From IMG/VR virus record IMGVR_UViG_3300012943_000005, positions 1 to 58,911 of that record: a stretch of DNA of 58,911 nt. One strand, written 5' to 3'. Below are positions 1-58,911 of this stretch, one piece after another. Both the position numbers and the translations under genes were made by a program. The notes under the pieces are model-generated. The model was not told where the DNA came from, searched no databases, and worked only from the letters and a program-made list of their open reading frames with translations. Source of the DNA: a virus. Taxonomy: Duplodnaviria; Caudoviricetes. How positions within the stretch are numbered: the first letter of the stretch is position 1; every line of letters begins with the position of its first letter.

Positions 1-123
1 CGTGCCCAGGGCGGAGGGGGAGAAGAACCAGAACTGGGTCACCCATGCTTGCTTGGTGACGTAGAACTCGGTCGCCAGGTTGTAGGTGGTCGCCTCGCTG
101 ACGATGGAGGTGAAGCCGGTGAC
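1..123. repeat. Terminal direct repeat, copy 1 (circular assembly overlap)
   Basis: Identical to 58789-58911; an ORF reads through the junction. Confidence 0.95.
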
Positions 124-150
124 GCTCTCGAACAGCCGGACTGCGCCCAT
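1..150 (-). CDS. 5' part of a junction-spanning gene (continues to 57688); about 416 aa
   Basis: ATG at 150 reads MGAVRLFESVTGFTSIVSEATTYNLATEFYVTKQAWVTQFWFF, in frame with ORF 57688..58830. Confidence 0.8.
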   Translation of the reverse strand, partial: MGAVRLFESVTGFTSIVSEATTYNLATEFYVTKQAWVTQFWFFSPSALGT

Positions 151-161
151 GGGCTCACTCC

Positions 162-512
162 TCAGGTCGTGGAGGAGCCGTTGACGACCAACTGCCCGGC
201 GGGGATGCGGTACTTGCCCTCAGCGTTGAACGCCTGCCCGCCGGTGAGTGCCTTGAAGCCCCGGTAGGTCGAGCCCGCCCACAGCGTCACGTGGGTCGCC
301 GGGCCGGAGGCTGCGCCACCGGTGAAGTCCAGGTCGGCGGTGTTGGAGAAGTCCCCGCCCGCCGACGCTGACCAGGCGACCGTGACCTTGGCCGCGGTGG
401 TCGCGTTGTTGGTGCCGCCTGAGCCGGGGTCGCCGGACGCCAGGCCGACCTGAGTGATGGCCGCCTTGATCGCGTCAGCCCCGATGTTCAGCGTGGCGTC
501 GTTCAGACCCAT
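162..512 (-). CDS. Small virion structural protein
   Basis: 116 aa, G/A/T-rich, in the head-tail connector block. Confidence 0.65.
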   Translation of the reverse strand: MGLNDATLNIGADAIKAAITQVGLASGDPGSGGTNNATTAAKVTVAWSASAGGDFSNTADLDFTGGAASGPATHVTLWAGSTYRGFKALTGGQAFNAEGKYRIPAGQLVVNGSSTT

Positions 513-513
513 C

Positions 514-1284
514 TCACCCTCCCACTACTCGCGGATACCGCTGCCCAGGGAACCACACCTGGGATCGCTCGCGCATCCACCCGGGGTTCCACAGGGCGAT
601 CCAGGCATCCACCTCGCGGATACCGGTGGTGCGTTCCAGGAAGCGCCCAGCCACAGCCTCGAACTGCACGCCTTGACGGGAGACCGCCGACACGGTGGCG
701 GGCAGTCGGCACTTCCCGCCCATGCACGCCTTGGCGAACTCCATCGCCAGCACCCCTGCCGCGTACTCGGCCATCGCGTCGGGTGGCCAGCCGTTGAGGT
801 AGGTGACCGAGAAGGTGTTCTCCTCAGTGTCCGGCAGTGCCATGTCCTGACAGGCAGGCCACGGGCACGCTCCTGCACCCACCCACACCAGTCGGTTCCC
901 GTCCACCCGGTACTGACTGGGGGACACGATCCCACCGTGCAGCATGACCGAGGAGACGGGTCCGACCGGCGGAGCGAGCACCACCTCGCACAACGCTGTG
1001 CAGGAGCACTCGGTCCGACACCCACAGGAGTTGATCCAGGAGCCGTCAGGCAGCTGCGACGGCCCCCAGCCGGTGCCGTGGTACATCGGCACCGAGTCCC
1101 AGCAGGAGCGCGTGCACGGGCGCACGGTGATCGGGCAGCCGCCGACCCGGTAACCACTGAGCCGCCGGAGTGTAGCCGTGGCTAAACCAGCGGCCCGCGT
1201 CTGCACCTCAGGAGCGAGGGCGTCCCAGTCCTCCTGCGCGCAGGAGGCGTCGATCTCCCAGGGGGGGCACTCGGTATCTGCCAC
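514..1284 (-). CDS. Head-to-tail adaptor
   Basis: 256 aa, Cys-rich, with LRRLSG and SRQGV motifs recalled from cluster-B-like adaptors; follows the major tail gene. Confidence 0.7.
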   Translation of the reverse strand: MADTECPPWEIDASCAQEDWDALAPEVQTRAAGLATATLRRLSGYRVGGCPITVRPCTRSCWDSVPMYHGTGWGPSQLPDGSWINSCGCRTECSCTALCEVVLAPPVGPVSSVMLHGGIVSPSQYRVDGNRLVWVGAGACPWPACQDMALPDTEENTFSVTYLNGWPPDAMAEYAAGVLAMEFAKACMGGKCRLPATVSAVSRQGVQFEAVAGRFLERTTGIREVDAWIALWNPGWMRERSQVWFPGQRYPRVVGG

Positions 1285-1306
1285 GTCGCCATCCTCCTCT
1301 CGTGGG

Positions 1307-1348
1307 ACGAGGGGCGCATCAGGTGGCTCGTCCTGATGCGCCCCTCGT
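1307..1348 (-). terminator. 17-bp perfect hairpin after the major tail gene
   Basis: acgaggggcgcatcagg pairs with cctgatgcgcccctcgt, 8-nt loop. Confidence 0.7.
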
Positions 1349-1354
1349 TACCGA

Positions 1355-2254
1355 CTAGGCCTTGCCAGCCACCCAAGCCGCGCCACTCCAATGAGCGAAG
1401 GTGCCATCCTCCAGCACGATGTACTGCCCAGTGGTCCAGGCGGTGGTCGGGCTGGCCACCACCGGGGGCGTGGCGGCGATCAGGTCAGCCAGCGTCGCCG
1501 GGAAGTAGGACGAGCTCGGGGTCGACGTGCCCGGGGTTCCGGCGGTGGCCCCAGTGGCCTGCGTGCCGACCGGGACCGGGTCGCAGGACGGCTCCGGGGG
1601 TGCCACGGTGGTCAACTGCATCCACAGGTGGTCGTTCGGGTCGACCTCCTGCAGCAGCGGTCCTGCCGCACCCGTCTCGTCCTTGACCACGTCGTACGGC
1701 CCGAAGCCCCAGTTGTTGCCGTCCTTGCTCTTGGCCCCCGAGAGGGTGAAGTTCACCGCGTCGTTGCCGATGGTGAAGTCGCCAATCACCCCGCCCTTCA
1801 GGAAGGGCACCAGGAAGTAGCCGTAGGAGACGCCGGCGTTCGGGTCGCAGATGGCCGAGGGGACCGAGGACCAGACCTCCAATGCGAAGCCGGAGCCACA
1901 GGCGTCAATCTTGGAGTTCATCCGCAGACCCACCCGGTTGCCGTCCGCGTCGAGGACCGAGGGCTGCCCGGTCATCAGCTCGTACAGCAGCGGGTCGACA
2001 CCGCAGAACTCCACCTGGACCTCGTAGCCGGTGAAGACCGGGCACGGCTCATCCAGGATGCAGACCTTGCCGGCGGCGTTGGTGACCGAGATGGTCTCAC
2101 CCTCGTCGGTCTGGGCGGTCAACTGCACGGTGATGAAGCCGTCGCTGACGATCGACGCGGCAGGACCCAGATCAACAGCACCGCAGCCGTCGAGGCGAGT
2201 GACCCGCATCGCTCGACCACGGACGAGCGAGAAACAGGTGTTCGATCCAGCCAT
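1355..2254 (-). CDS. Major tail protein
   Basis: 299 aa, N-terminal RGRAMRVTRLDGCG motif typical of cluster-B-like major tail subunits; synteny. Confidence 0.8.
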   Translation of the reverse strand: MAGSNTCFSLVRGRAMRVTRLDGCGAVDLGPAASIVSDGFITVQLTAQTDEGETISVTNAAGKVCILDEPCPVFTGYEVQVEFCGVDPLLYELMTGQPSVLDADGNRVGLRMNSKIDACGSGFALEVWSSVPSAICDPNAGVSYGYFLVPFLKGGVIGDFTIGNDAVNFTLSGAKSKDGNNWGFGPYDVVKDETGAAGPLLQEVDPNDHLWMQLTTVAPPEPSCDPVPVGTQATGATAGTPGTSTPSSSYFPATLADLIAATPPVVASPTTAWTTGQYIVLEDGTFAHWSGAAWVAGKA

Positions 2255-2466
2255 CAGGACTCCTCAGTCTCGCTCTTGCTTGTCTTCTTCGTAGCCCGCC
2301 TCTTCGGCGGGAATGCCTTGTCGTGCACCTCCTTGGGGACCGTGAAGCCCCCCTCGTAGGTGCGGACCACGTCCGGGTCGAGCCCAAGATCCTCCGCCGC
2401 GGCCAGCAGCAACACGGCGTTGTCCTGGGTGTTGTCGTCGAACGGGACCTGCACGTCGTCGCTCAT
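2254..2466 (-). CDS. Small hypothetical virion-region protein
   Basis: 70 aa, stop/start overlaps on both sides. Confidence 0.7.
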   Translation of the reverse strand: MSDDVQVPFDDNTQDNAVLLLAAAEDLGLDPDVVRTYEGGFTVPKEVHDKAFPPKRRATKKTSKSETEES

Positions 2467-3269
2467 CAGGCTCCCCCTCCGCTGTCGGCAGGTGTGCAGC
2501 CGCAGATCGCACTGACCACGCTGCGGGAGAAGCAGTCGACCAGCGCCGCATAGGGACGCTCGATCAGGCTGTAGTAGTCGTTGGTCGGGACGTTGCCGCT
2601 GCCCAGCCCGAGCACAGGCCCGGTCTCGACGACCGGCCCCCGGTACAGCGTGACCGCCCCGGTGGCGTAGATGGTCGGGGTGTCCATGTTGGTGCTGTAG
2701 TTACCGACGTCGACCAGGCTCCCGGTCGCCGTCTCCAGATGGTCGCCGACCCGCTCGAACATCCCTGCGTGGGACGCTTCCTCAGCCGCGACGAACGGCA
2801 TGTGCAGGATGATCTGACCGCCGTACTCGGCAGCACCGGCAGCCTCCAGCAGCCCGATCGCCTGCGGCACGGTCGCGGTCGAGCCCAGCCCGACGGCGTC
2901 GCTGAGGACGTTCTCCTGGAACCCCAGCTCCACCGCTGACTGCTCGGCGGCCAGGAACCTGCTCCGCAGCCTCACCGCCGCCTCCGAGTACCGGCCCACC
3001 GTCTTGCAGGTCTCGTACATGTAGGCCAGCCACGGGTCGGCCTCGATGTCGGAGTACCACGACATCGAGGTCTTGGCCCCGGTCGGCGCACAGGTGATGT
3101 CAACCGTGAGCGGCTGGGAGCACTCCTCGCCATCGGCGGTGAGCCCACCGAGCATCCAGTGGGCGTCACCACCGTCCACGACATCAACCACCGAGAGCAG
3201 CCCGAACCTACGAGGCTTGCGTACCGGTGCCGCAACAGTCAGCCGCGCGTTCGCGATGGCCGTCGTCAT
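2466..3269 (-). CDS. Major capsid pentamer-type protein
   Basis: 267 aa, directly downstream of the 547-aa capsid gene; FGLLSV and IYATGAV motifs. Confidence 0.65.
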   Translation of the reverse strand: MTTAIANARLTVAAPVRKPRRFGLLSVVDVVDGGDAHWMLGGLTADGEECSQPLTVDITCAPTGAKTSMSWYSDIEADPWLAYMYETCKTVGRYSEAAVRLRSRFLAAEQSAVELGFQENVLSDAVGLGSTATVPQAIGLLEAAGAAEYGGQIILHMPFVAAEEASHAGMFERVGDHLETATGSLVDVGNYSTNMDTPTIYATGAVTLYRGPVVETGPVLGLGSGNVPTNDYYSLIERPYAALVDCFSRSVVSAICGCTPADSGGGA

Positions 3270-3303
3270 CTAGCACCCCCTCGTCTCGTCGCTCTCCTCC
3301 CGA

Positions 3304-4947
3304 TCAGGAGCAGGTCAGATTGGCAGCCCCGGAGCGACCGGCGGTGCAGACCGGGATCTCCACAGCCAGGGAGTCGTAGCACTGCTTGGCCACGAGGATG
3401 CCCTGCTCGAAGAACAGCGCCGTGTAGACGTTGGTCGCCAGCGACGCAGCGTCGTACACCGCGTTGAGGTTGATGATGTCGTTGGTGCCCTTGATCCAGC
3501 CGCCGGCCGGGTAGAGCAGTGCCTTGAAGGTGGCGGGCCACTTGTCGGCGTCCACCGCGGGTGGGCCGACGACGTCGGCGTAGGGCAGCTCCTGCCAGTC
3601 GTAGGCGTACTGGACCGAGAGGTTGTAGGCCGAGAACTCGCTGGCCACCACCGAGTCGGTGACGACCTCGACCGCGATCGCGTTGCGCCGGGCGATGTCC
3701 AGCTTGATGACGTCCTTGACCCAGAACGGGACGACGACCTCCAGGCTGGAGTTCAGGCCGAGGCGGTACTTCTGCCGGGTCTGGTTGCCGTACAGGGTCA
3801 GTGCCTCGAAGGTGTCGGTGGACACCGCGCCGAGACCGGTGGCGGTCTTGGCGGTGGAGCCCGAGGTCATCGCGTTCAGCACCTTGGCGTTCATCTTGTG
3901 CTGGTGGGCGATCATCGAGCCGGAGATGTAGCGCTGGACCAGCTCCGGGTAGGCCGCGTTGGTGAGGATCGGGGCCTTGATGCAGACACCGCAGGCATCG
4001 AGGCGGACCTCGACGAACGGCGGGCAGGGCACCTCGACGCAGGTCTTCGACGTTCCCGCGATGGCCTGGGCCTCGGTCTGGCAGAAGCCAATCGCGGTGT
4101 AGATGTCGGAGAAGTCCGGACCACGGGTGTAGCGGATGCCGCCCCGGGCCACGTTCACCTCCGGCACACTGATGATGCCGTCGGTGGTCTCACCGGCACA
4201 CAGGTCGTAGATCGTCTCCGAGGGAGCACACCAGCCGCCGGCCGCGACCAGCGAGCCGCCGGGGAGGCGCGTCTCCTTGGCCGCGTGGGCCAGCACCTCC
4301 ATGTCGTCGGAGCCCCGGTCGATGGTCAGCTCCTTGGGGAACTCCAGCTTGAACGAAGCCACGCCGTGCTGACGCAAGTCCTCAGAGGTGCCGTCGCCTG
4401 ACGGGGTGCCGAAGCCACGCATCCGATTGACCAGCGCCTGGCCGACAGCCTCCATGTCGATCTTCTGACCGGTGGAGAAGTCGGGTACGTCGGCAGCGGC
4501 CGTGATGGAGATCGGGGCCTTGGTGCGCGCCGGCTTGGCCGGGCGGGCGACCTTGCGCGCCAGGGTGGCGACGCCGGAGCGGGCCTGGGTGGCCTCCGGC
4601 GGGGCGGACGAGATGCGCTGCGCCTCCTCGGACAGCTCCTTCTCCTCCTCCTCGGTGGCGTCAGCCGGCTGGTCGTCCTCCTCGTCGTCCTCCTCGGCCT
4701 CGTCGTTGCTAGCGAAGCGGGTGCGGAGCGCCTCACGACGGGCAGACAGCGCGGCGGCCTTCTCGACCCGACCGCCCTGCTCGGCGGCGATGGTCTCCAG
4801 GTGGTCGGCGTAGGCCTCAGCCTCGTCGAGCTGAGCCTCGGTCGGGGTGTCGAGCGCCGCAATGGCGTCAAAGGCCGCACGGACCTGCGCGGCGTAGGTC
4901 GCCAGCGCGTCGTCGGCCAGGGTGCTGAAGTTCTGGTTGAGGTCCAC
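3304..4947 (-). CDS. Major capsid hexamer-type protein with N-terminal scaffold-like region
   Basis: 547 aa; acidic helical N-terminus, AAGGWCAPSETIYDLC motif; GAGGAG RBS. Confidence 0.85.
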   Translation of the reverse strand: MDLNQNFSTLADDALATYAAQVRAAFDAIAALDTPTEAQLDEAEAYADHLETIAAEQGGRVEKAAALSARREALRTRFASNDEAEEDDEEDDQPADATEEEEKELSEEAQRISSAPPEATQARSGVATLARKVARPAKPARTKAPISITAAADVPDFSTGQKIDMEAVGQALVNRMRGFGTPSGDGTSEDLRQHGVASFKLEFPKELTIDRGSDDMEVLAHAAKETRLPGGSLVAAGGWCAPSETIYDLCAGETTDGIISVPEVNVARGGIRYTRGPDFSDIYTAIGFCQTEAQAIAGTSKTCVEVPCPPFVEVRLDACGVCIKAPILTNAAYPELVQRYISGSMIAHQHKMNAKVLNAMTSGSTAKTATGLGAVSTDTFEALTLYGNQTRQKYRLGLNSSLEVVVPFWVKDVIKLDIARRNAIAVEVVTDSVVASEFSAYNLSVQYAYDWQELPYADVVGPPAVDADKWPATFKALLYPAGGWIKGTNDIINLNAVYDAASLATNVYTALFFEQGILVAKQCYDSLAVEIPVCTAGRSGAANLTCS

Positions 4948-5039
4948 GGAACCTGCTCCTCGGAATCGAAGGGGTGCTGCGCTAAGCGCTGTCGATACCG
5001 GGCACCAAGGCTCCAGTGGAAAGTCTTCCTGATCGGGCA

Positions 5040-5068
5040 GGGTACTCCTCCCAGAGGTGTCTGTCAGC
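5040..5068 (-). promoter_or_regulatory. Putative capsid promoter
   Basis: Minus strand CTGACA-N17-TACCCT upstream of the capsid gene. Confidence 0.4.
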
Positions 5069-5077
5069 CGGGGGGTC

Positions 5078-5091
5078 TTATCCAGGGATAA
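5078..5091. repeat. Conserved junction palindrome TTATCCAGGGATAA
   Basis: Matches TTAKCC-NN-GGMTAA; just upstream of the capsid promoter. Confidence 0.85.
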
Positions 5092-5161
5092 AGTGAGCCC
5101 CCAGGGGATCTCTCAGGACCGGCGGCCTGCGTTCTCCCCCCGAGTCTGCGCAGGTCGCCGC

Positions 5162-5773
5162 TCACTCATCCTGAATGCACACCCACACCGTGAGGTCCCG
5201 ATCCAGAGGTAGCCGCTGATGGATGCCGACCTCGGTGAAGGTGAACCCGGAGGGACAGTCCCCACTGGGCCGGGGAGAGGGCGTCGGCGCTGGCGACCCA
5301 GCCGGACCGCGCTCGCCTGGCTCACCCTGCTCACCCTGTGCACCGCGTGGTCCACGCTTACCCTGCTCACCGGCTGGACCCCGGTCACCGGTGTCACCCT
5401 TCTCGCCCTTGCTGCCGCTCTTGCCGTCCTGACCCGCCGGACCCTGTTCCCCAGTGTCGCCCCGCACCCCCGGCGAGCCCTGCTGTCCCGGACCCCCGTC
5501 ACTGCCCGGCACGCCATCCGACCCATCGAGTCCTGGCGGTCCGGTCGGCCCCGTCGAGCCCGCAGGCCCTGGCGGTCCGGTCGGTCCTGGTGGTCCGGCA
5601 GGTCCTGGCGGTCCCTGTGGCCCCTGTGGTCCCGGGATGCTGACCCCGGCATTGCTGGTGTTGTTTGGGAAGACCAGCCCGACGAAGACGGTGGAGGCGA
5701 AGGCGAGCAGAGCCAAAAGCCCGGCGACGACGTACCCGGTGGGGCTACTGGTCAGTCGCCCCAGTAGTGGCAC
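5162..5773 (-). CDS. Membrane-anchored collagen-like protein (lysis cassette accessory)
   Basis: N-terminal transmembrane helix, long G-X-Y repeat, C-terminal Cys pair. Confidence 0.8.
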
Positions 5774-6086
5774 TGGACGCCTCTCTCGCGTTGGCGGAGC
5801 GGTCGAACTCCCAGGTACGGGAGCCGTCGGCCGCGCGGGTCATGTTCATGTGCGCGTCGGTGCGTCCGGCCAGGAAGCCGGCCAGCAGGCCGATCAGGGT
5901 ATTGATGACGTCCCCGATCGCACCCACCATTTGCGAAGTGTCGCGGGTTGGCTGCAGTAGCGCCAGCAGTCCCACCAACGCACCGGAGGCCAGCACTGAG
6001 AAGCAGACAGTAAAGGATATTCCTAATATTAGTAAGTCACCCGTGGTGCGATCCGACCACCACGGTGCCTTACGAGCCCGAGCCAT
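5745..6086 (-). CDS. Two-TM membrane protein (holin-like) with recoded 5' end
   Basis: ATG at 6086 with GGAGA RBS; two hydrophobic segments. Confidence 0.7.
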
Positions 6087-6097
6087 TAGGAGTCTCC

Positions 6098-6538
6098 ATG
6101 ACACGTGTGTACCGTCGCCGCCCCGCTGGCATGTCCGTCGAGGACCACTTCTGGTCCCTGGTGAACAAGGCCGGTCCCGACGACTGCTGGCTGTGGGGAG
6201 GTCACGGCGAGCGCTACGGGCAGTACCGGCGACGCGGAGCGCACGTCTGGGCCTACGAACTCACACATGGCCCAGTCCCCCCAGGGCTGTACGTCTGCCA
6301 CACCTGCGACACCCCGCTCTGCTGTAACCCAGCCCACCTCTGGCCTGGCACCAACGGGCAGAACATCGCGGACATGTACGCGAAGGGTCGCGGAGAGAGG
6401 CGCGGGCGGAAGCGGGAGATCGACTACGACCAAGTGCGCACGCTGTACGCCCACGGCCTGACGCAGGACCAGATCGCCGAGCGGCTCGGCTGCTCGCAGT
6501 CGGCGGTATCGGGCATCGTGCGCCGCATCCGGGCGTGA
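6098..6538 (+). CDS. HNH homing endonuclease with C-terminal HTH
   Basis: CWLW...AHVWAY...VCHTCDTPLCCNPAHL...N motif; TQDQIAERLGCSQSAVS HTH; AGGAG RBS; antisense to its neighbours. Confidence 0.9.
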   Translation: MTRVYRRRPAGMSVEDHFWSLVNKAGPDDCWLWGGHGERYGQYRRRGAHVWAYELTHGPVPPGLYVCHTCDTPLCCNPAHLWPGTNGQNIADMYAKGRGERRGRKREIDYDQVRTLYAHGLTQDQIAERLGCSQSAVSGIVRRIRA

Positions 6539-6608
6539 AGCTGATGCCGAGGATCAGAAGATCGCCGGTCGTGCGCTCGGCCCACCATGGCTTCCTCCGC
6601 ACCGCCAT
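6534..6608 (-). pseudogene. Remnant original 5' end of the holin-like gene
   Basis: Encodes [25 protein letters not shown], a duplicate of the N-terminus at 6009-6086, cut off at the HNH 3' end. Confidence 0.8.
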
Positions 6609-6700
6609 CAGGTCAGCCAGACCGTCAGCACGATGACAACGATGAAGAACGCCGCGATGAAAGTGAGGCCCGGGTCGAAGTCAGGCCGCCACTCCGGCAT
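6608..6700 (-). CDS. 30-aa membrane peptide
   Basis: MPEWRPDFDPGLTFIAAFFIVVIVLTVWLT; abuts the upstream stop and has a TGATG overlap downstream. Confidence 0.6.
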   Translation of the reverse strand: MPEWRPDFDPGLTFIAAFFIVVIVLTVWLT

Positions 6701-8881
6701 CTACTGCGAGACCTTGAAGTTGTCGATTCGGATAGCAGCCCCGGCAGCGCCGAACATGATGCCGTGCTTGGTGGCTGTCGGGTGCGCCGTATCCGTCACG
6801 CTGATCACACCCGACCCGAACCGAGCCACGATGGAACTCCCGACACACTCCAACGAGGCCGTGATGGTGACGCTCCCGGAGGCAACTCCGACAGTCTGCG
6901 ATGAGCCGAGAGGTGCCCATACCCCGCCCGCTCGCCTGTAGAGACTGAGGGTTCGAGTGGTGGGGCTGGCCGATGCCACCGACAGCATGTAGTGGTTGTC
7001 AATGTCGGTGACTCGTGCGACCAGGCCCAGTTCGTAGTTCTCCGACCCGTTCGTCACCAGGTCCGCGCGGACGATGACATCGGCTTGGCCGACAGCGACC
7101 CAGGCTCGGTGATACGCCGTCCCTCCGCTCGGGCAGTACGCCTGGTTGGCGTTGATACCCACATTGGCGTCGGTCTGCGTCCACGGCAGACCATCGCTCG
7201 ACGTGCCCAGTGAGGTCGTGTTGTCGGCACGGTTGAAGGTGTCGGTCGTCAGCACGGTCTCGCCGCTTGGAGTCACCGTGTTGGATGCAGCTGACTCTGC
7301 CGAGGAACCAGCGGAGTTGGTGGCCCTGACGGTGAAGGTGTACGCGACTCCATTGGTCAGCCCGGTCACCGGGATGGGTGACCCGGTGCCGGTACCAGTG
7401 AGCCCGCCAGGGGTCGACGTAACGGTGTAGGTGTCGGCTGCCTGGCCCGAGCCAGGCGTGAAGGTGACCGAGGCGGAAGCGTCACCGGCGGTCGCCGTCC
7501 CGATGGTCGGGACACCGGGCGGCGCTGTCGCAGGCGGGTTGCCGCCGGGAAGCATGTCGGCCTTCGCCATGTTGGCGTTCGTCAGCAGCGAGCGCATCTG
7601 GAAGCTCCCGATGTCCCCACCACGACCGGTCACCAGGAGTGAGTCGACGCGAGGAGCTGAGCCTGCGTTGCTGTTGATGACGACGTAGCCAGAGACGTAC
7701 CCCCGCAGAACGTTGTTCCGGTCGAGGATGTGCGCTCTCGGGGTCGGTGCATACCGGGTGTACGTCCAGTGGTTCGTGCCGTCGTCGTAGTCCTCCCAGT
7801 CGAAGAACTCCCCCTTGATGATCGGCCCACCCTCGTAGGAGGGGATGTCCACAATGCCCACGGGGTCGGCAGGGTCGTAGCCGACCAGACCCCAGGGGCA
7901 TTGCTCGATGGTGACGTGCCCGAGCCGAGCGGGATGCCAGAAGCCACGCCGGAACGGCATCCCGATCCGGCAGCGGACGCTGATCATGGTGCGGATGTCG
8001 GCGTGCTCGACCGGACCGAGACCGGCGAAGTAGCCCCACACGGTGACCGCGTCGGCCCGGACGGCCACGTGGTTGTTGTTGCGAGGCAGCATGATCCCGC
8101 AGCCGGTCGGACGGGTCGGCTCAGGTGACTCATCCGGGTTGCCGGTGACGTCGGCGGCGTAACGCTGGACGTCGCACGTCGACACCGACTCCAGGTTCAA
8201 GTTGCACATCGACGGGTTCGGCGGCTGCCGAATCGCCGCACCATCCCAGAAGAAGTGCAGGTTCGTGACCTGGGTGAACCCGGCCGCCTTGTCGACGTCA
8301 GGAGCGCCGAACACCGACGGATGCCCGTAGGTGGCGTGCCATGACTTCGGTGTCGAGTAGAACACCTCGATGACCGACGCCGTGGCCAGTGGCGCGGCCT
8401 GGTTCCCCACGCCTGCCCAGACCCGGCACGGCGTCGGGTCCCCCACGCCGAGCACGCCGATGGTCTTCTTCGGGGTCGACACGTTCGACGGGACTTGTGG
8501 GATCTTGAACATGGCGTACTGGCCGTTCGGTCCAGCAGAGAGCAGCGCGTCCGCGTTGACTCGGTAGACCGTTCTGCGGGGCAGGTACAGCAGGCCCTCG
8601 CCGTTGGCAAGAAGCGCCTCCCAGGCGGCGGCGAAGGCAGCCGTGTCGTCACCGCCGTCGCCAGTGGCCCCGTACGACTCGACATCGAACAGCGGGAGGT
8701 TGGCTGAATCCCCCTGCTCGCCCGGAGGGCCGGGAGGCCCTGGGGGGCCGGGTACCGTGCTGTTCGCACCGGGCGGACCGGGGGGTCCCGGAAGGCCGGG
8801 GATGCCGATCGCGACGCCCGGCTGCTCGACCTCCACAGTAAAGGTGGCCGAGTCGGGTATCTCGATGACGAACTCGTTCAT
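6701..8881 (-). CDS. Tailspike/depolymerase-like protein: collagen repeat, pectate-lyase-like beta-helix, FN3, lectin-like domain
   Basis: GPPGPP repeats; FDVESYGATGDGGDDTAAF motif; GLTNGVAYTFTVRATNSAGSS FN3 signature. Confidence 0.75.
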   Translation of the reverse strand: MNEFVIEIPDSATFTVEVEQPGVAIGIPGLPGPPGPPGANSTVPGPPGPPGPPGEQGDSANLPLFDVESYGATGDGGDDTAAFAAAWEALLANGEGLLYLPRRTVYRVNADALLSAGPNGQYAMFKIPQVPSNVSTPKKTIGVLGVGDPTPCRVWAGVGNQAAPLATASVIEVFYSTPKSWHATYGHPSVFGAPDVDKAAGFTQVTNLHFFWDGAAIRQPPNPSMCNLNLESVSTCDVQRYAADVTGNPDESPEPTRPTGCGIMLPRNNNHVAVRADAVTVWGYFAGLGPVEHADIRTMISVRCRIGMPFRRGFWHPARLGHVTIEQCPWGLVGYDPADPVGIVDIPSYEGGPIIKGEFFDWEDYDDGTNHWTYTRYAPTPRAHILDRNNVLRGYVSGYVVINSNAGSAPRVDSLLVTGRGGDIGSFQMRSLLTNANMAKADMLPGGNPPATAPPGVPTIGTATAGDASASVTFTPGSGQAADTYTVTSTPGGLTGTGTGSPIPVTGLTNGVAYTFTVRATNSAGSSAESAASNTVTPSGETVLTTDTFNRADNTTSLGTSSDGLPWTQTDANVGINANQAYCPSGGTAYHRAWVAVGQADVIVRADLVTNGSENYELGLVARVTDIDNHYMLSVASASPTTRTLSLYRRAGGVWAPLGSSQTVGVASGSVTITASLECVGSSIVARFGSGVISVTDTAHPTATKHGIMFGAAGAAIRIDNFKVSQ

Positions 8882-9258
8882 GGCCGAGTGACGTCCATGA
8901 CAGCGCTGAACTTGCCTTCAACGAGGGTGGTCACCTCGTCCGCTCCGGCAGCCACTTGCAAGTCCCACACCCCGGTCCATGACGACCTGCCGCCCATCGA
9001 GGTCGTCACCTGGTCACCAGGCCAACGGATCGTGCCCTTCCCGTTCACCGCATCGGTGATCGTCACCACGGCGGTTACCGCCGGGTTCGCGTCGGTGATC
9101 TTCTTGCGGGCCTGCGCTGAGAGTGTCTGACCGGTCAGATCCACCGGCGTACCTCCGTTGGTGATGGAGAATGCCATCTCGTTGCGATCACCTGCGCGTA
9201 CGCCGGTGATATTGGCGCACGCAGGCCCTAGTGGAACTACGACACAGGTGGTCATCAC
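8878..9258 (-). CDS. Beta-sandwich fibre/baseplate adaptor protein
   Basis: GD...PVDLTG.T.SAQ.R...VWDLQV pattern; coupled to the spike gene. Confidence 0.6.
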   Translation of the reverse strand: MMTTCVVVPLGPACANITGVRAGDRNEMAFSITNGGTPVDLTGQTLSAQARKKITDANPAVTAVVTITDAVNGKGTIRWPGDQVTTSMGGRSSWTGVWDLQVAAGADEVTTLVEGKFSAVMDVTRP

Positions 9259-11561
9259 GGCATCCCTTCAAGTTGCCACAGCACATAGTCGCGCTTGGAT
9301 GCTGACGCGGAACCTTCCCGCTTCCCGGCGTAGATCGGGCCTGGCGGGGTGAACACCACCCCACCCTCCGGCTCATCCTCGGTGCAGCCGGAGCGGTGCA
9401 TGTCGGTGACGTCGAAGTCCCGCAGCAGCGCCGTCCCGTTCCAGTCGTAGACGTCGAGCCGGTGCAGACCGTCGTGGTTGTGCTCGGTGTCCTCGTTGGT
9501 GGAGCCCCGTAGCCGGTAGATCCGCGACTCCGACGCCCACCAGCCCTGCTGGGTCGGCGAGGTGTCCTTGGTCAGCGTGACCTGCTTGATCGGCTTCGTC
9601 CGATTGGTGCCGTCGGTGAAGTCGGTGCGGTCGAACAGGTAGAACGTCTCCTTGGTGTCGGTCGCGTCGCGGAACATAATGCGGTCGACGTAGCCGCCCA
9701 TCGGCCGCGCGCCCTTGTAGTCCATCTTCTCGCCGGAGGTGCGGGAGACCGTCTTGCCGGGCTTCCAGGCATAGCGGTAGGCCGGGTCTTCTCCGGCCCA
9801 CACGTAGAGGTTCCCGGCGGCGGAGCGGTAGGCGTAGAAGGTCTGGCCGTGCCCGGCGTCGTTGACCTGCATCCAGTTGACGAACGTGCCGTCGTCACGG
9901 AAGCACAGGAACCGGATGTTGCCCTCGTTGTTGTAGTCCTGCGCGACGATCCAGTACGGGTTGTACTTCGTCCCGTCGTCGCAGGTCATGGCGTCGACCC
10001 GGCAGACGCCCTGCAGGTAGGAGACCGACCCGGGCACGGCGTCCATGCTCAGCACCTTCGCCGGGGTCGACTTCCAGCCGGGCTTCGCCGGCGGTGGCGG
10101 CTCCTCGTACTGGTCCAGGTAGTCGGTCGAGAACCAGTTGCCGGTGTACTGCGGTGGCGGCTCCGGCGGGGTCACGCTGCCCTTCGACCCGGCCCACGCG
10201 CGCAGCGCCTTGGCGTCGGCGAACTTGCCGTGGTTCTTGTCGAGCGGCTTCGCGTCGGTGCCCCAGTCGTACTGCCAGAACAACCACTCGGCCTTGATCG
10301 TCGGCTCGCTGCCGGGGTGGGCGATCCACAGGAAGTCGCCGTAGAAGCTGGTGGTGTCGTGGTTGTACCAGTAGTCCTCGTTCGTATACAGCCCGACCAT
10401 CGAGTTCGGGTAGGCCTTCTGCAGCGCCTTGATCGCCTGGTCCTTCTGCGCGCAGGTGGCCGTGCCGTCCTTGTCGTACTCCCAGTCCACCCCGATCAGC
10501 TCGGCGGTCTTCACGACCTTCTGCGAGACGAACCAGTCCACCTGCGCCTGCACGTCGCCGCTGTTGAGCCAGTGGTAGTGGTCGGCGTAGCCCAGCCGGT
10601 TGCGGATGTAGGAGCGCTGGTCATTGCCCTTCTCGTTGGCGTACGACTTGCCCTCGCTGGTCTTGACGAAGGCGTACTGCCAGGCGGTGTCGGACTGCCA
10701 GGCGTTGTCGTTGTTGCTGCTGATGTCGATGCCGTACAGGTAGTCGGTGTCGTAGACGGGCACCCCCGGCGACGATGAGGCGGCCTGTACTTGTTGAGCG
10801 CCCGCCGCCCCGGCGCTGCCTGTGGGGGTGACCTCCTCACCGGCGATCAGCGGTGCTTGGAAAGTTTCACCCTGGGCGCTACTTTCCAAGTCGGAATCGG
10901 CGTTTTCGCGGGTTTTGACCTGGGATGGCTGCTCGGTGTCACCGGCCCAGCCGTTGACCAGCGCCTGGACCACGAAGGTCGCACCCTCCGGCTTGGAGGT
11001 GACCACGGGGTACGTGCTGCCTGGCCCACTCCGCCCGTTGAGGGAGCCGTTCGCCGTCACCACGACCTTCTCGCCGACCTTCACCTTGTTGGGGTTGGTC
11101 GGGTTGGTGGGTGCGATTGGTGTGGGCTGATAGTCCAGCACTGGCTGGGGATCGTCGATCACACTGCAGGACCAGCTGCCCTTGGTGTCAGCGTGGTACT
11201 CCATGTGCAGGTGTGGGCCGGAGACGTTGCCCTCCGCCCCCACGGAGGCGATGTAGTCCCCCACTTCGACCCACACCCCGTCCTTGGGGCGGTCGGTCGT
11301 GTGGGCGAAGAAGACCTCGCCGTCGCCGAACGGCTGCCCCGGGTCGGGGCTGATCGCGAACTGGTGGTTGCCGAACGCGCTCCCGTAGGAGCGGTGCCTG
11401 ATCTGGCCACGGATCGGGGCGGTGATGTCGGTGCCCGCATTGCAGGCGAAGTCGACCCCGGTGTGGATGCCGTTGCCGTTGGCGTCCTCGTTGCACGACC
11501 ACATCGAGCCGCGCTTGCCGTACGGGGTGGAGACACCAACACCCGGGATCGGGTACGTCAT
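9255..11561 (-). CDS. Multidomain endolysin: M23 peptidase, SH3-like, GH25 muramidase, C-terminal propeller-like domain
   Basis: HTGVD and GPHLHME (M23); LNGRSGPG (SH3b); YGIDISSN, FVKTSEG and VDWE (GH25); start MTYPIPG at 11561. Confidence 0.85.
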   Translation of the reverse strand: MTYPIPGVGVSTPYGKRGSMWSCNEDANGNGIHTGVDFACNAGTDITAPIRGQIRHRSYGSAFGNHQFAISPDPGQPFGDGEVFFAHTTDRPKDGVWVEVGDYIASVGAEGNVSGPHLHMEYHADTKGSWSCSVIDDPQPVLDYQPTPIAPTNPTNPNKVKVGEKVVVTANGSLNGRSGPGSTYPVVTSKPEGATFVVQALVNGWAGDTEQPSQVKTRENADSDLESSAQGETFQAPLIAGEEVTPTGSAGAAGAQQVQAASSSPGVPVYDTDYLYGIDISSNNDNAWQSDTAWQYAFVKTSEGKSYANEKGNDQRSYIRNRLGYADHYHWLNSGDVQAQVDWFVSQKVVKTAELIGVDWEYDKDGTATCAQKDQAIKALQKAYPNSMVGLYTNEDYWYNHDTTSFYGDFLWIAHPGSEPTIKAEWLFWQYDWGTDAKPLDKNHGKFADAKALRAWAGSKGSVTPPEPPPQYTGNWFSTDYLDQYEEPPPPAKPGWKSTPAKVLSMDAVPGSVSYLQGVCRVDAMTCDDGTKYNPYWIVAQDYNNEGNIRFLCFRDDGTFVNWMQVNDAGHGQTFYAYRSAAGNLYVWAGEDPAYRYAWKPGKTVSRTSGEKMDYKGARPMGGYVDRIMFRDATDTKETFYLFDRTDFTDGTNRTKPIKQVTLTKDTSPTQQGWWASESRIYRLRGSTNEDTEHNHDGLHRLDVYDWNGTALLRDFDVTDMHRSGCTEDEPEGGVVFTPPGPIYAGKREGSASASKRDYVLWQLEGMP

Positions 11562-11644
11562 CAGCTGAAGATGCCGATGAGCGCGAACACCAGCAACAGC
11601 ACGACGATGACGAGGATCGTCGGAACCATCCATGACTGGTTCAT
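11561..11644 (-). CDS. 27-aa membrane peptide upstream of the lysin
   Basis: MNQSWMVPTILVIVVLLLVFALIGIFS; stop/start overlaps on both sides. Confidence 0.6.
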   Translation of the reverse strand: MNQSWMVPTILVIVVLLLVFALIGIFS

Positions 11645-11787
11645 CGCTTCACCGTGATCCTTCCTCCGCCGTTCCGGATGACCGCAGCACGAGCCTGCAC
11701 CTCGGACGTGTAGTCCTTCGTGCTGCCGTCCTTGGCGGTGTAGACCCACGTCTGCTTGGTCTTGGTTCCTTGACAGGCGCACGCCAT
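11641..11787 (-). CDS. 48-aa protein after the capsid protease
   Basis: MACACQGTKTKQTWVYTAKDG...; MxCxC start; immediately follows the protease stop. Confidence 0.7.
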   Translation of the reverse strand: MACACQGTKTKQTWVYTAKDGSTKDYTSEVQARAAVIRNGGGRITVKR

Positions 11788-11788
11788 G

Positions 11789-14278
11789 TCAGCCCACCCT
11801 CTCTCGTAGCTTGGCCATCTTCTCTCGACGGATGACTGCGGCGATCGCCGCAGCCTGCGCCATCTCGATCAGCTCCTGCACCGGGTCCTCCGGCTTGGCC
11901 ACCACACCGGCAGCCACCAAGGAGACCTGCTGACGGTCGTGCACCGTGACGACGGGGAAGCCCGCCACGTTGACGGCCAGAGCCGCGATCATCTCCATGT
12001 CGGCCCCCCGCTCGCGCCAGTCACCCGAGACGTCAGAGGCCCGCAGTGCGACGATCTGCTGCTCGGTGGTACCCGGACGCACCCACCCCGCGCACCAGAT
12101 GCCGTGCTCGTCCTCACCCACACTGACGTCGCAGACAGCCGCCGTGGTGTTGTCGTAGTGCGCCGCTGCCGGTCGCAGTCCCATCCGCCCGGGAGCATGG
12201 CCGTTGCCCAGTGAGATCACCCCGGTGCGCGCCGTCTCACCGTTGTCCAGCAGCACCGAGCCGGTGGCGTAGTAGGCGTACCCCGAGGGGGAGTTCGGCG
12301 GGGCCACACAGACCCCGTCGTAGCCGACGTGACAGGTCCCCCACTCCGCGATGTGGCCGAACACCCGGCCCTCCTCGGTGATCGTGAGGTGAGTGGGACC
12401 CTCCAGGTTTGGGTTGTCGAACCAGGCAGCGGGAGCCTTGATGGACGCAGCGCTGGCCACCATGCTCAGAGCCGGACCCCGCTCCGCGGAGTCGGCTTTA
12501 GCCATGGATACAGCCGCCTGCTCACTCGGTGCCCGACCGGGCCAGAAGCCGATGGCATCGTGGTGCCACTGAGCGCAGATCTGGTTCAGGAAGCGCGTGT
12601 CCTCCGGGGAGTTCTCGGCGATCTTCTCCCCCACCAGAGCGCGGCAGCGGTTGAAGTCCCCCGGCACCCCCCAGTTGATCTTGGCGTAGCCCTCGTGCCC
12701 CGGCTGGGTCCAGTAAGCCCAGATGCGCCGGGTGTCCTCCGGGTTGGTGATCCACCCCGGCCCACGCCCGAACGTCTCAGCCTCCTCGCTGGCCTTGAGC
12801 ACGTCAGGAACCTCTTCCCCCAGCTGCCTGTACGCGCCGCGCAGTTGCCGGGCTGCGCTGGCCTTGGCCTCGGCCGGTGCGTCCACCTGGTTGAACCGGG
12901 AGGCTGCCGCGTGCACGCCCGCTCGCGACAGTGCCCCACCCGGCTCCTTGATCGGCAGCTTGTGGCAGGACTTCTCATCGCCCGTGCAGACGTGCAGCAC
13001 ACAGGAGGCCTTCCACTGCTCGGGGGTGAAGCGCCCCGCACTGCCGTCCCAGGCGGCGTCGGAGATCATCTCCACCACATCGCCCGCGGTGGCCAGCGAG
13101 TAGGAATCCTCCTCGGCCATCCGGTCCTCGATGTCCGCCGGGGGTTCATCCTGGGCCTTCTTCGCCAAGCACTCCTCGTAGTCGGGAGAGTCGGGATCGC
13201 ACTCGTCGTCATCCGCCTCGTCCAGGAACTCCGGCGGCACCTCGCCGTCCGCCTCGGCCCAGGTGCCCAGCGCGACGAACGCCTCGGCGAAGGCGGGGAT
13301 CGAGACCAGGCAGGCCGAGCACGCCCGCGCCGAGGTGAAGGAGATCTTGCCGGTCTCCTCGTCGAAGGCGAACTCGGAGTCGTCGGCGTCCACGCTCACC
13401 CCGTAGCGTCCGAACTCCGCGATCAGCCCGACCACCTCGTCGGTCTCCGGGGTGTCCACGAAAACGCCCTCGAACCGCATCAGGTTGACCCCGTCCTCGC
13501 CCTCGACCCGCTCGATGGTGTCGATCCGGCCCACCACCACCGAGGTGTTGTGGCCCTCGGCGGTCTGCTTCTGCCAGGTCAGCGGCAGCGGCAGGTCGCG
13601 GGTGCGCAGCGAGCCGGGCATGAACCGGCGGCCATCGCCCGACCACGCACCCTCCGGGGCCATCACGCCATGCCAGGCGAGGGGGGATTCGAGGGGCATG
13701 TCCTTCTCCTTCACAGCGGCCGTCAGAGAGGCGGCGTCGAGGTTGACGTACACAGCCTGCAGAACACACCTGCAGTTCATCGTGTTGTCCAAACTGCCCC
13801 GGGGATCACCTGGGAACCGCAGATTCTCGCCACCGACGAAGAACAGCGAGCCCGGGGGGCGGCGCTGCCGGTCAGCCTTCTGGTGGGCCTCGCGCACGTG
13901 TGAGTCGTGCATGGTGGTCCACCTCAGCAGGATCGGACGAGGGTCGTCGGCAGCCGCCTGCACGCTGGCCGCGTTCATCGTCGAGACTGCCAACCAGGTG
14001 GCGATCCGCTCTGGATCGGAGTCGGTGGTGGTCTTCGCCAGTGCCCGGGCCAGCGACAGCAAGAAAGCGGCGGTGTGTGCCCGCCGGTCCCCGCCCTCGG
14101 CCAGGTAGGTCTGTGTGTAGACCTGGGTGAGGGCCTCGCGCAGGTCGGTCAGCGCCTGCAGGTCGGTCGGGTCGGCGACCAGTGCTTTGGCGTAGGGCAG
14201 CAGATCCGCGATCACCGCGTCCTGCTGGGACCGGCGGCGGGCCGCGAACTCCTCGGTCTCCAGCACGGCGGCAGTCAT
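11789..14278 (-). CDS. MuF-like head morphogenesis and capsid maturation protease fusion
   Basis: WTTMHDSHVREAH...FPGDP...NCRC (MuF); SGDGR and LPLPL protease region; GRVFGHIA.W..CH and SGDWR C-terminal motifs. Confidence 0.8.
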   Translation of the reverse strand: MTAAVLETEEFAARRRSQQDAVIADLLPYAKALVADPTDLQALTDLREALTQVYTQTYLAEGGDRRAHTAAFLLSLARALAKTTTDSDPERIATWLAVSTMNAASVQAAADDPRPILLRWTTMHDSHVREAHQKADRQRRPPGSLFFVGGENLRFPGDPRGSLDNTMNCRCVLQAVYVNLDAASLTAAVKEKDMPLESPLAWHGVMAPEGAWSGDGRRFMPGSLRTRDLPLPLTWQKQTAEGHNTSVVVGRIDTIERVEGEDGVNLMRFEGVFVDTPETDEVVGLIAEFGRYGVSVDADDSEFAFDEETGKISFTSARACSACLVSIPAFAEAFVALGTWAEADGEVPPEFLDEADDDECDPDSPDYEECLAKKAQDEPPADIEDRMAEEDSYSLATAGDVVEMISDAAWDGSAGRFTPEQWKASCVLHVCTGDEKSCHKLPIKEPGGALSRAGVHAAASRFNQVDAPAEAKASAARQLRGAYRQLGEEVPDVLKASEEAETFGRGPGWITNPEDTRRIWAYWTQPGHEGYAKINWGVPGDFNRCRALVGEKIAENSPEDTRFLNQICAQWHHDAIGFWPGRAPSEQAAVSMAKADSAERGPALSMVASAASIKAPAAWFDNPNLEGPTHLTITEEGRVFGHIAEWGTCHVGYDGVCVAPPNSPSGYAYYATGSVLLDNGETARTGVISLGNGHAPGRMGLRPAAAHYDNTTAAVCDVSVGEDEHGIWCAGWVRPGTTEQQIVALRASDVSGDWRERGADMEMIAALAVNVAGFPVVTVHDRQQVSLVAAGVVAKPEDPVQELIEMAQAAAIAAVIRREKMAKLRERVG

Positions 14279-16038
14279 GCTGAGACCTGCTCAGCCAGCC
14301 GCAGCCAGTTCACCAACCGCTCGCGCTTGTGCGGACTCTGCTCGTTCATCAGCGAGACACAGTACGAGGACAGGACCGGGATCACCGCGTCCGGTTCGGC
14401 GATCCCGGCCAGCACCTGGGGGGCACAGGACCAGGCGTCGTCGAGCAGTCTCTCGGCCGAGCCGTTGGCCTTGACGTAGACGTGAGTCTCGTAGGCTGGT
14501 GCCCCGGGCGGTCGCGAGACGCTCTGTCGAAGCCTGTTACCCGCCCGTTCCAAGGCCCGGAACACCAACGCCTCCGAGGCCGCGACGAGAGCGGACTCGC
14601 TCGGATCGCGCGGTCGGACGGGATGCTCGTCCAGAGTCGGGTTGGGCCGCGACTCCCGGGATGTCTCCGGGTCGCTCACCACCCCCAGGTGCACCCCCAG
14701 CTGCTCCAGCGCGGCACCCACCTGTTCGGGCGTGGCACTGCCGGAGGCGACCTTGACCAGCAGCCACATCTTGCGGTGCTCGTCGTCCGGCATGTCGTTG
14801 ACGTCGAAGCCGTTCTCACGCAACAGCGCCTCGGGGGTGATCAACCCCCGGTCGTACAGCTCGAATGCCTCCTTGGACCGGTCCGGTCGCAGCCTCAACG
14901 CCGAGGAGTCGTAGGCGACCAGCGAGAGATCGTCGGTCAGTGGACGCAGGTAACCGACCGTGACGGCGTTGGCGATCACGTCGAGCATCGGCTCGACGTG
15001 GAGCTTGATGGTTGACTCCTCGACCTGCCAGGCACCCCAGTGAGAGACGTTGCCGGAGGAGTCCGAGGTGGTGCCAGACATCCCCAGCACCTGCTCAGGC
15101 GGCAGGTCCATGCCGAGGGCGAACCGGCGGATGGCCTCGTTCCGCAGGCCCATCGAGGCGGAGTCGAGTTCGGACCAGAAGGTCAACAGCCGGGGCTTGT
15201 CGATGGTCTCGTCCGGCGCGGTGACCACGATCGGAACCACCGCTGATGGTGAGGACGGGTCCTCGATCGGTGACATCATCGCGTCGGCCAGGCTGAGCAT
15301 GAACGAGTCGGCCTCGTTCGCCGGCGCAGCGACGGTACTGCCGTCGACATTCTGCTGCTCCGGCGGCGGTGGGAAGGTCATCCCCTGCGGCATGATCAAG
15401 ATGCCGCTGCCTGCCAGCCGTGAGGTGATCTGAGCGAACACATGCCGGGTCAGCCACTCGATCTCGGACAGGATCGGCAGCAGCGCCCGGAACGGAGAGT
15501 CGGCCTCGATCCGATGCGCCGGAGACGGCAGCCAGATCCGGATGACCACATCCTCCTCGGTCAGGTTCACTGCCGGTAGGCCGTTGCCGTAGTTGATCTG
15601 CCAGGCGTTGCCTGCGACCTGCATCTCCAGACAGGAGACGATCTCCCAGGTGTCCACCCCCTCCACCGCGCGACCCACCAGGTAGCACTCACCGGCGATG
15701 GTGAGGTGGGTACCGATGGCGTCCAGCATCTGGGTCTGGCCGTCTCGCCCGTTGAAGAGGTCATCGAGGGCGGCCGCTGCCGGACCCTCGGTCTGCTTCT
15801 CGGTGTCCCCGTTGACGATCCTCGCGGCATAGAGCACCGCCCGCGAGACGGAGTGACCGAAGAACTTGGCGGCGAACCGGGCCTCTCCGCAGATCGAGTA
15901 GTGCCGGTAGCACTCCGCCTGCCAGTCCTGTCTGGGCTGGTAGATCCTGGCAGCCTTGCCCGGATACCGGGTGGCGGATGCCACCATCGAGGTCGTCGGA
16001 ATCACGACCGGATCAGGCTCCACCTTGCGCCGTGGCAT
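14275..16038 (-). CDS. Portal protein
   Basis: 587 aa between terminase and protease; SRLAGSGIL, RFALGMDLPPE and SHW.AW motifs. Confidence 0.85.
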   Translation of the reverse strand: MPRRKVEPDPVVIPTTSMVASATRYPGKAARIYQPRQDWQAECYRHYSICGEARFAAKFFGHSVSRAVLYAARIVNGDTEKQTEGPAAAALDDLFNGRDGQTQMLDAIGTHLTIAGECYLVGRAVEGVDTWEIVSCLEMQVAGNAWQINYGNGLPAVNLTEEDVVIRIWLPSPAHRIEADSPFRALLPILSEIEWLTRHVFAQITSRLAGSGILIMPQGMTFPPPPEQQNVDGSTVAAPANEADSFMLSLADAMMSPIEDPSSPSAVVPIVVTAPDETIDKPRLLTFWSELDSASMGLRNEAIRRFALGMDLPPEQVLGMSGTTSDSSGNVSHWGAWQVEESTIKLHVEPMLDVIANAVTVGYLRPLTDDLSLVAYDSSALRLRPDRSKEAFELYDRGLITPEALLRENGFDVNDMPDDEHRKMWLLVKVASGSATPEQVGAALEQLGVHLGVVSDPETSRESRPNPTLDEHPVRPRDPSESALVAASEALVFRALERAGNRLRQSVSRPPGAPAYETHVYVKANGSAERLLDDAWSCAPQVLAGIAEPDAVIPVLSSYCVSLMNEQSPHKRERLVNWLRLAEQVSA

Positions 16039-16105
16039 CAGACTCTTTCCGCCGGAGGGTTCCCCCGGAGTTTCGCACAAAGCCCGCTACTACGACCAGA
16101 CGTCG

Positions 16106-16438
16106 CTAGTCAATACCGTCCTCGGGCTGGTCGTACGCCACCAGAATCGCAGCCCCGTACGACATGCCCCACCAGATGTTCGGCAACCACCACCACCAGG
16201 CCAGATCACTCAGCAGTGCCCAGGCGATCATCACCGCCGAGAGATAGGGCGCTAGGCAGAAGGCGCACTCACCAAGCTTTCGCCACGGGGAGTCGCCCAC
16301 CGCCACGAAGAACTTCAGCCGCAGCCAGGCCACGGGCGGGAAGTCGTCGAAGACCAGCAGCCGTGCTGTTCGCGCCACGCTGACCGTGGCCACGAACACG
16401 GCGAGAGCCCAGACCCACCAGGGATGGGACGAGAACAT
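16106..16438 (-). CDS. Membrane protein (DUF1360-like)
   Basis: ARTARLLVFD...CAFC motif; hydrophobic. Confidence 0.65.
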   Translation of the reverse strand: MFSSHPWWVWALAVFVATVSVARTARLLVFDDFPPVAWLRLKFFVAVGDSPWRKLGECAFCLAPYLSAVMIAWALLSDLAWWWWLPNIWWGMSYGAAILVAYDQPEDGID

Positions 16439-17880
16439 CAGCCCACGGCCCTCAGGTGACGCCCCGTGCTGCGCCGTCGCAGCAGGGTGTTCGGGCTGGC
16501 GATCGAGGCCGGGGCGATTCGCTTCAACAGGTCGGTGGCCCCGTGCACCAGAGCGTCCACGCGGTTCGGCGAGGGACCGGAGCCGGGCACCCAGGAGGTC
16601 TCCTCGTCCTCCAGCTCGCTGAGCACTCCCTTGCCCACGTGCTTCACCTTGCCCTGCTCGTAGCGCGCGACGATCGGCTCGGCGCGGATCGCCTTGCCAC
16701 GCCGGGAGTCGACGGTGAGGATGCGCGCACCGCCGTAGCCGGAGGTCTCCAGGGTGTGCTTGACCATCTCGCCGCCGTAGTTCTTCTCCGCCACGATCGC
16801 GTCGGAGGCGAAGTCCTCGTAGGCACCGTTCGCCCGCTCGGCCCAGCCCCGGGGGGAGTAGCGGCCGGTGAAGTCGGCCAGCACGTAGATCACCTGGTCG
16901 AAGCCAATGCCCAGCACGATGATGCCGGTGTCGTCGCTGCCCAGCCGGGTCGAGCCGGCCGGGTCGACGGCGACCACGATCCGCTGCAGCGGCGGTGCCT
17001 CCTCCACCCAGTCGAACATGTCCCAGGTCCACAGCGCGCCCTCGACGTCCTCCAGAATCTCCCCGTGCAGCTCCTGGCGGCCCAGTCGGGTGCCTTCGTA
17101 GCGGTCCAGCACGGTGCGCTTGTAGGAGTCGGCCAGGTTGTCGATGTTGGTGTAGGTGGAGACCCGTCGGGTGATCGTGAGTGGGTCACCAACCAGATTC
17201 TTCATCCACTTCGTCGGCTTCGGGGTGGTGGTGGCCACCACCTTCGGGTTCTTGCCCAGTCGCAGCCCCAGCAGCATGTTCGACCAGACGTCCTCGACCA
17301 GGGCGTAGTGCCCGGGCTCGTCCAGCCAGCAGAACCCGGACTCAGGTCCGCGAAGACGGTCCGGCTCCTCAGCCGAGTATCCCTGCGCGATCGCGCCGTT
17401 GGGCCAGGTGAGCCGTTTCTTGCTCGGCTCCCACAGCGGGCGCTTACCAGGAGGAGACGTGGCCAGGATTCCTGATACGCCCTCGACCATCGTGTCGCGC
17501 AGGTCGGGACCGGTGGCCGCAATCAGGATCAGCCGGGAGGTGTGGTTGGTGATCTTGTGGGTGATCTCCGAGCCGGTCCGAGTCTTGCCCGAGCCACGCC
17601 CGCCGGAGAACAGCAGCGTCAGCCAGTCGGGGGAGGCCATCGGCGGTGGCTGCTGGTCGGCCCGGGCGTGCGGCCAGTCCCAGGTGCCGTCCTCGTGGGG
17701 CTGGCCGTTGCACCCTCTGCGCTTACAGAAGAACGGATGCCAGTTGTGCGTCTCGAACTGGCGCAGCATGGTCATCGCCCGCTGTTGGTGCTCGGGCTTC
17801 CAGTGCTTGAACGACTCGATCAGCTCAAGCGGGACACCTTGCAGGTCATCTGGTGACGCCGAGCGCACGTCAGACACCAC
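16438..17880 (-). CDS. Terminase large subunit (start uncertain)
   Basis: Walker A GGRGSGKT, Walker B WLDE, nuclease VAVDPA...DDTG, PNRVDA. Confidence 0.92.
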   Translation of the reverse strand: MVSDVRSASPDDLQGVPLELIESFKHWKPEHQQRAMTMLRQFETHNWHPFFCKRRGCNGQPHEDGTWDWPHARADQQPPPMASPDWLTLLFSGGRGSGKTRTGSEITHKITNHTSRLILIAATGPDLRDTMVEGVSGILATSPPGKRPLWEPSKKRLTWPNGAIAQGYSAEEPDRLRGPESGFCWLDEPGHYALVEDVWSNMLLGLRLGKNPKVVATTTPKPTKWMKNLVGDPLTITRRVSTYTNIDNLADSYKRTVLDRYEGTRLGRQELHGEILEDVEGALWTWDMFDWVEEAPPLQRIVVAVDPAGSTRLGSDDTGIIVLGIGFDQVIYVLADFTGRYSPRGWAERANGAYEDFASDAIVAEKNYGGEMVKHTLETSGYGGARILTVDSRRGKAIRAEPIVARYEQGKVKHVGKGVLSELEDEETSWVPGSGPSPNRVDALVHGATDLLKRIAPASIASPNTLLRRRSTGRHLRAVG

Positions 17881-17972
17881 AACCCCCCGTGCAGACGGGT
17901 CGCGTAGGTACCGAGCCGCAGCATCGTGCCGCAGCCCCCGGCACAACGCTGGGTCCACCGGACCTTCTGCAT
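17820..17972 (-). CDS. Possible small Zn-finger protein
   Basis: CAGGC...CLTC; overlaps the possible terminase start. Confidence 0.35.
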   Translation of the reverse strand: MQKVRWTQRCAGGCGTMLRLGTYATRLHGGLWCLTCARRHQMTCKVSRLS

Positions 17973-18003
17973 GGTGGAAGTGTACTTCCGTGGGTCGGGG
18001 TTG

Positions 18004-18363
18004 TCATCGCACTTCCTCGTCGTCGCTGCCACCCATGCCGTACCTGCCGACGACCACCCGGGTGTGCAACCGGGGGTTCTCCCCGTCCGGCTTGGGTCCC
18101 GGTGTGGAGGTGTTCTCCCCCGTCGGGTCGAACAGGTAGTTCGATGTGGTCCTGCCGGTGGGAAGCTGGGAGATCAGCTCATCCAGATCGAGGTCGAGGT
18201 CTTTCGCGAGCTTTTCGCAGACCGCCAGCTGGCAATAGCGGGTGTTACTCAGAATCCCGGTCGCCAGGCACGCCTTGTAGATTTGGTAGGGCATCCAGGC
18301 CGCAGTGGTGAACTGAATCTTGGCTCGGAACTCGCCGTACTTCTCGTCCAGTCGGAAAGGCAT
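18004..18363 (-). CDS. Hypothetical protein, possibly ribbon-helix-helix DNA-binding
   Basis: 119 aa; KIQFTT strand followed by two helices; junction palindrome 4 nt upstream of the ATG. Confidence 0.55.
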   Translation of the reverse strand: MPFRLDEKYGEFRAKIQFTTAAWMPYQIYKACLATGILSNTRYCQLAVCEKLAKDLDLDLDELISQLPTGRTTSNYLFDPTGENTSTPGPKPDGENPRLHTRVVVGRYGMGGSDDEEVR

Positions 18364-18367
18364 GGCT

Positions 18368-18379
18368 TTATCCGGCTAA
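18368..18379 (-). repeat. Junction palindrome with 0-nt spacer (TTAGCCGGATAA on minus)
   Basis: Supplies the TAA stop of 18368..18895. Confidence 0.75.
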
Positions 18380-18895
18380 ATCCTCGTCGGGCACAACCTC
18401 AGCCTCCCAGATATCGCCCTCCTCGACCTCGGGAGTCAAGGTGGCGGTCATCCGGAACACCCAGTCCTCCAGCTCGGTCTGAGTCGGGGTGGAGATCACC
18501 ACCTCTGCCGGTGCGGCCAGTCCGTAGAGCTTGGTGTAGTCCGCGATCAACTCCCGGGACCGGGAAACCGCGGTTATCTGCTCCGGGTTGGTCGGGTCGA
18601 TGGCCTTGCTCCAGATCCCCCGCAGCAACCGCTCCAGCCGGATGCCCGCCAGCAGTCGGAGCTGGTCCTTGCTGGTGTCGGCAGCCAGTTGCCGCTGGAG
18701 TGCGCGCTCGACCGAGGCCAGCGCCTGCCGCGGAGTGGGGTAGCCCAGCGTCTGGGCGATCTCGGCCCAGTTCGCCCCGGTCATCCGCAGCTGCAACGCC
18801 GCGTCGGCCTTGCGGTTGCGGGCGATCAGGGCACTGTTCTCCCGGCCTGTGGCCGCCACCCCGGTCGGGTCGGAGGAGTCCTGTCGGGTGCCCAT
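18368..18895 (-). CDS. HTH protein, probable terminase small subunit
   Basis: ALQLRMTGANWAEIAQTLGY HTH; KLYGLAAP motif; upstream of the large terminase. Confidence 0.65.
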   Translation of the reverse strand: MGTRQDSSDPTGVAATGRENSALIARNRKADAALQLRMTGANWAEIAQTLGYPTPRQALASVERALQRQLAADTSKDQLRLLAGIRLERLLRGIWSKAIDPTNPEQITAVSRSRELIADYTKLYGLAAPAEVVISTPTQTELEDWVFRMTATLTPEVEEGDIWEAEVVPDEDLAG

Positions 18896-19001
18896 GGGCG
18901 CAGGATACGACTACGTACTTACCGGTGTCACCCTGTGCGAGGATGCCTGCGTTGGACGGACGCCCCACGGAGGGTAGTACCCAGAGCGAGGGAGAGCGCT
19001 G

Positions 19002-20150
19002 ATGGCCAGGTGCGCCTGCGGGAACAGTGCCTGCTCGTGCATCATCACGTCGGCCCCTCAGGGCGGGATCGTGGTGACCGGCAACGGGTCGCCCGAGCAC
19101 CCCTACGAGATCGGCACCGCGGCGGGCGGCAACCCGCTCGACTCCTTGCAGATGGTGAACAGCCCGACGGTGGAGTGGGCTCAGTCCGGCGCAGGCACGG
19201 TCGCGGACAAGCGTCGCTGGATCGCCACCGCGATGGTCGGGATGCGCGAGCTGACCGACGTCTCCAAGACCGACGTGCCGGTTGCCGGCGACGTGGTGCA
19301 GTGGAACGGCTCGGAGTGGGTGTTCGGCACCCCCGGAGCCACCGCGGTGCCGGTCTCCGGTGTCTGGGGCTCCCCGCCGCTGAGCATCTACGGTGCCGAC
19401 TCCACCAAGGGCCGGGAGATCTACACCGACTCCAACGGCGTGATCCGCACCAAGCCGATCGCCTTCAACGCCGCCGCCGCCGGCATCACCGCGTCGACCC
19501 CCGGGTCGTCCTACCCGGTCGGCTACTCGGTGATGCGGGTGCTGAACTCCGACAACACCGCGGGCTCGGGTTGGCCGCTGCCTGCGGGGACCTTCGGCTA
19601 CGTGGAGAACCTGCGGGCGCTGGACAGTAGCAACGTCGTCCAGGTCTGGCACCGGGACACCGCCAGCGCGACCGCCCAGGCGGTCTGGCAGCGCAGCTAC
19701 AGCGGTACCACCTGGCTGCCGTGGACCTGGGTGGGTGGCAACGGGCCGTGCTACTCGGCCCGGAAGACCGCCAGTCAGACGATGCCCACCGCGAACACCT
19801 TCTACACCCTGACCTACGACGCCTCGTCGATCGACGAGGGCGGGATCTCCTACTCCAGCGGTGTGTTCACGGTGCCCTTCCCGGGCAAGTACCAGATCAA
19901 CTGGAACCAGCACTTCCAGGTCACCGGCAGCCCCAGCCTGGTGATCAACCTGTACCAGAACAGCCTGCTCGCCGCAGCCATCTCCAACGCCGGGCAGTCC
20001 GGGAACCACAACCTCAACCTGTCCCGGCTACTGAGGTGCGTCGCCGGGGACACCATCAAGGTGCAGGCGAGGTCGTCGGTGGCCAACACCGTCGCCTACG
20101 GCACCAGTACGCCGTACTCCACCTTCGACATCACCCTGCTGGGAGGCTGA
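19002..20150 (+). CDS. Minor tail fibre: Cys-rich N-terminus, knob-like and C1q-like domains
   Basis: MARCACGNSACSC start; GVFTVPFPGKYQIN and CVAGDTIKV C1q-like patterns. Confidence 0.75.
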   Translation: MARCACGNSACSCIITSAPQGGIVVTGNGSPEHPYEIGTAAGGNPLDSLQMVNSPTVEWAQSGAGTVADKRRWIATAMVGMRELTDVSKTDVPVAGDVVQWNGSEWVFGTPGATAVPVSGVWGSPPLSIYGADSTKGREIYTDSNGVIRTKPIAFNAAAAGITASTPGSSYPVGYSVMRVLNSDNTAGSGWPLPAGTFGYVENLRALDSSNVVQVWHRDTASATAQAVWQRSYSGTTWLPWTWVGGNGPCYSARKTASQTMPTANTFYTLTYDASSIDEGGISYSSGVFTVPFPGKYQINWNQHFQVTGSPSLVINLYQNSLLAAAISNAGQSGNHNLNLSRLLRCVAGDTIKVQARSSVANTVAYGTSTPYSTFDITLLGG

Positions 20151-20151
20151 C

Positions 20152-22188
20152 GTGGCGCGCTGCGGCTGTGCCTCGACCTGCTCCTGCCTGATCGAGGCGG
20201 GCGACGGAGTCCAGGTCGACGGGATCGGCTCGGTCGAGAACCCCTACGTGATCTCCTCCGACGCCGCCGAGCTGCTGGACCGGATCGTCTTCGACGACTC
20301 CTCCTCGGTCGACTTCTCCACCACCGGGACCGGCACCGAACTCACTCCGATGCATGTGACCGCCACGGCCACGCTGGCGATGAGCGACCTGACCGATGTG
20401 CAGAGCGGGGCAGCCAACGGTCAGGTGCTGGTCTGGGTGGACGACCACTGGGAACCGCAGGACCAGAGCGGTGGCAGCGGTGGCAGCGGTATCCCACCGG
20501 GCGGTACCGACGGGCAGGTGCTGACCAAGCAGTCCGACATCGACGGCGACGCCCTCTGGGAGAACCCGACCGGCACGGTCGGGGAGCCGGTCTCCGCCGC
20601 CTCCCGGGGAACCGCCGCCGGACAGTCGATCCCGAACAACGCCGTCACCAAGGTTGCCCTGGAGGTGCTGAACCGCGCCGACAACATGACCTGGGACGGT
20701 GTCAACAACCAGTGGGTGATCGCTGTCATCGGCTGGTATCGGGTCGTGGGCATGTTCCAGTTCGTCGCCCACGCGACCGGCTACCGGGCGGCCTACATCT
20801 ACGTCAACGGCTCCCCGGTGGCGTCGATGTCGGACGTGCCGAACGCGAACACCGCCGGGCAGTCGGTGGTGGCCGTCAAGGACGTGTACCTGACGACCGG
20901 GGACACGGTGGACGTCCGGGTCATCCAGACCTCCGGGGCGTCGCTGGCGCTGTCGGCGGCCGCCACCTACAACTACGCGACGATCACCAAGGTCCCATCC
21001 TCGATCCCGCAGTCGGTGGCGCTGGGGGAGCGGAACTACTCGATCTCCTACCGTCAGGCAGCGGCGGTGTCGTGCCCCACCGGCATCGCCACCCCGGTGC
21101 CGTGGGACACGCTGGACCACACCGAGGGCGGCATCACCAAGGACTCGGCGGGTATCTTCACCGTACCGGTGGCTGGCTACTACCAGGTGAACGCCAAGGT
21201 CGCCTGGGACGCGAACGGGTCCGGTTACCGGCGTATCCGGATCGGGCTGAACGGCTCGTCAGCCGTGATGGGCTACGGGTTCGCCGTGCCGACCGTCAAC
21301 GGCACGCCGACCAGCCAGGTGTCCCGGACGATCAAGTGCGCTGCTGGGGACACCATCCAGGTGTCAGCCGACCAGAACTCCGGGGTGACGCTGGGCACGG
21401 TCGCCAGCACACCGAACAACAGCATCGACATCACCAAGGTGCCCGCTCCTACTGTGGCCGGCTCGGCCGCGTCAGGGTTGTGGGGCGTCACGCCGCTGGA
21501 CATCTACGGCGGCGACTCCCTGGTGGGTCGTGAGGTCTACGTCGACAGCAACGGGCAGCTGCGTGGACGTCCGAACGCCTTCGCCAACACTGGCCCGGTG
21601 ATGTTGCCGACCACGCTACCGGCTGCCTACCCCAACGGCCTGTCCTCGATGTACCTGTCCCCGACCGAGACCACCGGCTCGACCTGGCCGGTCCCGGGCT
21701 CGTTCGCCACCGTGCTCACCCAGCGGCCTCCGGGCGGGACCAACGCCACCCAGATCTGGACCCACCTGACCACCGGTTCCGGTGGGTCCGGCACCAACAT
21801 CCAGGCCCGCTCGGGCAATGCCAGTGGATGGGGGGCCTGGATTCCGATCGGTGGTGGGGACACCGGCTGGGTGGATCTCACCCCGGCCAGTGGGGCGTTC
21901 ACCCACACCAGCGGGCTGACCTGTCAGTACCGGGTCTGGGGTCAGATGACCTACCTGCGTGGAACGGTGACCAAGTCGTCCAACTACGCGACCGGAGATG
22001 TACCGTTCAACCTGCCCGCCGCGGCACTGCCGTCCCGGAGAGCACTGTTCCCGGTCACCTGCAACGTCTTCGCCGCGATGCGCGCCGACATCACCGCAGC
22101 CGGGGCGGTGACGATCAGCGTGCCCGCCGGCGTTTCCGCCACTCAGCTGTGCCTGGATGGCATCGTGTACGAGAAGATCCAGACCTAG
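20152..22188 (+). CDS. Minor tail fibre: Cys-rich N-terminus, two C1q-like domains, knob-like and distal domains
   Basis: MARCGCASTCSC start; GQVLTK linker; FTVPVAGYYQVN; DTGWVDL...YRVWGQMTYLRG distal domain. Confidence 0.75.
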   Translation: MARCGCASTCSCLIEAGDGVQVDGIGSVENPYVISSDAAELLDRIVFDDSSSVDFSTTGTGTELTPMHVTATATLAMSDLTDVQSGAANGQVLVWVDDHWEPQDQSGGSGGSGIPPGGTDGQVLTKQSDIDGDALWENPTGTVGEPVSAASRGTAAGQSIPNNAVTKVALEVLNRADNMTWDGVNNQWVIAVIGWYRVVGMFQFVAHATGYRAAYIYVNGSPVASMSDVPNANTAGQSVVAVKDVYLTTGDTVDVRVIQTSGASLALSAAATYNYATITKVPSSIPQSVALGERNYSISYRQAAAVSCPTGIATPVPWDTLDHTEGGITKDSAGIFTVPVAGYYQVNAKVAWDANGSGYRRIRIGLNGSSAVMGYGFAVPTVNGTPTSQVSRTIKCAAGDTIQVSADQNSGVTLGTVASTPNNSIDITKVPAPTVAGSAASGLWGVTPLDIYGGDSLVGREVYVDSNGQLRGRPNAFANTGPVMLPTTLPAAYPNGLSSMYLSPTETTGSTWPVPGSFATVLTQRPPGGTNATQIWTHLTTGSGGSGTNIQARSGNASGWGAWIPIGGGDTGWVDLTPASGAFTHTSGLTCQYRVWGQMTYLRGTVTKSSNYATGDVPFNLPAAALPSRRALFPVTCNVFAAMRADITAAGAVTISVPAGVSATQLCLDGIVYEKIQT

Positions 22189-22196
22189 GAGACCTC

Positions 22197-22487
22197 ATGG
22201 CCTACGCAGACGTCGCAGCTCTCGCCAACGACGCTGACTTCAACGCCCGCACCATTGCCTGCGTGGCCACCGAGAACACCGCCGGAGCAGGCTACGGGGA
22301 CCCCGGGATGTGGGCCGCGCAGCACACCTGGGCCATGGCCTCCCAGCCGGGCTTCGGGGAGGCCTACGCCTCGGCTCTCGCCGGAGGTGTGGAGCGACCG
22401 GGCCGGGACCAGTCCGTGATCAGCGACAGCCAGGTGCTGAGTGCTGTGCAGACCATCGCCGCGAGCGAGTCAGCGCAGGCTGAGTAG
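22197..22487 (+). CDS. Small protein after the tail fibres (possible chaperone)
   Basis: MAYADVAALANDADF...ISDSQVLSAVQ; AGGAG RBS. Confidence 0.7.
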   Translation: MAYADVAALANDADFNARTIACVATENTAGAGYGDPGMWAAQHTWAMASQPGFGEAYASALAGGVERPGRDQSVISDSQVLSAVQTIAASESAQAE

Positions 22488-23009
22488 GAAGTCCAGCCGG
22501 TCCCGGTCAGTCTCGCCCGGGACGTCGAACCAGGACGCCGCCTGGTCGGCGGTCAGGGTGACCGTGACGGTGTAGGTGAGCACCGGCTCGACCGGCTCCG
22601 GCAGTGGAGGTGGCAGGACGTAGCCGGTGGCCGCCAGCTGCAGCTCGGTGGCCGCCAGGGTGTCCAGCAGCGGCTGCAGCAGGCCCTGGTCGACGATCGC
22701 CAGCCGGGCCAGCTCGTTGTCGCCGAGCAGAATGCGCAGCGCCACCTCGTCGCTGACCTCCAGCCACACCACCGGGATCTCGGTGGCCCCCAGACTGAGG
22801 CAAGCGGCGTAGGTGGTGTTGCCCGCGAGGATGAAGCCGGTGCTGCGCTGAGCGTAGACCGGGCGGTACATCCCCACGACCTCGATCGAGGTGGCGATCT
22901 CATCCGCATCACCCGAGGAGGGGTTGTCGGGGTGTGGGCGCAGCTGATCGACGGGTGTCAGCAGGCCGGCCAGGTCGTCGTGGTAGCGGACCTGGCCGGA
23001 TGTGATCAC
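22470..23009 (-). CDS. ParB/Srx-like domain protein
   Basis: PVDQLRPHPDNP...IATSI...GMYRP...ILAGN...LGDN. Confidence 0.75.
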   Translation of the reverse strand: MITSGQVRYHDDLAGLLTPVDQLRPHPDNPSSGDADEIATSIEVVGMYRPVYAQRSTGFILAGNTTYAACLSLGATEIPVVWLEVSDEVALRILLGDNELARLAIVDQGLLQPLLDTLAATELQLAATGYVLPPPLPEPVEPVLTYTVTVTLTADQAASWFDVPGETDRDRLDFLLSLR

Positions 23010-23197
23010 CTCGTAGCCCCCTTGGCACAGATGGTGCACGGTTTGGCCTTCTTCGCGGAGGCTTTCCTGGCTGTGGCCTTCTTCGCCTTGGCCTCCGGCG
23101 CGCCTGAGGCCACTCTGGCGTCAGCAGCCTTCTTGGCCTTCTCGAAGCTCACCTTCTTGAGCTTCGCCGCTCGCTTGGAACAGCATTTCACCGCCAT
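23006..23197 (-). CDS. Small basic K/A-rich protein
   Basis: 63 aa, coupled overlaps, CC and CxxC. Confidence 0.6.
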   Translation of the reverse strand: MAVKCCSKRAAKLKKVSFEKAKKAADARVASGAPEAKAKKATARKASAKKAKPCTICAKGATR

Positions 23198-23544
23198 CAG
23201 AGACCCCTGGTGATGTTATCCACGGCTAAAGGCACGGTGGAGACGTACCAGTGCCGCGGATTTGCCCCCTCGGCCCCGTCCAAGGCCATTCTGATGTGGA
23301 GGGGGACCTTGTTCACGTGCGCCCAGAACGTCCAGGGCACCGCAATATCGGTGTTCACCTCGCAGACCCACTCCATCCGGTTGCAGTTGAGCATGTAACT
23401 GGTCAGACCGATCTCGTGCGGGTCCGGATGCTCCAGATCGGAGAGCCAGATCAGCCCCCGGTAGGCCACGTTCGGAGCGTAGAGCATCATGTCGGCCTCG
23501 ATCCGCCGCTTCCCGTGTGTGCACGTTCTATGCAGCAGCCTCAT
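23197..23544 (-). CDS. Hypothetical protein
   Basis: 115 aa MRLLHRTC...; ATGA overlap. Confidence 0.65.
   Translation of the reverse strand: MRLLHRTCTHGKRRIEADMMLYAPNVAYRGLIWLSDLEHPDPHEIGLTSYMLNCNRMEWVCEVNTDIAVPWTFWAHVNKVPLHIRMALDGAEGANPRHWYVSTVPLAVDNITRGL
23216..23229 (-). repeat. Junction palindrome (TTAGCCGTGGATAA on minus)
   Basis: 19 nt upstream of the 23197 start. Confidence 0.85.
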
Positions 23545-23798
23545 CGCAGGTCCTCCCCCGGGGTCACTAGTCGGGGGAAGGGGTCGTGCACCTGCTGGTT
23601 CACCTGCTCGGCCAGTTTGTCGGCCCAGGCGTAGGCCTCCTCCTCGACGTAGAAACTCCAGGACCATTCCTTCTTATCGGTGCAGGCCAGGGTCACCTGC
23701 CAGCGCTCCCGCGAGCCCTCGTAGTTGTGATGGTTGACGTACACCGCCACCACCCGGGCAGGGTTCACCCACATCTGATGGACGAGAACCAGCATCAC
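23541..23798 (-). CDS. Hypothetical protein
   Basis: 85 aa, GAGGAG RBS, coupled. Confidence 0.65.
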   Translation of the reverse strand: MMLVLVHQMWVNPARVVAVYVNHHNYEGSRERWQVTLACTDKKEWSWSFYVEEEAYAWADKLAEQVNQQVHDPFPRLVTPGEDLR

Positions 23799-23953
23799 TC
23801 CTCCTCGTCCAGCGCATCGGCGATCTCCCGGAGCAGCTGACCGACCTCGGGCTCCTGGCCCCGTTCGATCAGCACCACCTCACCCACCGGGAACGTCTGC
23901 ACGGTGTCGTTGTCGTGGTCGTGCACCTCCAGGATCACCTTGGCCGTGATCAC
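23795..23953 (-). CDS. Hypothetical protein
   Basis: GTGA overlap, 52 aa. Confidence 0.55.
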   Translation of the reverse strand: MITAKVILEVHDHDNDTVQTFPVGEVVLIERGQEPEVGQLLREIADALDEEE

Positions 23954-24144
23954 TGCGACCACTCCGGCTTCGCCTTCACGAACCCTTTCCGGCAGTCGGC
24001 CAACTCGGCCCTGAGCCTCAGCACCTCGGCGGCGAGCACGGCACGGTCGCGCCACGCCTGCCGGGCTACGTCGACCCCCGACGTCGCCAGGTTCCACTCC
24101 GGCTCCTTCTCGGCACGACCGATGGCGTCGTCCACGTCACTCAT
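23950..24144 (-). CDS. Hypothetical protein
   Basis: 64 aa, coiled-coil LAAEVLRLRAEL. Confidence 0.6.
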   Translation of the reverse strand: MSDVDDAIGRAEKEPEWNLATSGVDVARQAWRDRAVLAAEVLRLRAELADCRKGFVKAKPEWSQ

Positions 24145-24292
24145 GCCTCACCAGCTCCCCCTGGATCGCCCTTGTGCACGCCGAGCACACCTCCAGGTCG
24201 TCGTTGTCGGGGGTGAGGGCCTTGATCGGGACACCGCACCTGGCACAGGTGGAGTCGTAGAACCTCTTCCCGAACACCTCGCGCTCACTCAC
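24137..24292 (-). CDS. Small Zn-finger protein
   Basis: CARC...CSAC. Confidence 0.55.
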   Translation of the reverse strand: MSEREVFGKRFYDSTCARCGVPIKALTPDNDDLEVCSACTRAIQGELVRHE

Positions 24293-24693
24293 CGCTCGAT
24301 CCTCTTGTTGCAGAGCCCACACAGCGTGCCCCATCCGTGGACCTTCCACGCCGACCTCGGGTGCGAGCACTCCTCCGGTATCACGGTGGCCACTGGTTGC
24401 TCCTGTCGAGTTACGTCGTCTGTTCGTTGGGGGACCTCTGCCCTGATGGCACGGTTCCGTTGCACAGCCTTCGCCTGAGCCTCGACCCCACCCTCCAGGA
24501 ACTCCCGGTGCTCGTCGATGACCTCGGTCGGCGTCATCACCTTCCTGGCGAACTGGTCGGCTGCCTGCATCTCCCGGGTCCGGCCCAGCCGCATCTCGAT
24601 CGCACGCCTGATCCAGACCACACGAGGAACATCCCCTCTAGCGTCGTCCACCTCGGCTCCCAGAGAGTCCTCCAGCTCCAGCCTGATCTGCAT
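24289..24693 (-). CDS. Ribbon-helix-helix protein with C-terminal Zn finger
   Basis: MQIRLEL...VDDARGDVPRVVWIRRAIEMRL; CSH...CGLC. Confidence 0.7.
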   Translation of the reverse strand: MQIRLELEDSLGAEVDDARGDVPRVVWIRRAIEMRLGRTREMQAADQFARKVMTPTEVIDEHREFLEGGVEAQAKAVQRNRAIRAEVPQRTDDVTRQEQPVATVIPEECSHPRSAWKVHGWGTLCGLCNKRIER

Positions 24694-24876
24694 GTCCCTC
24701 AGTGTACATCAGTATCCAGTTCTGGACTACCAGGTACATCGCAATCCGAATCCAAAATGGTGGATATCCACAGGACCGCCTAGCGGAGCCCGCCCCCGCG
24801 CGCACGCGCGGTTCGGGAGGGTGGGGGGTTGCCTAGTGTCCCGCTAGGGTCACGGGCCAGCCCGTGGCCGACAGCC

Positions 24877-24890
24877 TTAGCCATGGCTAA
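24877..24890. repeat. Junction palindrome TTAGCCATGGCTAA
   Basis: Perfect palindrome in the divergent intergenic region. Confidence 0.9.
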
Positions 24891-24928
24891 ACCCACTCTC
24901 ACTAGGTCTTAGTCATGGTGGGTCCTAG

Positions 24929-24956
24929 TTGCGTTGCGTTTGCCAACTGCTAGACT
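24929..24956 (+). promoter_or_regulatory. Early-type promoter
   Basis: TTGCGT-N16-TAGACT with TGn extension. Confidence 0.7.
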
Positions 24957-25019
24957 GAAGGTCCGGGTGAGTCATGCCCGGAGACCGGATGCTGTGAACC
25001 GCCGTGGTTCACCCGGTCT

Positions 25020-25033
25020 TTAGCCCCGGCTAA
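25020..25033. repeat. Junction palindrome TTAGCCCCGGCTAA
   Basis: Upstream of the 25056 RBS. Confidence 0.9.
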
Positions 25034-25055
25034 GCCGGAGATTGGAGTACCGACC

Positions 25056-26021
25056 ATGACTGTGGTCGAGACCATCACCACGACAGCCCTGCCAACGGTG
25101 CTGTCACCTGACGAGTCCGCACTGCTGGCACGTCTGGTCGAGCGTCAGACTGACGTTGGGGCGGAAATCCTTGCTAGCAAGGAATCCGCCGAGAAGATCG
25201 GTAAGGAAGCCGCCGGTCTGTTCCGCACCATGGCTGCCACTGAGACCAAAGCAATGGAGTCCAAAGCCATTGCAGGGGCCTATGTCCACCGTGCCCTCGT
25301 GCAGCAGAACGTCATGTTGTCCAAGGACGTGGCGGCGCTGTTGAAGGTGGACCCCACCCGTGTGACTCAGTACGGGTACGTGGCCAAGTGGTTGTTCGTG
25401 GTCGGTGGTGAGGCAAGCAACCCGCTCCACCGTTCCATCGCTGACAAGTTGTCCAAGTCCAAGGCTGTGCGCGATGCGGTCTTGAAGGACGGCGCGACCG
25501 TGGCAAGCGTGGAGCAGGCCTACACGCTGGCAACCGATCCGGAGGCCAAGCGGCAGGCTGCCACGGCTCGGCAGCAGGCACGCTCCACCGCATCACCGCA
25601 AGGTGACGACAGCGGAGCAGGGTCGGCGGCCACCACCTCCACCGCGCCACGAGACAGCGCTCCGGCGTGGACGTTGCCCGCGTCGCTGCCCGTCGCGTTG
25701 GATCAGGCGGAAGCCATGGTCGCTAAGTTCGGTGGGAAGGCCCTGCCCGCTAAGGAGTGGGTGCGGGTGTACGAACTCCACTCGACTCTCGATGCGTGGC
25801 TGAACGGCGACGAGACGGCGCGCGCCGCTGGCATGGCGCTCCTTGCCAAGGCAACCGCCTCCGGTGACACGCGGGAGGCCTCACCTGCCACCGTTGCCAA
25901 GGCTGCCCGGACCCGGAAGTCCACTCGGACCCGGGCTGCCAAGGCCAGCGTGGAGCAGGCACCTTCGGGCGAGCCCGCGTCGGCGCTCGCGCCGGATGCC
26001 GTGGTGACCGCTAGCGCCTAG
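25056..26021 (+). CDS. Hypothetical 321-aa protein, first gene of the rightward arm
   Basis: GGAG RBS; possible HTH (SKDVAALLKVDPTRVTQY); Ala-rich basic tail. Confidence 0.75.
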   Translation: MTVVETITTTALPTVLSPDESALLARLVERQTDVGAEILASKESAEKIGKEAAGLFRTMAATETKAMESKAIAGAYVHRALVQQNVMLSKDVAALLKVDPTRVTQYGYVAKWLFVVGGEASNPLHRSIADKLSKSKAVRDAVLKDGATVASVEQAYTLATDPEAKRQAATARQQARSTASPQGDDSGAGSAATTSTAPRDSAPAWTLPASLPVALDQAEAMVAKFGGKALPAKEWVRVYELHSTLDAWLNGDETARAAGMALLAKATASGDTREASPATVAKAARTRKSTRTRAAKASVEQAPSGEPASALAPDAVVTASA

Positions 26022-26034
26022 GCCTTCAGTGTGG

Positions 26035-26059
26035 TGCACGGGACCCGCTCCCGTGCACT
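26035..26059 (+). terminator. Hairpin after the 321-aa gene
   Basis: gtgcacggga pairs with tcccgtgcac. Confidence 0.5.
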
Positions 26060-26102
26060 GCATGGTCTGCCTAGACCACATCCCTACCGATAGGAGCAAC
26101 CC

Positions 26103-26231
26103 ATGTTCGTCCGAGTCCTGACCGTCGCGTGGTGGCTGATGCCGCTCGCGCTGTTCATCGCGCTAGGCCTGCACGGGCAGGCAGCGCACTACGTCTGCAC
26201 CGACACCACGTGTGTGTGGGTGACCCGGTGA
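26103..26231 (+). CDS. 42-aa membrane peptide
   Basis: GGAGCAACC RBS; MFVRVLTVAWWLMPLALFIALG. Confidence 0.6.
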   Translation: MFVRVLTVAWWLMPLALFIALGLHGQAAHYVCTDTTCVWVTR

Positions 26232-26428
26232 TGCGCACCCGCGTCGGGCACGGCGCGACTCAGACAGTCGTGACCGTCACCCGCTCCCACCTGCTGGATA
26301 GCGTCGCGGTCTGGTCCGTCGTGCGCGACGGCACCGCACTCCACCACGGTCTCGTGCGACCCGCGAGCGCACTCTCGCTCGCGCTCGCTCGCGCGGGACG
26401 CGCTAGTGGGGAGTGGCCCTCCCGCTAG
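26231..26428 (+). CDS. Hypothetical protein
   Basis: TGATG coupling. Confidence 0.45.
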   Translation: MRTRVGHGATQTVVTVTRSHLLDSVAVWSVVRDGTALHHGLVRPASALSLALARAGRASGEWPSR

Positions 26429-26522
26429 CGGGAGCCCGGCCTTCCGGGGCCGGGCCTCCCCCCCCTCCCCCCGCGCGGGACCCGACCACCCCCGCGCGGA
26501 ATCCCCCCGCCGTGGGGATTCC
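26401..26522. other. Four tandem GC-rich hairpins and a C-tract
   Basis: Stems at 26401-26430, 26434-26455, 26471-26499 and 26498-26522. Confidence 0.6.
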
Positions 26523-26559
26523 GGTCAGTCAATGAACCGCAGAACGTAGTCCCGTGGCA

Positions 26560-26573
26560 TTAGCCGCGGATAA
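26560..26573 (+). repeat. Junction palindrome TTAGCCGCGGATAA
   Basis: Upstream of 26608. Confidence 0.9.
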
Positions 26574-26607
26574 ACCGATCAATCATCATCAATGAACGGA
26601 GCAACCA

Positions 26608-26967
26608 ATGTCGAACTACCGACACCTGATCGCAGCCGCCGCGCTCGCAACAGTGGTCACCCTCACCCCGACCGTGGCTGAAGCCGGCACCGCTGGCAGC
26701 GTGACCGCACGGGAGGGCCACCGCGTCATCATCGCGGCCGATACCCAGCAGTGCCTGACTCTGAAGGAGGTCCGTCGCCTCGTGCATGGCTCGGGGGTCA
26801 AGGCAGCCGGCGACTATTCCGGCCGCTATCAGACCTGGCGGGGCAAGGGCAGAGTCTCGTTCCTGGACGTCACATTCGAGCACGGCTGCGCGTACGGGGT
26901 TTGGCTGGACTATGACAACGGTCGCCAGCTCGCCTGGACGGACCAGAACAACCCGGCCTTCCGATGA
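26608..26967 (+). CDS. Secreted or exported protein
   Basis: Signal-peptide-like N-terminus ending near AEA; GGAGCAACC RBS. Confidence 0.75.
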   Translation: MSNYRHLIAAAALATVVTLTPTVAEAGTAGSVTAREGHRVIIAADTQQCLTLKEVRRLVHGSGVKAAGDYSGRYQTWRGKGRVSFLDVTFEHGCAYGVWLDYDNGRQLAWTDQNNPAFR

Positions 26968-27170
26968 GCCTGCTGACCACCATCGGCACGAGGCCGGTAG
27001 CCACGGCTAAACCCGTGCTGGTGCACCACACCACGGGCTGCCGCAAGAACGTGCACGCCCGGACCCGCGACGTGTGGGCCGTGTCCTGCCCGCGCTGCCG
27101 GCGCAGCCGCTACGTCCGGAGGTTCTGGGTCAACCTCCGGCGCACCGTCAAGACCCTGAGCCACAGATAA
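26964..27170 (+). CDS. Small Zn-ribbon protein
   Basis: H...C...CPRC; ATGA overlap. Confidence 0.6.
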   Translation: MSLLTTIGTRPVATAKPVLVHHTTGCRKNVHARTRDVWAVSCPRCRRSRYVRRFWVNLRRTVKTLSHR

Positions 27171-27198
27171 ACCTCAACCAACGAAGGAGCAACCGACC

Positions 27199-27417
27199 AT
27201 GTACGTCCTCCGCTACTCGACCACTACCCCGCCACCCACCATCCAGGTGGACCTCACACCCGAGCAGACGCACTGCGAACTCGACCACGAGGGTGGGGTG
27301 TGCGGTCGCAGGCTGACCGCGATCAGGCGGCGCTGCCCCCTCCACGGGGACGGCTTCCCCGTCCTCACCGACGACCGGACCGAAGACCTCTGGCCGCAGG
27401 GCTGGCGTCACGTCTGA
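27199..27417 (+). CDS. Hypothetical Cys/His protein
   Basis: AAGGAGCAACC RBS. Confidence 0.65.
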   Translation: MYVLRYSTTTPPPTIQVDLTPEQTHCELDHEGGVCGRRLTAIRRRCPLHGDGFPVLTDDRTEDLWPQGWRHV

Positions 27418-27493
27418 CCACCCCAACCCGCTCCGGCGGGTCTGGTCGCTGCCCCGACGATCGGGGGACGGGGCAGCGTCCAGGCCATCCGGC

Positions 27494-27507
27494 TTAGCCA
27501 TGGATAA
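27494..27507 (+). repeat. Junction palindrome TTAGCCATGGATAA
   Basis: Upstream of 27533. Confidence 0.9.
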
Positions 27508-27532
27508 ACCAACTCAGAAGGAGCAACCACCC

Positions 27533-27877
27533 ATGTCGATCAAGAACCTGCTCATCCTCGCCGCCGTGGTGGGGGTGAGCAACCTCCTCCCGCACCCGCC
27601 GCAGACGGGTGCGCACATCATCTGGGCCGTCGTGCTGGCGATGGTCGTCACCGTCGTCGGCGCGGCCGTCATCGGCATCCGCCGGGCCTGGCGGTTCGTC
27701 GTCCGGGTCAAGGCCCTGCTCGACGCCCAGGTCGCCGAGGCCGAGGCGACACCCGCGGTGACCGCACCGACCTACGTCACCCGGAAGACACCGCATCCGG
27801 TCAGCGAGCCGGCCACCCGGAAGAAGCCCACGAGTAGGCCGGCCACCCGACGGAGCACGAACGGGGTGACCCCGTGA
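27533..27877 (+). CDS. Membrane protein
   Basis: Two hydrophobic segments; AAGGAGCAACC RBS. Confidence 0.7.
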   Translation: MSIKNLLILAAVVGVSNLLPHPPQTGAHIIWAVVLAMVVTVVGAAVIGIRRAWRFVVRVKALLDAQVAEAEATPAVTAPTYVTRKTPHPVSEPATRKKPTSRPATRRSTNGVTP

Positions 27878-28224
27878 CCCGCTGGTTCGTCGGCGGCATC
27901 GGGGTCGGGGTCGGGTTGACCCTGGTCGCCGTCGCACCCACCCCGATGATGGCCCTGCTGGTGATCCCCGTGGCCCTGCTCACCACCCTGGTCAGCCTGG
28001 TCCTGGTGACCTGCCTGTCCTACGCCCGGCGGATCGCCATGATCGAGCTGCGCGCGGTGGCACCGGCCGTCCACCGGACGCTGACCAGCGTGTCCATCCT
28101 GCACCGCGCGTCGCGTGACCCGGAGTTCCGGGCCAAGGTCGAGCGGCACGCCGAGATCATCGCCATCCGGGATGCCGAGCTGGCCGAGGCCGACATTCCC
28201 GTCAACGAAGGAGAGGAGGAGTGA
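27874..28224 (+). CDS. Membrane protein
   Basis: Two TM segments, GTGA overlap. Confidence 0.7.
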   Translation: MTRWFVGGIGVGVGLTLVAVAPTPMMALLVIPVALLTTLVSLVLVTCLSYARRIAMIELRAVAPAVHRTLTSVSILHRASRDPEFRAKVERHAEIIAIRDAELAEADIPVNEGEEE

Positions 28225-28355
28225 GGGTCAGCCTGCCGTTCTGGTTGTGGATCGCCCACCTGGTGGTCCCGTACCTCCTCGGCCTGCTCACCTACCCGAC
28301 CATCCGCCTGGCTCGGACCTTAGCCAGAGATAAACACCAACGAAGGAGCACCTGA
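28221..28355 (+). CDS. 44-aa membrane peptide
   Basis: VRVSLPFWLWIAHLVVPYLLGLL; coupled at both ends. Confidence 0.5.
   Translation: MRVSLPFWLWIAHLVVPYLLGLLTYPTIRLARTLARDKHQRRST
28320..28333 (+). repeat. Junction palindrome variant TTAGCCAGAGATAA
   Basis: One mismatch; upstream of 28355. Confidence 0.75.
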
Positions 28356-28561
28356 TGTACGTCCGTGGGAATCCGAAGACCAAGAAGGAACTCAAGGCCA
28401 TGCTGGCCCGGGATCAGCGGGTCACCGTGTTCTCCCCCGGCCCGTTCCCCTGCCCCGACAACGGCAGGGTCAGCGTCGAGGGTCCGCACTACCCCCAGCC
28501 CCATCGCTGGTACGCCACTGTCGAGGTCGTCGACGGCGTGGTCACGAGGGTGATCGCGTGA
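28355..28561 (+). CDS. Conserved small phage protein
   Basis: KTKKELK...EGPHYPQPHRWYA pattern. Confidence 0.75.
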   Translation: MYVRGNPKTKKELKAMLARDQRVTVFSPGPFPCPDNGRVSVEGPHYPQPHRWYATVEVVDGVVTRVIA

Positions 28562-28622
28562 TCAGCGGCCGAGTCCGCACCTTCCATCCGCAGCGCATCA
28601 GCCTGCGGTCCAACCACCGGGC

Positions 28623-28636
28623 TTAGCCCCGGATAA
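28623..28636 (+). repeat. Junction palindrome TTAGCCCCGGATAA
   Basis: Directly adjoins the AGGAGCAACC RBS of 28651. Confidence 0.9.
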
Positions 28637-28650
28637 AGGAGCAACCAATC

Positions 28651-29385
28651 ATGTCTGTCATCACCACCGAGAACACCCGCTACCTGGTCTCGTGCTGCCA
28701 CGAGGACCACCACGTGCCCCACCACTACCGGGACGACGAGGAGCCCGTGCTCGCCGTCCGTGCGTCCACCAGCGGATGGATCGGCCTCTGGCCCAACCCG
28801 GCGGAAGGCGGGCTGAACGCCGACTACGGCTGGCCCATCCGTGAGCACCTCACCGCCCGCGAGATCGAGCGGTGCGGCATCGCCGACCTGGCCGACACCC
28901 ACCGTGGCTGGTACCTCACCGACGTCACCGACATCCGAGACATCCCGATCAGCCCGGCCGACGTGCCGCAGATCGAGAACCTGCAAGCCGACCGCATCCG
29001 TCAGCTGGAGACCGAGCTGGAACGGGTCAAGGCCGAGCACACCGCCGAGATCACGCGGCTGGCTCGCGAGCACGAGGCGTTCATCGACACCGCGTCGGAG
29101 ATCCTCGGCAGCGAGGCCGACAGCCACGACCTGTGCTCGGTCTACGACGGCATCGCCGAGCGGGCTGGACTGCGCCGGCGGCTGCGTCGCTACGACGTCG
29201 AGATCGAGGTCACCTACCGGCAGACCATCACGGTCATGGGCCATGACCAGGACGAGGCCTACGACACGGTGCGGGAGTTCACCACCCAGGACGGCTGGCG
29301 GTACACCCCGCCGTCGCCGTTCGCCGGAGCCGACGTGGAGGACTTCGGCGGCGTCTACAACCTCGGCGTCGAGATCGTCGACTGA
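28651..29385 (+). CDS. Hypothetical protein with coiled coil
   Basis: 244 aa, strong RBS. Confidence 0.8.
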   Translation: MSVITTENTRYLVSCCHEDHHVPHHYRDDEEPVLAVRASTSGWIGLWPNPAEGGLNADYGWPIREHLTAREIERCGIADLADTHRGWYLTDVTDIRDIPISPADVPQIENLQADRIRQLETELERVKAEHTAEITRLAREHEAFIDTASEILGSEADSHDLCSVYDGIAERAGLRRRLRRYDVEIEVTYRQTITVMGHDQDEAYDTVREFTTQDGWRYTPPSPFAGADVEDFGGVYNLGVEIVD

Positions 29386-29795
29386 TGGCCGAGCACACCA
29401 TCCTGGTCGCCTTCACGGTGGATGCCCAGCCGTTCGAGAGTGAGGACGGACGCCCGCTCGCTGAGCTGGTCCTGCACGATCGACTCGGCCAGGTCCGTGG
29501 CCGGACCCTGACCGACCGCGGGACGTTCGAGGTCACCTCGTGGTGGGTGGCCGAGGACGACCGTCATGACGGGTCGGACAACGACTCGGCCGTGTTCGTC
29601 CCTATGGGCACCCAGCCCACCCATATCGCTCAACCATTGGCGGACGTGCACACCCGGCGGGCGCTGGCGGTGGCCATCCTCGCCCTGCGCACCGTGCAGG
29701 AGCCGGACGCCACCAGCGAAGCCGACTGGCAGCAGCTGCTCGACGAGGCGGACGCTGCCGTGACCACCCTGACCACCCTGCTTAGCCGAGGATAA
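29385..29795 (+). CDS. Hypothetical protein
   Basis: 136 aa; stop TAA supplied by the palindrome. Confidence 0.75.
   Translation: MAEHTILVAFTVDAQPFESEDGRPLAELVLHDRLGQVRGRTLTDRGTFEVTSWWVAEDDRHDGSDNDSAVFVPMGTQPTHIAQPLADVHTRRALAVAILALRTVQEPDATSEADWQQLLDEADAAVTTLTTLLSRG
29782..29795 (+). repeat. Junction palindrome TTAGCCGAGGATAA
   Basis: Stop of 29385 gene; adjoins the RBS of 29808. Confidence 0.9.
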
Positions 29796-29807
29796 AGGAG
29801 AACAACC

Positions 29808-30215
29808 ATGCCCAACCTGGACAACATCAAGATCTGGCACGACGACCTGCTCAGTGGTCGGTTCGACCAGACCACCGGCTACCTGTCCGACACCTGGGGC
29901 TACTGCTGCCTGGGGGTGGCGTGCGAGAGCGCCCGGGAGCACGGCGTACCGCTGGTCGTCGACCAGACCGGGGCGCGCGGTGAGATCCGCACCTACGACT
30001 CCGTCGAAGGGACGCTGCCCCGGGCGGTGGCGGAGTGGCTCGGCCTGGACACCGACCCCAGCCTGGTCATCCACCATGACGACGCCGGGGTCGAGTACCT
30101 CACCTGCACCCAGGCCAACGACGACGAGGGTCTCAGCTTCGCCGAGATTGCCCGGCTGATCCGCCGCACCTGGCCGACGGCATTCACGTCAACGAAGGAG
30201 GAGGCCGATGTGTGA
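29808..30215 (+). CDS. Conserved phage protein of unknown function
   Basis: LLSG.F.Q..G.L...YCCLGVAC...ND...SFAEIA pattern. Confidence 0.8.
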   Translation: MPNLDNIKIWHDDLLSGRFDQTTGYLSDTWGYCCLGVACESAREHGVPLVVDQTGARGEIRTYDSVEGTLPRAVAEWLGLDTDPSLVIHHDDAGVEYLTCTQANDDEGLSFAEIARLIRRTWPTAFTSTKEEADV

Positions 30216-30294
30216 GCACGAGGGCGACCGCTGCCCGGGCCGCAGCTGCCACTGCGAGTGCATGAACTGCATGTTCCGGGGGGCCGGCGGGTGA
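30208..30294 (+). CDS. 28-aa Cys-rich peptide
   Basis: MCEHEGDRCPGRSCHCECMNCMFRGAGG; GGAGG RBS. Confidence 0.5.
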   Translation: MCEHEGDRCPGRSCHCECMNCMFRGAGG

Positions 30295-30422
30295 GGTCGG
30301 TCGAGGAGCTGGTGGCCAAGCGCTGCACCTCGAAGCGGGTGCACGGCCCGCACACCTGGTGGAGCCGGCGGCAGCACTGCTACTTCCGGTGCTACGGGAG
30401 GGACACCCCGTGGCGACAGTGA
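30291..30422 (+). CDS. 43-aa Cys/His peptide
   Basis: GTGA overlap; C...H..H.W...C. Confidence 0.45.
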   Translation: MRSVEELVAKRCTSKRVHGPHTWWSRRQHCYFRCYGRDTPWRQ

Positions 30423-30425
30423 CAC

Positions 30426-30454
30426 TTGCGTAACTTCGGCACATGTGATATACT
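30426..30454 (+). promoter_or_regulatory. Promoter
   Basis: TTGCGT-N17-TATACT with TGn extension. Confidence 0.75.
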
Positions 30455-30488
30455 AAGTGCAACGCAGGACAACTATGACTAACGAGAG

Positions 30489-30502
30489 TTAGCCCTGGAT
30501 AA
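30489..30502 (+). repeat. Junction palindrome TTAGCCCTGGATAA
   Basis: About 35 nt downstream of the -10 element. Confidence 0.9.
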
Positions 30503-30584
30503 ACAGCCCGGCTGGGGGTCGAAGCCCAGCCGTGGCACGGCGGGGAGATGCCGTGTCTCCCCCGGAACGGAAGGACGTGCACCC

Positions 30585-31682
30585 ATGCACACCCTGATCA
30601 AGCCCGGGCAGGTGCTGCCCGACCCGCTGCACCACGACCCGACCATCCCGGTCAAGGCCGGGGTCGGCGTCTATGCCGGACACCCCTCCTACACCAAGCT
30701 CGCACCGCGTGCCTGGGGTGACGAGAACCACTGGATCGACCCGCACCACATGATCGCCACCCCGATGTACCTGACCGGGCGCGAGGAGGTGGAGGTCGCC
30801 TTGGACAGCGCCGAGGTCTTCACCTGGCGGCTGCGGGACACCGCGCTCGCCGCCGCCGAGCGGAACGGGGTCTCGCAGCGGGTGGTGCACGAGATGTGTG
30901 TCGCCTTCGGCGCGACGGAGCCGCTGCTGTACCCCGGCGGGTTGGTGTCCAACATGAGGGACATCGCCACCCTGCCCGCGGGAGCGGTGCTGTACGCGGG
31001 CCACCCCGAGACACCGCGGACCCTCAACGTCTACGAGTGGGACGGCGAGTGCCTGCAGCACCTGCTCGGGCAGTACACCAGGCGACCGGAGGGGATGCCG
31101 CTCACCATCCGCACCCTGCCGGACGCCCAGCGCCCGGTCACCGAGCCGGCCGACGACCTGACCCTGAGCCGGATCGCGCTCCGGGCCTGGCGGGTGGGCA
31201 AGACCTACCAGAAGCGGCAGGGCTGGTGCTCGGTGTTCAACTACTGCCTGACCGCACTCGGCATCGACGACCAGTCGGTCCACGACGCCGGGGAGATCCG
31301 TGGACCCGGCGACGTGGTCGAGTCCCGGGCGAGCATCGCCTCGCTGCCTGAGGGGACCCTGCTGTTCCACCGGTTCCGCAGCAGCGGGGCGCTGATGGTC
31401 TTTATCCGGGATAACTCCGTGCACAACGAGGCCAGGACCCGGCGGCTGTGGGGCCACCACGACAACGGCCGGAACTCCCACGACACCATGACCGTCGCGG
31501 CCACCCCGGAGGAGCCGATCGTCGGCATCGGCGTCAGTGGGGCTGAGTTGACCACCATGCCTGCGGGCACCCAGTACCGCCGCACCGGCTACGACACCAC
31601 CCACACCATCGGCGACGGCTGCTCCATCAACGACTGGAGCAGCTACACCGTCATCCATTTCCCGATCGAGGAGAAAGCATGA
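30585..31682 (+). CDS. Hypothetical protein with internal repeated modules
   Basis: 365 aa; IATLPAGAVL, IASLPEGTLL and LTTMPAGTQY. Confidence 0.8.
   Translation: MHTLIKPGQVLPDPLHHDPTIPVKAGVGVYAGHPSYTKLAPRAWGDENHWIDPHHMIATPMYLTGREEVEVALDSAEVFTWRLRDTALAAAERNGVSQRVVHEMCVAFGATEPLLYPGGLVSNMRDIATLPAGAVLYAGHPETPRTLNVYEWDGECLQHLLGQYTRRPEGMPLTIRTLPDAQRPVTEPADDLTLSRIALRAWRVGKTYQKRQGWCSVFNYCLTALGIDDQSVHDAGEIRGPGDVVESRASIASLPEGTLLFHRFRSSGALMVFIRDNSVHNEARTRRLWGHHDNGRNSHDTMTVAATPEEPIVGIGVSGAELTTMPAGTQYRRTGYDTTHTIGDGCSINDWSSYTVIHFPIEEKA
31402..31414. repeat. Intragenic palindrome with 1-nt spacer, TTATCCGGGATAA
   Basis: AT-rich patch in an otherwise GC3-biased gene. Confidence 0.7.
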
Positions 31683-32215
31683 CCATCACCACCCTGGACG
31701 GACTGGCCGACGGCACCGACCTCGCCGTCCACCCCCCCGGCAACCCGACGAGCCGGCTGCGGTACATCGACGGCCAGGTCATCAACCCGGCGGGCAGGGT
31801 TGTCGACCCGTGGTTCCTGGTGGGCCACCTGCGCGACGGCCACATCAGCATCGGGGACTTCCGGCCACCGGAGCGCGGTGAGTGGTGGACCTACGGCACC
31901 GTCAGCAACCGGGAGTACCTGGTCGTGGACCTGCGCGAGCAGTCGGTGGAGTTCGCGATGTTCCGGAACCAGCGGTTCTACGACTGGCAGACCGCCGCCA
32001 ACAACGGGGCGCTGTTCGACACGTTCAACCGGACCACCCGGCCGGACTGGGCGAGCGACCTGACGGTCGACCTGGTCAACCGGCTGTGGGCCGAGCGGTC
32101 GGCGCGACGGCGGCTGGAGACCCAGACCGCCAACCTCCGGTCCGCCCAGCAGCACCTCCGCTACGCCATCGACTACGCCACCTCGGCGCGCAATCTGCTG
32201 GAGGGCACCCCGTGA
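31679..32215 (+). CDS. Hypothetical protein
   Basis: 178 aa, ATGA overlap. Confidence 0.8.
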   Translation: MTITTLDGLADGTDLAVHPPGNPTSRLRYIDGQVINPAGRVVDPWFLVGHLRDGHISIGDFRPPERGEWWTYGTVSNREYLVVDLREQSVEFAMFRNQRFYDWQTAANNGALFDTFNRTTRPDWASDLTVDLVNRLWAERSARRRLETQTANLRSAQQHLRYAIDYATSARNLLEGTP

Positions 32216-32655
32216 CCGCCGAGGACGACTTCGTCGACGCCATCGAGGACATGCCCGAGTCCTACATCGAGTGCCGTGGCACCCAGCACAGGTGGGTGCT
32301 GATCGAGCCCTTCCGGATCGTCGACACCCGACGTGAGAACGGCGCGCACCCGCACATGGGCGAGCAGGTCTACGCCCGGCGGGTGCTGGAGTGCGACCGC
32401 TGCATCGACGAGGAGACGGGGCGCGGCGCGCTCCGCTTCGACTACTACCGGATCACCAGCCACCGGGGACACACGTTCCTGGAGAAGCTCGGCTCGTCCG
32501 GCTACAAGACACCCAAGGGCTATGCCGTGAAGGGCACGGGCCGAGGGGCAGGGACGCGCGGTCTGGTGCTGGGGATGGCACTCGACCGCGCCATGAACGC
32601 GACGAGGACGCGGGGTCGGGGACGCCCACGCAGAGGGGAGGGACACGACGCTTAG
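32212..32655 (+). CDS. Zn-binding hypothetical protein
   Basis: CR...H.W...CDRC; basic C-terminal GRGRPR. Confidence 0.75.
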   Translation: MTAEDDFVDAIEDMPESYIECRGTQHRWVLIEPFRIVDTRRENGAHPHMGEQVYARRVLECDRCIDEETGRGALRFDYYRITSHRGHTFLEKLGSSGYKTPKGYAVKGTGRGAGTRGLVLGMALDRAMNATRTRGRGRPRRGEGHDA

Positions 32656-32665
32656 CCCTGGATAA
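32652..32665 (+). repeat. Junction palindrome TTAGCCCTGGATAA
   Basis: Contains the TAG stop of the 32212 gene. Confidence 0.9.
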
Positions 32666-32723
32666 ACACATCAATCCCTACTACACTCAATGTCATCACA
32701 CTCAATCAGGAGCAACCATCATC

Positions 32724-33074
32724 ATGAGCATCACCACCCAGAACAGCAGCACCATCGAGGCGACCGTGGAGGGTGCGCTGCGCACCGCGGGGCTGGCCTC
32801 GTACCTGGCCCAGGCCCGGCCTGTGATCGAGGCCCTGGTGGCCCGTGAGCAGGCGCTCAGCGAGCGTCTGGTCGAGGTCGGGGTCGACACCCTGGACCAG
32901 GACGAGGACGAGGTGCGCGGCCTGCTCGCCGAGACCGGGATGCACGTCGCCCACCCGGAGGTCGAGGAGGAGAGTGACGAGTCCTCGACCGCCCGCATCC
33001 TCGACGCCATCTCCACCCTCGGCTCGCGGCTCGACTCGCTGGAACGGATCGCCCGCAGCCACGGCCTGCGGTGA
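32724..33074 (+). CDS. Hypothetical protein
   Basis: 116 aa; AGGAGCAACC RBS. Confidence 0.75.
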   Translation: MSITTQNSSTIEATVEGALRTAGLASYLAQARPVIEALVAREQALSERLVEVGVDTLDQDEDEVRGLLAETGMHVAHPEVEEESDESSTARILDAISTLGSRLDSLERIARSHGLR

Positions 33075-33080
33075 CCCCCC

Positions 33081-33109
33081 GCCAGCCCGGGCAGCCGGCC
33101 CGGGCTGGC
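33081..33109 (+). terminator. 12-bp hairpin
   Basis: gccagcccgggc pairs with gcccgggctggc. Confidence 0.55.
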
Positions 33110-33131
33110 ACCCCCCGACGAAAGGAGCACC

Positions 33132-33434
33132 ATGACCGAACAGATGGAGTGGCAGGCACCGCCACCACGCCATCGCTACGACTGGCCGATGATCCAGGCC
33201 ATGCTGCGGCAGCGACCCGGCGAGTGGCTGAAGGTCTTCGACGAGGGACCGACGTCCATCGCCGTCGCCATCCGGCAGCAGTCGATCACCACCCTCGGTC
33301 CGATGCACGCCCCCGGTGTGTCCGGGGTCGAGGTCCGGACCAGGAACAACACCAAGGACGCCCCACGGATGTGCACGCTGTTCGTCCGCTGGGTCGAGGA
33401 AGGAGGAACCAGTGCTGCCACGGACGACGATTGA
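33132..33434 (+). CDS. Conserved actinophage protein
   Basis: W..PPP...YDW...LR.RPGEW...EVRTR...LFVRW pattern. Confidence 0.75.
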   Translation: MTEQMEWQAPPPRHRYDWPMIQAMLRQRPGEWLKVFDEGPTSIAVAIRQQSITTLGPMHAPGVSGVEVRTRNNTKDAPRMCTLFVRWVEEGGTSAATDDD

Positions 33435-33852
33435 GTGCAGGCTGGTGGCTGATCCGGAACTCAGGTTCAGCCAGTCCGGCACAGCGGTGGCCAGGCTCCG
33501 GGTCGTGGCCAGTGACCGGAAGAAGAACGAGCAGACCGGGGAGTGGGAGGATTCCGACACCCTCTGGCTCGACGTCACCTGCTTCAACAAGCTGGCCGAG
33601 AACCTGTGCGAGTCGGTCCAGAAAGGCGACCTGCTGCTGGTGCGAGGCAAGCTTCGCACCGAGGAGTGGGACGACCGGGAGACCGGGCAGAAGCGGAGCA
33701 AGATCGCCATGATCGCCGACTCCGTGGGTGCCAGCCTCGCCTTCCGGGTGCTGCCCCATGCCGGGGAGACCCACGCTCGGCGAGTGGAGCAGCGGGTAAG
33801 CAATCCCGTCAACCAGGCGTACGGCGGCGGAGAAACGGAGCCACCTTTTTAA
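33412..33852 (+). CDS. ssb: Single-stranded DNA-binding protein
   Basis: RLVADPELRFSQSGTAVA...LAEN..ES..KGD...C-terminal EPPF. Confidence 0.95.
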   Translation: MLPRTTIECRLVADPELRFSQSGTAVARLRVVASDRKKNEQTGEWEDSDTLWLDVTCFNKLAENLCESVQKGDLLLVRGKLRTEEWDDRETGQKRSKIAMIADSVGASLAFRVLPHAGETHARRVEQRVSNPVNQAYGGGETEPPF

Positions 33853-33860
33853 TGGGGCGG

Positions 33861-33888
33861 TTGCGTTGCTCTAGCCAAAGAGTAGAAT
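33861..33888 (+). promoter_or_regulatory. Promoter
   Basis: TTGCGT-N16-TAGAAT. Confidence 0.7.
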
Positions 33889-33893
33889 AAGAC

Positions 33894-33936
33894 AAGGGCG
33901 AGTCCCCGGTTTCGATCGGGGACTCGCCCTTTTTTT
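33894..33936 (+). terminator. Intrinsic terminator
   Basis: aagggcgagtccccg pairs with cggggactcgccctt, followed by a T7 tract. Confidence 0.85.
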
Positions 33937-33955
33937 GTCCAACCACCTGCCGTAT

Positions 33956-33969
33956 TTATCTACGGCTAA
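33956..33969. repeat. Junction palindrome variant TTATCTACGGCTAA
   Basis: One mismatch, reversed orientation, upstream of 33988. Confidence 0.7.
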
Positions 33970-33987
33970 GACTCCCCAAGGAGGAGC

Positions 33988-34257
33988 ATGTCCAACAACG
34001 GAGCGTCCGCCGTGGACGCCGACAGCAAGACCCGCGACCAGCTGATGAGCCAGGCCTACGGCGTGGCCCAGCGTCGGCTGCGCGAGGCGCACAAGCCCGA
34101 GTTCGACGGCTACTACAGCGAGGAGTGCGCGGCCCGGGGCATCGAGTGGACGCCGAAGAAGACCAAGGAGGAGGCCGCGCTGGACTCCATCCTCGACCTG
34201 CTCGGCGAGTACCCCGGACTCAGTGAGGCGCTGGCCGAGCGGCTGGTGCAGCGATAG
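33988..34257 (+). CDS. Hypothetical protein
   Basis: 89 aa, AAGGAGG RBS. Confidence 0.8.
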   Translation: MSNNGASAVDADSKTRDQLMSQAYGVAQRRLREAHKPEFDGYYSEECAARGIEWTPKKTKEEAALDSILDLLGEYPGLSEALAERLVQR

Positions 34258-34270
34258 GTTCAGAGGAACG

Positions 34271-34303
34271 GCGAAGGGCCGGTCGCTATGACCGGCCCTT
34301 CGC
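34271..34303 (+). terminator. 14-bp perfect hairpin
   Basis: gcgaagggccggtc pairs with gaccggcccttcgc. Confidence 0.65.
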
Positions 34304-34486
34304 ATCGCAGGAGCAACCAACTACCGCGACAGACTCAGTTCGAGAGAGAGGAGAGGAGCACCCGGTTCGAGGGGAACGAAGGCAAAGACCCCGATCCGAG
34401 CAACTGCCCGCTGGCGTTTTCGCCGTGTACTGCCCAGCGGTTCCGTTCACAGTCCCACTCACAACTGCAATCTGAGAGGAAGTCTA

Positions 34487-35161
34487 GTGTCTCCGAGTGA
34501 CGTCCCCACTGGCTACGCCAACATCCCACGCCCCGTCCTCCACGACCATGACCTGACCACCCACGCGAAGATCGTCTACGTCGTGCTGTCGTCCTACGTG
34601 GGCGCTCACGACACCGCCTGGCCGTCGCACCGCACCATCGCCGAGGTGGCAGGCATCAGTGAGAGCAGCGTCAAGCGTGCGCTGGCCGCCTTGAAAGAGG
34701 CTGGACTCATCACCTGGGTGCAGAGGGTGTCGCCCGAGGGGGACCTGACCTCGAACGCCTACCGGATCATGGACATCCACGCTCGCTATGTGGGGGGTGG
34801 GGTCAGTGAGACCCCACCCCCCGGTCAGAGTGACCCCACCCCTAGGTCAGAGGGACACCACCCTGGGGTCAGTGTGACCGAGGAACGTACCTCAATGGAA
34901 CGTACCTCAGTGAAGGTGGGACCGCCGCTCAGCCTCGACCCGCACTGGCAACCGACCGAGGCCCACGAGAAAGCAGCCGAGGACTCAGGCCTCGACCTCG
35001 ACCTGGAGGTCCAGAGGTTCAGGCTCTACGCCGAGAGGAAGCAGCAGGTGGAGCGCAACTGGGATGCCACCTTCTCCATGTGGCTGCTCGACAGTGCGAC
35101 CCGATTCAAACGCGAGACCGACGACGACAGCGGCTACTACACACCGGGATGGGGAGACTGA
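34487..35161 (+). CDS. Replication initiator (winged-HTH, lambda O-like organisation)
   Basis: AKIVYVVL...AWPSHRTIAEVAGISESSVKRAL..L...GLI...SNAY; internal iterons. Confidence 0.85.
   Translation: MSPSDVPTGYANIPRPVLHDHDLTTHAKIVYVVLSSYVGAHDTAWPSHRTIAEVAGISESSVKRALAALKEAGLITWVQRVSPEGDLTSNAYRIMDIHARYVGGGVSETPPPGQSDPTPRSEGHHPGVSVTEERTSMERTSVKVGPPLSLDPHWQPTEAHEKAAEDSGLDLDLEVQRFRLYAERKQQVERNWDATFSMWLLDSATRFKRETDDDSGYYTPGWGD
34801..34909. repeat. Putative replication origin: four iterons at 22-bp period plus two 13-mers
   Basis: GGTCAG-N3-GAC at 34801, 34823, 34845 and 34867; GGAACGTACCTCA at 34882 and 34897. Confidence 0.8.
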
Positions 35162-36411
35162 TGTCGGACATCGACCGACCACCACCGCAGGACCTGGAGG
35201 CGGAGAGGTCTGCCCTCAACACGGTGTTCTCCCTCGGTCGCATCCCCGAGCCGCTGGCCATCCTCAACCCCGGCGACTTCTACCATCCGGCACACGAGGC
35301 GCTGTGGCAGGTAATCCTCTCCCTCTCCAGCCAAGGCAAGCCGACCGACGCCAACACCGTGCACGCCCGGCTGGCCGAGCGGCAGCTGACCCAGGCGCTG
35401 CGGATGATGCCCGACCTTGTGTCGGGTCCGTGGGCAGGGTCGCCCGACTCCTTATCCGAGATAATCCTCGACCGCTCCGGTCGTCGGCACGTGCTGCGCG
35501 AGGCGTGGCGGATGGTCAACGACGCCTACACCAGCGAGGACGGGTACGAGTCCATCCTCCAGCGTGCGGAGCACGGACTGTCCCAGGTCCCGGCGCGGGA
35601 CAGTGGGGTGATCGACGACCGGTGGTCGATCGACGACCTGCTCGGTGCCGACCTGCCCATCCCGGAGTGGGTGGTGCCCGACTTTCTGGCCAAGGGCGAG
35701 CGCATCATCGTGACCGGCGAGGAGGGGTTGGGCAAGTCCACCTTCATCCGCCAGATCGGGATGTGTGCGGCCGCCGGGATGCTGCCGTTCCCCCGGATCA
35801 CCGGTGGCAACTCTGTCACCCCGCGCAAGGTGATGATGGTCGACGCCGAGAACCCACTGCACATCGTCAAGGAGCAGATGTGGGGGATCAGGCGAGCCGT
35901 CATCGAGCATGGCCGGAGCATCGGCAGCGATGCCCTCGCGCTCTACAGCAAGCCGCAGGGACTGCACCTCGGCGAGGCTGGCGACCGGCGCTGGCTACAG
36001 CGCAGGATCAAGTTCGAGCAGCCCGAGGTGCTGGTGATGGGGCCGACCTACAAGCTCTACGTCTCCGACAACGAGGAGAAGGACGAGACCATCGCCCGCA
36101 CCCTCACCTCGGTGCTCGACGACCTCCGAGGTGAGGCGGTGCTGGTGCTCGAACACCACGCGGGCAACGAGCAGGGAGGGAACAAGCGGGCACTCCGCCC
36201 GATCGGCTCGTCGCTGTGGCGCCGCTGGCCGGAGTTCGGCTACGGCATCCGCCGTGAACAGGCACCCAAGACCGTCAAGCCGGCCGACGCGGCAGCCCGG
36301 CGGGTCGTCCTGCTGGAGCCCTGGCGTGGGCCGCGTGCGGTACGGCGCTGGCCCACCCTGATGGAGACAGGAGAGGACCTGCCGTGGAAAGAGTCCAACG
36401 GGTATGTGTGA
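35161..36411 (+). CDS. Replicative helicase (DnaB N-terminal domain plus RecA-like AAA domain)
   Basis: PPQDLEAERSAL...DFYHPAH; Walker A GEEGLGKST; VDAEN; RPIGSS. Confidence 0.9.
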   Translation: MSDIDRPPPQDLEAERSALNTVFSLGRIPEPLAILNPGDFYHPAHEALWQVILSLSSQGKPTDANTVHARLAERQLTQALRMMPDLVSGPWAGSPDSLSEIILDRSGRRHVLREAWRMVNDAYTSEDGYESILQRAEHGLSQVPARDSGVIDDRWSIDDLLGADLPIPEWVVPDFLAKGERIIVTGEEGLGKSTFIRQIGMCAAAGMLPFPRITGGNSVTPRKVMMVDAENPLHIVKEQMWGIRRAVIEHGRSIGSDALALYSKPQGLHLGEAGDRRWLQRRIKFEQPEVLVMGPTYKLYVSDNEEKDETIARTLTSVLDDLRGEAVLVLEHHAGNEQGGNKRALRPIGSSLWRRWPEFGYGIRREQAPKTVKPADAAARRVVLLEPWRGPRAVRRWPTLMETGEDLPWKESNGYV

Positions 36412-36426
36412 AGGAGGTGTGACTAG

Positions 36427-36454
36427 TTGCGTTTCGTTTGCCAAGTGGTATAAT
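36427..36454 (+). promoter_or_regulatory. Strong promoter
   Basis: TTGCGT-N16-TATAAT with TGn extension. Confidence 0.8.
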
Positions 36455-36486
36455 AGAAGTACGTAGAAGTCTGCCGTGTGACGACA

Positions 36487-36500
36487 TTATCCAGAGATAA
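36487..36500 (+). repeat. Junction palindrome variant TTATCCAGAGATAA
   Basis: 32 nt downstream of the -10 element, upstream of 36533. Confidence 0.75.
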
Positions 36501-36532
36501 ACCTCAACGGAGCAACCAACCGAAGGAGTGCC

Positions 36533-37570
36533 GTGAGACCGTCCGACCTGCTGTCCCATCAAGCCGAGTTCACCCGCCGCTACACCGCCGAGTCCAACCC
36601 AGACACCCGGATGGCACAGACCCTGTTCGCCGCCAGTTGGCTGGCCCACCAGGGCCGTAGCAACAGGGACCTGACCGAGTTGATGCGCAACATCGACACC
36701 CGGCCGAACCTGGTGCCCCAGGTGGTGCGTGACACCCCGGAGGTGATCGGCCACTTCGCCCAGATGGCGATGCCGATCAAGGTCGAGCCGACCATGGTGG
36801 ACCTGGTGTCGTGGGTAGCCGACGACTTCGCCGACACCGAGGCGATCGACATGGGACTGGCTCCCGCGCCGTTCGGTCTGGTGTTCCTGGAGAAGCCCAT
36901 CGTCTGCGCCGGCCCCGACGACCTGCCGGTGCACATCGACTGGCTGCTGTGGGGTCAGTCCTACGGCCAGACCTATCGGGGGATGGCCGTCTGCGGCTTC
37001 AACGACGGTGGTCGACCCGACCCACTCACCGCCCGCTGGCTCGCCGAGACGCGGCAGGCTGGCTACGGCGCGCATCCCTACCACTACGTCTTCATGGGAG
37101 CACTGGGCGACACCCTGCCACTGGGTCCGGCCGACGACGGCCCAACCTTCGCCCGGCCGGTCATCTACAACGACGTCAACGAGGACGGGGATGTGGTCAT
37201 GTCGTTCGCCACTTGGACCGGCTGGAACGTCAACCGCTGGGTCTACGCGCTCTGGGTGGTGATGAACCAGGAGATCGCCGACGTACGCGAGGAGCACGCC
37301 GACCGGGCGACCAAGCGGCGGATGGCACGGATGCGGCTGCCGCCGGCGGTCTCGGTGATCCGGCTGCGCCGGCCGGCCAACCCACACCGGCAGCACGAGG
37401 AGGGCCACGTCGAGTGGCAGCACCACTGGATCGTGCGCGGCCACCCCCGCTGGCAGGCGTGCGGACCGGGCAGACGGGAGCGGAAGCTGATCTGGGTGCC
37501 GATGCACACCAAGGGCGATCTGAGTAAGCCGTTACACCAGAGCAAGAAGGTCTACGACGTCGCACGTTAG
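36533..37570 (+). CDS. Conserved phage protein with C-terminal VRGH.R.Q..G...RK.IW motif
   Basis: 345 aa; HWIVRGHPRWQACGPGRRERKLIWVPMHTKG. Confidence 0.8.
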   Translation: MRPSDLLSHQAEFTRRYTAESNPDTRMAQTLFAASWLAHQGRSNRDLTELMRNIDTRPNLVPQVVRDTPEVIGHFAQMAMPIKVEPTMVDLVSWVADDFADTEAIDMGLAPAPFGLVFLEKPIVCAGPDDLPVHIDWLLWGQSYGQTYRGMAVCGFNDGGRPDPLTARWLAETRQAGYGAHPYHYVFMGALGDTLPLGPADDGPTFARPVIYNDVNEDGDVVMSFATWTGWNVNRWVYALWVVMNQEIADVREEHADRATKRRMARMRLPPAVSVIRLRRPANPHRQHEEGHVEWQHHWIVRGHPRWQACGPGRRERKLIWVPMHTKGDLSKPLHQSKKVYDVAR

Positions 37571-37580
37571 CCATGGATAA
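37567..37580 (+). repeat. Junction palindrome TTAGCCATGGATAA
   Basis: Contains the TAG stop of the 36533 gene. Confidence 0.9.
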
Positions 37581-37699
37581 GCGAGACAATGAAGCCCACT
37601 CCCCGGGTGTCAGCCAGGGAGTGGGCGAGACAGGACGAGCAGACCGTCCGTCGGAGTCCCAGCCTAGGGACACGGGCGGTGCGTCCGGAAGGAAACACC

Positions 37700-38692
37700 G
37701 TGAGTACAGAAGACACCTACCAGCCGGTACGTGCGGCTGCCGAGCAGCGAGCGGCGGGCGAGTCGGGCGGAGCCTGGCGACTCGCCGACCGGGTGCTCGA
37801 CCACATCCCCAACGGGGAGAACCACGGCGGCGACCGCCGTTCAAGCGTGGGGGCACCCCCCCTCTTGATCGCCCGGCTGACCGACCTGGCGACGCGGCTG
37901 ACCAACGACGGGGTGGAGACCCCCCAGGGTCTGCCCTACACCGCCGATGGGCTGGGCGAGCTGCGCAAGATGGCGATGGCCTGGCCGCCGGACACCCGTT
38001 GGAAGGAGGCGGCCTACCGCACCCACGAGGAGGCGGGAGGCAGTGACAACCCGAAGCGAAGCATCCTCTCGGCGCTGTGCTTCTACGCCGACACCGGCAC
38101 GGAGCAGCGACCGAGCGGGGTCAACATCATCAACTGGCGAGCGGCCATCACCTTGGTCGACACCGCCAAGCAGCGGGGCAGCCGCTACGTTGTCTCGGCC
38201 AACGCACTCCGGGTAGCCGCCGGGGGGAAGGCCAACGCCGGGGAGCGGCTGCGTGACGGCGAGGCGACCAACGTCGCTGAGCGGATCGCCCGCGACCCCG
38301 GCTTCGCTCGCGAGGTGGCCGAGGCGGTGGAGTCGAACGAGGAGGCGTACGTCGCCCTGGCCAAGGCGCAGAACGAGACCGAACAGGCACGCACCACCCA
38401 CCAATCACGGGAGCGTCGTGCTCACGAGCAGGAGGCAGCGGAGGCCGAGCAGGTCTACCACCTGTCCGGCTTCAAGCTGATGCCGGTGCTGCTGGAGTGC
38501 TCAGCCCTGGTCGAGTTCGTCGAGGAGCGGGTCGTCCACGAGACCGAGGACCAGGACAAGGCACGGCTCGCCGGGCAGTGGCTCCAGAACCTCGGCACCC
38601 GGCTGGTCGCCTGGGCCGACGGGCTGACCGAGCCACTCTCGGACGAGGACTTCGAGGCGGGCATCGAGGCGCTGATCGGGGAGGACCAGTGA
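37700..38692 (+). CDS. Hypothetical helical protein, possibly DNA-binding
   Basis: 330 aa; HGGDRRS motif; AAGGA RBS. Confidence 0.75.
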   Translation: MSTEDTYQPVRAAAEQRAAGESGGAWRLADRVLDHIPNGENHGGDRRSSVGAPPLLIARLTDLATRLTNDGVETPQGLPYTADGLGELRKMAMAWPPDTRWKEAAYRTHEEAGGSDNPKRSILSALCFYADTGTEQRPSGVNIINWRAAITLVDTAKQRGSRYVVSANALRVAAGGKANAGERLRDGEATNVAERIARDPGFAREVAEAVESNEEAYVALAKAQNETEQARTTHQSRERRAHEQEAAEAEQVYHLSGFKLMPVLLECSALVEFVEERVVHETEDQDKARLAGQWLQNLGTRLVAWADGLTEPLSDEDFEAGIEALIGEDQ

Positions 38693-39105
38693 GCGCGCCG
38701 ACCCCGGGGTCCAAGCGAGACGTCCGGATGCGCACGGTGAAGACCTACCTGCGCAGCGTGGGCGCGGCGTCGTACGACGGCATCGCCCGGGGGACCGGGC
38801 TGTCGCTGGCCGCGGTGGGGCAGGCGGTGGACGACCTGCGCTACCACGACGGCGAGGTGCTCGCCATTCCCGCGCACGGCAACCGCTGGGAGACCCGGCT
38901 CGGCTGGTGCCTGGAGACCAAGGTGGGGGAGGCCAGCCAGTTCCGGCACAACGGCACCCGTATCCGTCGACAGGCTCAGCGGATGGAGAACATCGCCAAC
39001 GAGTGCACCAACCCGCACGAGGCGATGCTGTTCCGCAACGAGGCACGGACCATGCACGCCGTGGCCGACAACCTGCTGGCCATGGCCGACACCATGAGCA
39101 CGTAG
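38689..39105 (+). CDS. Winged-HTH protein
   Basis: SYDGIARGTGLSLAAVGQAVDDLR. Confidence 0.7.
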   Translation: MSAPTPGSKRDVRMRTVKTYLRSVGAASYDGIARGTGLSLAAVGQAVDDLRYHDGEVLAIPAHGNRWETRLGWCLETKVGEASQFRHNGTRIRRQAQRMENIANECTNPHEAMLFRNEARTMHAVADNLLAMADTMST

Positions 39106-39118
39106 TCAGCACGGAGAC

Positions 39119-39149
39119 GACCCCGGTTTAGCCCGGCTAAGCCGGGGTC
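39119..39149. repeat. Junction palindrome (1-nt spacer, 39128-39140) inside a longer inverted repeat
   Basis: gaccccggt-TTAGCCCGGCTAA-gccggggtc. Confidence 0.8.
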
Positions 39150-39171
39150 ACCTACCCAAAAAGGAGCAACC

Positions 39172-39477
39172 ATGAGTAACCAAGAGACCCCGTGCACCGA
39201 CCGGTGCAAGAAGCCGGGGATCGGCTCCAGGATGGAGCACTGCAAGGTGTGTCACGAGACCTTCGCCGGGACGGAGCCGGGCGACAGTCACCGCACCGGT
39301 GAGCACGGCAAGGACCGTCGTTGCCGCTCTATCGAGGAGATGCTGGCCGGAGGCATGTGGCCACGGGTCGACCCGGATGGCAAGCGGGTCTGGCACGGCA
39401 GGGTCAATAGGGCAGGGGTGCAACGCCGCAGGGATGCCGCTGGTACACCGGTGGTCTCGGATTCTAGCCCCGCATGA
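39172..39477 (+). CDS. FDXHR-like zinc-binding protein
   Basis: HCKVCHETF....GDSHR...C. Confidence 0.7.
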   Translation: MSNQETPCTDRCKKPGIGSRMEHCKVCHETFAGTEPGDSHRTGEHGKDRRCRSIEEMLAGGMWPRVDPDGKRVWHGRVNRAGVQRRRDAAGTPVVSDSSPA

Positions 39478-39517
39478 CCCGCACCCCTACCAACTTACAC
39501 GCGAGAGGGCCAGGACC

Positions 39518-39724
39518 ATGACTTTGACCGCACAGGACACCACGCCGATCTGTCCCTGCTGCAACGGGGCAGGTACCCACGCCTACCGGGCCTACGCCCG
39601 GGGTGCCAGCCCCGGTGACGACGACGAGGGCTGCACGCTGTGCGGCGAGCGGGGTAGGACCTGGCACAACGGACGACCGGACTCCTGCTCGGGAGCCCGG
39701 GACCTACGAAGGAGAACACGATGA
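39518..39724 (+). CDS. DnaJ-type Zn-finger small protein
   Basis: CPCCNGAG...CTLCGERG. Confidence 0.55.
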   Translation: MTLTAQDTTPICPCCNGAGTHAYRAYARGASPGDDDEGCTLCGERGRTWHNGRPDSCSGARDLRRRTR

Positions 39725-40107
39725 GAACCGATACCGAGATCAAGCACCGCGCCGAGGAGACCGACAACTTCGGAGTACGTAGGCCGGAGGTACTGCGCTT
39801 CGAGACCGACGAGGTGACCTGGCAGCGAGCGGTGAATCGGCTGCCGTACGCCTGGAGCGTGGTCGCCAACCACCTCTACTTCGCCTGTGCCCGGGAGTCG
39901 GTCCGCTACGACGCCTGGCTGTGGCGGCTGTTCGGTGACCCCGACTACCACCAGTGGCTGACGCTGCCCTACCGCCCGTTCGGAGCACCGCGGCTGCTGG
40001 GTGCCACCCTGCTGCTCGGCGGCGAACAGCCGGCCGACGACCGGCTGATCAGGATGGCCCACGGGGAGGCGTGCGCCGACGACTGCACCCGGGGGTGTCT
40101 GTCGTGA
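39721..40107 (+). CDS. Hypothetical protein
   Basis: 128 aa, AGGAG RBS, C-terminal G..C...C..GC. Confidence 0.7.
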   Translation: MRTDTEIKHRAEETDNFGVRRPEVLRFETDEVTWQRAVNRLPYAWSVVANHLYFACARESVRYDAWLWRLFGDPDYHQWLTLPYRPFGAPRLLGATLLLGGEQPADDRLIRMAHGEACADDCTRGCLS

Positions 40108-40499
40108 CAGTGCTCCAGTCCTGGACCGAGGACACCACCATCCGCACCATCGCCATCTGGCGGTCCGACTCGGCCATCCTGGCCCGGCTGCGGCCGGTGC
40201 TGGACCGGCTGCACCACATCCCCGACCAGCCGTGCCTGTTCGGCCACGTGCCGTACTCGTGCCTGAAGGTCAATGACAACCACCTGTGCATCCCGTGTGC
40301 ACTGCGAGACATCCGGGCAGCCCTGTTCGGAGAGACCGACGAAGGAGCAACCGATGGACCTGGCCGAGCCGCTGCCGGATACCCCGGAGAAGGAGACCCT
40401 GACCGAGAGACAGCGGGCGAGGGTGGTCGCCCTGGAGATAGCCAGGCCACTGCTGACCTCGACCGGGATCGCCAGCAGGACCCCACCCAGCCTGGATGA
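40104..40499 (+). CDS. Hypothetical protein (3' part overlaps the next gene)
   Basis: GTGA overlap; CIPC. Confidence 0.45.
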   Translation: MTVLQSWTEDTTIRTIAIWRSDSAILARLRPVLDRLHHIPDQPCLFGHVPYSCLKVNDNHLCIPCALRDIRAALFGETDEGATDGPGRAAAGYPGEGDPDRETAGEGGRPGDSQATADLDRDRQQDPTQPG

Positions 40500-40683
40500 C
40501 CTGATCCGGCTGGCGACCTGGGTTCTCGACGGGATCACCGAGCCGCTCTACCCGTACACCGACACCGAGGCGACGGTGCACCTCGGCCCCGCGGTGTGGA
40601 TGGTGCCGGACGGCTACCTCTACGCCAACGGCGTGATCTACGAGCCGGTCACCGAGGAGGACGACGATGAATCCGGTCAGTGA
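40354..40683 (+). CDS. Hypothetical protein
   Basis: AAGGAGCAACC RBS; 109 aa. Confidence 0.7.
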   Translation: MDLAEPLPDTPEKETLTERQRARVVALEIARPLLTSTGIASRTPPSLDDLIRLATWVLDGITEPLYPYTDTEATVHLGPAVWMVPDGYLYANGVIYEPVTEEDDDESGQ

Positions 40684-40912
40684 CCGCAGTGTCGCCATCT
40701 ACCGGGCGATGGATCGCAGCCGCAACACCTGGCACGTCCAGCGCTCGCACACCGAAGATGAGCAGGCCTACCTGGACCGGGCGCTGCTGGCCGACGAACT
40801 CACGCGCACCCAGCGTCGGCTGGCCGAGGCCATCGACGCGCTCGGTGCCAGCGAGAGGGAGGTGTCAGCTCTTCGCGAGTCCATCCAGCAGCACCTCGAC
40901 AGCATCGAGTGA
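40667..40912 (+). CDS. Coiled-coil protein
   Basis: 81 aa, GAGGAG RBS. Confidence 0.7.
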   Translation: MNPVSDRSVAIYRAMDRSRNTWHVQRSHTEDEQAYLDRALLADELTRTQRRLAEAIDALGASEREVSALRESIQQHLDSIE

Positions 40913-40949
40913 GATTTATCCACACCTAAACACACAAGGAGCAACCACT

Positions 40950-41318
40950 GTGCGTGCCATCAAGATCGACCCCAACCCGGCCGTACCCATCGAGATCATC
41001 GCGGTGGAGTCTGGCTACCAGAACCTGGCTGCTGCGATCGGCGGGGGATGCCGCTACATCGAGCGGTTCGCCTGCCCACTCACCCCGACCTACGGCCTGG
41101 TCGGGGTCTGCGACGAGGAGGGGCAGTACAGCAGCAAGCAGCGGGAGAACCAACGGGCCTGGCCGCTCTACCCGGTGCCGAACTACGCCTTGAAGGGCGC
41201 GGTGCTGGTGATGGGCGAGGGCCTCACCCCTGGAGGGATTGACTTCATCGACCTACCCAACCCGGACCTGGCCATGAGCCTGGTCGCCACCCTGCTGGAA
41301 AGGACACACCATGCCTGA
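40950..41318 (+). CDS. DUF3846-like protein
   Basis: L...IGG...IE...CDEEG......N.RA...G.VLV.G. Confidence 0.7.
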   Translation: MRAIKIDPNPAVPIEIIAVESGYQNLAAAIGGGCRYIERFACPLTPTYGLVGVCDEEGQYSSKQRENQRAWPLYPVPNYALKGAVLVMGEGLTPGGIDFIDLPNPDLAMSLVATLLERTHHA

Positions 41319-41412
41319 CGCCGAACTGCTGTACGAGACCCTCGACCAGTACGACGAGGCGGGCTACGAGATTTGGGAGCCGGCCTCCGACGTCGAGGAC
41401 AGGGAGAACTGA
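41311..41412 (+). CDS. 33-aa acidic peptide
   Basis: AAGGA RBS, TGATG coupling. Confidence 0.45.
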   Translation: MPDAELLYETLDQYDEAGYEIWEPASDVEDREN

Positions 41413-41819
41413 TGCGGTGCTTTCAGATGATCAGGGATGAGGACCAGACCGGAATCTCCGGCACGGGGGTCGTGGCCCAAGGGGTGGAGTTCGACGACGG
41501 GACTGTTGTCATCCGCTGGCAGACCCACGGCGACTCCCACCACTCGACGGTGGTGTGGGCCAGTCTGGAGGACGCCCGGGCCATCCACGGGCACGGCGGC
41601 AGGACCTGGTTCCAGTTCACCCAGGGACTGCCGTGGCCGCCGGCGGACGAGCACAACGACCCAGCCGAGTTGGCCGAGGAGGGACGGCGGCTGGCCTCCC
41701 GTCGAGAGGACCTGATCGCCCAGGGGGTCGACCCCAACGACCTTGAAGTCCCGCTGCACCCGGTCGAGGCCACCGACGACGAGAACCTGCGCACCTGGAG
41801 GGAGGAGACCAATGGCTGA
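41412..41819 (+). CDS. Conserved phage protein
   Basis: R.ED.TGISGTGVVAQGVEFDDGTVVIRW...IHGHGGRT. Confidence 0.75.
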   Translation: MRCFQMIRDEDQTGISGTGVVAQGVEFDDGTVVIRWQTHGDSHHSTVVWASLEDARAIHGHGGRTWFQFTQGLPWPPADEHNDPAELAEEGRRLASRREDLIAQGVDPNDLEVPLHPVEATDDENLRTWREETNG

Positions 41820-42105
41820 GCAACAGTGGCTGTGCCGGTACTGCGGCAGGGCCATCCCGGGCGAGGTGTCCAGCCAGCCCTGCCCGGGCTCGCCCGACCG
41901 GATGCACCGCCGGGGGGAGCCGTGGTCACCGGAGGACGAGATCGACCCGGACTGCGTGCTGGTGGCCGGGTCGATGTTCGCCCTGCTGTCGGAGAACGAG
42001 CACGTGATCGACGCTGAGCCGATCGAGGGCCAGATGAACGCTGTCCGGTTCGGGCTGTCGTACCTGCGGTCCCGCTATCGGATCACCGTGAGCAAGGAGG
42101 AGTGA
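41812..42105 (+). CDS. Hypothetical Zn-finger protein
   Basis: CRYCG...CP.....H. Confidence 0.65.
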   Translation: MAEQQWLCRYCGRAIPGEVSSQPCPGSPDRMHRRGEPWSPEDEIDPDCVLVAGSMFALLSENEHVIDAEPIEGQMNAVRFGLSYLRSRYRITVSKEE

Positions 42106-42368
42106 TGGACGAGGATGAGGACCTGCCGGAGCTGGAGCCACTGGACCGGCGGGACTACATCATCGGCGAGGTCGAGCACCTGACCGGGTCGGACTGGCCG
42201 GAACGGATCGCCGACCGGCTGGGCTACGCGAACACCGCAGCCCTGCACATGGCGCTGCTGCGCTGGGGTCGACCCGACCTCGCCCACTGGTTCGAGCGCT
42301 GGGTCTTCGACGGCAACGTCCGCCCGGCACTGGTAGCCCAGATCGCCACCCGGAAGGCGGCAGCGTGA
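42102..42368 (+). CDS. Small HTH-like protein
   Basis: PERIADRLGY...AL...L.R.GRPDL. Confidence 0.65.
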   Translation: MMDEDEDLPELEPLDRRDYIIGEVEHLTGSDWPERIADRLGYANTAALHMALLRWGRPDLAHWFERWVFDGNVRPALVAQIATRKAAA

Positions 42369-42370
42369 GG

Positions 42371-42384
42371 TTAGCCGCGGATAA
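42371..42384 (+). repeat. Junction palindrome TTAGCCGCGGATAA
   Basis: Between the 42368 stop and the 42410 start. Confidence 0.9.
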
Positions 42385-42409
42385 ACACCAACCAACACGA
42401 GGAGCAACC

Positions 42410-42967
42410 ATGGACAACGAAGAACTGTTCGCCAGCCTGGCGATGGATGACAACGCCCTGCCGATCGCCATGATCGCGCACCAGGGGCCACCCCCTGCGG
42501 CGGAGTTCTACCTCTCCCTGATGCGCTCGATGATCGAGGAGACCGGCCAGGCCACCGGCTGCATCTGCTTCGGCACCGAGACCGTCAGCGGCATGTTCCC
42601 GCTGGTGCACTGCAACCCCCAGGAGGGACTCGGGCTGCTGATCCTGATGCGGCAGCAGGGTCTGGTCGACTCGATCGCCTGGGTCGCCCTGGCGGCGGAC
42701 TCCTGGCGGAAGGTCTTCCCCTCCGACGTCGACCCCGAGGACATCAACAAGGGGGACCTGGAGCGGATGCACGAGGCCGGGGACCCCGAGGTCGAGGAGG
42801 TGCTGATCGTCACCTGCAAGGCACCTGACGGCCCCGGCTACGACGCCTCTCAGGGCTACTCGCGCACGCCGGACGGCATCGAGTGGGCCGAGGTCGAGTA
42901 CCTCAGCCCTGGGGTCGACGTGCAGGGTGAGATCAACCGGCTGATGACCGAGCTGGTGCTGGCGTGA
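42410..42967 (+). CDS. Hypothetical protein
   Basis: 185 aa; GAGGAGCAACC RBS. Confidence 0.8.
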   Translation: MDNEELFASLAMDDNALPIAMIAHQGPPPAAEFYLSLMRSMIEETGQATGCICFGTETVSGMFPLVHCNPQEGLGLLILMRQQGLVDSIAWVALAADSWRKVFPSDVDPEDINKGDLERMHEAGDPEVEEVLIVTCKAPDGPGYDASQGYSRTPDGIEWAEVEYLSPGVDVQGEINRLMTELVLA

Positions 42968-43075
42968 GCCTGCTGGAGGTGATTGCCCTGGGCTTCGCGT
43001 CCGGGGTGATCGGCGGGGTGGCGTACGTCCACCTGACCGACTGGATCATCCGACACAGGATCGAGAGGAGGCGAT

Positions 43076-43303
43076 GTGATCACGCTGCACGTGGAAGCGA
43101 CAGCCACGGACCTGGAGTCCCTGACGGGCAAGATGCAGCAGATCGCTGACGACTTCTTCGGTCGCACGCCCTATGCCCCGGAGGGGGACCTGCGGGCATG
43201 GATCGAGGACGAGGTCACCGCGATGAACGGCACGGTGCTGCTGCGGAACTTCGCCGGGGAGCAGGACTTCCTCGGTGACGCCCAGGGACCGAGCAGCGAA
43301 TGA
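43076..43303 (+). CDS. Hypothetical protein
   Basis: GGAGG RBS. Confidence 0.6.
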   Translation: MITLHVEATATDLESLTGKMQQIADDFFGRTPYAPEGDLRAWIEDEVTAMNGTVLLRNFAGEQDFLGDAQGPSSE

Positions 43304-43512
43304 TGTTCTTCCGGGTGGGCAGGAGACGGTTCCGACTGAACCGGCAGGACACCGGCGTGAAGGGTCAGGCGTGGGTGCTGGAGCGCGAGGGTGCGTACAG
43401 CGAGCACGACGGCCAGCGCCGCAGCCGGCACTGCCGCACCGAGATTCCGGTCAATGAAGAGACCCTGACTCTGATGCTGGAGCAGGCCGTGAAGTGGCAG
43501 GACTCGTGGTAA
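43300..43512 (+). CDS. Hypothetical protein
   Basis: ATGA overlap. Confidence 0.6.
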   Translation: MMFFRVGRRRFRLNRQDTGVKGQAWVLEREGAYSEHDGQRRSRHCRTEIPVNEETLTLMLEQAVKWQDSW

Positions 43513-43835
43513 GAGCCACCGCCATACCGCAGCGAGCGCGCGACCAGGTCCGGTCGCGCGCTCGGCACCGGTGTGAACGGTGTCTGGTGCCCGCTCCGCA
43601 CGGGCACTGGCACCACCGCCGCTCCCGCTCCATCCGTGATGAGCACACGCATCATCCGTGCAATGGAGTCTGGCTGTGCCAGGCCTGCCACACCTGGGTG
43701 CACGCCAACCCACAGAACGCGCGGGACGACGGCTGGATCGTCAGCCGGGGGATGTGGCCCTGGCTGTACCCGTTCCGGACACCGGCCGGATGGGTGCTGC
43801 CCGACTGCGACGGCGGTTGGACCAACCCGCTGTGA
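43506..43835 (+). CDS. HNH-family nuclease
   Basis: RCERC...HHRRSRS...CNGVWLCQACHTWVH. Confidence 0.8.
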   Translation: MVRATAIPQRARDQVRSRARHRCERCLVPAPHGHWHHRRSRSIRDEHTHHPCNGVWLCQACHTWVHANPQNARDDGWIVSRGMWPWLYPFRTPAGWVLPDCDGGWTNPL

Positions 43836-43840
43836 AGGGC

Positions 43841-44140
43841 ATGAGTGAGGCGGACTTCGTGAAGCGGATCATCGACACCGCCCACCTGCTGCACTGGAAA
43901 TGCACGCATTTCCTACCGGCACACACGGGAAAGGGCTGGCGCACCGCGCTCCAGGGTGATCCTGGGTTCGTCGACATCGTCTTGGCCAAGGGTGGGTGCG
44001 TGTTGCACGTCGAGGTGAAGACTGACACCGGGAGAGTCCGACCTGACCAGATCGAGTGGGCCAAGGAGATCGGGCCGTCCTACCGGCTCTGGAGGCCACG
44101 GGACTGGGACGTGATCCTGGAGGAGCTGAAATCTCAGTGA
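43841..44140 (+). CDS. VRR-NUC / PD-(D/E)xK nuclease
   Basis: SEADF...PGFVDIVL...VEVKT..GRVRPDQ.EW...LWRPRD. Confidence 0.8.
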   Translation: MSEADFVKRIIDTAHLLHWKCTHFLPAHTGKGWRTALQGDPGFVDIVLAKGGCVLHVEVKTDTGRVRPDQIEWAKEIGPSYRLWRPRDWDVILEELKSQ

Positions 44141-44190
44141 GTTCTCAGGGGGCTGGGAAGTGGTCCGGCACATACGAGGACTTAGAACGT

Positions 44191-44245
44191 GTCGAGCCCC
44201 GGTCCGCTACATCCGCTTAATGGCGGCTGCGGCCCGGGGCTCGGC
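44191..44245. terminator. Long hairpin between convergent genes
   Basis: gtcgagccccggtccgc pairs imperfectly with gcggcccggggctcggc. Confidence 0.55.
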
Positions 44246-44363
44246 CACGACTATAACCCACCGTGCGCAGTGATGTCGTGCGAACGAGGATGGGCGGCTC
44301 TTCGACTGTCTACGCCTCCGTCGGCTCAGGGAACCAGGAGTCAGTGCTGCGCGGCACCGAGCT

Positions 44364-44377
44364 TTATCCGGGGCTAA
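44364..44377 (-). repeat. Junction palindrome (TTAGCCCCGGATAA on minus)
   Basis: Contains the TAG stop of minus-strand gene 44374..44652. Confidence 0.9.
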
Positions 44378-44652
44378 CGGTAGAACCCGTCACCCCACTT
44401 GAGCGGTCGGCCACGACGCTCGTTCTCCGAGCGGGTCATCGCCAGAGCGCGCTTCCTGCTGTGCAGGTGCAGGTCCAGCGCAGCCTGGAAGCGACCCGTG
44501 GCGCGGGCGTCGAAGTAGGCCGCCCGCCACTGCCTGGTCACCTGTTCCTCCAGCACGTCCCACACCCCGCTCAGCCAGACCAGCCGCTGGATCGGGTCGT
44601 GCGGGGCAGCGGAGAAGTCCAGCCGGAGGCCGTCCTCGTGCACGGTGGTCAT
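44374..44652 (-). CDS. Hypothetical protein, lone leftward gene
   Basis: 92 aa, GGAGG RBS. Confidence 0.7.
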   Translation of the reverse strand: MTTVHEDGLRLDFSAAPHDPIQRLVWLSGVWDVLEEQVTRQWRAAYFDARATGRFQAALDLHLHSRKRALAMTRSENERRGRPLKWGDGFYR

Positions 44653-44654
44653 AG

Positions 44655-44682
44655 TTGCGTTGCCTCCTGAATGTACTAAAAT
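44655..44682 (+). promoter_or_regulatory. Promoter of the recombination genes
   Basis: TTGCGT-N16-TAAAAT. Confidence 0.7.
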
Positions 44683-44726
44683 GGTGTACATAAGGCTACC
44701 AAAGTTCACTCACTGCAAGGAGCATC

Positions 44727-45314
44727 ATGCTGACCCGAGCGCAGATCGACCGAATCCTCACCCCTGTTCGACCCGATCGGATCGAGTCCGTACGGGGCAT
44801 GTCGTACGTCGCCCAGCATGAGGTCCGAGCAGAGCTGGCCCGCATCTTCGGGCCAGGCAACATCGACTCCCACGTCCATGACGTTGCCCTGATCTACGAG
44901 GACTCCTACGACAAGGACGGCAAGACCTACTGGAAGGTCTGCTACCGGGCGGCGTGCACGCTGACCATCAAGGACTACGAGGGCAACCCGATCTGCCAGT
45001 CGACCGAGTACCACGCCGAGGAGTGCGCACCCCAGCCCTCGCGTGGCGAAGCCCATGCCCTTGCTCTGACCTCTGTCGAGTCCTACGCCTTGCGCCGAGC
45101 CGCGCTGAACGTTGCTTACGACGCCGTCGGACTACACCTCTACCGAGACGGTCAGCAGACCGCTCTAGTGCGTGGCACCTTGATGCTCACCGACAAGGAG
45201 AGCCCGCTCTACCAGGAGGTCACCGCACCCCCCGTGCCTGAGCAAGTGCTCACCGAGGAGCAGCGCTCCGTGCTGGCCAACAGCCTGGGAGCGAGCGAGG
45301 TCTCGACGCAATGA
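44727..45314 (+). CDS. Rad52/22-family single-strand annealing protein
   Basis: MSYV...EVRAELARIFG...A..LTI...AH..A....ESYALRRAA...GL.LY. Confidence 0.75.
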   Translation: MLTRAQIDRILTPVRPDRIESVRGMSYVAQHEVRAELARIFGPGNIDSHVHDVALIYEDSYDKDGKTYWKVCYRAACTLTIKDYEGNPICQSTEYHAEECAPQPSRGEAHALALTSVESYALRRAALNVAYDAVGLHLYRDGQQTALVRGTLMLTDKESPLYQEVTAPPVPEQVLTEEQRSVLANSLGASEVSTQ

Positions 45315-45487
45315 GTGTCACCGCCCCGCGCGACACTGAGGAGAGGCCGGTCTGCTCGGCGTGCCGCGACGGCGAGCACGGCAAGTGCAACACCGCGGCC
45401 TGGAGTGTTATCCGGGATAAGCCAGGACCGTGCTGGTGCTGGGTGTACAACCACGAAGGAGCGACCAGTGGATTTACAGCTGCTTGA
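45311..45487 (+). CDS. 58-aa Zn-binding peptide
   Basis: CSACRDGEHGKC...CWC...H; ATGA overlap. Confidence 0.55.
   Translation: MSVTAPRDTEERPVCSACRDGEHGKCNTAAWSVIRDKPGPCWCWVYNHEGATSGFTAA
45408..45420. repeat. Palindrome with 1-nt spacer, TTATCCGGGATAA
   Basis: 47 nt upstream of the exonuclease start. Confidence 0.75.
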
Positions 45488-46445
45488 GCAGACGCCGGCG
45501 CGGGCCATGACGCCCGAGGAGGCAGCGACCGCCAAGGACTTCTACGCCGCCATCCAGGCGATGACCAACAACACCGAGCGCAGCCTCCAGGCCAGCGCCC
45601 GCAAGATCGGGGTCTCTGAGCTTGGCTTCTGCTCCGAGAAGCTGCGCCGCATCCTCGACGGCCAGACGGCCGAGGAGCGGGACAAGACCGCCGCCTTCGT
45701 CGGCACCGCGCTAGGGGACCACATCGAGCAGGCTGCACTCGCCGCCTTCCCGCACTACATCCGCCAGTCCGAGGTGGCCATCACCCTGCACGGGGACCAG
45801 GGCACCTTCACCATCGGTGGGCACCCGGACCTGGTCGACCCCAAGGGCGTGGTGTTGGACGTGAAGACCGCGAACGGGCTGCGGATCATCCAGCGCACCG
45901 GCCCCTCCCAGCAGCAGCAGTTCCAGCGGCACTGCTATGCCAAGGCCGCGTACCAGGCGGGCCTGTTCCACGACACTGTTGCTCTGGAGGACGTGCAGGT
46001 CGGCAACGTCTGGTTCGACCGCTCGGCCGAGGAGCACGAGCCCTATGTGCAGATGGAGCGTTACGACGAGCGGGTCGTGCAGGCTGCCACCGAGTGGCTG
46101 GACGACGTGGTCTACGCCTTCCGGCACGGCGAGGAGGCGCGCAAGGAGCCGCCGATCGCGATGTGCGCCAAGACCTGCGGCTTCTTCCTGGACTGCCGGG
46201 CGGGTAGGGGCGGACCCCAGGGGCTGCTCGACGACACCGAGACGCTGGCTGCCGTCGACATGTACCAGGAGGCGCTCACCCTGGAGCGAGAGGCGCGGAA
46301 GCTGAAGAACCAGGCCAAGATCGCGCTCAACGGGGTCGAGGGGTCGACCGGGCACTACACCGTGCAGTGGACCAAGGTGAACGGCGGGCCGGTCTCCTAC
46401 TTCCGGGAGCCCTACCTTCGCTTGGACGTACGGAAGTTACGATGA
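45468..46445 (+). CDS. Cas4-like / PD-(D/E)xK exonuclease
   Basis: IGVSELGFC...GTA...GHPD...DVKT...Q...Y...C...C.F...C. Confidence 0.85.
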   Translation: MDLQLLEQTPARAMTPEEAATAKDFYAAIQAMTNNTERSLQASARKIGVSELGFCSEKLRRILDGQTAEERDKTAAFVGTALGDHIEQAALAAFPHYIRQSEVAITLHGDQGTFTIGGHPDLVDPKGVVLDVKTANGLRIIQRTGPSQQQQFQRHCYAKAAYQAGLFHDTVALEDVQVGNVWFDRSAEEHEPYVQMERYDERVVQAATEWLDDVVYAFRHGEEARKEPPIAMCAKTCGFFLDCRAGRGGPQGLLDDTETLAAVDMYQEALTLEREARKLKNQAKIALNGVEGSTGHYTVQWTKVNGGPVSYFREPYLRLDVRKLR

Positions 46446-46556
46446 CGTGCCTCACCCCGGTCCCGGCCGGTTGGGCTACGGTCCTCCGGCATGACAGTTG
46501 CGGCCATGATGGCGTCCTCTCTGGTGGCGCTGGCCGGGGTGGGGTTCGATAACGAG

Positions 46557-46877
46557 ATGACGAATCATCGCGTGCATTTCGCGGGCCTGGGGGACACCCT
46601 CCAGGCCCGTTGCTCGTGCAAGCAGAAGTCGCCGATCGGGACCCGATCCGACGTCGAGGCGTGGAAGTACGAGCACGAGCAGATGGTGCAACGGGTCCGG
46701 GCTCACCTGGGCACCCGCAACCCCACGCTGAAGACCACCGCAGCCTGGTTCGAGGCTCAGGCGGCCAACCCCGACGTCGACCCCGAGGACCGGGTGTTGT
46801 GGAAGCAGCTGGCCGAGGAGACCGGTGCGTACATCGCGCGGAAATCCACTCTGATGGAGCAGGACCCACTGTTTTAG
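46557..46877 (+). CDS. Hypothetical protein
   Basis: H.V...ARCSC...W...H Zn-like motif; stop inside a palindrome. Confidence 0.65.
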   Translation: MTNHRVHFAGLGDTLQARCSCKQKSPIGTRSDVEAWKYEHEQMVQRVRAHLGTRNPTLKTTAAWFEAQAANPDVDPEDRVLWKQLAEETGAYIARKSTLMEQDPLF

Positions 46878-46887
46878 CCGGGGATAA
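46874..46887 (+). repeat. Junction palindrome TTAGCCGGGGATAA
   Basis: At the point where the two genome arms converge. Confidence 0.9.
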
Positions 46888-46895
46888 GCGCAGCC

Positions 46896-47822
46896 TCAGT
46901 AGAGGATCGCCAGCATCACACCAGAGACCGGCGTACCGGCGAGCACTGTGCCGTCGGCGATCCGGTACGCCGTGGCCACCACCTGGTTCGACACGGGGTT
47001 GAGCACGGCCTTCCAGCCGATCGAACCCGACTCGGTCAGCTGGACGGCCAGTACCCCCGAAGCCCCCGCCAGGTCGGTGCTGTCGAGCACCTCGAAGACC
47101 CCCAGACCATCGGTGGTGTCGGTGATCTGCTTGGTCATCACCGTCACCGGCAAGCCCGGGGTGTACGGACCCGACAGTGCCAGGAACTCGCCGCCGACAG
47201 CGTTCCAGGTTGTCTGGTTCGGCAGCACCGACCAGACCGTGCCGTTCCAGTAGTTGATGACGCCCGGGTTGGTGTCGAGCACCGTCAGCTGGTTCAACGT
47301 CGGGGTCGGGATGGCTGTCGCTCGGGCCGCTGTGTCGACGAAGCGCTGGACCATCGACGCGAGGCTGGCGTCGGTCAGCCCCAGTCCGGCCGGGAAGGTG
47401 GCCAATCCTCGTGAGGGCGCGGGCAGAACGGCCAGGGGGGTTCCCGCCGAGCCGTCGCCATCCAGCGAGGTGTTGTGCAGCACCGAGCCGGCCGCTGCGG
47501 TCGTCGGTGGCTGCGGCACCCATCGGCTCAACGTGGCGTTCCAGGCCAGTACCTGACCGTTGGTGGGCGCTGGGGCCTGCACGTCGGGCAGATCGTCCAG
47601 TTGGGCCGTCGAGGTGAATGACGTCTCCAGCGTGTACGGGTCGGCGGTGGAGCCGTCGCCGTCGACGACGACCGTGAACGTCTTGTTGGTCGAGGACCCG
47701 AGATTCAGGTCAACATCCAGGATGAAGGGGTCGGACGGCTGCCCGGACCCGGTGATCTCGACCGCCCCGTGACCGATCAGCTGGCAGGAGCACCCGCTCG
47801 AACCGCAGCAGCCCTTAGCCAT
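46896..47822 (-). CDS. Minor tail protein with Cys-rich N-terminus
   Basis: MAKGCCGSSGCSC...GSGQPSDPF; NGQVLAWN; last gene of the tail module. Confidence 0.75.
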   Translation of the reverse strand: MAKGCCGSSGCSCQLIGHGAVEITGSGQPSDPFILDVDLNLGSSTNKTFTVVVDGDGSTADPYTLETSFTSTAQLDDLPDVQAPAPTNGQVLAWNATLSRWVPQPPTTAAAGSVLHNTSLDGDGSAGTPLAVLPAPSRGLATFPAGLGLTDASLASMVQRFVDTAARATAIPTPTLNQLTVLDTNPGVINYWNGTVWSVLPNQTTWNAVGGEFLALSGPYTPGLPVTVMTKQITDTTDGLGVFEVLDSTDLAGASGVLAVQLTESGSIGWKAVLNPVSNQVVATAYRIADGTVLAGTPVSGVMLAILY

Positions 47823-47840
47823 GGTCTCCACCTCTCGTTG

Positions 47841-48842
47841 TCATGCTCGAATCACCTTCCCACTCAGACTGGGCAGACGGAACTGGGTGCCCGTCTCGCC
47901 ACCGGTGTTCCACCGGGTGCCGATGGCGTTGAACAGGTCCGGGTAGGACACCTGCGACAGCACCTGGCCACCGCAGTAGAACCATCCGTTCGGAGCCGAG
48001 GTGGCCGCCGCCGGGCTGGGGGCCGACGCCACCGGCAGGATGCCGCCGAACGAGCCCGTGGCCCCCGAGGCGTAGTCGACGGTGCCACCGAAGGACGTGA
48101 TCGAGAGCTGCCGGGTGTTGGCGTAGACGTTGTAGTGCGCCATCCGGCCCTCCTGACCCGAGGACAGTGCGTTCTGCTGAGACAGCAGGGTGTAACTGCT
48201 GCTGAGTGTGGCCAGCAGGGTGTTGGCGGCGTCGCCGGAGGCGGGGAAGGTGATCGCCGCGCCGGTTCTGGTCCACTCGACGTCGGTGTAGATCAGGTTG
48301 TCCGCCACCCGCCGGGTCTCCTGCCGGGTGATCGTGAACCCCGTGGCCTGGGTCCACGCCGAGGTGTCGTTGCTCCCGCTGTAGGGACCGGCAGTGCTGC
48401 CGCCGTAGTCGCTGATGATGCCCGGCGGGGTGCCGTCCTCCAACCGCCACAGTGACCACTGCCGAGGGGTGTCGGGACTCGCAGTCCAGAACTTGCGCAC
48501 GTAGACCGGACGCGGCCACGCCGTGTCGCTGGTCGGCCCGGCGTACTCACTCACCCGCTCGATGCCGTTCCCGGCATCAGTGGTCAGGCTGTAGCCGATC
48601 CAGTAGCGATCCTCGATCGGCTGATTGAACGCTCCCGGCTCGGTGTACCAGAACCCGTTGAACAGCGTCTCGTCGGCGTTCCAGTCCTCCAGCCGGATGC
48701 AGTGCGGGCCGATACCCGGGCCGAGGATGTCGGAGGCGGTACGCACCTGGGGTCGCCGCTCCTCGTGCAGCAGGCGCTTCTCGACACCACGGAGGTAGTC
48801 CTCGCCGTCGATCGCTGTCCGCCAGTTCACCGATCCGCCCAA
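47841..48842 (-). CDS. Minor tail protein with a split tail-collar domain
   Basis: PPGIISDYGG ... APNGWFYCGGQ.LS...YPDLFNAIGT...FRLP. Confidence 0.75.
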   Translation of the reverse strand: MGGSVNWRTAIDGEDYLRGVEKRLLHEERRPQVRTASDILGPGIGPHCIRLEDWNADETLFNGFWYTEPGAFNQPIEDRYWIGYSLTTDAGNGIERVSEYAGPTSDTAWPRPVYVRKFWTASPDTPRQWSLWRLEDGTPPGIISDYGGSTAGPYSGSNDTSAWTQATGFTITRQETRRVADNLIYTDVEWTRTGAAITFPASGDAANTLLATLSSSYTLLSQQNALSSGQEGRMAHYNVYANTRQLSITSFGGTVDYASGATGSFGGILPVASAPSPAAATSAPNGWFYCGGQVLSQVSYPDLFNAIGTRWNTGGETGTQFRLPSLSGKVIRA

Positions 48843-48845
48843 GAC

Positions 48846-51800
48846 TCAGCCCTCCCCCCCAGTGACGTCCGCATCCGGGTCGTTGCCACCGTTGGGAGCC
48901 GGCGAGAGCACCACGTTCACCGTCTCACCCGACTCGGTGACGTCGACGCTGACCGAGTCCAGTTTCTGCCACTGGAGCACCTCGCGCGGGGTGTTGATGC
49001 TGCGCAGTGGCATCCAGACGCCGGGAATCAGCTGCTGGAACCCGATCGGCACGTTCGGGTTCAGTGTGGAGTTGTCCGGGATGCGCACGACCAACGGGGC
49101 GGGCCAGCGATGAGCGATGTTGCGCTCCGCCTGGCCCGTCAGGGCCTTCTCCAGCTTGTCCTGGGCATCTGGTGTCAGGATCTCGGTGCTGGCGGCACTG
49201 GAGTCGCTGTAGGAGGACGCCAGTTGCTCGATCGGCCCGTACGGGTCGGTCTTCGCCTCCACCTCCGTCGTCCCGGCCACCCCGGCACCGTTGGTGACGG
49301 CGAAGAAGGTGGCGAGCTGCATCCCGTACTCGGTCACGATCGGGTGGTTGTTGAAGTCGCCGTCCCGCAGCTCCGGCAGTCGCCCGATGGCCTGGTGGGT
49401 GTCCCACAGCAGGATGCGACGTCCCACCGTGGTGTAGTCGAGCCCAGCCGTGGCCGCCAGGTCGTCCACCTCCTCCCAGACCGTCCTGGACCAGTTCGCC
49501 ACCACCCGGGTCTCCTTCGCATCGCTCGGGTAGTTGATCGTGGTGAGGTAGTCGAGCACATTCGGGTCATAGGGGGCCAGTCCCTGGATCAGCAGCAGCG
49601 CAGCCCGCTCGACCACGCTCATCAGACCGATGTACTGCTCCGGGGTGGAGCCACTGGCCTTCGCGATCAGTCGGTAGGTGTCGTTGTAGCCCTGGCGCAT
49701 GATCCGGCGGTAGGCGTAGGCCATCACGTCCTTGGCCTCGAACTCCACCGAGTCTACCGAGTACCCGATCCGGGTGATCGGCCCCTCCCAGACCCGCACG
49801 CCGTCGCGGAACAGCACCATCTCGTGCATCCAGGTCCGGGTCGCACCGTACAGCTGGCCGCAGTCGGCCGAGTAGCCGTTGGTGAAGACCGTGGCCGAGG
49901 AGATGTCGTCCCGGAGCCGGGTGAAGGTGAGCCGGGTGATCGGCTCGATCTCGCCGAGCAGGCGTTGACCTCCCTGCTGGTAGATGAAGGCTCGGTAGGT
50001 ACCGCAGCCCAGGGACCCACCGGGCACCGTGATATCCGCCAACGGCTGGTCGGTGACCGCCGACCCCGGGGCGTTGATGGCGTAGAACTGGAACGAGTCC
50101 GACCAGCCTGAGGCTGTTCCCGACGGCGAGTCGTAGGTGCGGACCTGCCACTCGTAGGTGTATCCACCGATAAAGGTGCCGGCGGGGCGCGGCCAGGCCG
50201 AAGTGCCGCCTGGGACCCCGGGGGACACCACCCCGTTGAGAGTGACCCAGCCACTGCTGGGGTCCAGTGACGGGGCCTTGCCCGAGGTGACCAGCTTGGT
50301 CTCCCCGAGCACGCGGTAGCGCAGATCGGCCTTCTTCTGGGAGTCCTTGGTGTCGGGATCGACAAACCGCCAGGTGAAGGTGTGATCCTCGGTGACGTCC
50401 ACCGCGGTCTTGTTCCCCGGGGCGAGCAGGACCGGCGGTGAGTCGCTGGACTGGGACCGGAAGGTGGAGAGCAGTGACCAGGTGCCCCAGACGCCAGCGG
50501 CCTGGTCCTTGGTGCGGACCTGCCACTCCCAGAAGTAGTTCCCGGCGAAGGTCCCCGGATCGAAGGTCCACGTGTTCTTGGCCGACGACGGAGGCCCGAC
50601 CACCTTGGAGGTGTTGATCCCGCCGCTCTTGCTGATCTTGGTCCAGGCCCCAGCCGCTGTGGTCGAGGTGGCCGCCTTGCGGTACCAGATCTCGAACCCT
50701 GACTGGTAGTCGGCCACGTCGGGGTCGTTGTGCGTCCAGCCGAACACCGACGACGACAGCGAGGGCAGCGTCATTCCCGAGGACAGCCCGTTGACCGTCA
50801 GCCCGGAGGGGGAGGTGGGGGCTCGGTCGGTCCAGAACGAGAATCCTGAGTAGCCGGTGGAGTAGAGCTTCTTGGCGTCCTGGGCGTAGAGCCGGACGTA
50901 GTAGAGCGTGTTCTTGGCCAGTCCGGAGATGGTGACCGAGACGTCCTTGCCGTCCTTGTCGTACTTCACCCAGGCCGAGAAGACCTGCTTGTAGGTGCTG
51001 AACTTCGAGTCGGCAGACCAGCGCACCAGCATCCGCACGTTCTGCTTGTTCGTGTCGATCAGGTTGGCCGTGATCTTCACCGAGCCGGTCGACTTGGTCA
51101 GCATCGCGTTGGTGACCGCAACTCCGTTGAGTCGCACGTTGCGCGGCACCGTCGGCGGCTGATTCTTCGGCGGTGGAGCGACCCAGGTGATCGAGACCGA
51201 GCCGTTGCCGGTGCCACCGCCACCCTGGGTGTTCGCCGCGCCGGTCAGGCCGCCGGTGAACGACGAGCCACCGCCACCGCCACCGCCGGGAGCCTGGCCA
51301 CTCGCCCCCGCTCGACCGCCGCCACCGCCGCGCAGGCCACCACCGCCACCGCCGCCACCGGCACCGCTACCCGAGGGTGGGGTGCCACCCACCCCGCCGG
51401 TCGAGACCGTGGCGTCCTTGGCACTGCCTCCGTTGTAGTCCACCCCCACCGGAGAGCGACCGCCGTTACCGCCCTGGTACTGCGTCCCGCCGGTTGCCAC
51501 CCCTTCGACGGTGAGTCCGCCGGCCAGCTGGCCGTCAGCACCGGAGAGGCCACCACCTGCGCCGCCTCGTCCGCCGTCGCCCGAGTCGCCGCCCGCACCA
51601 CCCGCGACCGCCCGCAGTGTGCCGCTGGAGGAGCCGATCCTGATGGCTGAGTAGCCACCACCGCTGTAGCCGCCCTGTTGACCGCTCTTGCCCGAACCAC
51701 CCGCGCCGCCACCGCCGGAAGTGGCACCACCACCGGCGGTGCCCATGTTGGCCTTGCCCGCCTGGCCGACGTGACAGTAGATCCGCTGCCCGGCCTTGAC

Positions 51801-51935
51801 TGCGAGTTTCCCGGTCACCCGCCCGCCGGGGCGTGAGCCCGAGCCAGCACCGTCCAGGCTGACGGTGATCGACTTGACATCCTTGGGGACGACCCAGGAC
51901 GACCAACCGATCTTGGTGAAGCCAACCGAAGGCAT
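48846..51935 (-). CDS. Large minor tail / baseplate hub protein with Gly-rich and FN3-like domains
   Basis: 1029 aa; poly-Gly domain; repeated WQVRT strands; VWEGPI hub motif. Confidence 0.8.
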   Translation of the reverse strand: MPSVGFTKIGWSSWVVPKDVKSITVSLDGAGSGSRPGGRVTGKLAVKAGQRIYCHVGQAGKANMGTAGGGATSGGGGAGGSGKSGQQGGYSGGGYSAIRIGSSSGTLRAVAGGAGGDSGDGGRGGAGGGLSGADGQLAGGLTVEGVATGGTQYQGGNGGRSPVGVDYNGGSAKDATVSTGGVGGTPPSGSGAGGGGGGGGLRGGGGGRAGASGQAPGGGGGGGSSFTGGLTGAANTQGGGGTGNGSVSITWVAPPPKNQPPTVPRNVRLNGVAVTNAMLTKSTGSVKITANLIDTNKQNVRMLVRWSADSKFSTYKQVFSAWVKYDKDGKDVSVTISGLAKNTLYYVRLYAQDAKKLYSTGYSGFSFWTDRAPTSPSGLTVNGLSSGMTLPSLSSSVFGWTHNDPDVADYQSGFEIWYRKAATSTTAAGAWTKISKSGGINTSKVVGPPSSAKNTWTFDPGTFAGNYFWEWQVRTKDQAAGVWGTWSLLSTFRSQSSDSPPVLLAPGNKTAVDVTEDHTFTWRFVDPDTKDSQKKADLRYRVLGETKLVTSGKAPSLDPSSGWVTLNGVVSPGVPGGTSAWPRPAGTFIGGYTYEWQVRTYDSPSGTASGWSDSFQFYAINAPGSAVTDQPLADITVPGGSLGCGTYRAFIYQQGGQRLLGEIEPITRLTFTRLRDDISSATVFTNGYSADCGQLYGATRTWMHEMVLFRDGVRVWEGPITRIGYSVDSVEFEAKDVMAYAYRRIMRQGYNDTYRLIAKASGSTPEQYIGLMSVVERAALLLIQGLAPYDPNVLDYLTTINYPSDAKETRVVANWSRTVWEEVDDLAATAGLDYTTVGRRILLWDTHQAIGRLPELRDGDFNNHPIVTEYGMQLATFFAVTNGAGVAGTTEVEAKTDPYGPIEQLASSYSDSSAASTEILTPDAQDKLEKALTGQAERNIAHRWPAPLVVRIPDNSTLNPNVPIGFQQLIPGVWMPLRSINTPREVLQWQKLDSVSVDVTESGETVNVVLSPAPNGGNDPDADVTGGEG

Positions 51936-53248
51936 CAGGCGATCCGCGATACCAGGAGCATGTCGACGACCGGCTTGGCCGTCTGCTGCTGCGGCATGTC
52001 GATCGTCACGACGTAGCCGAAGCCGCAGGAGAACTCGGGCCAGTCCATCGGCCTGCCCGAGGAGTCGGTCGCCAGCGAGTCGGCCCGCCGCCGGCCGATC
52101 CCCGCGCTGTCGATGTAGATGTCACGGTCGGCCCCGTCCAGCACGAGCGTCGAGGACGGCGGGAGGTAGGAGATCACGATGTCACCGCAGTAGTTGCACG
52201 GGTCGCTGTTGGGGTCACCCGTGCCGAAGACGTCGGCGTAGAACCGCAGCCGGACGTTCCGCGCCTCCTCGGCCTTCGTGGACAGCTTGATGATCGGCAC
52301 CACCTGGTCCCACAGCGGGATGAACTGTGCTGGCAGGGTGAAGAAGTACCGCATGTAGTTGGCCGGGAAGCTGAAGCAGGTGGGCACGATCGTGGGGACG
52401 TCCGGCGGTGGGGCGAGCAGGTCGCAGGTCGGGTCGTAGACCGGCGTGTAGACCGCCACCGGACAGGCGTCGTCGCTGTCGACGTGACCGAAGTAGTCGT
52501 AGACCCCGCCCTCGGGGATCACGCCCCCGGCGTAGGGCACCTCCACCGCGGGGTCCAGGAAGCCGACCACGAACGGGAGTTCGACCCCGAACTCGGCCGG
52601 GTTCGCAGCCACCATCGTCCAGGTCACCGACCAGGCACAGCCACCGTCGGTCATGGCCATCTTCTGGGTCACCACCGGCCCCACCGTGGTGGTCACGTCG
52701 TGCAGCTGACGACCCACCTTGGCGTAGCAGTCCGTCGCAGACTCCTCGCACGACTCGTCCACACAGGGGGCGCAGCTCAGGTAGCACAGGTCAGCCCCAC
52801 CGCAGACCCCGTAGTCGGGGGAGAAGCACGGTCCTGAGGTCAGCGCCGTGCGGAGCCATCGCAGCCCGTACTCGACCGCACACTCGCTCGCTCCGACCAG
52901 GACAGCGGAGAACACCGCCGTGCGGGTCTTCCGGCGCGGCTTCTGGACGTAGCCGCCGTCGACCACCGACTCGACCACCACACCCTCGACGGTGGAGTCC
53001 TCCAGGCCCTCGATGTTCAGCGGGTAGACCCCCCAGAAGTCGTAGGAGTCCAGCCGGTCGGGATCGGTCCAGGGAGCCTCATCCTGCAGCGGCGAGGTGT
53101 AGTCGGACTCCCCGAGCAGCCAGGGCAGGTCGCCCTCGCCGTAAGCAGCTCTGAACCAACCCACGTCGAAGTGGCGACAGTAGCTCTCGACTCGGGTGCT
53201 GTTGATCACCTCGGTGCCGTTGAACATGAAGTAGCCCGGCCACGCCAT
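51935..53248 (-). CDS. Minor tail protein (distal-tail-like)
   Basis: 437 aa directly after the tape measure; GYF.FNGTEVIN..R and APW.DP. Confidence 0.75.
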   Translation of the reverse strand: MAWPGYFMFNGTEVINSTRVESYCRHFDVGWFRAAYGEGDLPWLLGESDYTSPLQDEAPWTDPDRLDSYDFWGVYPLNIEGLEDSTVEGVVVESVVDGGYVQKPRRKTRTAVFSAVLVGASECAVEYGLRWLRTALTSGPCFSPDYGVCGGADLCYLSCAPCVDESCEESATDCYAKVGRQLHDVTTTVGPVVTQKMAMTDGGCAWSVTWTMVAANPAEFGVELPFVVGFLDPAVEVPYAGGVIPEGGVYDYFGHVDSDDACPVAVYTPVYDPTCDLLAPPPDVPTIVPTCFSFPANYMRYFFTLPAQFIPLWDQVVPIIKLSTKAEEARNVRLRFYADVFGTGDPNSDPCNYCGDIVISYLPPSSTLVLDGADRDIYIDSAGIGRRRADSLATDSSGRPMDWPEFSCGFGYVVTIDMPQQQTAKPVVDMLLVSRIA

Positions 53249-53258
53249 CTCCGCCTCC

Positions 53259-53272
53259 TTATCCCTGGCTAA
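53259..53272 (-). repeat. Junction palindrome (TTAGCCAGGGATAA on minus)
   Basis: Adjoins the GGAGG RBS of the 53248 gene. Confidence 0.9.
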
Positions 53273-53275
53273 ACG

Positions 53276-56200
53276 CTAGATGTACGAGCCCGCCACGACC
53301 CGGGCGAAAACCTCGGCGGCCACGGCTGCGGGGTCCTTGGTCGGGGTGACGATGGTGACGTTCATCGTCGGCTTCTCCTTGGACGGCTTGCCGGGGATGT
53401 CCAGCCCCTGGGCGAAGGCCGACAGGGCGCGGACGGACGGGTCGACCTGGGACAGGGACCGGTTCAACGGCACCACCGCCTCCGGCCCGGCCTCGCCGAT
53501 CCAGGACAGCATCGGGCCGTGGGTGATCGACCCTCTCGCGAGCCCGGCGACAGCACCTGCGGCCGACGCGATCACGTCGCCGTTGCGCGGGTCGGTGATG
53601 ATGGCCTTCACCCTGGGCCGCTTGATCTCGGGGATGATCACGTCCACCGTGACGGTGACCTTGCCGATGGCCCGCTCGATGTCCTTGTCCAGGCCGTCGA
53701 ACTGGTTCACGATGCCCTGGGCCACCCGGTGAGCCTCCTTGACGCCCCCCTGACCCCAGTCGGAGACGGCACCGCTGAGGCTGCCAGCCTCCTTCATCGA
53801 AGCGGAGGCGAGGCCGGAGAACTGGTCAGCCATCTTGTCCGCGGTGGCGTCGGCGGCGGGCGGACCGCCCGCCAGCCAGTTCTTGGCTGCCTTGGCGAAG
53901 TCCCCGGCCTTGCTGAAGATCTTGCCCGCAAGCCCGATGAACTTGCCGATGATGTCGGTGACGATCTGGGCAGCCTTGCCGGCCATGCCCTTGATCCAGG
54001 TCCACGCAGCCGCGGCGGCGTCGCCCGCCTGGGTGAACAGCTTGGCTGCCAGCCCGATGAAGGCGGCAGCGATCTTGCCGACGACCTCGGCAGCCTTGGC
54101 CACCATGCCGATGATCCAGGTGCCGAAGGCCACGACGGTGTCCGCGATGGCCTGTGCGATGGCGGTGGGCAGCTTGAAGAACCAGCCGATGATGGCGTTG
54201 ATCAGATCCGGGATCAGGCTGTTGCCCACCAACCAGTTGTAGAGGTCGATGAAGGGCTTCTTGATCGGGTCGAGGAACCCTGACATGTCGGGCCAGTGGA
54301 AGGCACCGAAGGTGTTGGCCCACTGCTCACTGATCCAGGTCCCAAGATCAGTGAAGAGGCCTTTGATCCAAGTGCCCAGAGCAGTGAAGGCGGCCTCGAT
54401 GGCAGGTGCCGGGTCGAAGTTGTCAACCCACTCGTTGAGTGCCCGAGCAGCTCCATTGATCCAGTCGGGGAAGCCCAGGAAGACGGCCTTGATCGTGGCC
54501 CCGACCGTCCGCCAGAAGTTCTGGATCTTCTGACAGACCTCCAGCCACCAGGTGAGCACGCCGACCGCGTCGGTGAGAGCGCCGATGATGCCGTTGATGA
54601 TCCCGAGGATGTCCATCAGCAACTGGCGGGACACCGGGGTGTCCAAGGCGTCGATGAACTCGACCACCGACACGACGATCTCGCCGAGCTTCTCCCCCAG
54701 TCGCTGGGCGTCCTGGAACCACTGGTCGAGGGCCTTCTGGCCCTCCGGGCTGGTCAGCCAGCCGACGATCTCCTTCACCTTGGCTGCGATGTCGCCGAAC
54801 ATCTTGTCCCCGTAGGGCTGCCCGGACCCGAAGATGGTGGCGATCAGGGAGCCGATCGAGCCGATCAGGTCGAACAACACCTTGGCCGAGTCCCACGCCT
54901 TGTTGAAGAAGCCCGCCAGATCGGAGCTACTCCCCCCCTTGCCGAGTTCGACGAACTTGGTCATCAACCCGTCGAGCCAGCCCAGCAGCTCGGAGATGAT
55001 CGGCGACAGGGCGATGAAGGCCTGTCCGAGGCCGAGCAGGAGCTTGCCGCCAATCTGGCCGAGCAGGGTCACCATCGGCCCGAGGGCCGCGGTGATGCCG
55101 GTGATCAGGTCCTTGAAGCCCTTGGTCTCGGCGAAGTCACCGAACTGCTTCAGCAGGCCACCGAGAGCCGCGGACACGGTCTTCACGATGGGCTCCAGGG
55201 ACGTCAGAACCCCGGAGATGACCTCGAACCCGGAGCCATCCTTGCCGAAGATCCCCTCGGCGGCGATCGACTGGAGTTCCTTCCACTCCTTCTTCATGCT
55301 CTTGAAGCCGTCGGTCTTCTTCATCTCCTTGGAGATGCCGGAGATAGCCAAGGCCCCCACGCCGAGGGCAGCAGCGAAGGGCACCATCGCCCCCGCCACG
55401 GCCCCCAGAGCCCCCACCAGGGCGAAGCCCAGGGAGCCCGCCAGGGCCAGGATCAGACCGGTGGCCAGCGAGACGGCGGCCCCCAGAGCGGGCAGAGTCA
55501 CCGACAGGGTGGTGATCGCCAGTGCGATGGCCGCTGCCAGGGCGATCAGCCCTGGCAGTCCGGTGGACGCAACCCCACCGAGAGTCTGGATGAAGGCCTG
55601 AAAACCCTTCGACCCCTCGTCCATCCGCATCTTGACCTCGCCGGCGAACCCCGCCAGACCCGCCTTGGCGGTGGCCACGAAGCCGAGGATCGCCGCCCCG
55701 GCCCGAGGCAGGATCGACATGAAGCCACCGAAGAAGTTGACGAAGTCGTTGCGCGAGCCGCGGCCGAAGAGTCGGCCGGTCCAGTCGCCGGAACCCTTGA
55801 TCACACCGCTGAACCGGGATAGCACCGGGGTCGCCCGGGAGATGTTGCGGTGCAGCTCGCGGAAGCGGGCGGTCAGGTCGGCGCTCGGCCCCTGGATCTG
55901 GACCATCCGCTCGCGCAGCCGGACCAGCTCCTTCCGCAGGTCGGCTCGCGTGCCGACGCCGCGCTCGATGCCCTGGGTGTAACGCTCGACCGAGCCGCCG
56001 AGCTCATTCCACATGCGCTCCTGGTCATCGACGATCTGACGGGTCGCCTTGGCCAGATCGGGTCGGAGGTTGGCCAGCCGGTTGGTCAGTCCGGTGTAGT
56101 CGATCTGGCCGGACTGCAGAGCCTCGTTGAGGTTCTTGATGACCACCAGGCCGACGTCGCCGTGGTCGCGCTCGATCTGCTCCTTGATCCCGTCGAGGAT

Positions 56201-56476
56201 GCCCTCGCCCGCCTCGCCGCCCATGATGCGGCCCTCGGCGTTCCACCGGCCACGCCCCCGCTGGAACGCCTCCATGACGGTCTCGGAGTCCTCCGAGCCG
56301 ACCTTCTCCATCTCGTCGGAGAAGCCACGCCGGTAGTCTGCACCGTGGTCGCGTCCGATCTCCTCGAACTGGGACTCGCTGTTACGCAGCTGGCGTCGCA
56401 GGTCCTCGTCGAACCCGGTGCCGTCGGCGAGGACGCGGACGTACGCCGTCCCGATCGTCTCCCCGCGAAGCGGCAC
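53276..56476 (-). CDS. Tape measure protein
   Basis: 1066 aa; IGTAYVRV start, long amphipathic helices, IGEAGPEAVVPL. Confidence 0.92.
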   Translation of the reverse strand: MPLRGETIGTAYVRVLADGTGFDEDLRRQLRNSESQFEEIGRDHGADYRRGFSDEMEKVGSEDSETVMEAFQRGRGRWNAEGRIMGGEAGEGILDGIKEQIERDHGDVGLVVIKNLNEALQSGQIDYTGLTNRLANLRPDLAKATRQIVDDQERMWNELGGSVERYTQGIERGVGTRADLRKELVRLRERMVQIQGPSADLTARFRELHRNISRATPVLSRFSGVIKGSGDWTGRLFGRGSRNDFVNFFGGFMSILPRAGAAILGFVATAKAGLAGFAGEVKMRMDEGSKGFQAFIQTLGGVASTGLPGLIALAAAIALAITTLSVTLPALGAAVSLATGLILALAGSLGFALVGALGAVAGAMVPFAAALGVGALAISGISKEMKKTDGFKSMKKEWKELQSIAAEGIFGKDGSGFEVISGVLTSLEPIVKTVSAALGGLLKQFGDFAETKGFKDLITGITAALGPMVTLLGQIGGKLLLGLGQAFIALSPIISELLGWLDGLMTKFVELGKGGSSSDLAGFFNKAWDSAKVLFDLIGSIGSLIATIFGSGQPYGDKMFGDIAAKVKEIVGWLTSPEGQKALDQWFQDAQRLGEKLGEIVVSVVEFIDALDTPVSRQLLMDILGIINGIIGALTDAVGVLTWWLEVCQKIQNFWRTVGATIKAVFLGFPDWINGAARALNEWVDNFDPAPAIEAAFTALGTWIKGLFTDLGTWISEQWANTFGAFHWPDMSGFLDPIKKPFIDLYNWLVGNSLIPDLINAIIGWFFKLPTAIAQAIADTVVAFGTWIIGMVAKAAEVVGKIAAAFIGLAAKLFTQAGDAAAAAWTWIKGMAGKAAQIVTDIIGKFIGLAGKIFSKAGDFAKAAKNWLAGGPPAADATADKMADQFSGLASASMKEAGSLSGAVSDWGQGGVKEAHRVAQGIVNQFDGLDKDIERAIGKVTVTVDVIIPEIKRPRVKAIITDPRNGDVIASAAGAVAGLARGSITHGPMLSWIGEAGPEAVVPLNRSLSQVDPSVRALSAFAQGLDIPGKPSKEKPTMNVTIVTPTKDPAAVAAEVFARVVAGSYI

Positions 56477-56486
56477 TGCTCCTCCT

Positions 56487-56498
56487 TTATCCGGCTAA
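56487..56498 (-). repeat. Junction palindrome with 0-nt spacer (TTAGCCGGATAA on minus)
   Basis: Contains the chaperone TAG stop; adjoins the tape measure RBS. Confidence 0.8.
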
Positions 56499-56785
56499 GC
56501 CCGACGACCTGCGTGCGCCGCCATCGTGGCCATGAAGTCGGCCCCCTCGTCCTCCGCCTGGAACGGGGTGGGAGCGACCCTCTCCTGACCGGGCAGCGGC
56601 TCGGACAGCATCATCTCCCACTCCTCCCGCTTGTCGTCTGCGATCCGCTCCACACACCAGGCGTAGACCAGGTTCATGAACCGGTGCGGCGGCTGGCGGA
56701 TCAGGTCAAGGCTGGCGTACGCCGCGTCGATTTCTTCCCACCTTTGGGCGGCGAGGAGGTAGAGCCGGAGAGTGACTGGAAAGGG
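56495..56785 (-). CDS. Tail assembly chaperone, -1 frameshifted extension
   Basis: Open -1 frame after the slippery heptamer CCCTTTC. Confidence 0.75.
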   Translation of the reverse strand, partial: PFPVTLRLYLLAAQRWEEIDAAYASLDLIRQPPHRFMNLVYAWCVERIADDKREEWEMMLSEPLPGQERVAPTPFQAEDEGADFMATMAAHAGRRA

Positions 56786-57102
56786 CGGCCGCCCCACTCC
56801 TCGACCATCCAGTTCAGGATCTCGACGATCTTGGTGACCGGGATGATGCTCTCCCGACTCATCATCCGGCTCACCACGTAGCGCTCGGACTCCTCATCGA
56901 GCACCTGGATGAAGAAGTCGATCACGCCCGCGAACTGGTCCAGGTTCGAGGTGTGCCTGCCCAGCGACATGACCAGGAGGGCGTACTGCCCCTCAGTCGG
57001 TTTGTAGGCCCGCATCTCGTGGCCGTCGATGGAGAAGACCAACGGCTCCTCCTCGGTCTCCTCGGACTTCTCGACCGCTGTGACGAACTCGCGTGCTGGC
57101 AC
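56701..57102 (-). CDS. Tail assembly chaperone
   Basis: 133 aa upstream of the tape measure; GGAGG RBS. Confidence 0.8.
   Translation of the reverse strand: MPAREFVTAVEKSEETEEEPLVFSIDGHEMRAYKPTEGQYALLVMSLGRHTSNLDQFAGVIDFFIQVLDEESERYVVSRMMSRESIIPVTKIVEILNWMVEEWGGRPFQSLSGSTSSPPKGGKKSTRRTPALT
56779..56785 (-). other. Programmed -1 frameshift site C CCT TTC
   Basis: X XXY YYZ heptamer in the correct frame. Confidence 0.75.
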
Positions 57103-57178
57103 CGTGCCTCCTGGGGTGGACTCGACCTGAGCCTAGGGAGGCTGGTGAGGTCACGACAGTCCCCCGACACCGGTGCAG

Positions 57179-57688
57179 TCAGATGTTCAGCGGGAAGGCG
57201 GGCAGCCCCGGATGCTTACCGGCGGTCACCACCCACGCCTTCTCCAGGAAGTTGTTCGCCTGCTGACCACGCACCCACATCTTCGGCGTGACCGGCGGAT
57301 GAGGCCGGCGACCGACGGCCATCATCATGCCCGGCACGGGTTTGGCGTAGGTACGGCCGTTCTTGGTCTCGTAGAGGTACTCGATCTGACCCACACCGCC
57401 GGCAGCCCAGGCGGCGGTGGACATGATCGGGGTGTTGGTGCCGCGCAGCACGTAGAAGGTGTGCGGGGCGTGGCTGGAGATGGTGCCCTGGACCCGCTTG
57501 GCCCCGGCGTTGCGCGGGGTGCCGACGAAGATGCCCCGTTTCAGCTCGCCGCTACGGACCGGAGCCAACTCGCGCGCGCTGCGACCGAACGAGCGGGTCA
57601 CCCGACCCACCCAGCGGATCACGATGCCCTTGCCGCGGTACATCGAGCCGGAGGCGATGACGACGGGACCGAGAACAGCCTTGGACAT
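57179..57688 (-). CDS. HK97-gp10-like neck / tail completion protein
   Basis: ARELAPVRSGELKRGI...YVLRGT...V.GQ.ANNFLE.A. Confidence 0.7.
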   Translation of the reverse strand: MSKAVLGPVVIASGSMYRGKGIVIRWVGRVTRSFGRSARELAPVRSGELKRGIFVGTPRNAGAKRVQGTISSHAPHTFYVLRGTNTPIMSTAAWAAGGVGQIEYLYETKNGRTYAKPVPGMMMAVGRRPHPPVTPKMWVRGQQANNFLEKAWVVTAGKHPGLPAFPLNI

Positions 57689-58788
57689 CAGAACACCAAC
57701 ACAGCGATCGGGACGATCCCACCCACGACGCCCCCTTGTGGGCCGAACGGCTGGTACTGGCCGATGATCCAGTCCCTGCTCTGACGGCAGCACGCGATGG
57801 CGCGCCACATGGCGAGCATGTCACCTGCCTGGAGCGTCGCCGCGGCCTGGAGATCCTCCAGACTGGGCGGCTCGTTCGCATCCCCGACCTCGATGCAGCG
57901 GGCGATGCCCAGCTCGATGTCCAGGCCGATCGCTGCCGAGCAGTTGCCGGGCTGCTCGCTGGCGATCCCGATGGTGGTCGAGGGGTAGCTGGCCGTCAGT
58001 CGCACCCAGGCTTGCCCGCAGGCGTCGTCACAGTCGCCGAGGTACTCCAGGGACACCTCCTCGCCCGGCAGCACGCCACAGGCGCAGACCGCGGGCAGGC
58101 CGTCGGTGATGATCTGTGCGCACAGGCAGGTGGCCAGGTCGGACAGCACCTGGCTGATCGGGTCGAGTGTCGATGGCGGCTCAGGGTCGGGTGGGCGCAC
58201 CCCCCGCGCGGTCACGTCGTAGCGGTAGGTGACGGTGGCTCGCCCCTCGGGCACACCTTCGGTGGGCGTCTCTCCGATCGCTGTGACGCCGTAGGTGTAG
58301 GCCAGGGTGGCCGAGCCCTCCGGGACGGCCAGAGCAGGCGTCTCACCGACCACCTGCACGGCCCAGTCGTGAGTGAGGGTCGCGCCACCGGTCGGCACGG
58401 GGTCAGTCGGAGCGACATCGGTGACCGTGACATCGGTGCCGTAGAAGGAACTGTTGAAGGCCAGGGTCGGGAACCCGTCGCCGTTCTCCTTGAACGATCC
58501 CTGGGCATTGCCCGCCGAGTTCACTCCGTTCGGTGCCACCAGGAAGTCGTTGACCGTATTCGGCCCGTTGAAGAACGTCGGGATGGAAACGTAGCCCATG
58601 TAGGGCGGGTCGCTCAGCACCCGGACGTCGACCCGGTAGTGCTGGTTCGGGATCAACTCGTAGGGGGTCGGGAGGTTGATCTCACTCCACCGGTCGTAGC
58701 CGTACGGGGCCTGCCAGATCCGCGGCACCACCTGGACGCCGTTGGCGGCGTCGACGACCCTCCACAGCGACATCCCCCGAGGGGCCAG
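57688..58788 (-). CDS. 3' part of the junction-spanning gene: beta-rich accessory domain plus tail-terminator-like domain
   Basis: C-terminal LATCLC...CGQAWVR...ELGIARC...GPQGGVVGG pattern. Confidence 0.7.
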   Translation of the reverse strand: MAPRGMSLWRVVDAANGVQVVPRIWQAPYGYDRWSEINLPTPYELIPNQHYRVDVRVLSDPPYMGYVSIPTFFNGPNTVNDFLVAPNGVNSAGNAQGSFKENGDGFPTLAFNSSFYGTDVTVTDVAPTDPVPTGGATLTHDWAVQVVGETPALAVPEGSATLAYTYGVTAIGETPTEGVPEGRATVTYRYDVTARGVRPPDPEPPSTLDPISQVLSDLATCLCAQIITDGLPAVCACGVLPGEEVSLEYLGDCDDACGQAWVRLTASYPSTTIGIASEQPGNCSAAIGLDIELGIARCIEVGDANEPPSLEDLQAAATLQAGDMLAMWRAIACCRQSRDWIIGQYQPFGPQGGVVGGIVPIAVLVF

Positions 58789-58911
58789 CGTGCCCAGGGC
58801 GGAGGGGGAGAAGAACCAGAACTGGGTCACCCATGCTTGCTTGGTGACGTAGAACTCGGTCGCCAGGTTGTAGGTGGTCGCCTCGCTGACGATGGAGGTG
58901 AAGCCGGTGAC
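58789..58911. repeat. Terminal direct repeat, copy 2
   Basis: Identical to 1-123. Confidence 0.95.

Follow-up and report, generated by a model that had tools for sequence, protein, structure and literature searches.

The window, a 58.9 kb stretch that is a complete phage genome from soil (IMG/VR), contains about 27 copies of one short near-palindrome, which is most likely the phage's private version of a class of dispersed inverted-repeat sites found in gene junctions throughout its clade. The analysed phage is called G000 here, and ten related IMG/VR genomes are called G001 to G010. We tentatively infer both that the copies are double-stranded DNA sites for a phage-encoded protein that binds two half-sites and co-evolves with them, and that they affect transcription as a polar operator or roadblock network.

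Exact copies of TTAKCC-N0-2-GGMTAA number 20, each at a position listed in an earlier note on this DNA, against a mean of 0.0033 (maximum 1) in 300 dinucleotide-preserving shuffles and none in 30 first-order Markov sequences. The one-mismatch class is also far above expectation (7 observed, 0.20 expected); the two-mismatch class is not enriched (4 observed, 3.1 expected). Among the near matches listed earlier, those at 1172, 12498, 26997, 28320, 33956 and 36487 carry one mismatch each; 27157 and 40916, both at junctions, carry two and fall in the unenriched class, and a one-mismatch copy at 35452 had been overlooked. The trinucleotides TTA and TAA are indeed scarce in this genome, as the note held, with 56 and 64 occurrences compared with about 97 each in shuffles. 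The spacer between the arms ranges from 0 to 2 bp. The copies, and one protein considered as their reader, are:

5078..5091, no strand, exact, symmetric T/T (TTATCC-AG-GGATAA), in a gap of 165 nt that separates the leftward genes 3304-4947 and 5113-5652
18368..18379, minus strand, exact, no spacer (TTAGCC-GGATAA on minus), spanning the final four codons of TerS-like gene 18368-18895, whose stop is the final TAA; next start (18363) 4 nt on
23216..23229, minus strand, exact asymmetric, 18 nt before the start at 23197, within the final 11 codons of 23197-23544
24877..24890, no strand, exact, fully symmetric G/G, in the divergent 362-nt gap 24694-25055
25020..25033, no strand, exact, fully symmetric G/G, with the first rightward start (25056) 22 nt further on
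26560..26573, plus strand, exact asymmetric, 34 nt before the start at 26608
27494..27507, plus strand, exact asymmetric, 25 nt before the start at 27533
28623..28636, plus strand, exact asymmetric, followed directly by AGGAGCAACC, 14 nt before the start at 28651
29782..29795, plus strand, exact asymmetric, TAA being the stop of 29385-29795, 12 nt before the next start
30489..30502, plus strand, exact asymmetric, with a GC hairpin after it, 82 nt before the start at 30585
31402..31414, no strand, exact 13-mer T/T, inside gene 30585-31682
32652..32665, plus strand, exact asymmetric, TAG being the stop of 32212-32655, 58 nt before the start at 32724
37567..37580, plus strand, exact asymmetric, TAG being the stop of 36533-37570, 8 nt before the start at 37589
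39128..39140, no strand, exact 13-mer G/G within a longer palindrome, 31 nt before the start at 39172
42371..42384, plus strand, exact asymmetric, 2 nt past the stop at 42368 and 25 nt before the start at 42410
44364..44377, minus strand, exact asymmetric, TAG being the stop of 44374-44709, convergent, no co-oriented gene downstream
45408..45420, no strand, exact 13-mer T/T, 47 nt before the homologue-supported start of the exonuclease gene (45468)
46874..46887, plus strand, exact asymmetric, TAG being the stop of 46491-46877, in a convergent 18-nt gap
53259..53272, minus strand, exact asymmetric, 10 nt before the start of minor tail gene 51935-53248, with the tape-measure-like gene 53276-56476 on its other side
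56487..56498, minus strand, exact, no spacer, overlapping the stop of 56495-56797, 10 nt before the start at 56476
1172..1185, no strand, one mismatch
12498..12511, plus strand, one mismatch, in leftward gene 11789-14278, against transcription
26997..27010, no strand, one mismatch
28320..28333, plus strand, one mismatch, 21 nt before the start at 28355
33956..33969, minus strand, one mismatch, reversed, between a strong terminator (33894-33931) and the start at 33988
35452..35464, no strand, one-mismatch 13-mer, inside the helicase gene
36487..36500, no strand, one mismatch, 32 nt before the start at 36533
22470..23009, minus strand, ParB/Srx-fold protein whose short C-terminal domain is of low confidence, a weak candidate reader

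Coding sequence makes up 92.7% of the genome. By a strict script count, for which 8.7% of genome positions qualify, 16 of the 20 exact copies are not wholly within a gene body (P = 3.7e-14). Inspection places 19 of the 20 at junctions, with 31402 as the sole truly internal copy; 18368, 23216 and 45408 were scored as inside by the script but are junctional by inspection, the last lying between genes when its neighbour is taken to start at 45468, as homologue lengths favour. The early and virion arms both carry the motif, and the gene-boundary element proposed earlier is real and phage-wide. Mostly, the sites lie 4-34 nt 5' of a start codon and are followed by the ribosome-binding site; AGGAGCAACC, with 11 occurrences in G000, is frequently found right after a site. 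Near the sites no sigma-70-like promoter stood out, a scan of 24001-44000 having found 2, with 1.2 expected. Separately, a promoter picked by eye at 24929-24956 matches the consensus at only 7 of 12 positions.

The element is also polar. On the transcribed strand, every one of the 14 asymmetric copies reads TTAGCC..GGATAA (P = 6e-5), co-oriented with local transcription as the note had described, and the two near matches it gave as exceptions, 33956 and 12498, do run the other way. Half of the asymmetric copies double as the stop codon of the upstream gene, so coding economy may contribute to the polarity.

All ten related IMG/VR genomes possess an abundant palindrome of their own, different in each, and so do all three cultured Arthrobacter phages analysed (SilentRX, Ranunculus and Odyssey395). 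The relatives' palindromes are present in at least 15 copies per genome, with the same kind of placement; the G000 motif, sought in the five closest records, was absent from all of them. The palindromes of the three cultured phages all differ, and the host strain of isolation, A. globiformis B-2979, is the same for all three, which shows that the phage, not the host, sets the sequence. Orthologues of site-bearing G000 genes have an own-genome site upstream in 20 of 55 cases, versus 26 of 209 for control orthologues (odds ratio 4.0, P = 1e-4). Individual junctions illustrate this: own-motif sites are present at the 18368 junction in G001 and G002, at the 53259 junction in G001, G002 and G003, upstream of the orthologue of the gene following 30489 in G001, G002, G003 and G005, and upstream of the 33956 orthologue in G001-G005. 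Orientation recurs as well: in G001, G002 and G003 the palindrome has an oriented centre or one oriented arm, and on the coding strand of G003 the central position is C 16 times and G three times (P = 0.004). The combination, in every examined relative, of a different palindrome with like placement points to a phage-encoded DNA reader that co-evolves with its sites.

The operator or roadblock reading fits best among the three options raised in the earlier note; recombination linkers, another of them, have one clear example and weak statistics. The copies at the convergent junctions 44364 and 46874 fit a boundary or roadblock role, not that of a promoter. Several observations go against the favoured reading: no reader emerged from the candidates examined, no sigma-70-like promoter stood out near the sites, the authors who described the Cluster O repeats think a transcriptional role unlikely for theirs (PMC4351075), a rigid dimer would tolerate the 0-2 bp spacer variation poorly, and a symmetric dimer alone does not explain a polarity of 14 out of 14.

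It is rather unlikely that the repeats are kept at gene boundaries primarily as linkers, at which a Rad52-like annealing protein and an exonuclease would swap cassettes between co-infecting relatives. These two proteins are encoded in 10 of the 11 genomes, and a two-gene cassette present only in G000 (37589-39105) is flanked by the copies at 37567 (left) and 39128 (right). The relatives L061 and G010 have a motif in common; they differ in the order of two blocks, with the motif at overlapping joints, and when G010 is compared against L061, 4 of the 17 ends of homology blocks fall no more than 25 nt from a site (0.97 expected, P = 0.015). The breakpoint check proposed earlier gave one significant block-end test of six, the other five being not significant (P = 0.13-1.0). 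Deletions between repeats are reported, in the account of the repeats, for Cluster O phages (PMC4351075). Any benefit of shuffling would be second-order and leaves the near-perfect conservation of 20-50 copies unexplained, as well as the polarity and the retention of sites at orthologous junctions; and with a different motif in each lineage, exchange would be confined to very close kin.

Loading or anchoring of a conserved ParB/Srx-fold protein, which would organise, silence or mark the chromosome like KorB or ParB at their dispersed palindromes, with the sites being more than simple operators, is an improbable primary role. Apart from the product of 22470-23009, no conserved protein with a known DNA-clamp-family fold was found. 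This product matches the N-terminal domains of ParB, Noc and KorB in Foldseek (E = 4e-6 to 8e-4; rmsd 2.3-3.4 Å over about 90 residues), Spo0J (E = 4e-5) and PHROG ParB-like families (E = 2.5e-27), and the family occurs in 10 of 11 genomes and 44 of 80 terminase-centred loci. Furthermore, the RK2 operators OB (TTTAGCGGCTAAA) and OA (GTTTAGCTAAAC), as given in the source, closely resemble the motifs of G003-G005 (PMC11790492). Nevertheless, the protein is missing from G004, a complete genome with about 30 sites and a strong motif. The alignment shows other residues in the G000 protein in place of the GERR arginine box that CTP-binding ParB proteins have, no ParB-type helix-turn-helix was detected, and the C-terminal domain has pLDDT values of 44-69 and changes type across the clade.

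None of the conserved DNA-binding candidates across the clade co-varies with the motif. The putative DNA-reading strand of 18004..18363, ribbon-helix-helix-like by eye, is invariant across phages with different motifs, and the likely DNA-facing parts of the TerS-like helix-turn-helix and of the universal small protein 33132-33434 are conserved across phages whose motifs are very different. The earlier note suggested six binders, among them 22470..23009 and 18004..18363; family searches with the other four, 24289..24693, 25056..26021, 37589..38692 (which encloses the 37700..38692 of the earlier note) and 38689..39105, gave no informative match. The earlier statement that there is no integrase or cI-like repressor holds, in that none of 76 ORFs scanned singly against Pfam matched such a family, recombinases included.

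With low probability, the copies act as RNA, as an intercistronic hairpin or protein-bound signal for mRNA processing, mRNA stability or translation of the next gene. They are co-oriented with transcription and lie after a stop codon and ahead of the next ribosome-binding site, the palindrome centre, a would-be loop, is strand-specific in G001, G002 and G003, and the motifs of G006-G010 would form stable hairpins (-7.6 to -12.3 kcal/mol). The G000 motif is not a stable hairpin: it folds no better than its shuffles (-2.35 versus -2.15 kcal/mol), its dominant form has a G-A mismatch in the stem, and the G004 motif is likewise no more stable than shuffled sequence. Across G000-G010, one-sided pair-breaking changes number 198, compensatory changes 11 and two-sided non-pairing changes 3, so pairing is not under selection. 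Besides, no co-oriented gene follows 44364 or 46874, and 24877 precedes the first gene in the divergent gap.

Promoters of T7-group phages differ from phage to phage. Phage-specific promoters or promoter elements for a modified host RNA polymerase would suit sites that are polar, mostly 4-34 nt before starts, crowded in the early arm and unlike those of any other phage examined, but they are very unlikely here: no RNA polymerase or sigma factor was found among the 76 scanned ORFs, the GC-rich palindromes of relatives cannot act as melting elements, two copies face convergent genes, and the 33956 copy comes directly after the terminator 33894-33931, yet is reversed.

The earlier suggestion that the system is undescribed does not stand, since dispersed inverted repeats of this kind have been published for Cluster EG and Cluster O phages. 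As described in the published accounts, Microbacterium Cluster EG phages, which are lytic and have no repressor or integrase, carry an 18-bp inverted repeat, GATCAACCNNGGTTGATC, whose two arms stand 2 bp apart and which lies 14-22 bp before starts in short intergenic regions; those descriptions assign it no function (PMC7302621, PMC9224216). Their large terminase is 43% identical to that of G000. The inverted arms, the short gaps upstream of starts and, going by the ORFs scanned, the lack of repressor and integrase are as in G000, whereas the EG repeat has another sequence and only 8-10 copies confined to the right genome end, is conserved among the three EG phages described, while every relative in the G000 clade differs, and has no polarity reported in those descriptions.

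Cluster O mycobacteriophages carry a 17-bp dyad repeat, TGTTCGGNNNCCGAACA, scattered over each genome in more than 30 copies, many of them in short gaps between genes; in the portion describing the repeat its authors assign no function, propose a dimeric binder, note a ParB-like domain protein in the genome and judge a transcriptional role unlikely (PMC4351075). These phages are unrelated to G000, and by the same account 11 of 34 repeat copies are clearly intragenic and the repeat has invariant arms, is unoriented to transcription and keeps one sequence cluster-wide, unlike the repeats of the G000 clade. The Cluster K/EF SAS/ESAS elements combine, as summarised in the source, an unusually conserved ribosome-binding region with an upstream repeat (PMC7302621); there the ESAS is weakly conserved and tied to the SAS, whereas in G000 it is the upstream palindrome that is well conserved, and some copies have no conserved ribosome-binding site after them.

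The phiC31 repressor binds conserved inverted repeats (CIR), highly conserved palindromic operators in intergenic regions of an actinophage; the likeness is drawn by description only, and phiC31, unlike G000, is temperate with a known binder. REP elements are species-specific intergenic palindromes in many copies, as the G000 motif is within a phage, but REPs are longer and fold, which the motif does not, and no HUH/RAYT-type transposase matched among the 76 ORFs scanned. Plasmid RK2, with 12 OB copies, uses the KorB operator OB and the KorA operator OA as dispersed short palindromes for global regulators on a mobile genome. In the sequences given, OB and OA have TTAGC in common with the G000 motif (PMC11790492), but RK2 is a plasmid and G000 a phage, whose ParB-like protein has the differences described above and is absent from G004. 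In Cluster A (L5-type) and CA phages, stoperators are 13-14-bp sites present in many copies genome-wide; as the source describes them, they all face the same way with respect to transcription, lie between genes or overlap gene ends, and have a different consensus in different phage groups (PMC13313380). Stoperators lack symmetry, and the phages that have them are temperate, with a known repressor, whereas the G000 site is near-palindromic, no integrase or repressor was found among the scanned ORFs, and its binding is putative.

In the operator or roadblock reading, a sequence-specific protein encoded by the phage would read the motif as double-stranded DNA, half-site by half-site, and the bound sites would form a polar network governing transcription across junctions. 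The one long divergent gap holds two copies that are fully symmetric, and these may serve the head of the rightward gene block. With 20-30 copies of one short sequence interspersed among the genes, the sites would also be joints at which cassettes are exchanged, and such recombination would be a side effect. Such a network would work like the L5 stoperators or the RK2 KorB/KorA operators, without being a member of either family.

Exact copies of the quasi-palindrome TTAKCC-N0-2-GGMTAA number 20 in the phage of the window (G000), against a mean of 0.0033 in 300 dinucleotide shuffles, and all 20 full-match coordinates listed in the earlier note are borne out. Copies with one mismatch are also in excess (7 observed, 0.2 expected), while those with two mismatches form a class without enrichment (4 against 3.1). 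The accompanying list of near matches therefore stands in part: by count, 27157 and 40916 are indistinguishable from chance, and 35452 has to be added. The arms are 6 bp long, and the spacer of the exact copies measures 2 bp in 15, 1 bp in three and 0 bp in two.

The copies had been placed mostly at gene boundaries, and this holds. By a strict script count, 16 of the 20 exact copies fall outside gene bodies, a criterion that 8.7% of positions satisfy (P = 3.7e-14); of the four counted as inside, three are junctional on inspection and only that at 31402 is internal. A co-oriented start codon follows 4-34 nt downstream of 12 copies and 47-130 nt downstream of four more; the remaining four comprise two at convergent junctions, one upstream in a divergent gap and one gene-internal copy. 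In the usual layout, the stop codon of the upstream gene is followed by the motif, 0-20 nt, a strong ribosome-binding site (often AGGAGCAACC) and the start. The sole long divergent gap (24694-25055) contains two copies of the symmetric G/G form, one of them 22 nt ahead of the first rightward start.

Fully symmetric copies make up six of the 20 (three G/G and three T/T). In all 14 asymmetric exact copies the transcribed strand reads TTAGCC..GGATAA, confirming that the asymmetric form follows transcription. In seven of these 14 the stop codon of the upstream gene lies within the motif, either as TAG in TTAGCC or as the terminal TAA. Part of the polarity may come from coding economy, since this orientation gives stop codons in two frames. 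The motif is a real, very strongly enriched polar junction element.

[quoted passage not shown] Copies of AGGAGCAACC number 11 in G000, and seven and ten in the related IMG/VR genomes G001 and G002; for GGAGCAACCA, six of ten copies lie, by eye, at most 40 nt downstream of a palindrome copy.

The window is an entire IMG/VR virus record of 58,911 bp, with a completeness rating of 100% and a G+C content of 67%. A sequence of 123 bp is exactly repeated at its ends (1-123 and 58789-58911), which could be a true short terminal repeat, a feature of Cluster EG phages, or the assembly overlap of a circular contig. Positions 24000-44000 have no megablast match among GenBank phages, where the phage is without a near relative at the DNA level. 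By its terminase, it has 343 relatives in IMG/VR and 368 among GenBank records. Virion genes, transcribed leftward, occupy a region that begins near 18.9 kb and continues across the record ends to around 46.9 kb. Inside this arm are three rightward genes (19002-22487, plus strand); the products of two have BclA_C/C1q-like domains at the C-terminus, suggestive of fibre or decoration proteins. The rightward block (25,056-44,140) holds about 40 mostly small genes, among them those for SSB, a RepO-like initiator and a DnaB-like helicase. Directly after the SSB gene, a GC-rich 17-pair stem followed by a T run (33894-33931) is the sole strong intrinsic terminator of the rightward arm; a reversed one-mismatch motif copy lies 25 nt further on. 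An HNH endonuclease gene (43494-43835, plus strand), far from the terminase genes, is kept in 11 of 11 genomes compared and annotated in three cultured phages. The small gene at 44374-44709 (minus strand) runs against its neighbours, divergently from the Rad52-like/exonuclease operon; its protein is conserved in G000-G006, where the basic C-terminus with its RGRP (AT-hook-like) motif is invariant, and has no match in Pfam or PHROG. In agreement with the earlier note, which had noticed no integrase or repressor, a Pfam scan of 76 ORFs, each taken singly, gave no match to integrase, recombinase, repressor, sigma factor or RNA polymerase families. Most small ORFs have no Pfam match at all, so a novel repressor could still be present.

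The earlier note proposed looking for the motif in related phages. None of the five closest records searched has a copy, and a collection-wide scan with the motif plus two flanking bases returned single, chance-like matches only. Instead, the four relatives fetched whole from among these records each carry an abundant palindrome of their own, as do six further relatives and many terminase-centred fragments. Examples are GTTAAGG-cnn-CCTTAAC, CTTAGG-caa-CCTAAG, GTTTAGT-s-ACTAAAC (31 copies), GTTTATCC-GGATAAAC, GGTCCTGT-ss-ACAGGACC (36 copies in 32.7 kb) and TGACGACC-GGTCGTCA. The sites of all these relatives occupy short gaps immediately upstream of ribosome-binding sites. G001, G002, G003 and G008 likewise show polarity, in the centre or in one arm, and G007 does not.

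The cultured Arthrobacter phages SilentRX, Ranunculus and Odyssey395 each have a GC-rich palindrome of their own, in tens of copies. That of SilentRX, GGTCGG-n4-CCGACC, occurs 32 times; by the annotation of the record, 17 copies are intergenic in a genome that is 94.5% coding (P = 1e-13), and the 15 inside annotated genes are a larger share than in G000. Ranunculus has GCCGGACGTCCGGC and Odyssey395 has GCCGGT-ss-ACCGGC. The three phages share an isolation strain, Arthrobacter globiformis B-2979; three palindromes on one host strain imply that the phage, rather than a host factor, determines the sequence.

Site positions are kept while site sequence turns over. A site of the respective genome's own kind lies upstream of 20 of 55 orthologues of G000 genes that have an upstream site, against 26 of 209 for other genes (odds ratio 4.0, P = 1e-4). 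Retention is clearest at the junction that follows the tape-measure gene and at those preceding the 30585, 32724 and 33988 families. For the early region, collecting loci with SSB as the anchor yielded only four, all distant. The motif copies at 37567 and 39128 exactly flank a two-gene block (37589-39105) to which none of the other ten genomes has a relative.

The conserved property of the sites appears to be sequence rather than folded structure. Across G000 and the ten related IMG/VR genomes (G001-G010), one arm alone departs from the consensus at 198 positions, with 11 compensated pairs and three two-sided changes that do not pair; the two-mismatch cut-off somewhat favours single changes, but not to the degree of 198 against 11. 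Base pairing, which would be conserved in REP elements or hairpins, is thus not preserved in these genomes. The dominant G000 form places G opposite A within the stem, and, folded as RNA, the G000 sites are no more stable than shuffled sequence (−2.35 against −2.15 kcal/mol), with a similar result for G004. The excess of pair-breaking changes and the poor folding indicate that the half-site sequence is conserved, which argues for a sequence reader, a protein recognising the sites, acting on duplex DNA. The spacer variation of 0-2 bp and the strict polarity fit poorly with a rigid symmetric dimer.

Contrary to the suggestion that the system is undescribed, repeats of this kind are in print, their function unexplained (Cluster EG: PMC7302621, PMC9224216; Cluster O: PMC4351075). 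Cluster EG phages have an 18-bp inverted repeat in 8-10 copies, 14-22 bp upstream of starts, and Cluster O phages a 17-bp dyad in more than 30 copies, for which the authors proposed a dimeric binder. G000 shares with them short inverted arms around a small spacer (2-3 bp in that type, 0-2 bp in G000) in many near-identical copies, short intergenic locations a few tens of bp upstream of starts and, by the Pfam scan of 76 ORFs, a genome without integrase or repressor. The boundary repeat of Cluster AU, described in a preprint, is a different, 32-bp repeat. In the literature we found no paper reporting that each phage of a clade has a private palindrome, that such sites keep their positions while their sequence turns over, or that they have a binder; supplementary figures S10 and S13 of PMC7302621 may hold more.

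Conserved inverted repeats are also present in phage phiC31. L5-type stoperators share with the G000 sites one orientation relative to transcription and a position at or overlapping gene termini, but they are non-palindromic, 13-14 bp long and bound by the immunity repressor of a temperate phage (PMC13313380), whereas the G000 site is a near-palindrome and Pfam gives no repressor or integrase. The RK2 operators OB and OA closely resemble several motifs of the clade (PMC11790492). The ParB-family protein of KorB-OB and ParB-parS systems has an arginine box and a ParB helix-turn-helix, neither of which is found in the ParB/Srx-fold protein of G000; these systems also have a cognate protein wherever sites occur, whereas G004 has sites without the protein.

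The inferred role that best fits the sites is that of a polar operator or roadblock network, given their placement at gene 3' edges and before ribosome-binding sites, their polarity, the occurrence of copies where genes converge (two junctions) and the paired copies of the divergent control gap. A role in recombination, with motif copies delimiting exchanged cassettes, has one clear example, in which two blocks have changed places and the motif lies where they join; of six block-end tests only one was significant, and we rate such a role as a side effect. Phage-specific promoters are unlikely because no polymerase or sigma factor was found among the 76 ORFs in Pfam, the palindromes of relatives are GC-rich and some copies face convergent genes. 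A promoter read by eye at 24929-24956 is weak, with 7 of 12 positions agreeing with the consensus, and went unreported by the promoter scan.

None of the conserved DNA-binding candidates for the reader co-varies with the motif across the clade. Two proteins considered as readers are:

18004-18363, minus strand: ribbon-helix-helix-like protein (by eye), between the TerS-like gene and the large terminase gene
6065-6538, plus strand: HNH endonuclease with C-terminal helix-turn-helix, on the opposite strand within the virion gene arm

The putative DNA-reading strand of the first is invariant even in G006, and we rejected it. Annotated ribbon-helix-helix DNA-binding proteins occupy its slot in Ranunculus and Odyssey395, the slot in SilentRX holds the non-homologous gp13, and a stand-alone ribbon-helix-helix protein was not found in G004 (best E = 0.17). 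The second, likewise rejected, has no relative in G001-G004; an iterative profile search also matched G006 and G009, and it is probably a homing endonuclease insertion. The TerS-like protein (18368-18895) and the universal protein 33132-33434 were set aside as well, their helix-turn-helix and helix, respectively, being conserved among phages with unlike motifs; the model of the latter (AF2 pLDDT 77.6) has no PDB fold match at E <= 0.001. The RepO-like initiator (34487-35161), also rejected, is present in only four of 11 genomes. The first rightward gene, 25056-26021, was set aside too: it is an orphan for which 1.8 billion representatives yielded three distant relatives, its resemblance to ParB/KorB clusters in the Atlas is sub-threshold (TM 0.29-0.33) and its PDB matches are at chance level.

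The product of 22470-23009 has an N-terminal ParB/Srx fold, like ParB, Noc and KorB, and its family is present in 10 of 11 genomes. By alignment, the GERR arginine box for CTP binding is replaced, and the genome's sole HTH_ParB match is the unrelated HNH protein at 6065-6538. The complete genome G004 has sites and, at E < 10 against a 36-sequence profile, no ParB-like ORF. The C-terminal domain of the family changes type across the clade, and homodimer prediction for the C-terminal 52 residues of 22470-23009 scored 0.33, the mark being 0.42. The early region encodes many small, lineage-specific proteins, and the reader may be among these.

The G000 element belongs to a kind of repeat that has been on record from two actinophage clusters for a decade and lacks an explanation, and the comparative pattern is the more interesting result. 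A private palindrome per phage across a wide clade, differing palindromes on the same host strain, site retention at orthologous junctions with sequence change, and strict polarity in G000 together make this a testable co-evolving recognition system, and the cultured phages of A. globiformis B-2979, a harmless soil bacterium, make the pattern readily accessible to experiment. A bolder and rather improbable proposal is that the soil actinophages of one large clade, cultured phages of Arthrobacter and Microbacterium among them, share a rapidly evolving "private address" system, in which each phage would have its own reader and a matching 14-18-bp palindrome at 15-50 gene junctions, turning over in concert at fixed junctions. 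Such a system would define specificity groups among lytic phages, comparable to the immunity groups of temperate phages, and might serve, for example, in telling self from co-infecting kin or in silencing rivals. Should a reader be found, it would offer a family of mutually orthogonal DNA-binding specificities, along with insight into how a protein and its dozens of sites change jointly.

Follow-up and report, generated by a model that had tools for sequence, protein, structure and literature searches.

A small membrane-protein gene in a complete phage genome from soil (58.9 kb, GC content 67%) is interrupted by a gene for an HNH endonuclease, which brings along a replacement 5′ end for the gene that it splits. 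We analyzed the whole genome, a stretch of 58,911 bases referred to as the window, and consider it probable that a homing endonuclease gene that is free-standing and belongs to the HNH_3 plus helix-turn-helix (HTH) type entered the membrane-protein gene as a 525-bp rescue cassette, with homing and recoding-based protection as proposed below. The cassette (6009..6533, features on both strands) is composed of the replacement end, termed patch, a short spacer and the HNH gene. It is located between codons 26 and 27 (T26|V27) of a conserved gene that encodes a two-helix protein of 113 amino acids. We set its ends where the likeness between the patch and the remnant of the original gene start stops, and by comparison with two uninterrupted proteins, P0001 and P0002.

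As the earlier note had described, the HNH gene is flanked by two copies of the same N-terminus, one of 25 codons at 6608-6534 and one of 26 codons at 6086-6009, the latter in frame down to 5745. The first copy is the remnant (6534..6608, minus strand), which holds native codons 1-25 in genome-typical codon usage and is still joined to the stop codon of the upstream ORF. This ORF from our ORF list (6608..6700, minus strand) encodes a small hydrophobic product of 30 amino acids without a Pfam family, and its stop overlaps the remnant ATG by one base (TGATG). The second copy (copy B) is the element-borne patch (6009..6086, minus strand), consisting of a new ATG and 25 codons and preceded by its own Shine-Dalgarno sequence. 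It is in frame with the native remainder of the gene, codons 27-113 and the stop (5745..6008, minus strand; GC3 0.82), so that a single continuous 113-amino-acid ORF starts at the patch ATG, with no stop or frame break past the patch. A search of this protein against the record returned 5748-6086 at 100% identity and 6531-6602 at 75% identity (E 4.2e-9). The public gene call of the record starts only at residue 31 (P0003, 83 amino acids) and thereby skips the patch.

The divergent start codons of the patch and the HNH gene are separated by a spacer of 11 bp (6087..6097). Its palindrome GGAGTCTCC at 6089-6097 supplies the ribosome-binding sites of both genes, with GGAG seven bases before the patch ATG and AGGAG five bases before the HNH ATG. 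At the other end of the cassette, the HNH stop codon (6536-6538) lies within the last two codons of the remnant, and the last sense codon and stop together take five bases from it. The shared ribosome-binding palindrome and an HNH stop built from remnant bases suggest an adapted unit. No stop codon ends the remnant itself at the junction, and its frame stays open to 6261, giving a read-through stretch of 90 codons (6261..6533, minus strand) antisense to the HNH gene and within an ORF of 115 amino acids. The GC content by codon position in this frame is.66/.88/.52, compared with.67/.53/.85 in the HNH gene, and a Pfam search at E up to 0.1 found no family for it. The frame is not coding-like, and the read-through tail is probably meaningless.

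The 13 codons of the patch next to the junction (6009..6047, minus strand) mark the place in the genome where codons are rarest and GC content is lowest. The claim of thirteen consecutive synonymous codons that all differ between the copies was confirmed: 13/13 encode the same amino acid with different DNA, and 16 of 39 bases are changed. Over the 19 alignable codons, patch and remnant share 17 residues and differ at 20 of 57 bases, including 14 of the 15 degenerate codons that encode the same residue. The respelling is non-random and exceeds chance, with a probability of 5.5e-7 that a genome-typical draw differs from the remnant at all 13 codons. Among 14,738 nine-codon windows from 40 genes, the eight lowest-scoring ones all fall into the recoded stretch, and the 30-mers starting at 6005-6011 have a GC content of 26.7%, the minimum of all 58,911 bases. 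The patch holds two of the 12 TTA and two of the six ATA codons of the 40 genes, and the recoded stretch contains a 10-bp palindrome, CTAATATTAG, together with a TAATAT hexamer. Inspection against the codon table revealed that the AT-richer codon was taken in six of the seven places with a GC-neutral synonym available. AT-richness goes beyond the need to avoid identity, which points to a further or different selective cause.

At the protein level, the patch keeps the lineage-specific residues G22, S24 and F25, and its exact 13-mer is common to only two of 48 homologues, P0001 and P0002. Because these local-lineage residues are kept, the patch protein is local and the patch DNA is not. The DNA of 73 distinct uninterrupted alleles from relatives is nearer to the remnant in 59 cases and nearer to the patch in four, with ten ties.

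The split gene is uninterrupted in its two closest relatives, P0001 (89% identical) and P0002 (87%). Both have the remnant-type N-terminus, with a stretch of 19 residues identical to the remnant, and run through the junction. The HNH-free alleles anticipated earlier, in which 6534 is joined to 6008, are therefore borne out at the protein level; at the DNA level, the join comes only from relatives with proteins at most 70% identical. No close DNA relatives were found by megablast or tblastn against GenBank phages, and none in viral contigs scanned with a single protein. A scan of one genome per species gave only a single contig. Its bin carries the label Microlunatus sp., but one contig is too little to assign a host. 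Among 40 viral loci, 72 metagenome loci and one genome locus, three overlapping sets that comprise the 73 distinct alleles, none has an HNH gene within or beside the membrane-protein gene, and none has a second N-terminus. Two loci with weak HNH-like matches (E 0.14) by the homologue, L090 and L091, were rejected after their ORFs had been read, as the matches lie antisense within a collagen-like gene. Another locus, L159, in which the match begins at residue 27, merely has a diverged N-terminus without insertion. The insertion point is located in a conserved block: in 49 sequences, T26 is invariant and C28 is at least 90% conserved.

The 113-amino-acid protein contains two hydrophobic segments (residues 14-47 and 53-74), defined by 19-residue hydropathy windows above 1.6. 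It belongs to no named family in Pfam, PHROGs or Atlas and matches no holin family; its nearest Atlas clusters are viral hypothetical proteins. In one locus (L053), the reading frame of the homologue begins at the stop codon that ends the gene for a 571-amino-acid protein, which by eye resembles a GH25 lysin. Three ORFs lie in the window between the 113-amino-acid gene and the gene for a 792-amino-acid M23 and GH25 protein. The label holin-like in the earlier note is plausible, which makes the protein a candidate holin. A terminator-like site was found at 5646-5658 on the plus strand in a promoter and terminator scan.

The HNH gene (6098..6538, plus strand) is an intact ORF, oriented against the split gene, and encodes 146 amino acids with an HNH_3 domain and a C-terminal HTH, based on Pfam and PHROG. 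The Pfam match to HNH_3 (PF13392) covers residues 47-89 with 37 bits against a cut-off of 24.8 (E 2.6e-9); HTH families, including HTH_7, HTH_23 and others, are matched too, and the PHROG matches are endonuclease families. A six-frame search of the record gave 39.2 bits at 6236-6364, the sole HNH_3 match in the genome. In an alignment of 18 sequences, the protein keeps all 14 invariant columns: C30, W31, W33, H68, C70, D71 and C75 as well as N77, P78, H80, G84, N89, D92 and R114. An AlphaFold model of the protein has a mean pLDDT of 87. Its residues 11-99 align weakly with I-PpoI (Z 5.2, rmsd 3.7, 85 aligned) and residues 103-146 with resolvase-type HTH domains (Z 6.6). When solved structures were searched by sequence, the HTH part alone was matched; Foldseek returned no match at E 0.001 or better, and VIA-align produced only middling scores. 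The structure-match lists do not include I-HmuI, a phage HNH homing enzyme (PDB 1U3E). We can therefore point to no close relative among the solved homing enzymes.

The nearest relative of the HNH protein is 54% identical, a 30-mer from the patch has no match in viral contigs, and the exact cassette was found nowhere else. With the cassette seen only once and the nearest HNH protein this distant, this particular copy is only putatively mobile. The element shows traits of homing endonuclease genes, namely a nuclease domain combined with a DNA-binding HTH, sporadic presence and a position outside any intron or intein. Occurrence at the same site in different backgrounds is not seen for the window cassette but for a second cassette, the L322 family, described in the following.

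Four further phage loci show the same layout, in genes for a terminase (L049), a DNA ligase (L030) and a helicase (L322) and in an unnamed gene (L266). In all four, the HNH gene is co-oriented with its target and the patch differs from the remnant near the junction. In the terminase case, the HNH-free alleles L166 and L167 differ from the remnant at one and from the patch at eight of 27 junction bases, counted by eye; the nuclease gene of this locus is decayed (118 amino acids, no Pfam match). A screen for flank repeats with positional constraints yielded 6/125 real pairs as opposed to 7/500 mismatched pairs. Given these mismatched-pair controls, E-values from the screen prove little by themselves. 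Two of the six pairs were rejected on inspection. Seven flank-repeat candidates were taken as noise: L245, on the basis of its ORF listing, L246, which carries the same match, and L009, L020, L022, L271 and L317, judged by alignments.

The helicase cassette occupies the same codon in nine genomic backgrounds, any two of which are at most 70% alike over the 150 bases upstream. The nine loci have the leader, the HNH gene and the patch-type start in common, and each has its own 17-codon remnant. The remnant of one member (L326) is identical at 50 of 51 bases to the intact start of the HNH-free relatives L382, L384 and L395. The upstream flank of L326 shares 93-96% identity with those of L382, L384-L388 and L390 but only 61% with that of L395. 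The functional 5′ end of the family is itself identical to that of HNH-free relatives. What looks like recoding in the L322 family may therefore be ordinary allelic divergence brought from the donor, which is arguable for the window cassette too.

We propose that the window cassette spreads as follows. In cassette-free phages, the HNH enzyme would recognize the native T26|V27 junction, and the empty allele would be nicked or cut during co-infection. Repair would then copy the cassette between two homology arms, the native 5′ end on the left and the sequence from codon 27 onward on the right. With the native 5′ end serving as left arm, the first 25 codons of the recipient would always survive as a remnant. 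In the occupied allele, the recognition site would be split and could be rebuilt only where the patch meets codon 27 and the following sequence; because all 13 junction codons are respelled at this place, the full site could not exist there. The respelling should thus prevent self-cleavage and should also lower recombination between remnant and patch, which would delete the cassette. The transcript of the late operon would extend across the HNH gene in antisense, and translation of the membrane protein would begin at the start codon of the patch. In the weakest step of this proposal, the patch may also hold the promoter of the HNH gene, being the only cassette DNA upstream of this gene and the most AT-rich spot of the genome. 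No sigma-70-like promoter turned up when 5000-7500 was scanned for consensus sites.

The respelling could alternatively serve mainly expression control, either by acting on the antisense HNH gene as its promoter or operator or through a cluster of very rare codons (TTA, CTA and ATA) that slow or time translation of the membrane protein, possibly a holin. As the main cause we regard this as somewhat unlikely; expression control can coexist with the explanation that we prefer. The position of the lowest-GC 30-mer, 58-93 bases upstream of the HNH start on the plus strand, would suit a promoter, as would the palindrome and the TAATAT hexamer inside the stretch and the preference for AT-richer codons in six of seven places with a GC-neutral option, but no two-hexamer promoter match was found. 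The phage carries no tRNA genes, and the share of the patch in the TTA (2/12) and ATA codons (2/6) fits an effect on translation. The RNA fold around the start codon, on the other hand, is no better than that of shuffled sequences (z –0.64). The four analogous cassettes also differ from their remnants near the junction, and since their HNH genes are co-oriented with the targets, a promoter in the patch is not needed there.

It is unlikely that the cassette is a dead scar, that is, the product of one imprecise repair or illegitimate recombination event with a patch that represents the 5′ end of a diverged donor allele, owes its spelling to ordinary synonymous divergence and is under no present selection for immunity or mobility. 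Such an origin is compatible with the single occupied allele known for this gene and with the L322 family, in which the functional start equals the allele of HNH-free phages, and the decayed terminase nuclease indicates that such cassettes do die in place. The window cassette, however, has an intact HNH ORF with every invariant residue kept. The difference at 13/13 codons, the rarest of the genome, exceeds synonymous saturation under genome-typical usage, and a donor at such saturation should differ at the variable residues 22, 24 and 25, where the patch has the residues of the local lineage. The compact shared palindrome and the remnant bases in the HNH stop likewise suggest an adapted unit.

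A self-splicing intron or an intein as carrier of the HNH gene, with an incidental duplicate, is highly improbable: phage group I introns are known to harbour HNH genes of this general type, but cmscan against Rfam gave no matches in 5400-7000 on both strands at E up to 1, an intein is impossible because the HNH ORF is antisense to its host gene, and a patch with its own ribosome-binding site and ATG would be pointless if splicing joined the remnant to codon 27. The idea of a non-splicing homing element with a recoded repair copy, put forward in the earlier note, is therefore supported by the uninterrupted alleles, the Shine-Dalgarno sequence and ATG of the patch, the empty Rfam search and the recurrence of the layout.

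The record is metagenomic. Contigs of three soil runs were aligned to the window. An independently built contig of 5,325 bases from run X1, possibly based on the same reads as the record, spans 5200-7400 with 0 differences. Run X2, from another study, contributed a contig of 229 bases within the HNH gene (6153-6381) with one difference, and run X3 only a short piece (5332-5539) with 0 differences; these two pieces are too short to be informative on the cassette junctions. None of the contigs contains a joint that skips the cassette. At 6458-6531, many short low-identity pieces pile up in the soil runs, which we take to be unrelated HTH-coding DNA. A false duplication assembled from two merged strain variants is hardly credible in view of the X1 contig, even if built from the same reads, the X2 contig inside the HNH gene, the exact fit of reading frames and translation signals, and the 20 differences in 57 aligned bases, which would not confuse an assembler.

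Several known systems restore or replace parts of an interrupted gene. I-HmuI of phage SPO1 is an intron-encoded HNH enzyme that targets conserved coding sequence, and splicing restores its host gene. Restoration there takes place by RNA splicing, whereas in the window, which gave no intron model match, it takes place at the DNA level. A substitute end that keeps the gene functional is supplied by prophages integrated in tRNA genes and, in the icd gene of E. coli, by phage 21 and e14; in icd, it carries numerous silent differences. Unlike the window cassette, these elements use an integrase and att-site recombination, affect 3′ ends and are not known to involve nuclease-driven copying. In the mobE/nrdA case, a free-standing HNH gene resides in an essential gene without intron or intein, and function is kept as two polypeptides; unlike in the window, no duplicated, respelled gene end is known to be involved. 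This mobE insertion splits nrdA of Aeromonas phage Aeh1 (PMC10448857).

The closest known kinds are the MobA/gene 60 element of T4 and endonuclease genes in fungal mitochondria that bring substitute gene ends. MobA is an HNH endonuclease encoded in the topoisomerase large-subunit gene of T4-like phages, and its element, which has inserted many times, protects alleles that already carry it against the encoded nuclease and encodes HomR, a segment homologous to the nick-site target with 67-81% DNA identity (bioRxiv 10.1101/2022.08.31.505936). As described there, it shares with the window an HNH cassette in a phage coding sequence and an element-borne, DNA-divergent homologue of the target. In the MobA case, however, the parental segment has been lost by deletion, the gene yields two polypeptides that bear extra tails, and protection needs a 50-nt translational bypass insert. 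The window, by comparison, keeps the parental 5′ end as a remnant, encodes one polypeptide with a complete replacement N-terminus, shows no bypass and has its nuclease gene on the opposite strand.

Alternative gene ends in fungal mitochondria include Allomyces atp6, Ophiostoma rps3, Phlebia atp6 and cox2, and duplications of the atp9 N-terminus (PMC4019555 and PMC7487136). Here as in the window, a homing endonuclease gene is combined with an in-frame replacement end, and the original end stays behind as a pseudogene-like fragment. These fungal cases differ in that they concern organelle genomes and LAGLIDADG or GIY-YIG enzymes and mostly replace 3′ ends; a complete synonymous respelling and a shared divergent ribosome-binding site are features of the window that the fungal passages at hand do not report. 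The same design logic has been engineered in HomeR CRISPR gene drives, in which a nuclease homes into an essential gene together with a recoded, cleavage-resistant rescue (PMC7968924), although HomeR is RNA-guided and used in insects, whereas the phage element is natural and protein-guided. In the openly readable full texts that were searched, no report of a phage with a kept remnant and an element-borne, respelled 5′ end was found; the supplements of bioRxiv 10.1101/2022.08.31.505936 and PMC10448857 could hold similar cases.

These comparisons lead us to suggest, tentatively and with some doubt, a general, unnamed class of phage homing-endonuclease cassettes that would invade conserved genes within their first 10-30 codons, with no intron or intein involved, provide a cleavage-resistant start and leave a remnant at each homing event. 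The patch of the window may in addition be doubly coded, as N-terminus and as HNH promoter or operator. If true, the element would be a natural "home-and-rescue" drive, and double coding would explain why the patch is the most AT-rich spot of a genome with 67% GC. Homing endonuclease genes in coding DNA are usually said to hide in self-splicing introns or inteins, or else to sit intergenically. Gene repair at the DNA level by an element-borne, respelled gene start would be a third solution in phages. It would offer a clean natural system for learning which silent changes protect a site from an HNH enzyme and indicate that DNA spelling can be selected against codon preference. It would also explain a type of annotation error, in which patches are skipped in gene calls and remnants appear as orphan mini-ORFs. 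The helicase cassette, located at the borders of diverged sequence blocks, is further evidence for a role of nuclease genes in shaping the mosaic structure of phage genomes.

The earlier note had placed the HNH gene between two copies of one N-terminus, and this was borne out by reading of the minus strand, by the ORF list and by a search in which the 113-aa protein, used as query against the record, recovered both gene starts. The native start (the remnant) comprises 25 codons (6608-6534, minus strand), and the replacement start (the patch) comprises 26 codons (6086-6009, minus strand) that continue in frame to 5745, giving 113 aa. Also as claimed there, the 13 codons next to the junction encode the same residues in both copies and all 13 differ, with 16 of 39 bases changed. 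Over the 19 alignable codons, 14 of the 15 degenerate codons for a common residue differ. Based on the genome's own codon usage (14,917 codons), a typical spelling would differ from the remnant at all 13 codons with P = 5.5e-7. The patch contains codons that are rare in this genome: TTA (1% of Leu codons), CTA (2.3%), ATA (0.7% of Ile codons), TTT (2.1%) and ACT (5.9%), and it alone holds two of the 12 TTA and two of the 6 ATA codons of 40 genes. The eight lowest-scoring nine-codon windows among the 14,738 of these genes all lie at the patch, and the lowest-GC 30-mers genome-wide (26.7%, against 67.1% for the whole window) are those starting at 6005-6011. The protein collection's gene call for 5745-6086 (P0003) starts at residue 31 and has 83 aa, the automatic annotation having missed the rare-codon patch.

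The HNH ORF (6098-6538, plus strand) encodes 146 aa with a Pfam HNH_3 domain (37 bits, cut-off 24.8) and a C-terminal helix-turn-helix. It is the only HNH_3 gene of the genome, in which no PF01844-type HNH was found. Aligned with 17 relatives, it has kept each of the 14 invariant columns, so the HNH gene looks intact. Its start codon and that of the patch are divergent and 11 bases apart, and the palindrome GGAGTCTCC in this spacer, as read from the sequence, supplies a Shine-Dalgarno motif to both genes, at 7 bases from the patch ATG and at 5 bases from the HNH ATG. At its other end, the HNH gene has its stop codon (6536-6538) inside the last two remnant codons. Patch, spacer and HNH gene make up the inserted cassette of 525 bp (6009-6533). 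The ATG of the remnant is still present, overlapping the stop of a 30-aa ORF, and the remnant frame reads through 90 codons antisense to the HNH gene; the GC pattern of this read-through is non-coding, and a family search with it gave no match.

An intein is ruled out, since the nuclease ORF runs on the strand opposite to the host gene. An intron is made very unlikely by the lack of any Rfam match within 5400-7000 at E up to 1 and by the patch's own translation signals, so that the claim of a non-splicing element is supported. Against an assembly artefact stands an independently built 5,325-base contig from soil run X1, possibly from the same reads, that spans 5200-7400 with 0 differences. A run of another study contains 229 bases of the HNH gene, with a single difference.

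The record, of 58,911 bases, is that of a whole virus, with direct terminal repeats and a completeness rating of 100%. No tRNA genes were found in it, and a search of GenBank phages with the region gave no match. The public runs containing its sequence are soil metagenomes. Contigs from runs X2 (6153-6381, 1 difference) and X3 (5332-5539, 0 differences), both of other soil studies, indicate that the phage, or parts of it, is present beyond the source sample. The minus-strand gene order runs from a portal protein and a MuF-like head protein to a 792-aa M23 peptidase/GH25/receptor-binding-propeller protein, a 126-aa ORF, a 726-aa collagen/FN3 protein, the 30-aa hydrophobic ORF and the cassette locus, followed by a 203-aa collagen-like protein, the major head and tail proteins and a head-tail adaptor. 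The combination of M23 peptidase, GH25 muramidase and phage receptor-binding beta-propeller in the 792-aa protein (9255-11633) is unusual for a lysin or tail-associated enzyme. Collagen-repeat proteins flank the locus on both sides (5162-5773 and 6701-8881); the 203-aa protein is hydrophobic at its N-terminus, and its gene begins before the membrane-protein gene has ended. In two relatives' loci (L053, L091), the target-gene homologue is followed by a comparable collagen-repeat pair.

The 113-aa protein has two hydrophobic segments (residues 14-47 and 53-74) and no match in Pfam, PHROG or the named Atlas clusters. In L053, its homologue begins on the stop codon of the gene for a 571-aa protein, by eye a GH25-like lysin; a collagen-like membrane protein comes after the homologue. 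"Holin-like" is therefore no more than a reasonable guess for the target.

Proteins of this family (~80-135 aa) occur on viral and soil metagenome contigs (227 matches at E up to 0.01 from 495 candidates). The closest relatives, P0001 (112 aa, 89% identical) and P0002 (114 aa, 87%), are uninterrupted across the junction and have a 19-residue stretch in common with the remnant, where the patch carries S-D in place of A-E. HNH-free alleles that join 6534 to 6008, as predicted in the earlier note, were thus found at the protein level only. In the overlapping sets of 40 viral, 72 metagenome and 1 genome loci fetched, no HNH gene lies in or beside the target gene and no second N-terminus is present; the only real HNH matches are 1.4-1.8 kb away, and weak matches in L090 and L091 were rejected as noise. 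Among 73 distinct alleles of the 39 recoded bases, 59 are nearer to the remnant, 4 nearer to the patch and 10 tied; their mean GC is 0.62, compared with 0.59 for the remnant and 0.36 for the patch. The insertion point lies in a conserved block (T26 invariant, C28 at least 90% conserved in 49 sequences). Since the patch retains the lineage-specific residues G22, S24 and F25, and the exact 13-mer recurs only in P0001 and P0002 among 48 homologues, it encodes the lineage's own protein in a foreign spelling. An ordinary diverged allele would hardly explain this combination.

We also compared flank against flank in 47 + 79 loci encoding relatives of the HNH protein, a screen that recovered the window itself as positive control (E 3e-10). 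In four loci, a remnant is followed by an endonuclease gene and then by the full gene. In L049 (3924-6009), a 26-codon remnant of a terminase large subunit gene precedes a decayed HNH-like ORF of 118 aa that matches no Pfam family, and the last five common codons before the junction are all respelled. Two HNH-free loci encoding an 84% identical terminase (L166, L167) provide its empty allele in DNA: counted by eye, the 27 junction-adjacent bases show 1 difference from the remnant and 8 from the patch. For five other relatives of this terminase (L206-L208, L210, L211), the match to residues 80-552 spans ~2.1-2.4 kb as opposed to ~1.4 kb, as if an intron, intein or endonuclease gene had been inserted within the gene. 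L030 (1957-3335), a low-GC phage contig, carries a 13-codon remnant of an ATP-dependent DNA ligase gene that starts on the preceding gene's stop codon. Behind this remnant come an HNH_3 gene, which is intact, and the complete ligase gene, whose start is respelled. The third locus, L322 (1221-3380), has a 17-codon remnant of a helicase gene. In L266 (1447-2411; E 0.005), which only probably has the same layout, a remnant of the first 15 codons of the downstream gene runs in frame into the HNH ORF, and translation of the nuclease may begin at the target gene's own start. These four cases rest on anatomy, as the screen statistics are weak alone (11/125 real versus 22/375 mismatched pairs; with positional constraints 6/125 versus 7/500, two of the six being rejected).

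Among 80 loci encoding relatives of the L322 helicase, an HNH gene is directly upstream in 25 and absent there in 55. Eleven complete copies are of the L322 type (81-100% identity), nine of which have a conserved leader, the HNH gene and the patch-type gene start in common, at the same codon. By eye, the leader in this family (L322, L326-L405) has a promoter-like appearance. The 150 bases upstream of these nine are at most 70% alike in every pair, indicating different genomic backgrounds, and each locus has its own 17-codon remnant (61-100% alike pairwise). In the other two copies (L344, L374), most of the remnant is lost. The L326 remnant is identical at 50 of 51 bases to the intact start in HNH-free L382, L384 and L395; in the upstream flank, L326 has 93-96% identity to L382, L384-L388 and L390 but only 61% to L395. 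This comparison of an occupied with an empty allele, made in DNA, shows that the remnant is the recipient's own gene start. In this family, HNH-free close relatives (L328, L329, L340, L341) have exactly the same functional start, so its patch may be the donor's ordinary allele brought in by a long conversion tract, in which case the nuclease gene would mark the boundary between diverged blocks. This calls for caution about the window cassette too. Helicase starts in HNH-free L335-L337 are hybrid-like, with eight remnant-type codons followed by patch-type ones, and may have arisen when a cassette was lost through recombination of the two copies. A second HNH type, ~40% identical to the L322 type, lies directly upstream of the same helicase start in L333, L342, L345-L347, L353-L355, L365, L366, L373, L378 and L381; at these loci the first two helicase codons are altered, and upstream remnants of the helicase N-terminus measure 45 aa in L333 and 32 aa in L353-L355.

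Supported by the intact motif, the cassette-free relatives, the non-random respelling and the recurrence, a homing element that repairs its target with a recoded copy is the reading we retain. Together with the cassette anatomy and the repeated insertion of an analogous cassette, these established features form the basis of the mechanism we propose and, taken as a whole, consider likely. The HNH enzyme would recognize the native sequence across T26|V27, and the break would be repaired from a co-infecting cassette-bearing genome with the native gene start as left arm, regenerating the remnant every time. Respelling of the patch would block rebuilding of the site at the patch/codon-27 junction and reduce recombination between remnant and patch. 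The membrane protein would be translated from the patch's own start on a late read-through transcript. In the weakest step, the patch would double as promoter/operator of the oppositely oriented HNH gene: no other DNA of the cassette lies upstream of the HNH gene, no other spot in the genome is as AT-rich, and the patch includes a TAATAT hexamer and a 10-bp palindrome, but a consensus scan gave no promoter.

Among the openly readable literature, the nearest phage case is the MobA/gene 60 element, an HNH cassette in a topoisomerase gene; its insert encodes HomR, with 67-81% DNA identity to the replaced segment, and self-protection depends on a bypass insert (bioRxiv 10.1101/2022.08.31.505936). 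The parental segment there is deleted and the gene split in two, whereas the window cassette keeps the remnant and a single 113-aa ORF. A phage report of a kept remnant with an element-borne respelled gene start was not found in full-text searches of the openly readable literature. Fungal mitochondrial endonuclease genes supply atp6, cox2 and rps3 with alternative 3′ ends and also come with duplicated N-termini of atp9 (PMC4019555, PMC7487136). Engineered home-and-rescue gene drives have the same design as the window cassette (PMC7968924). The window cassette is a variant on a known kind of element rather than a new kind.
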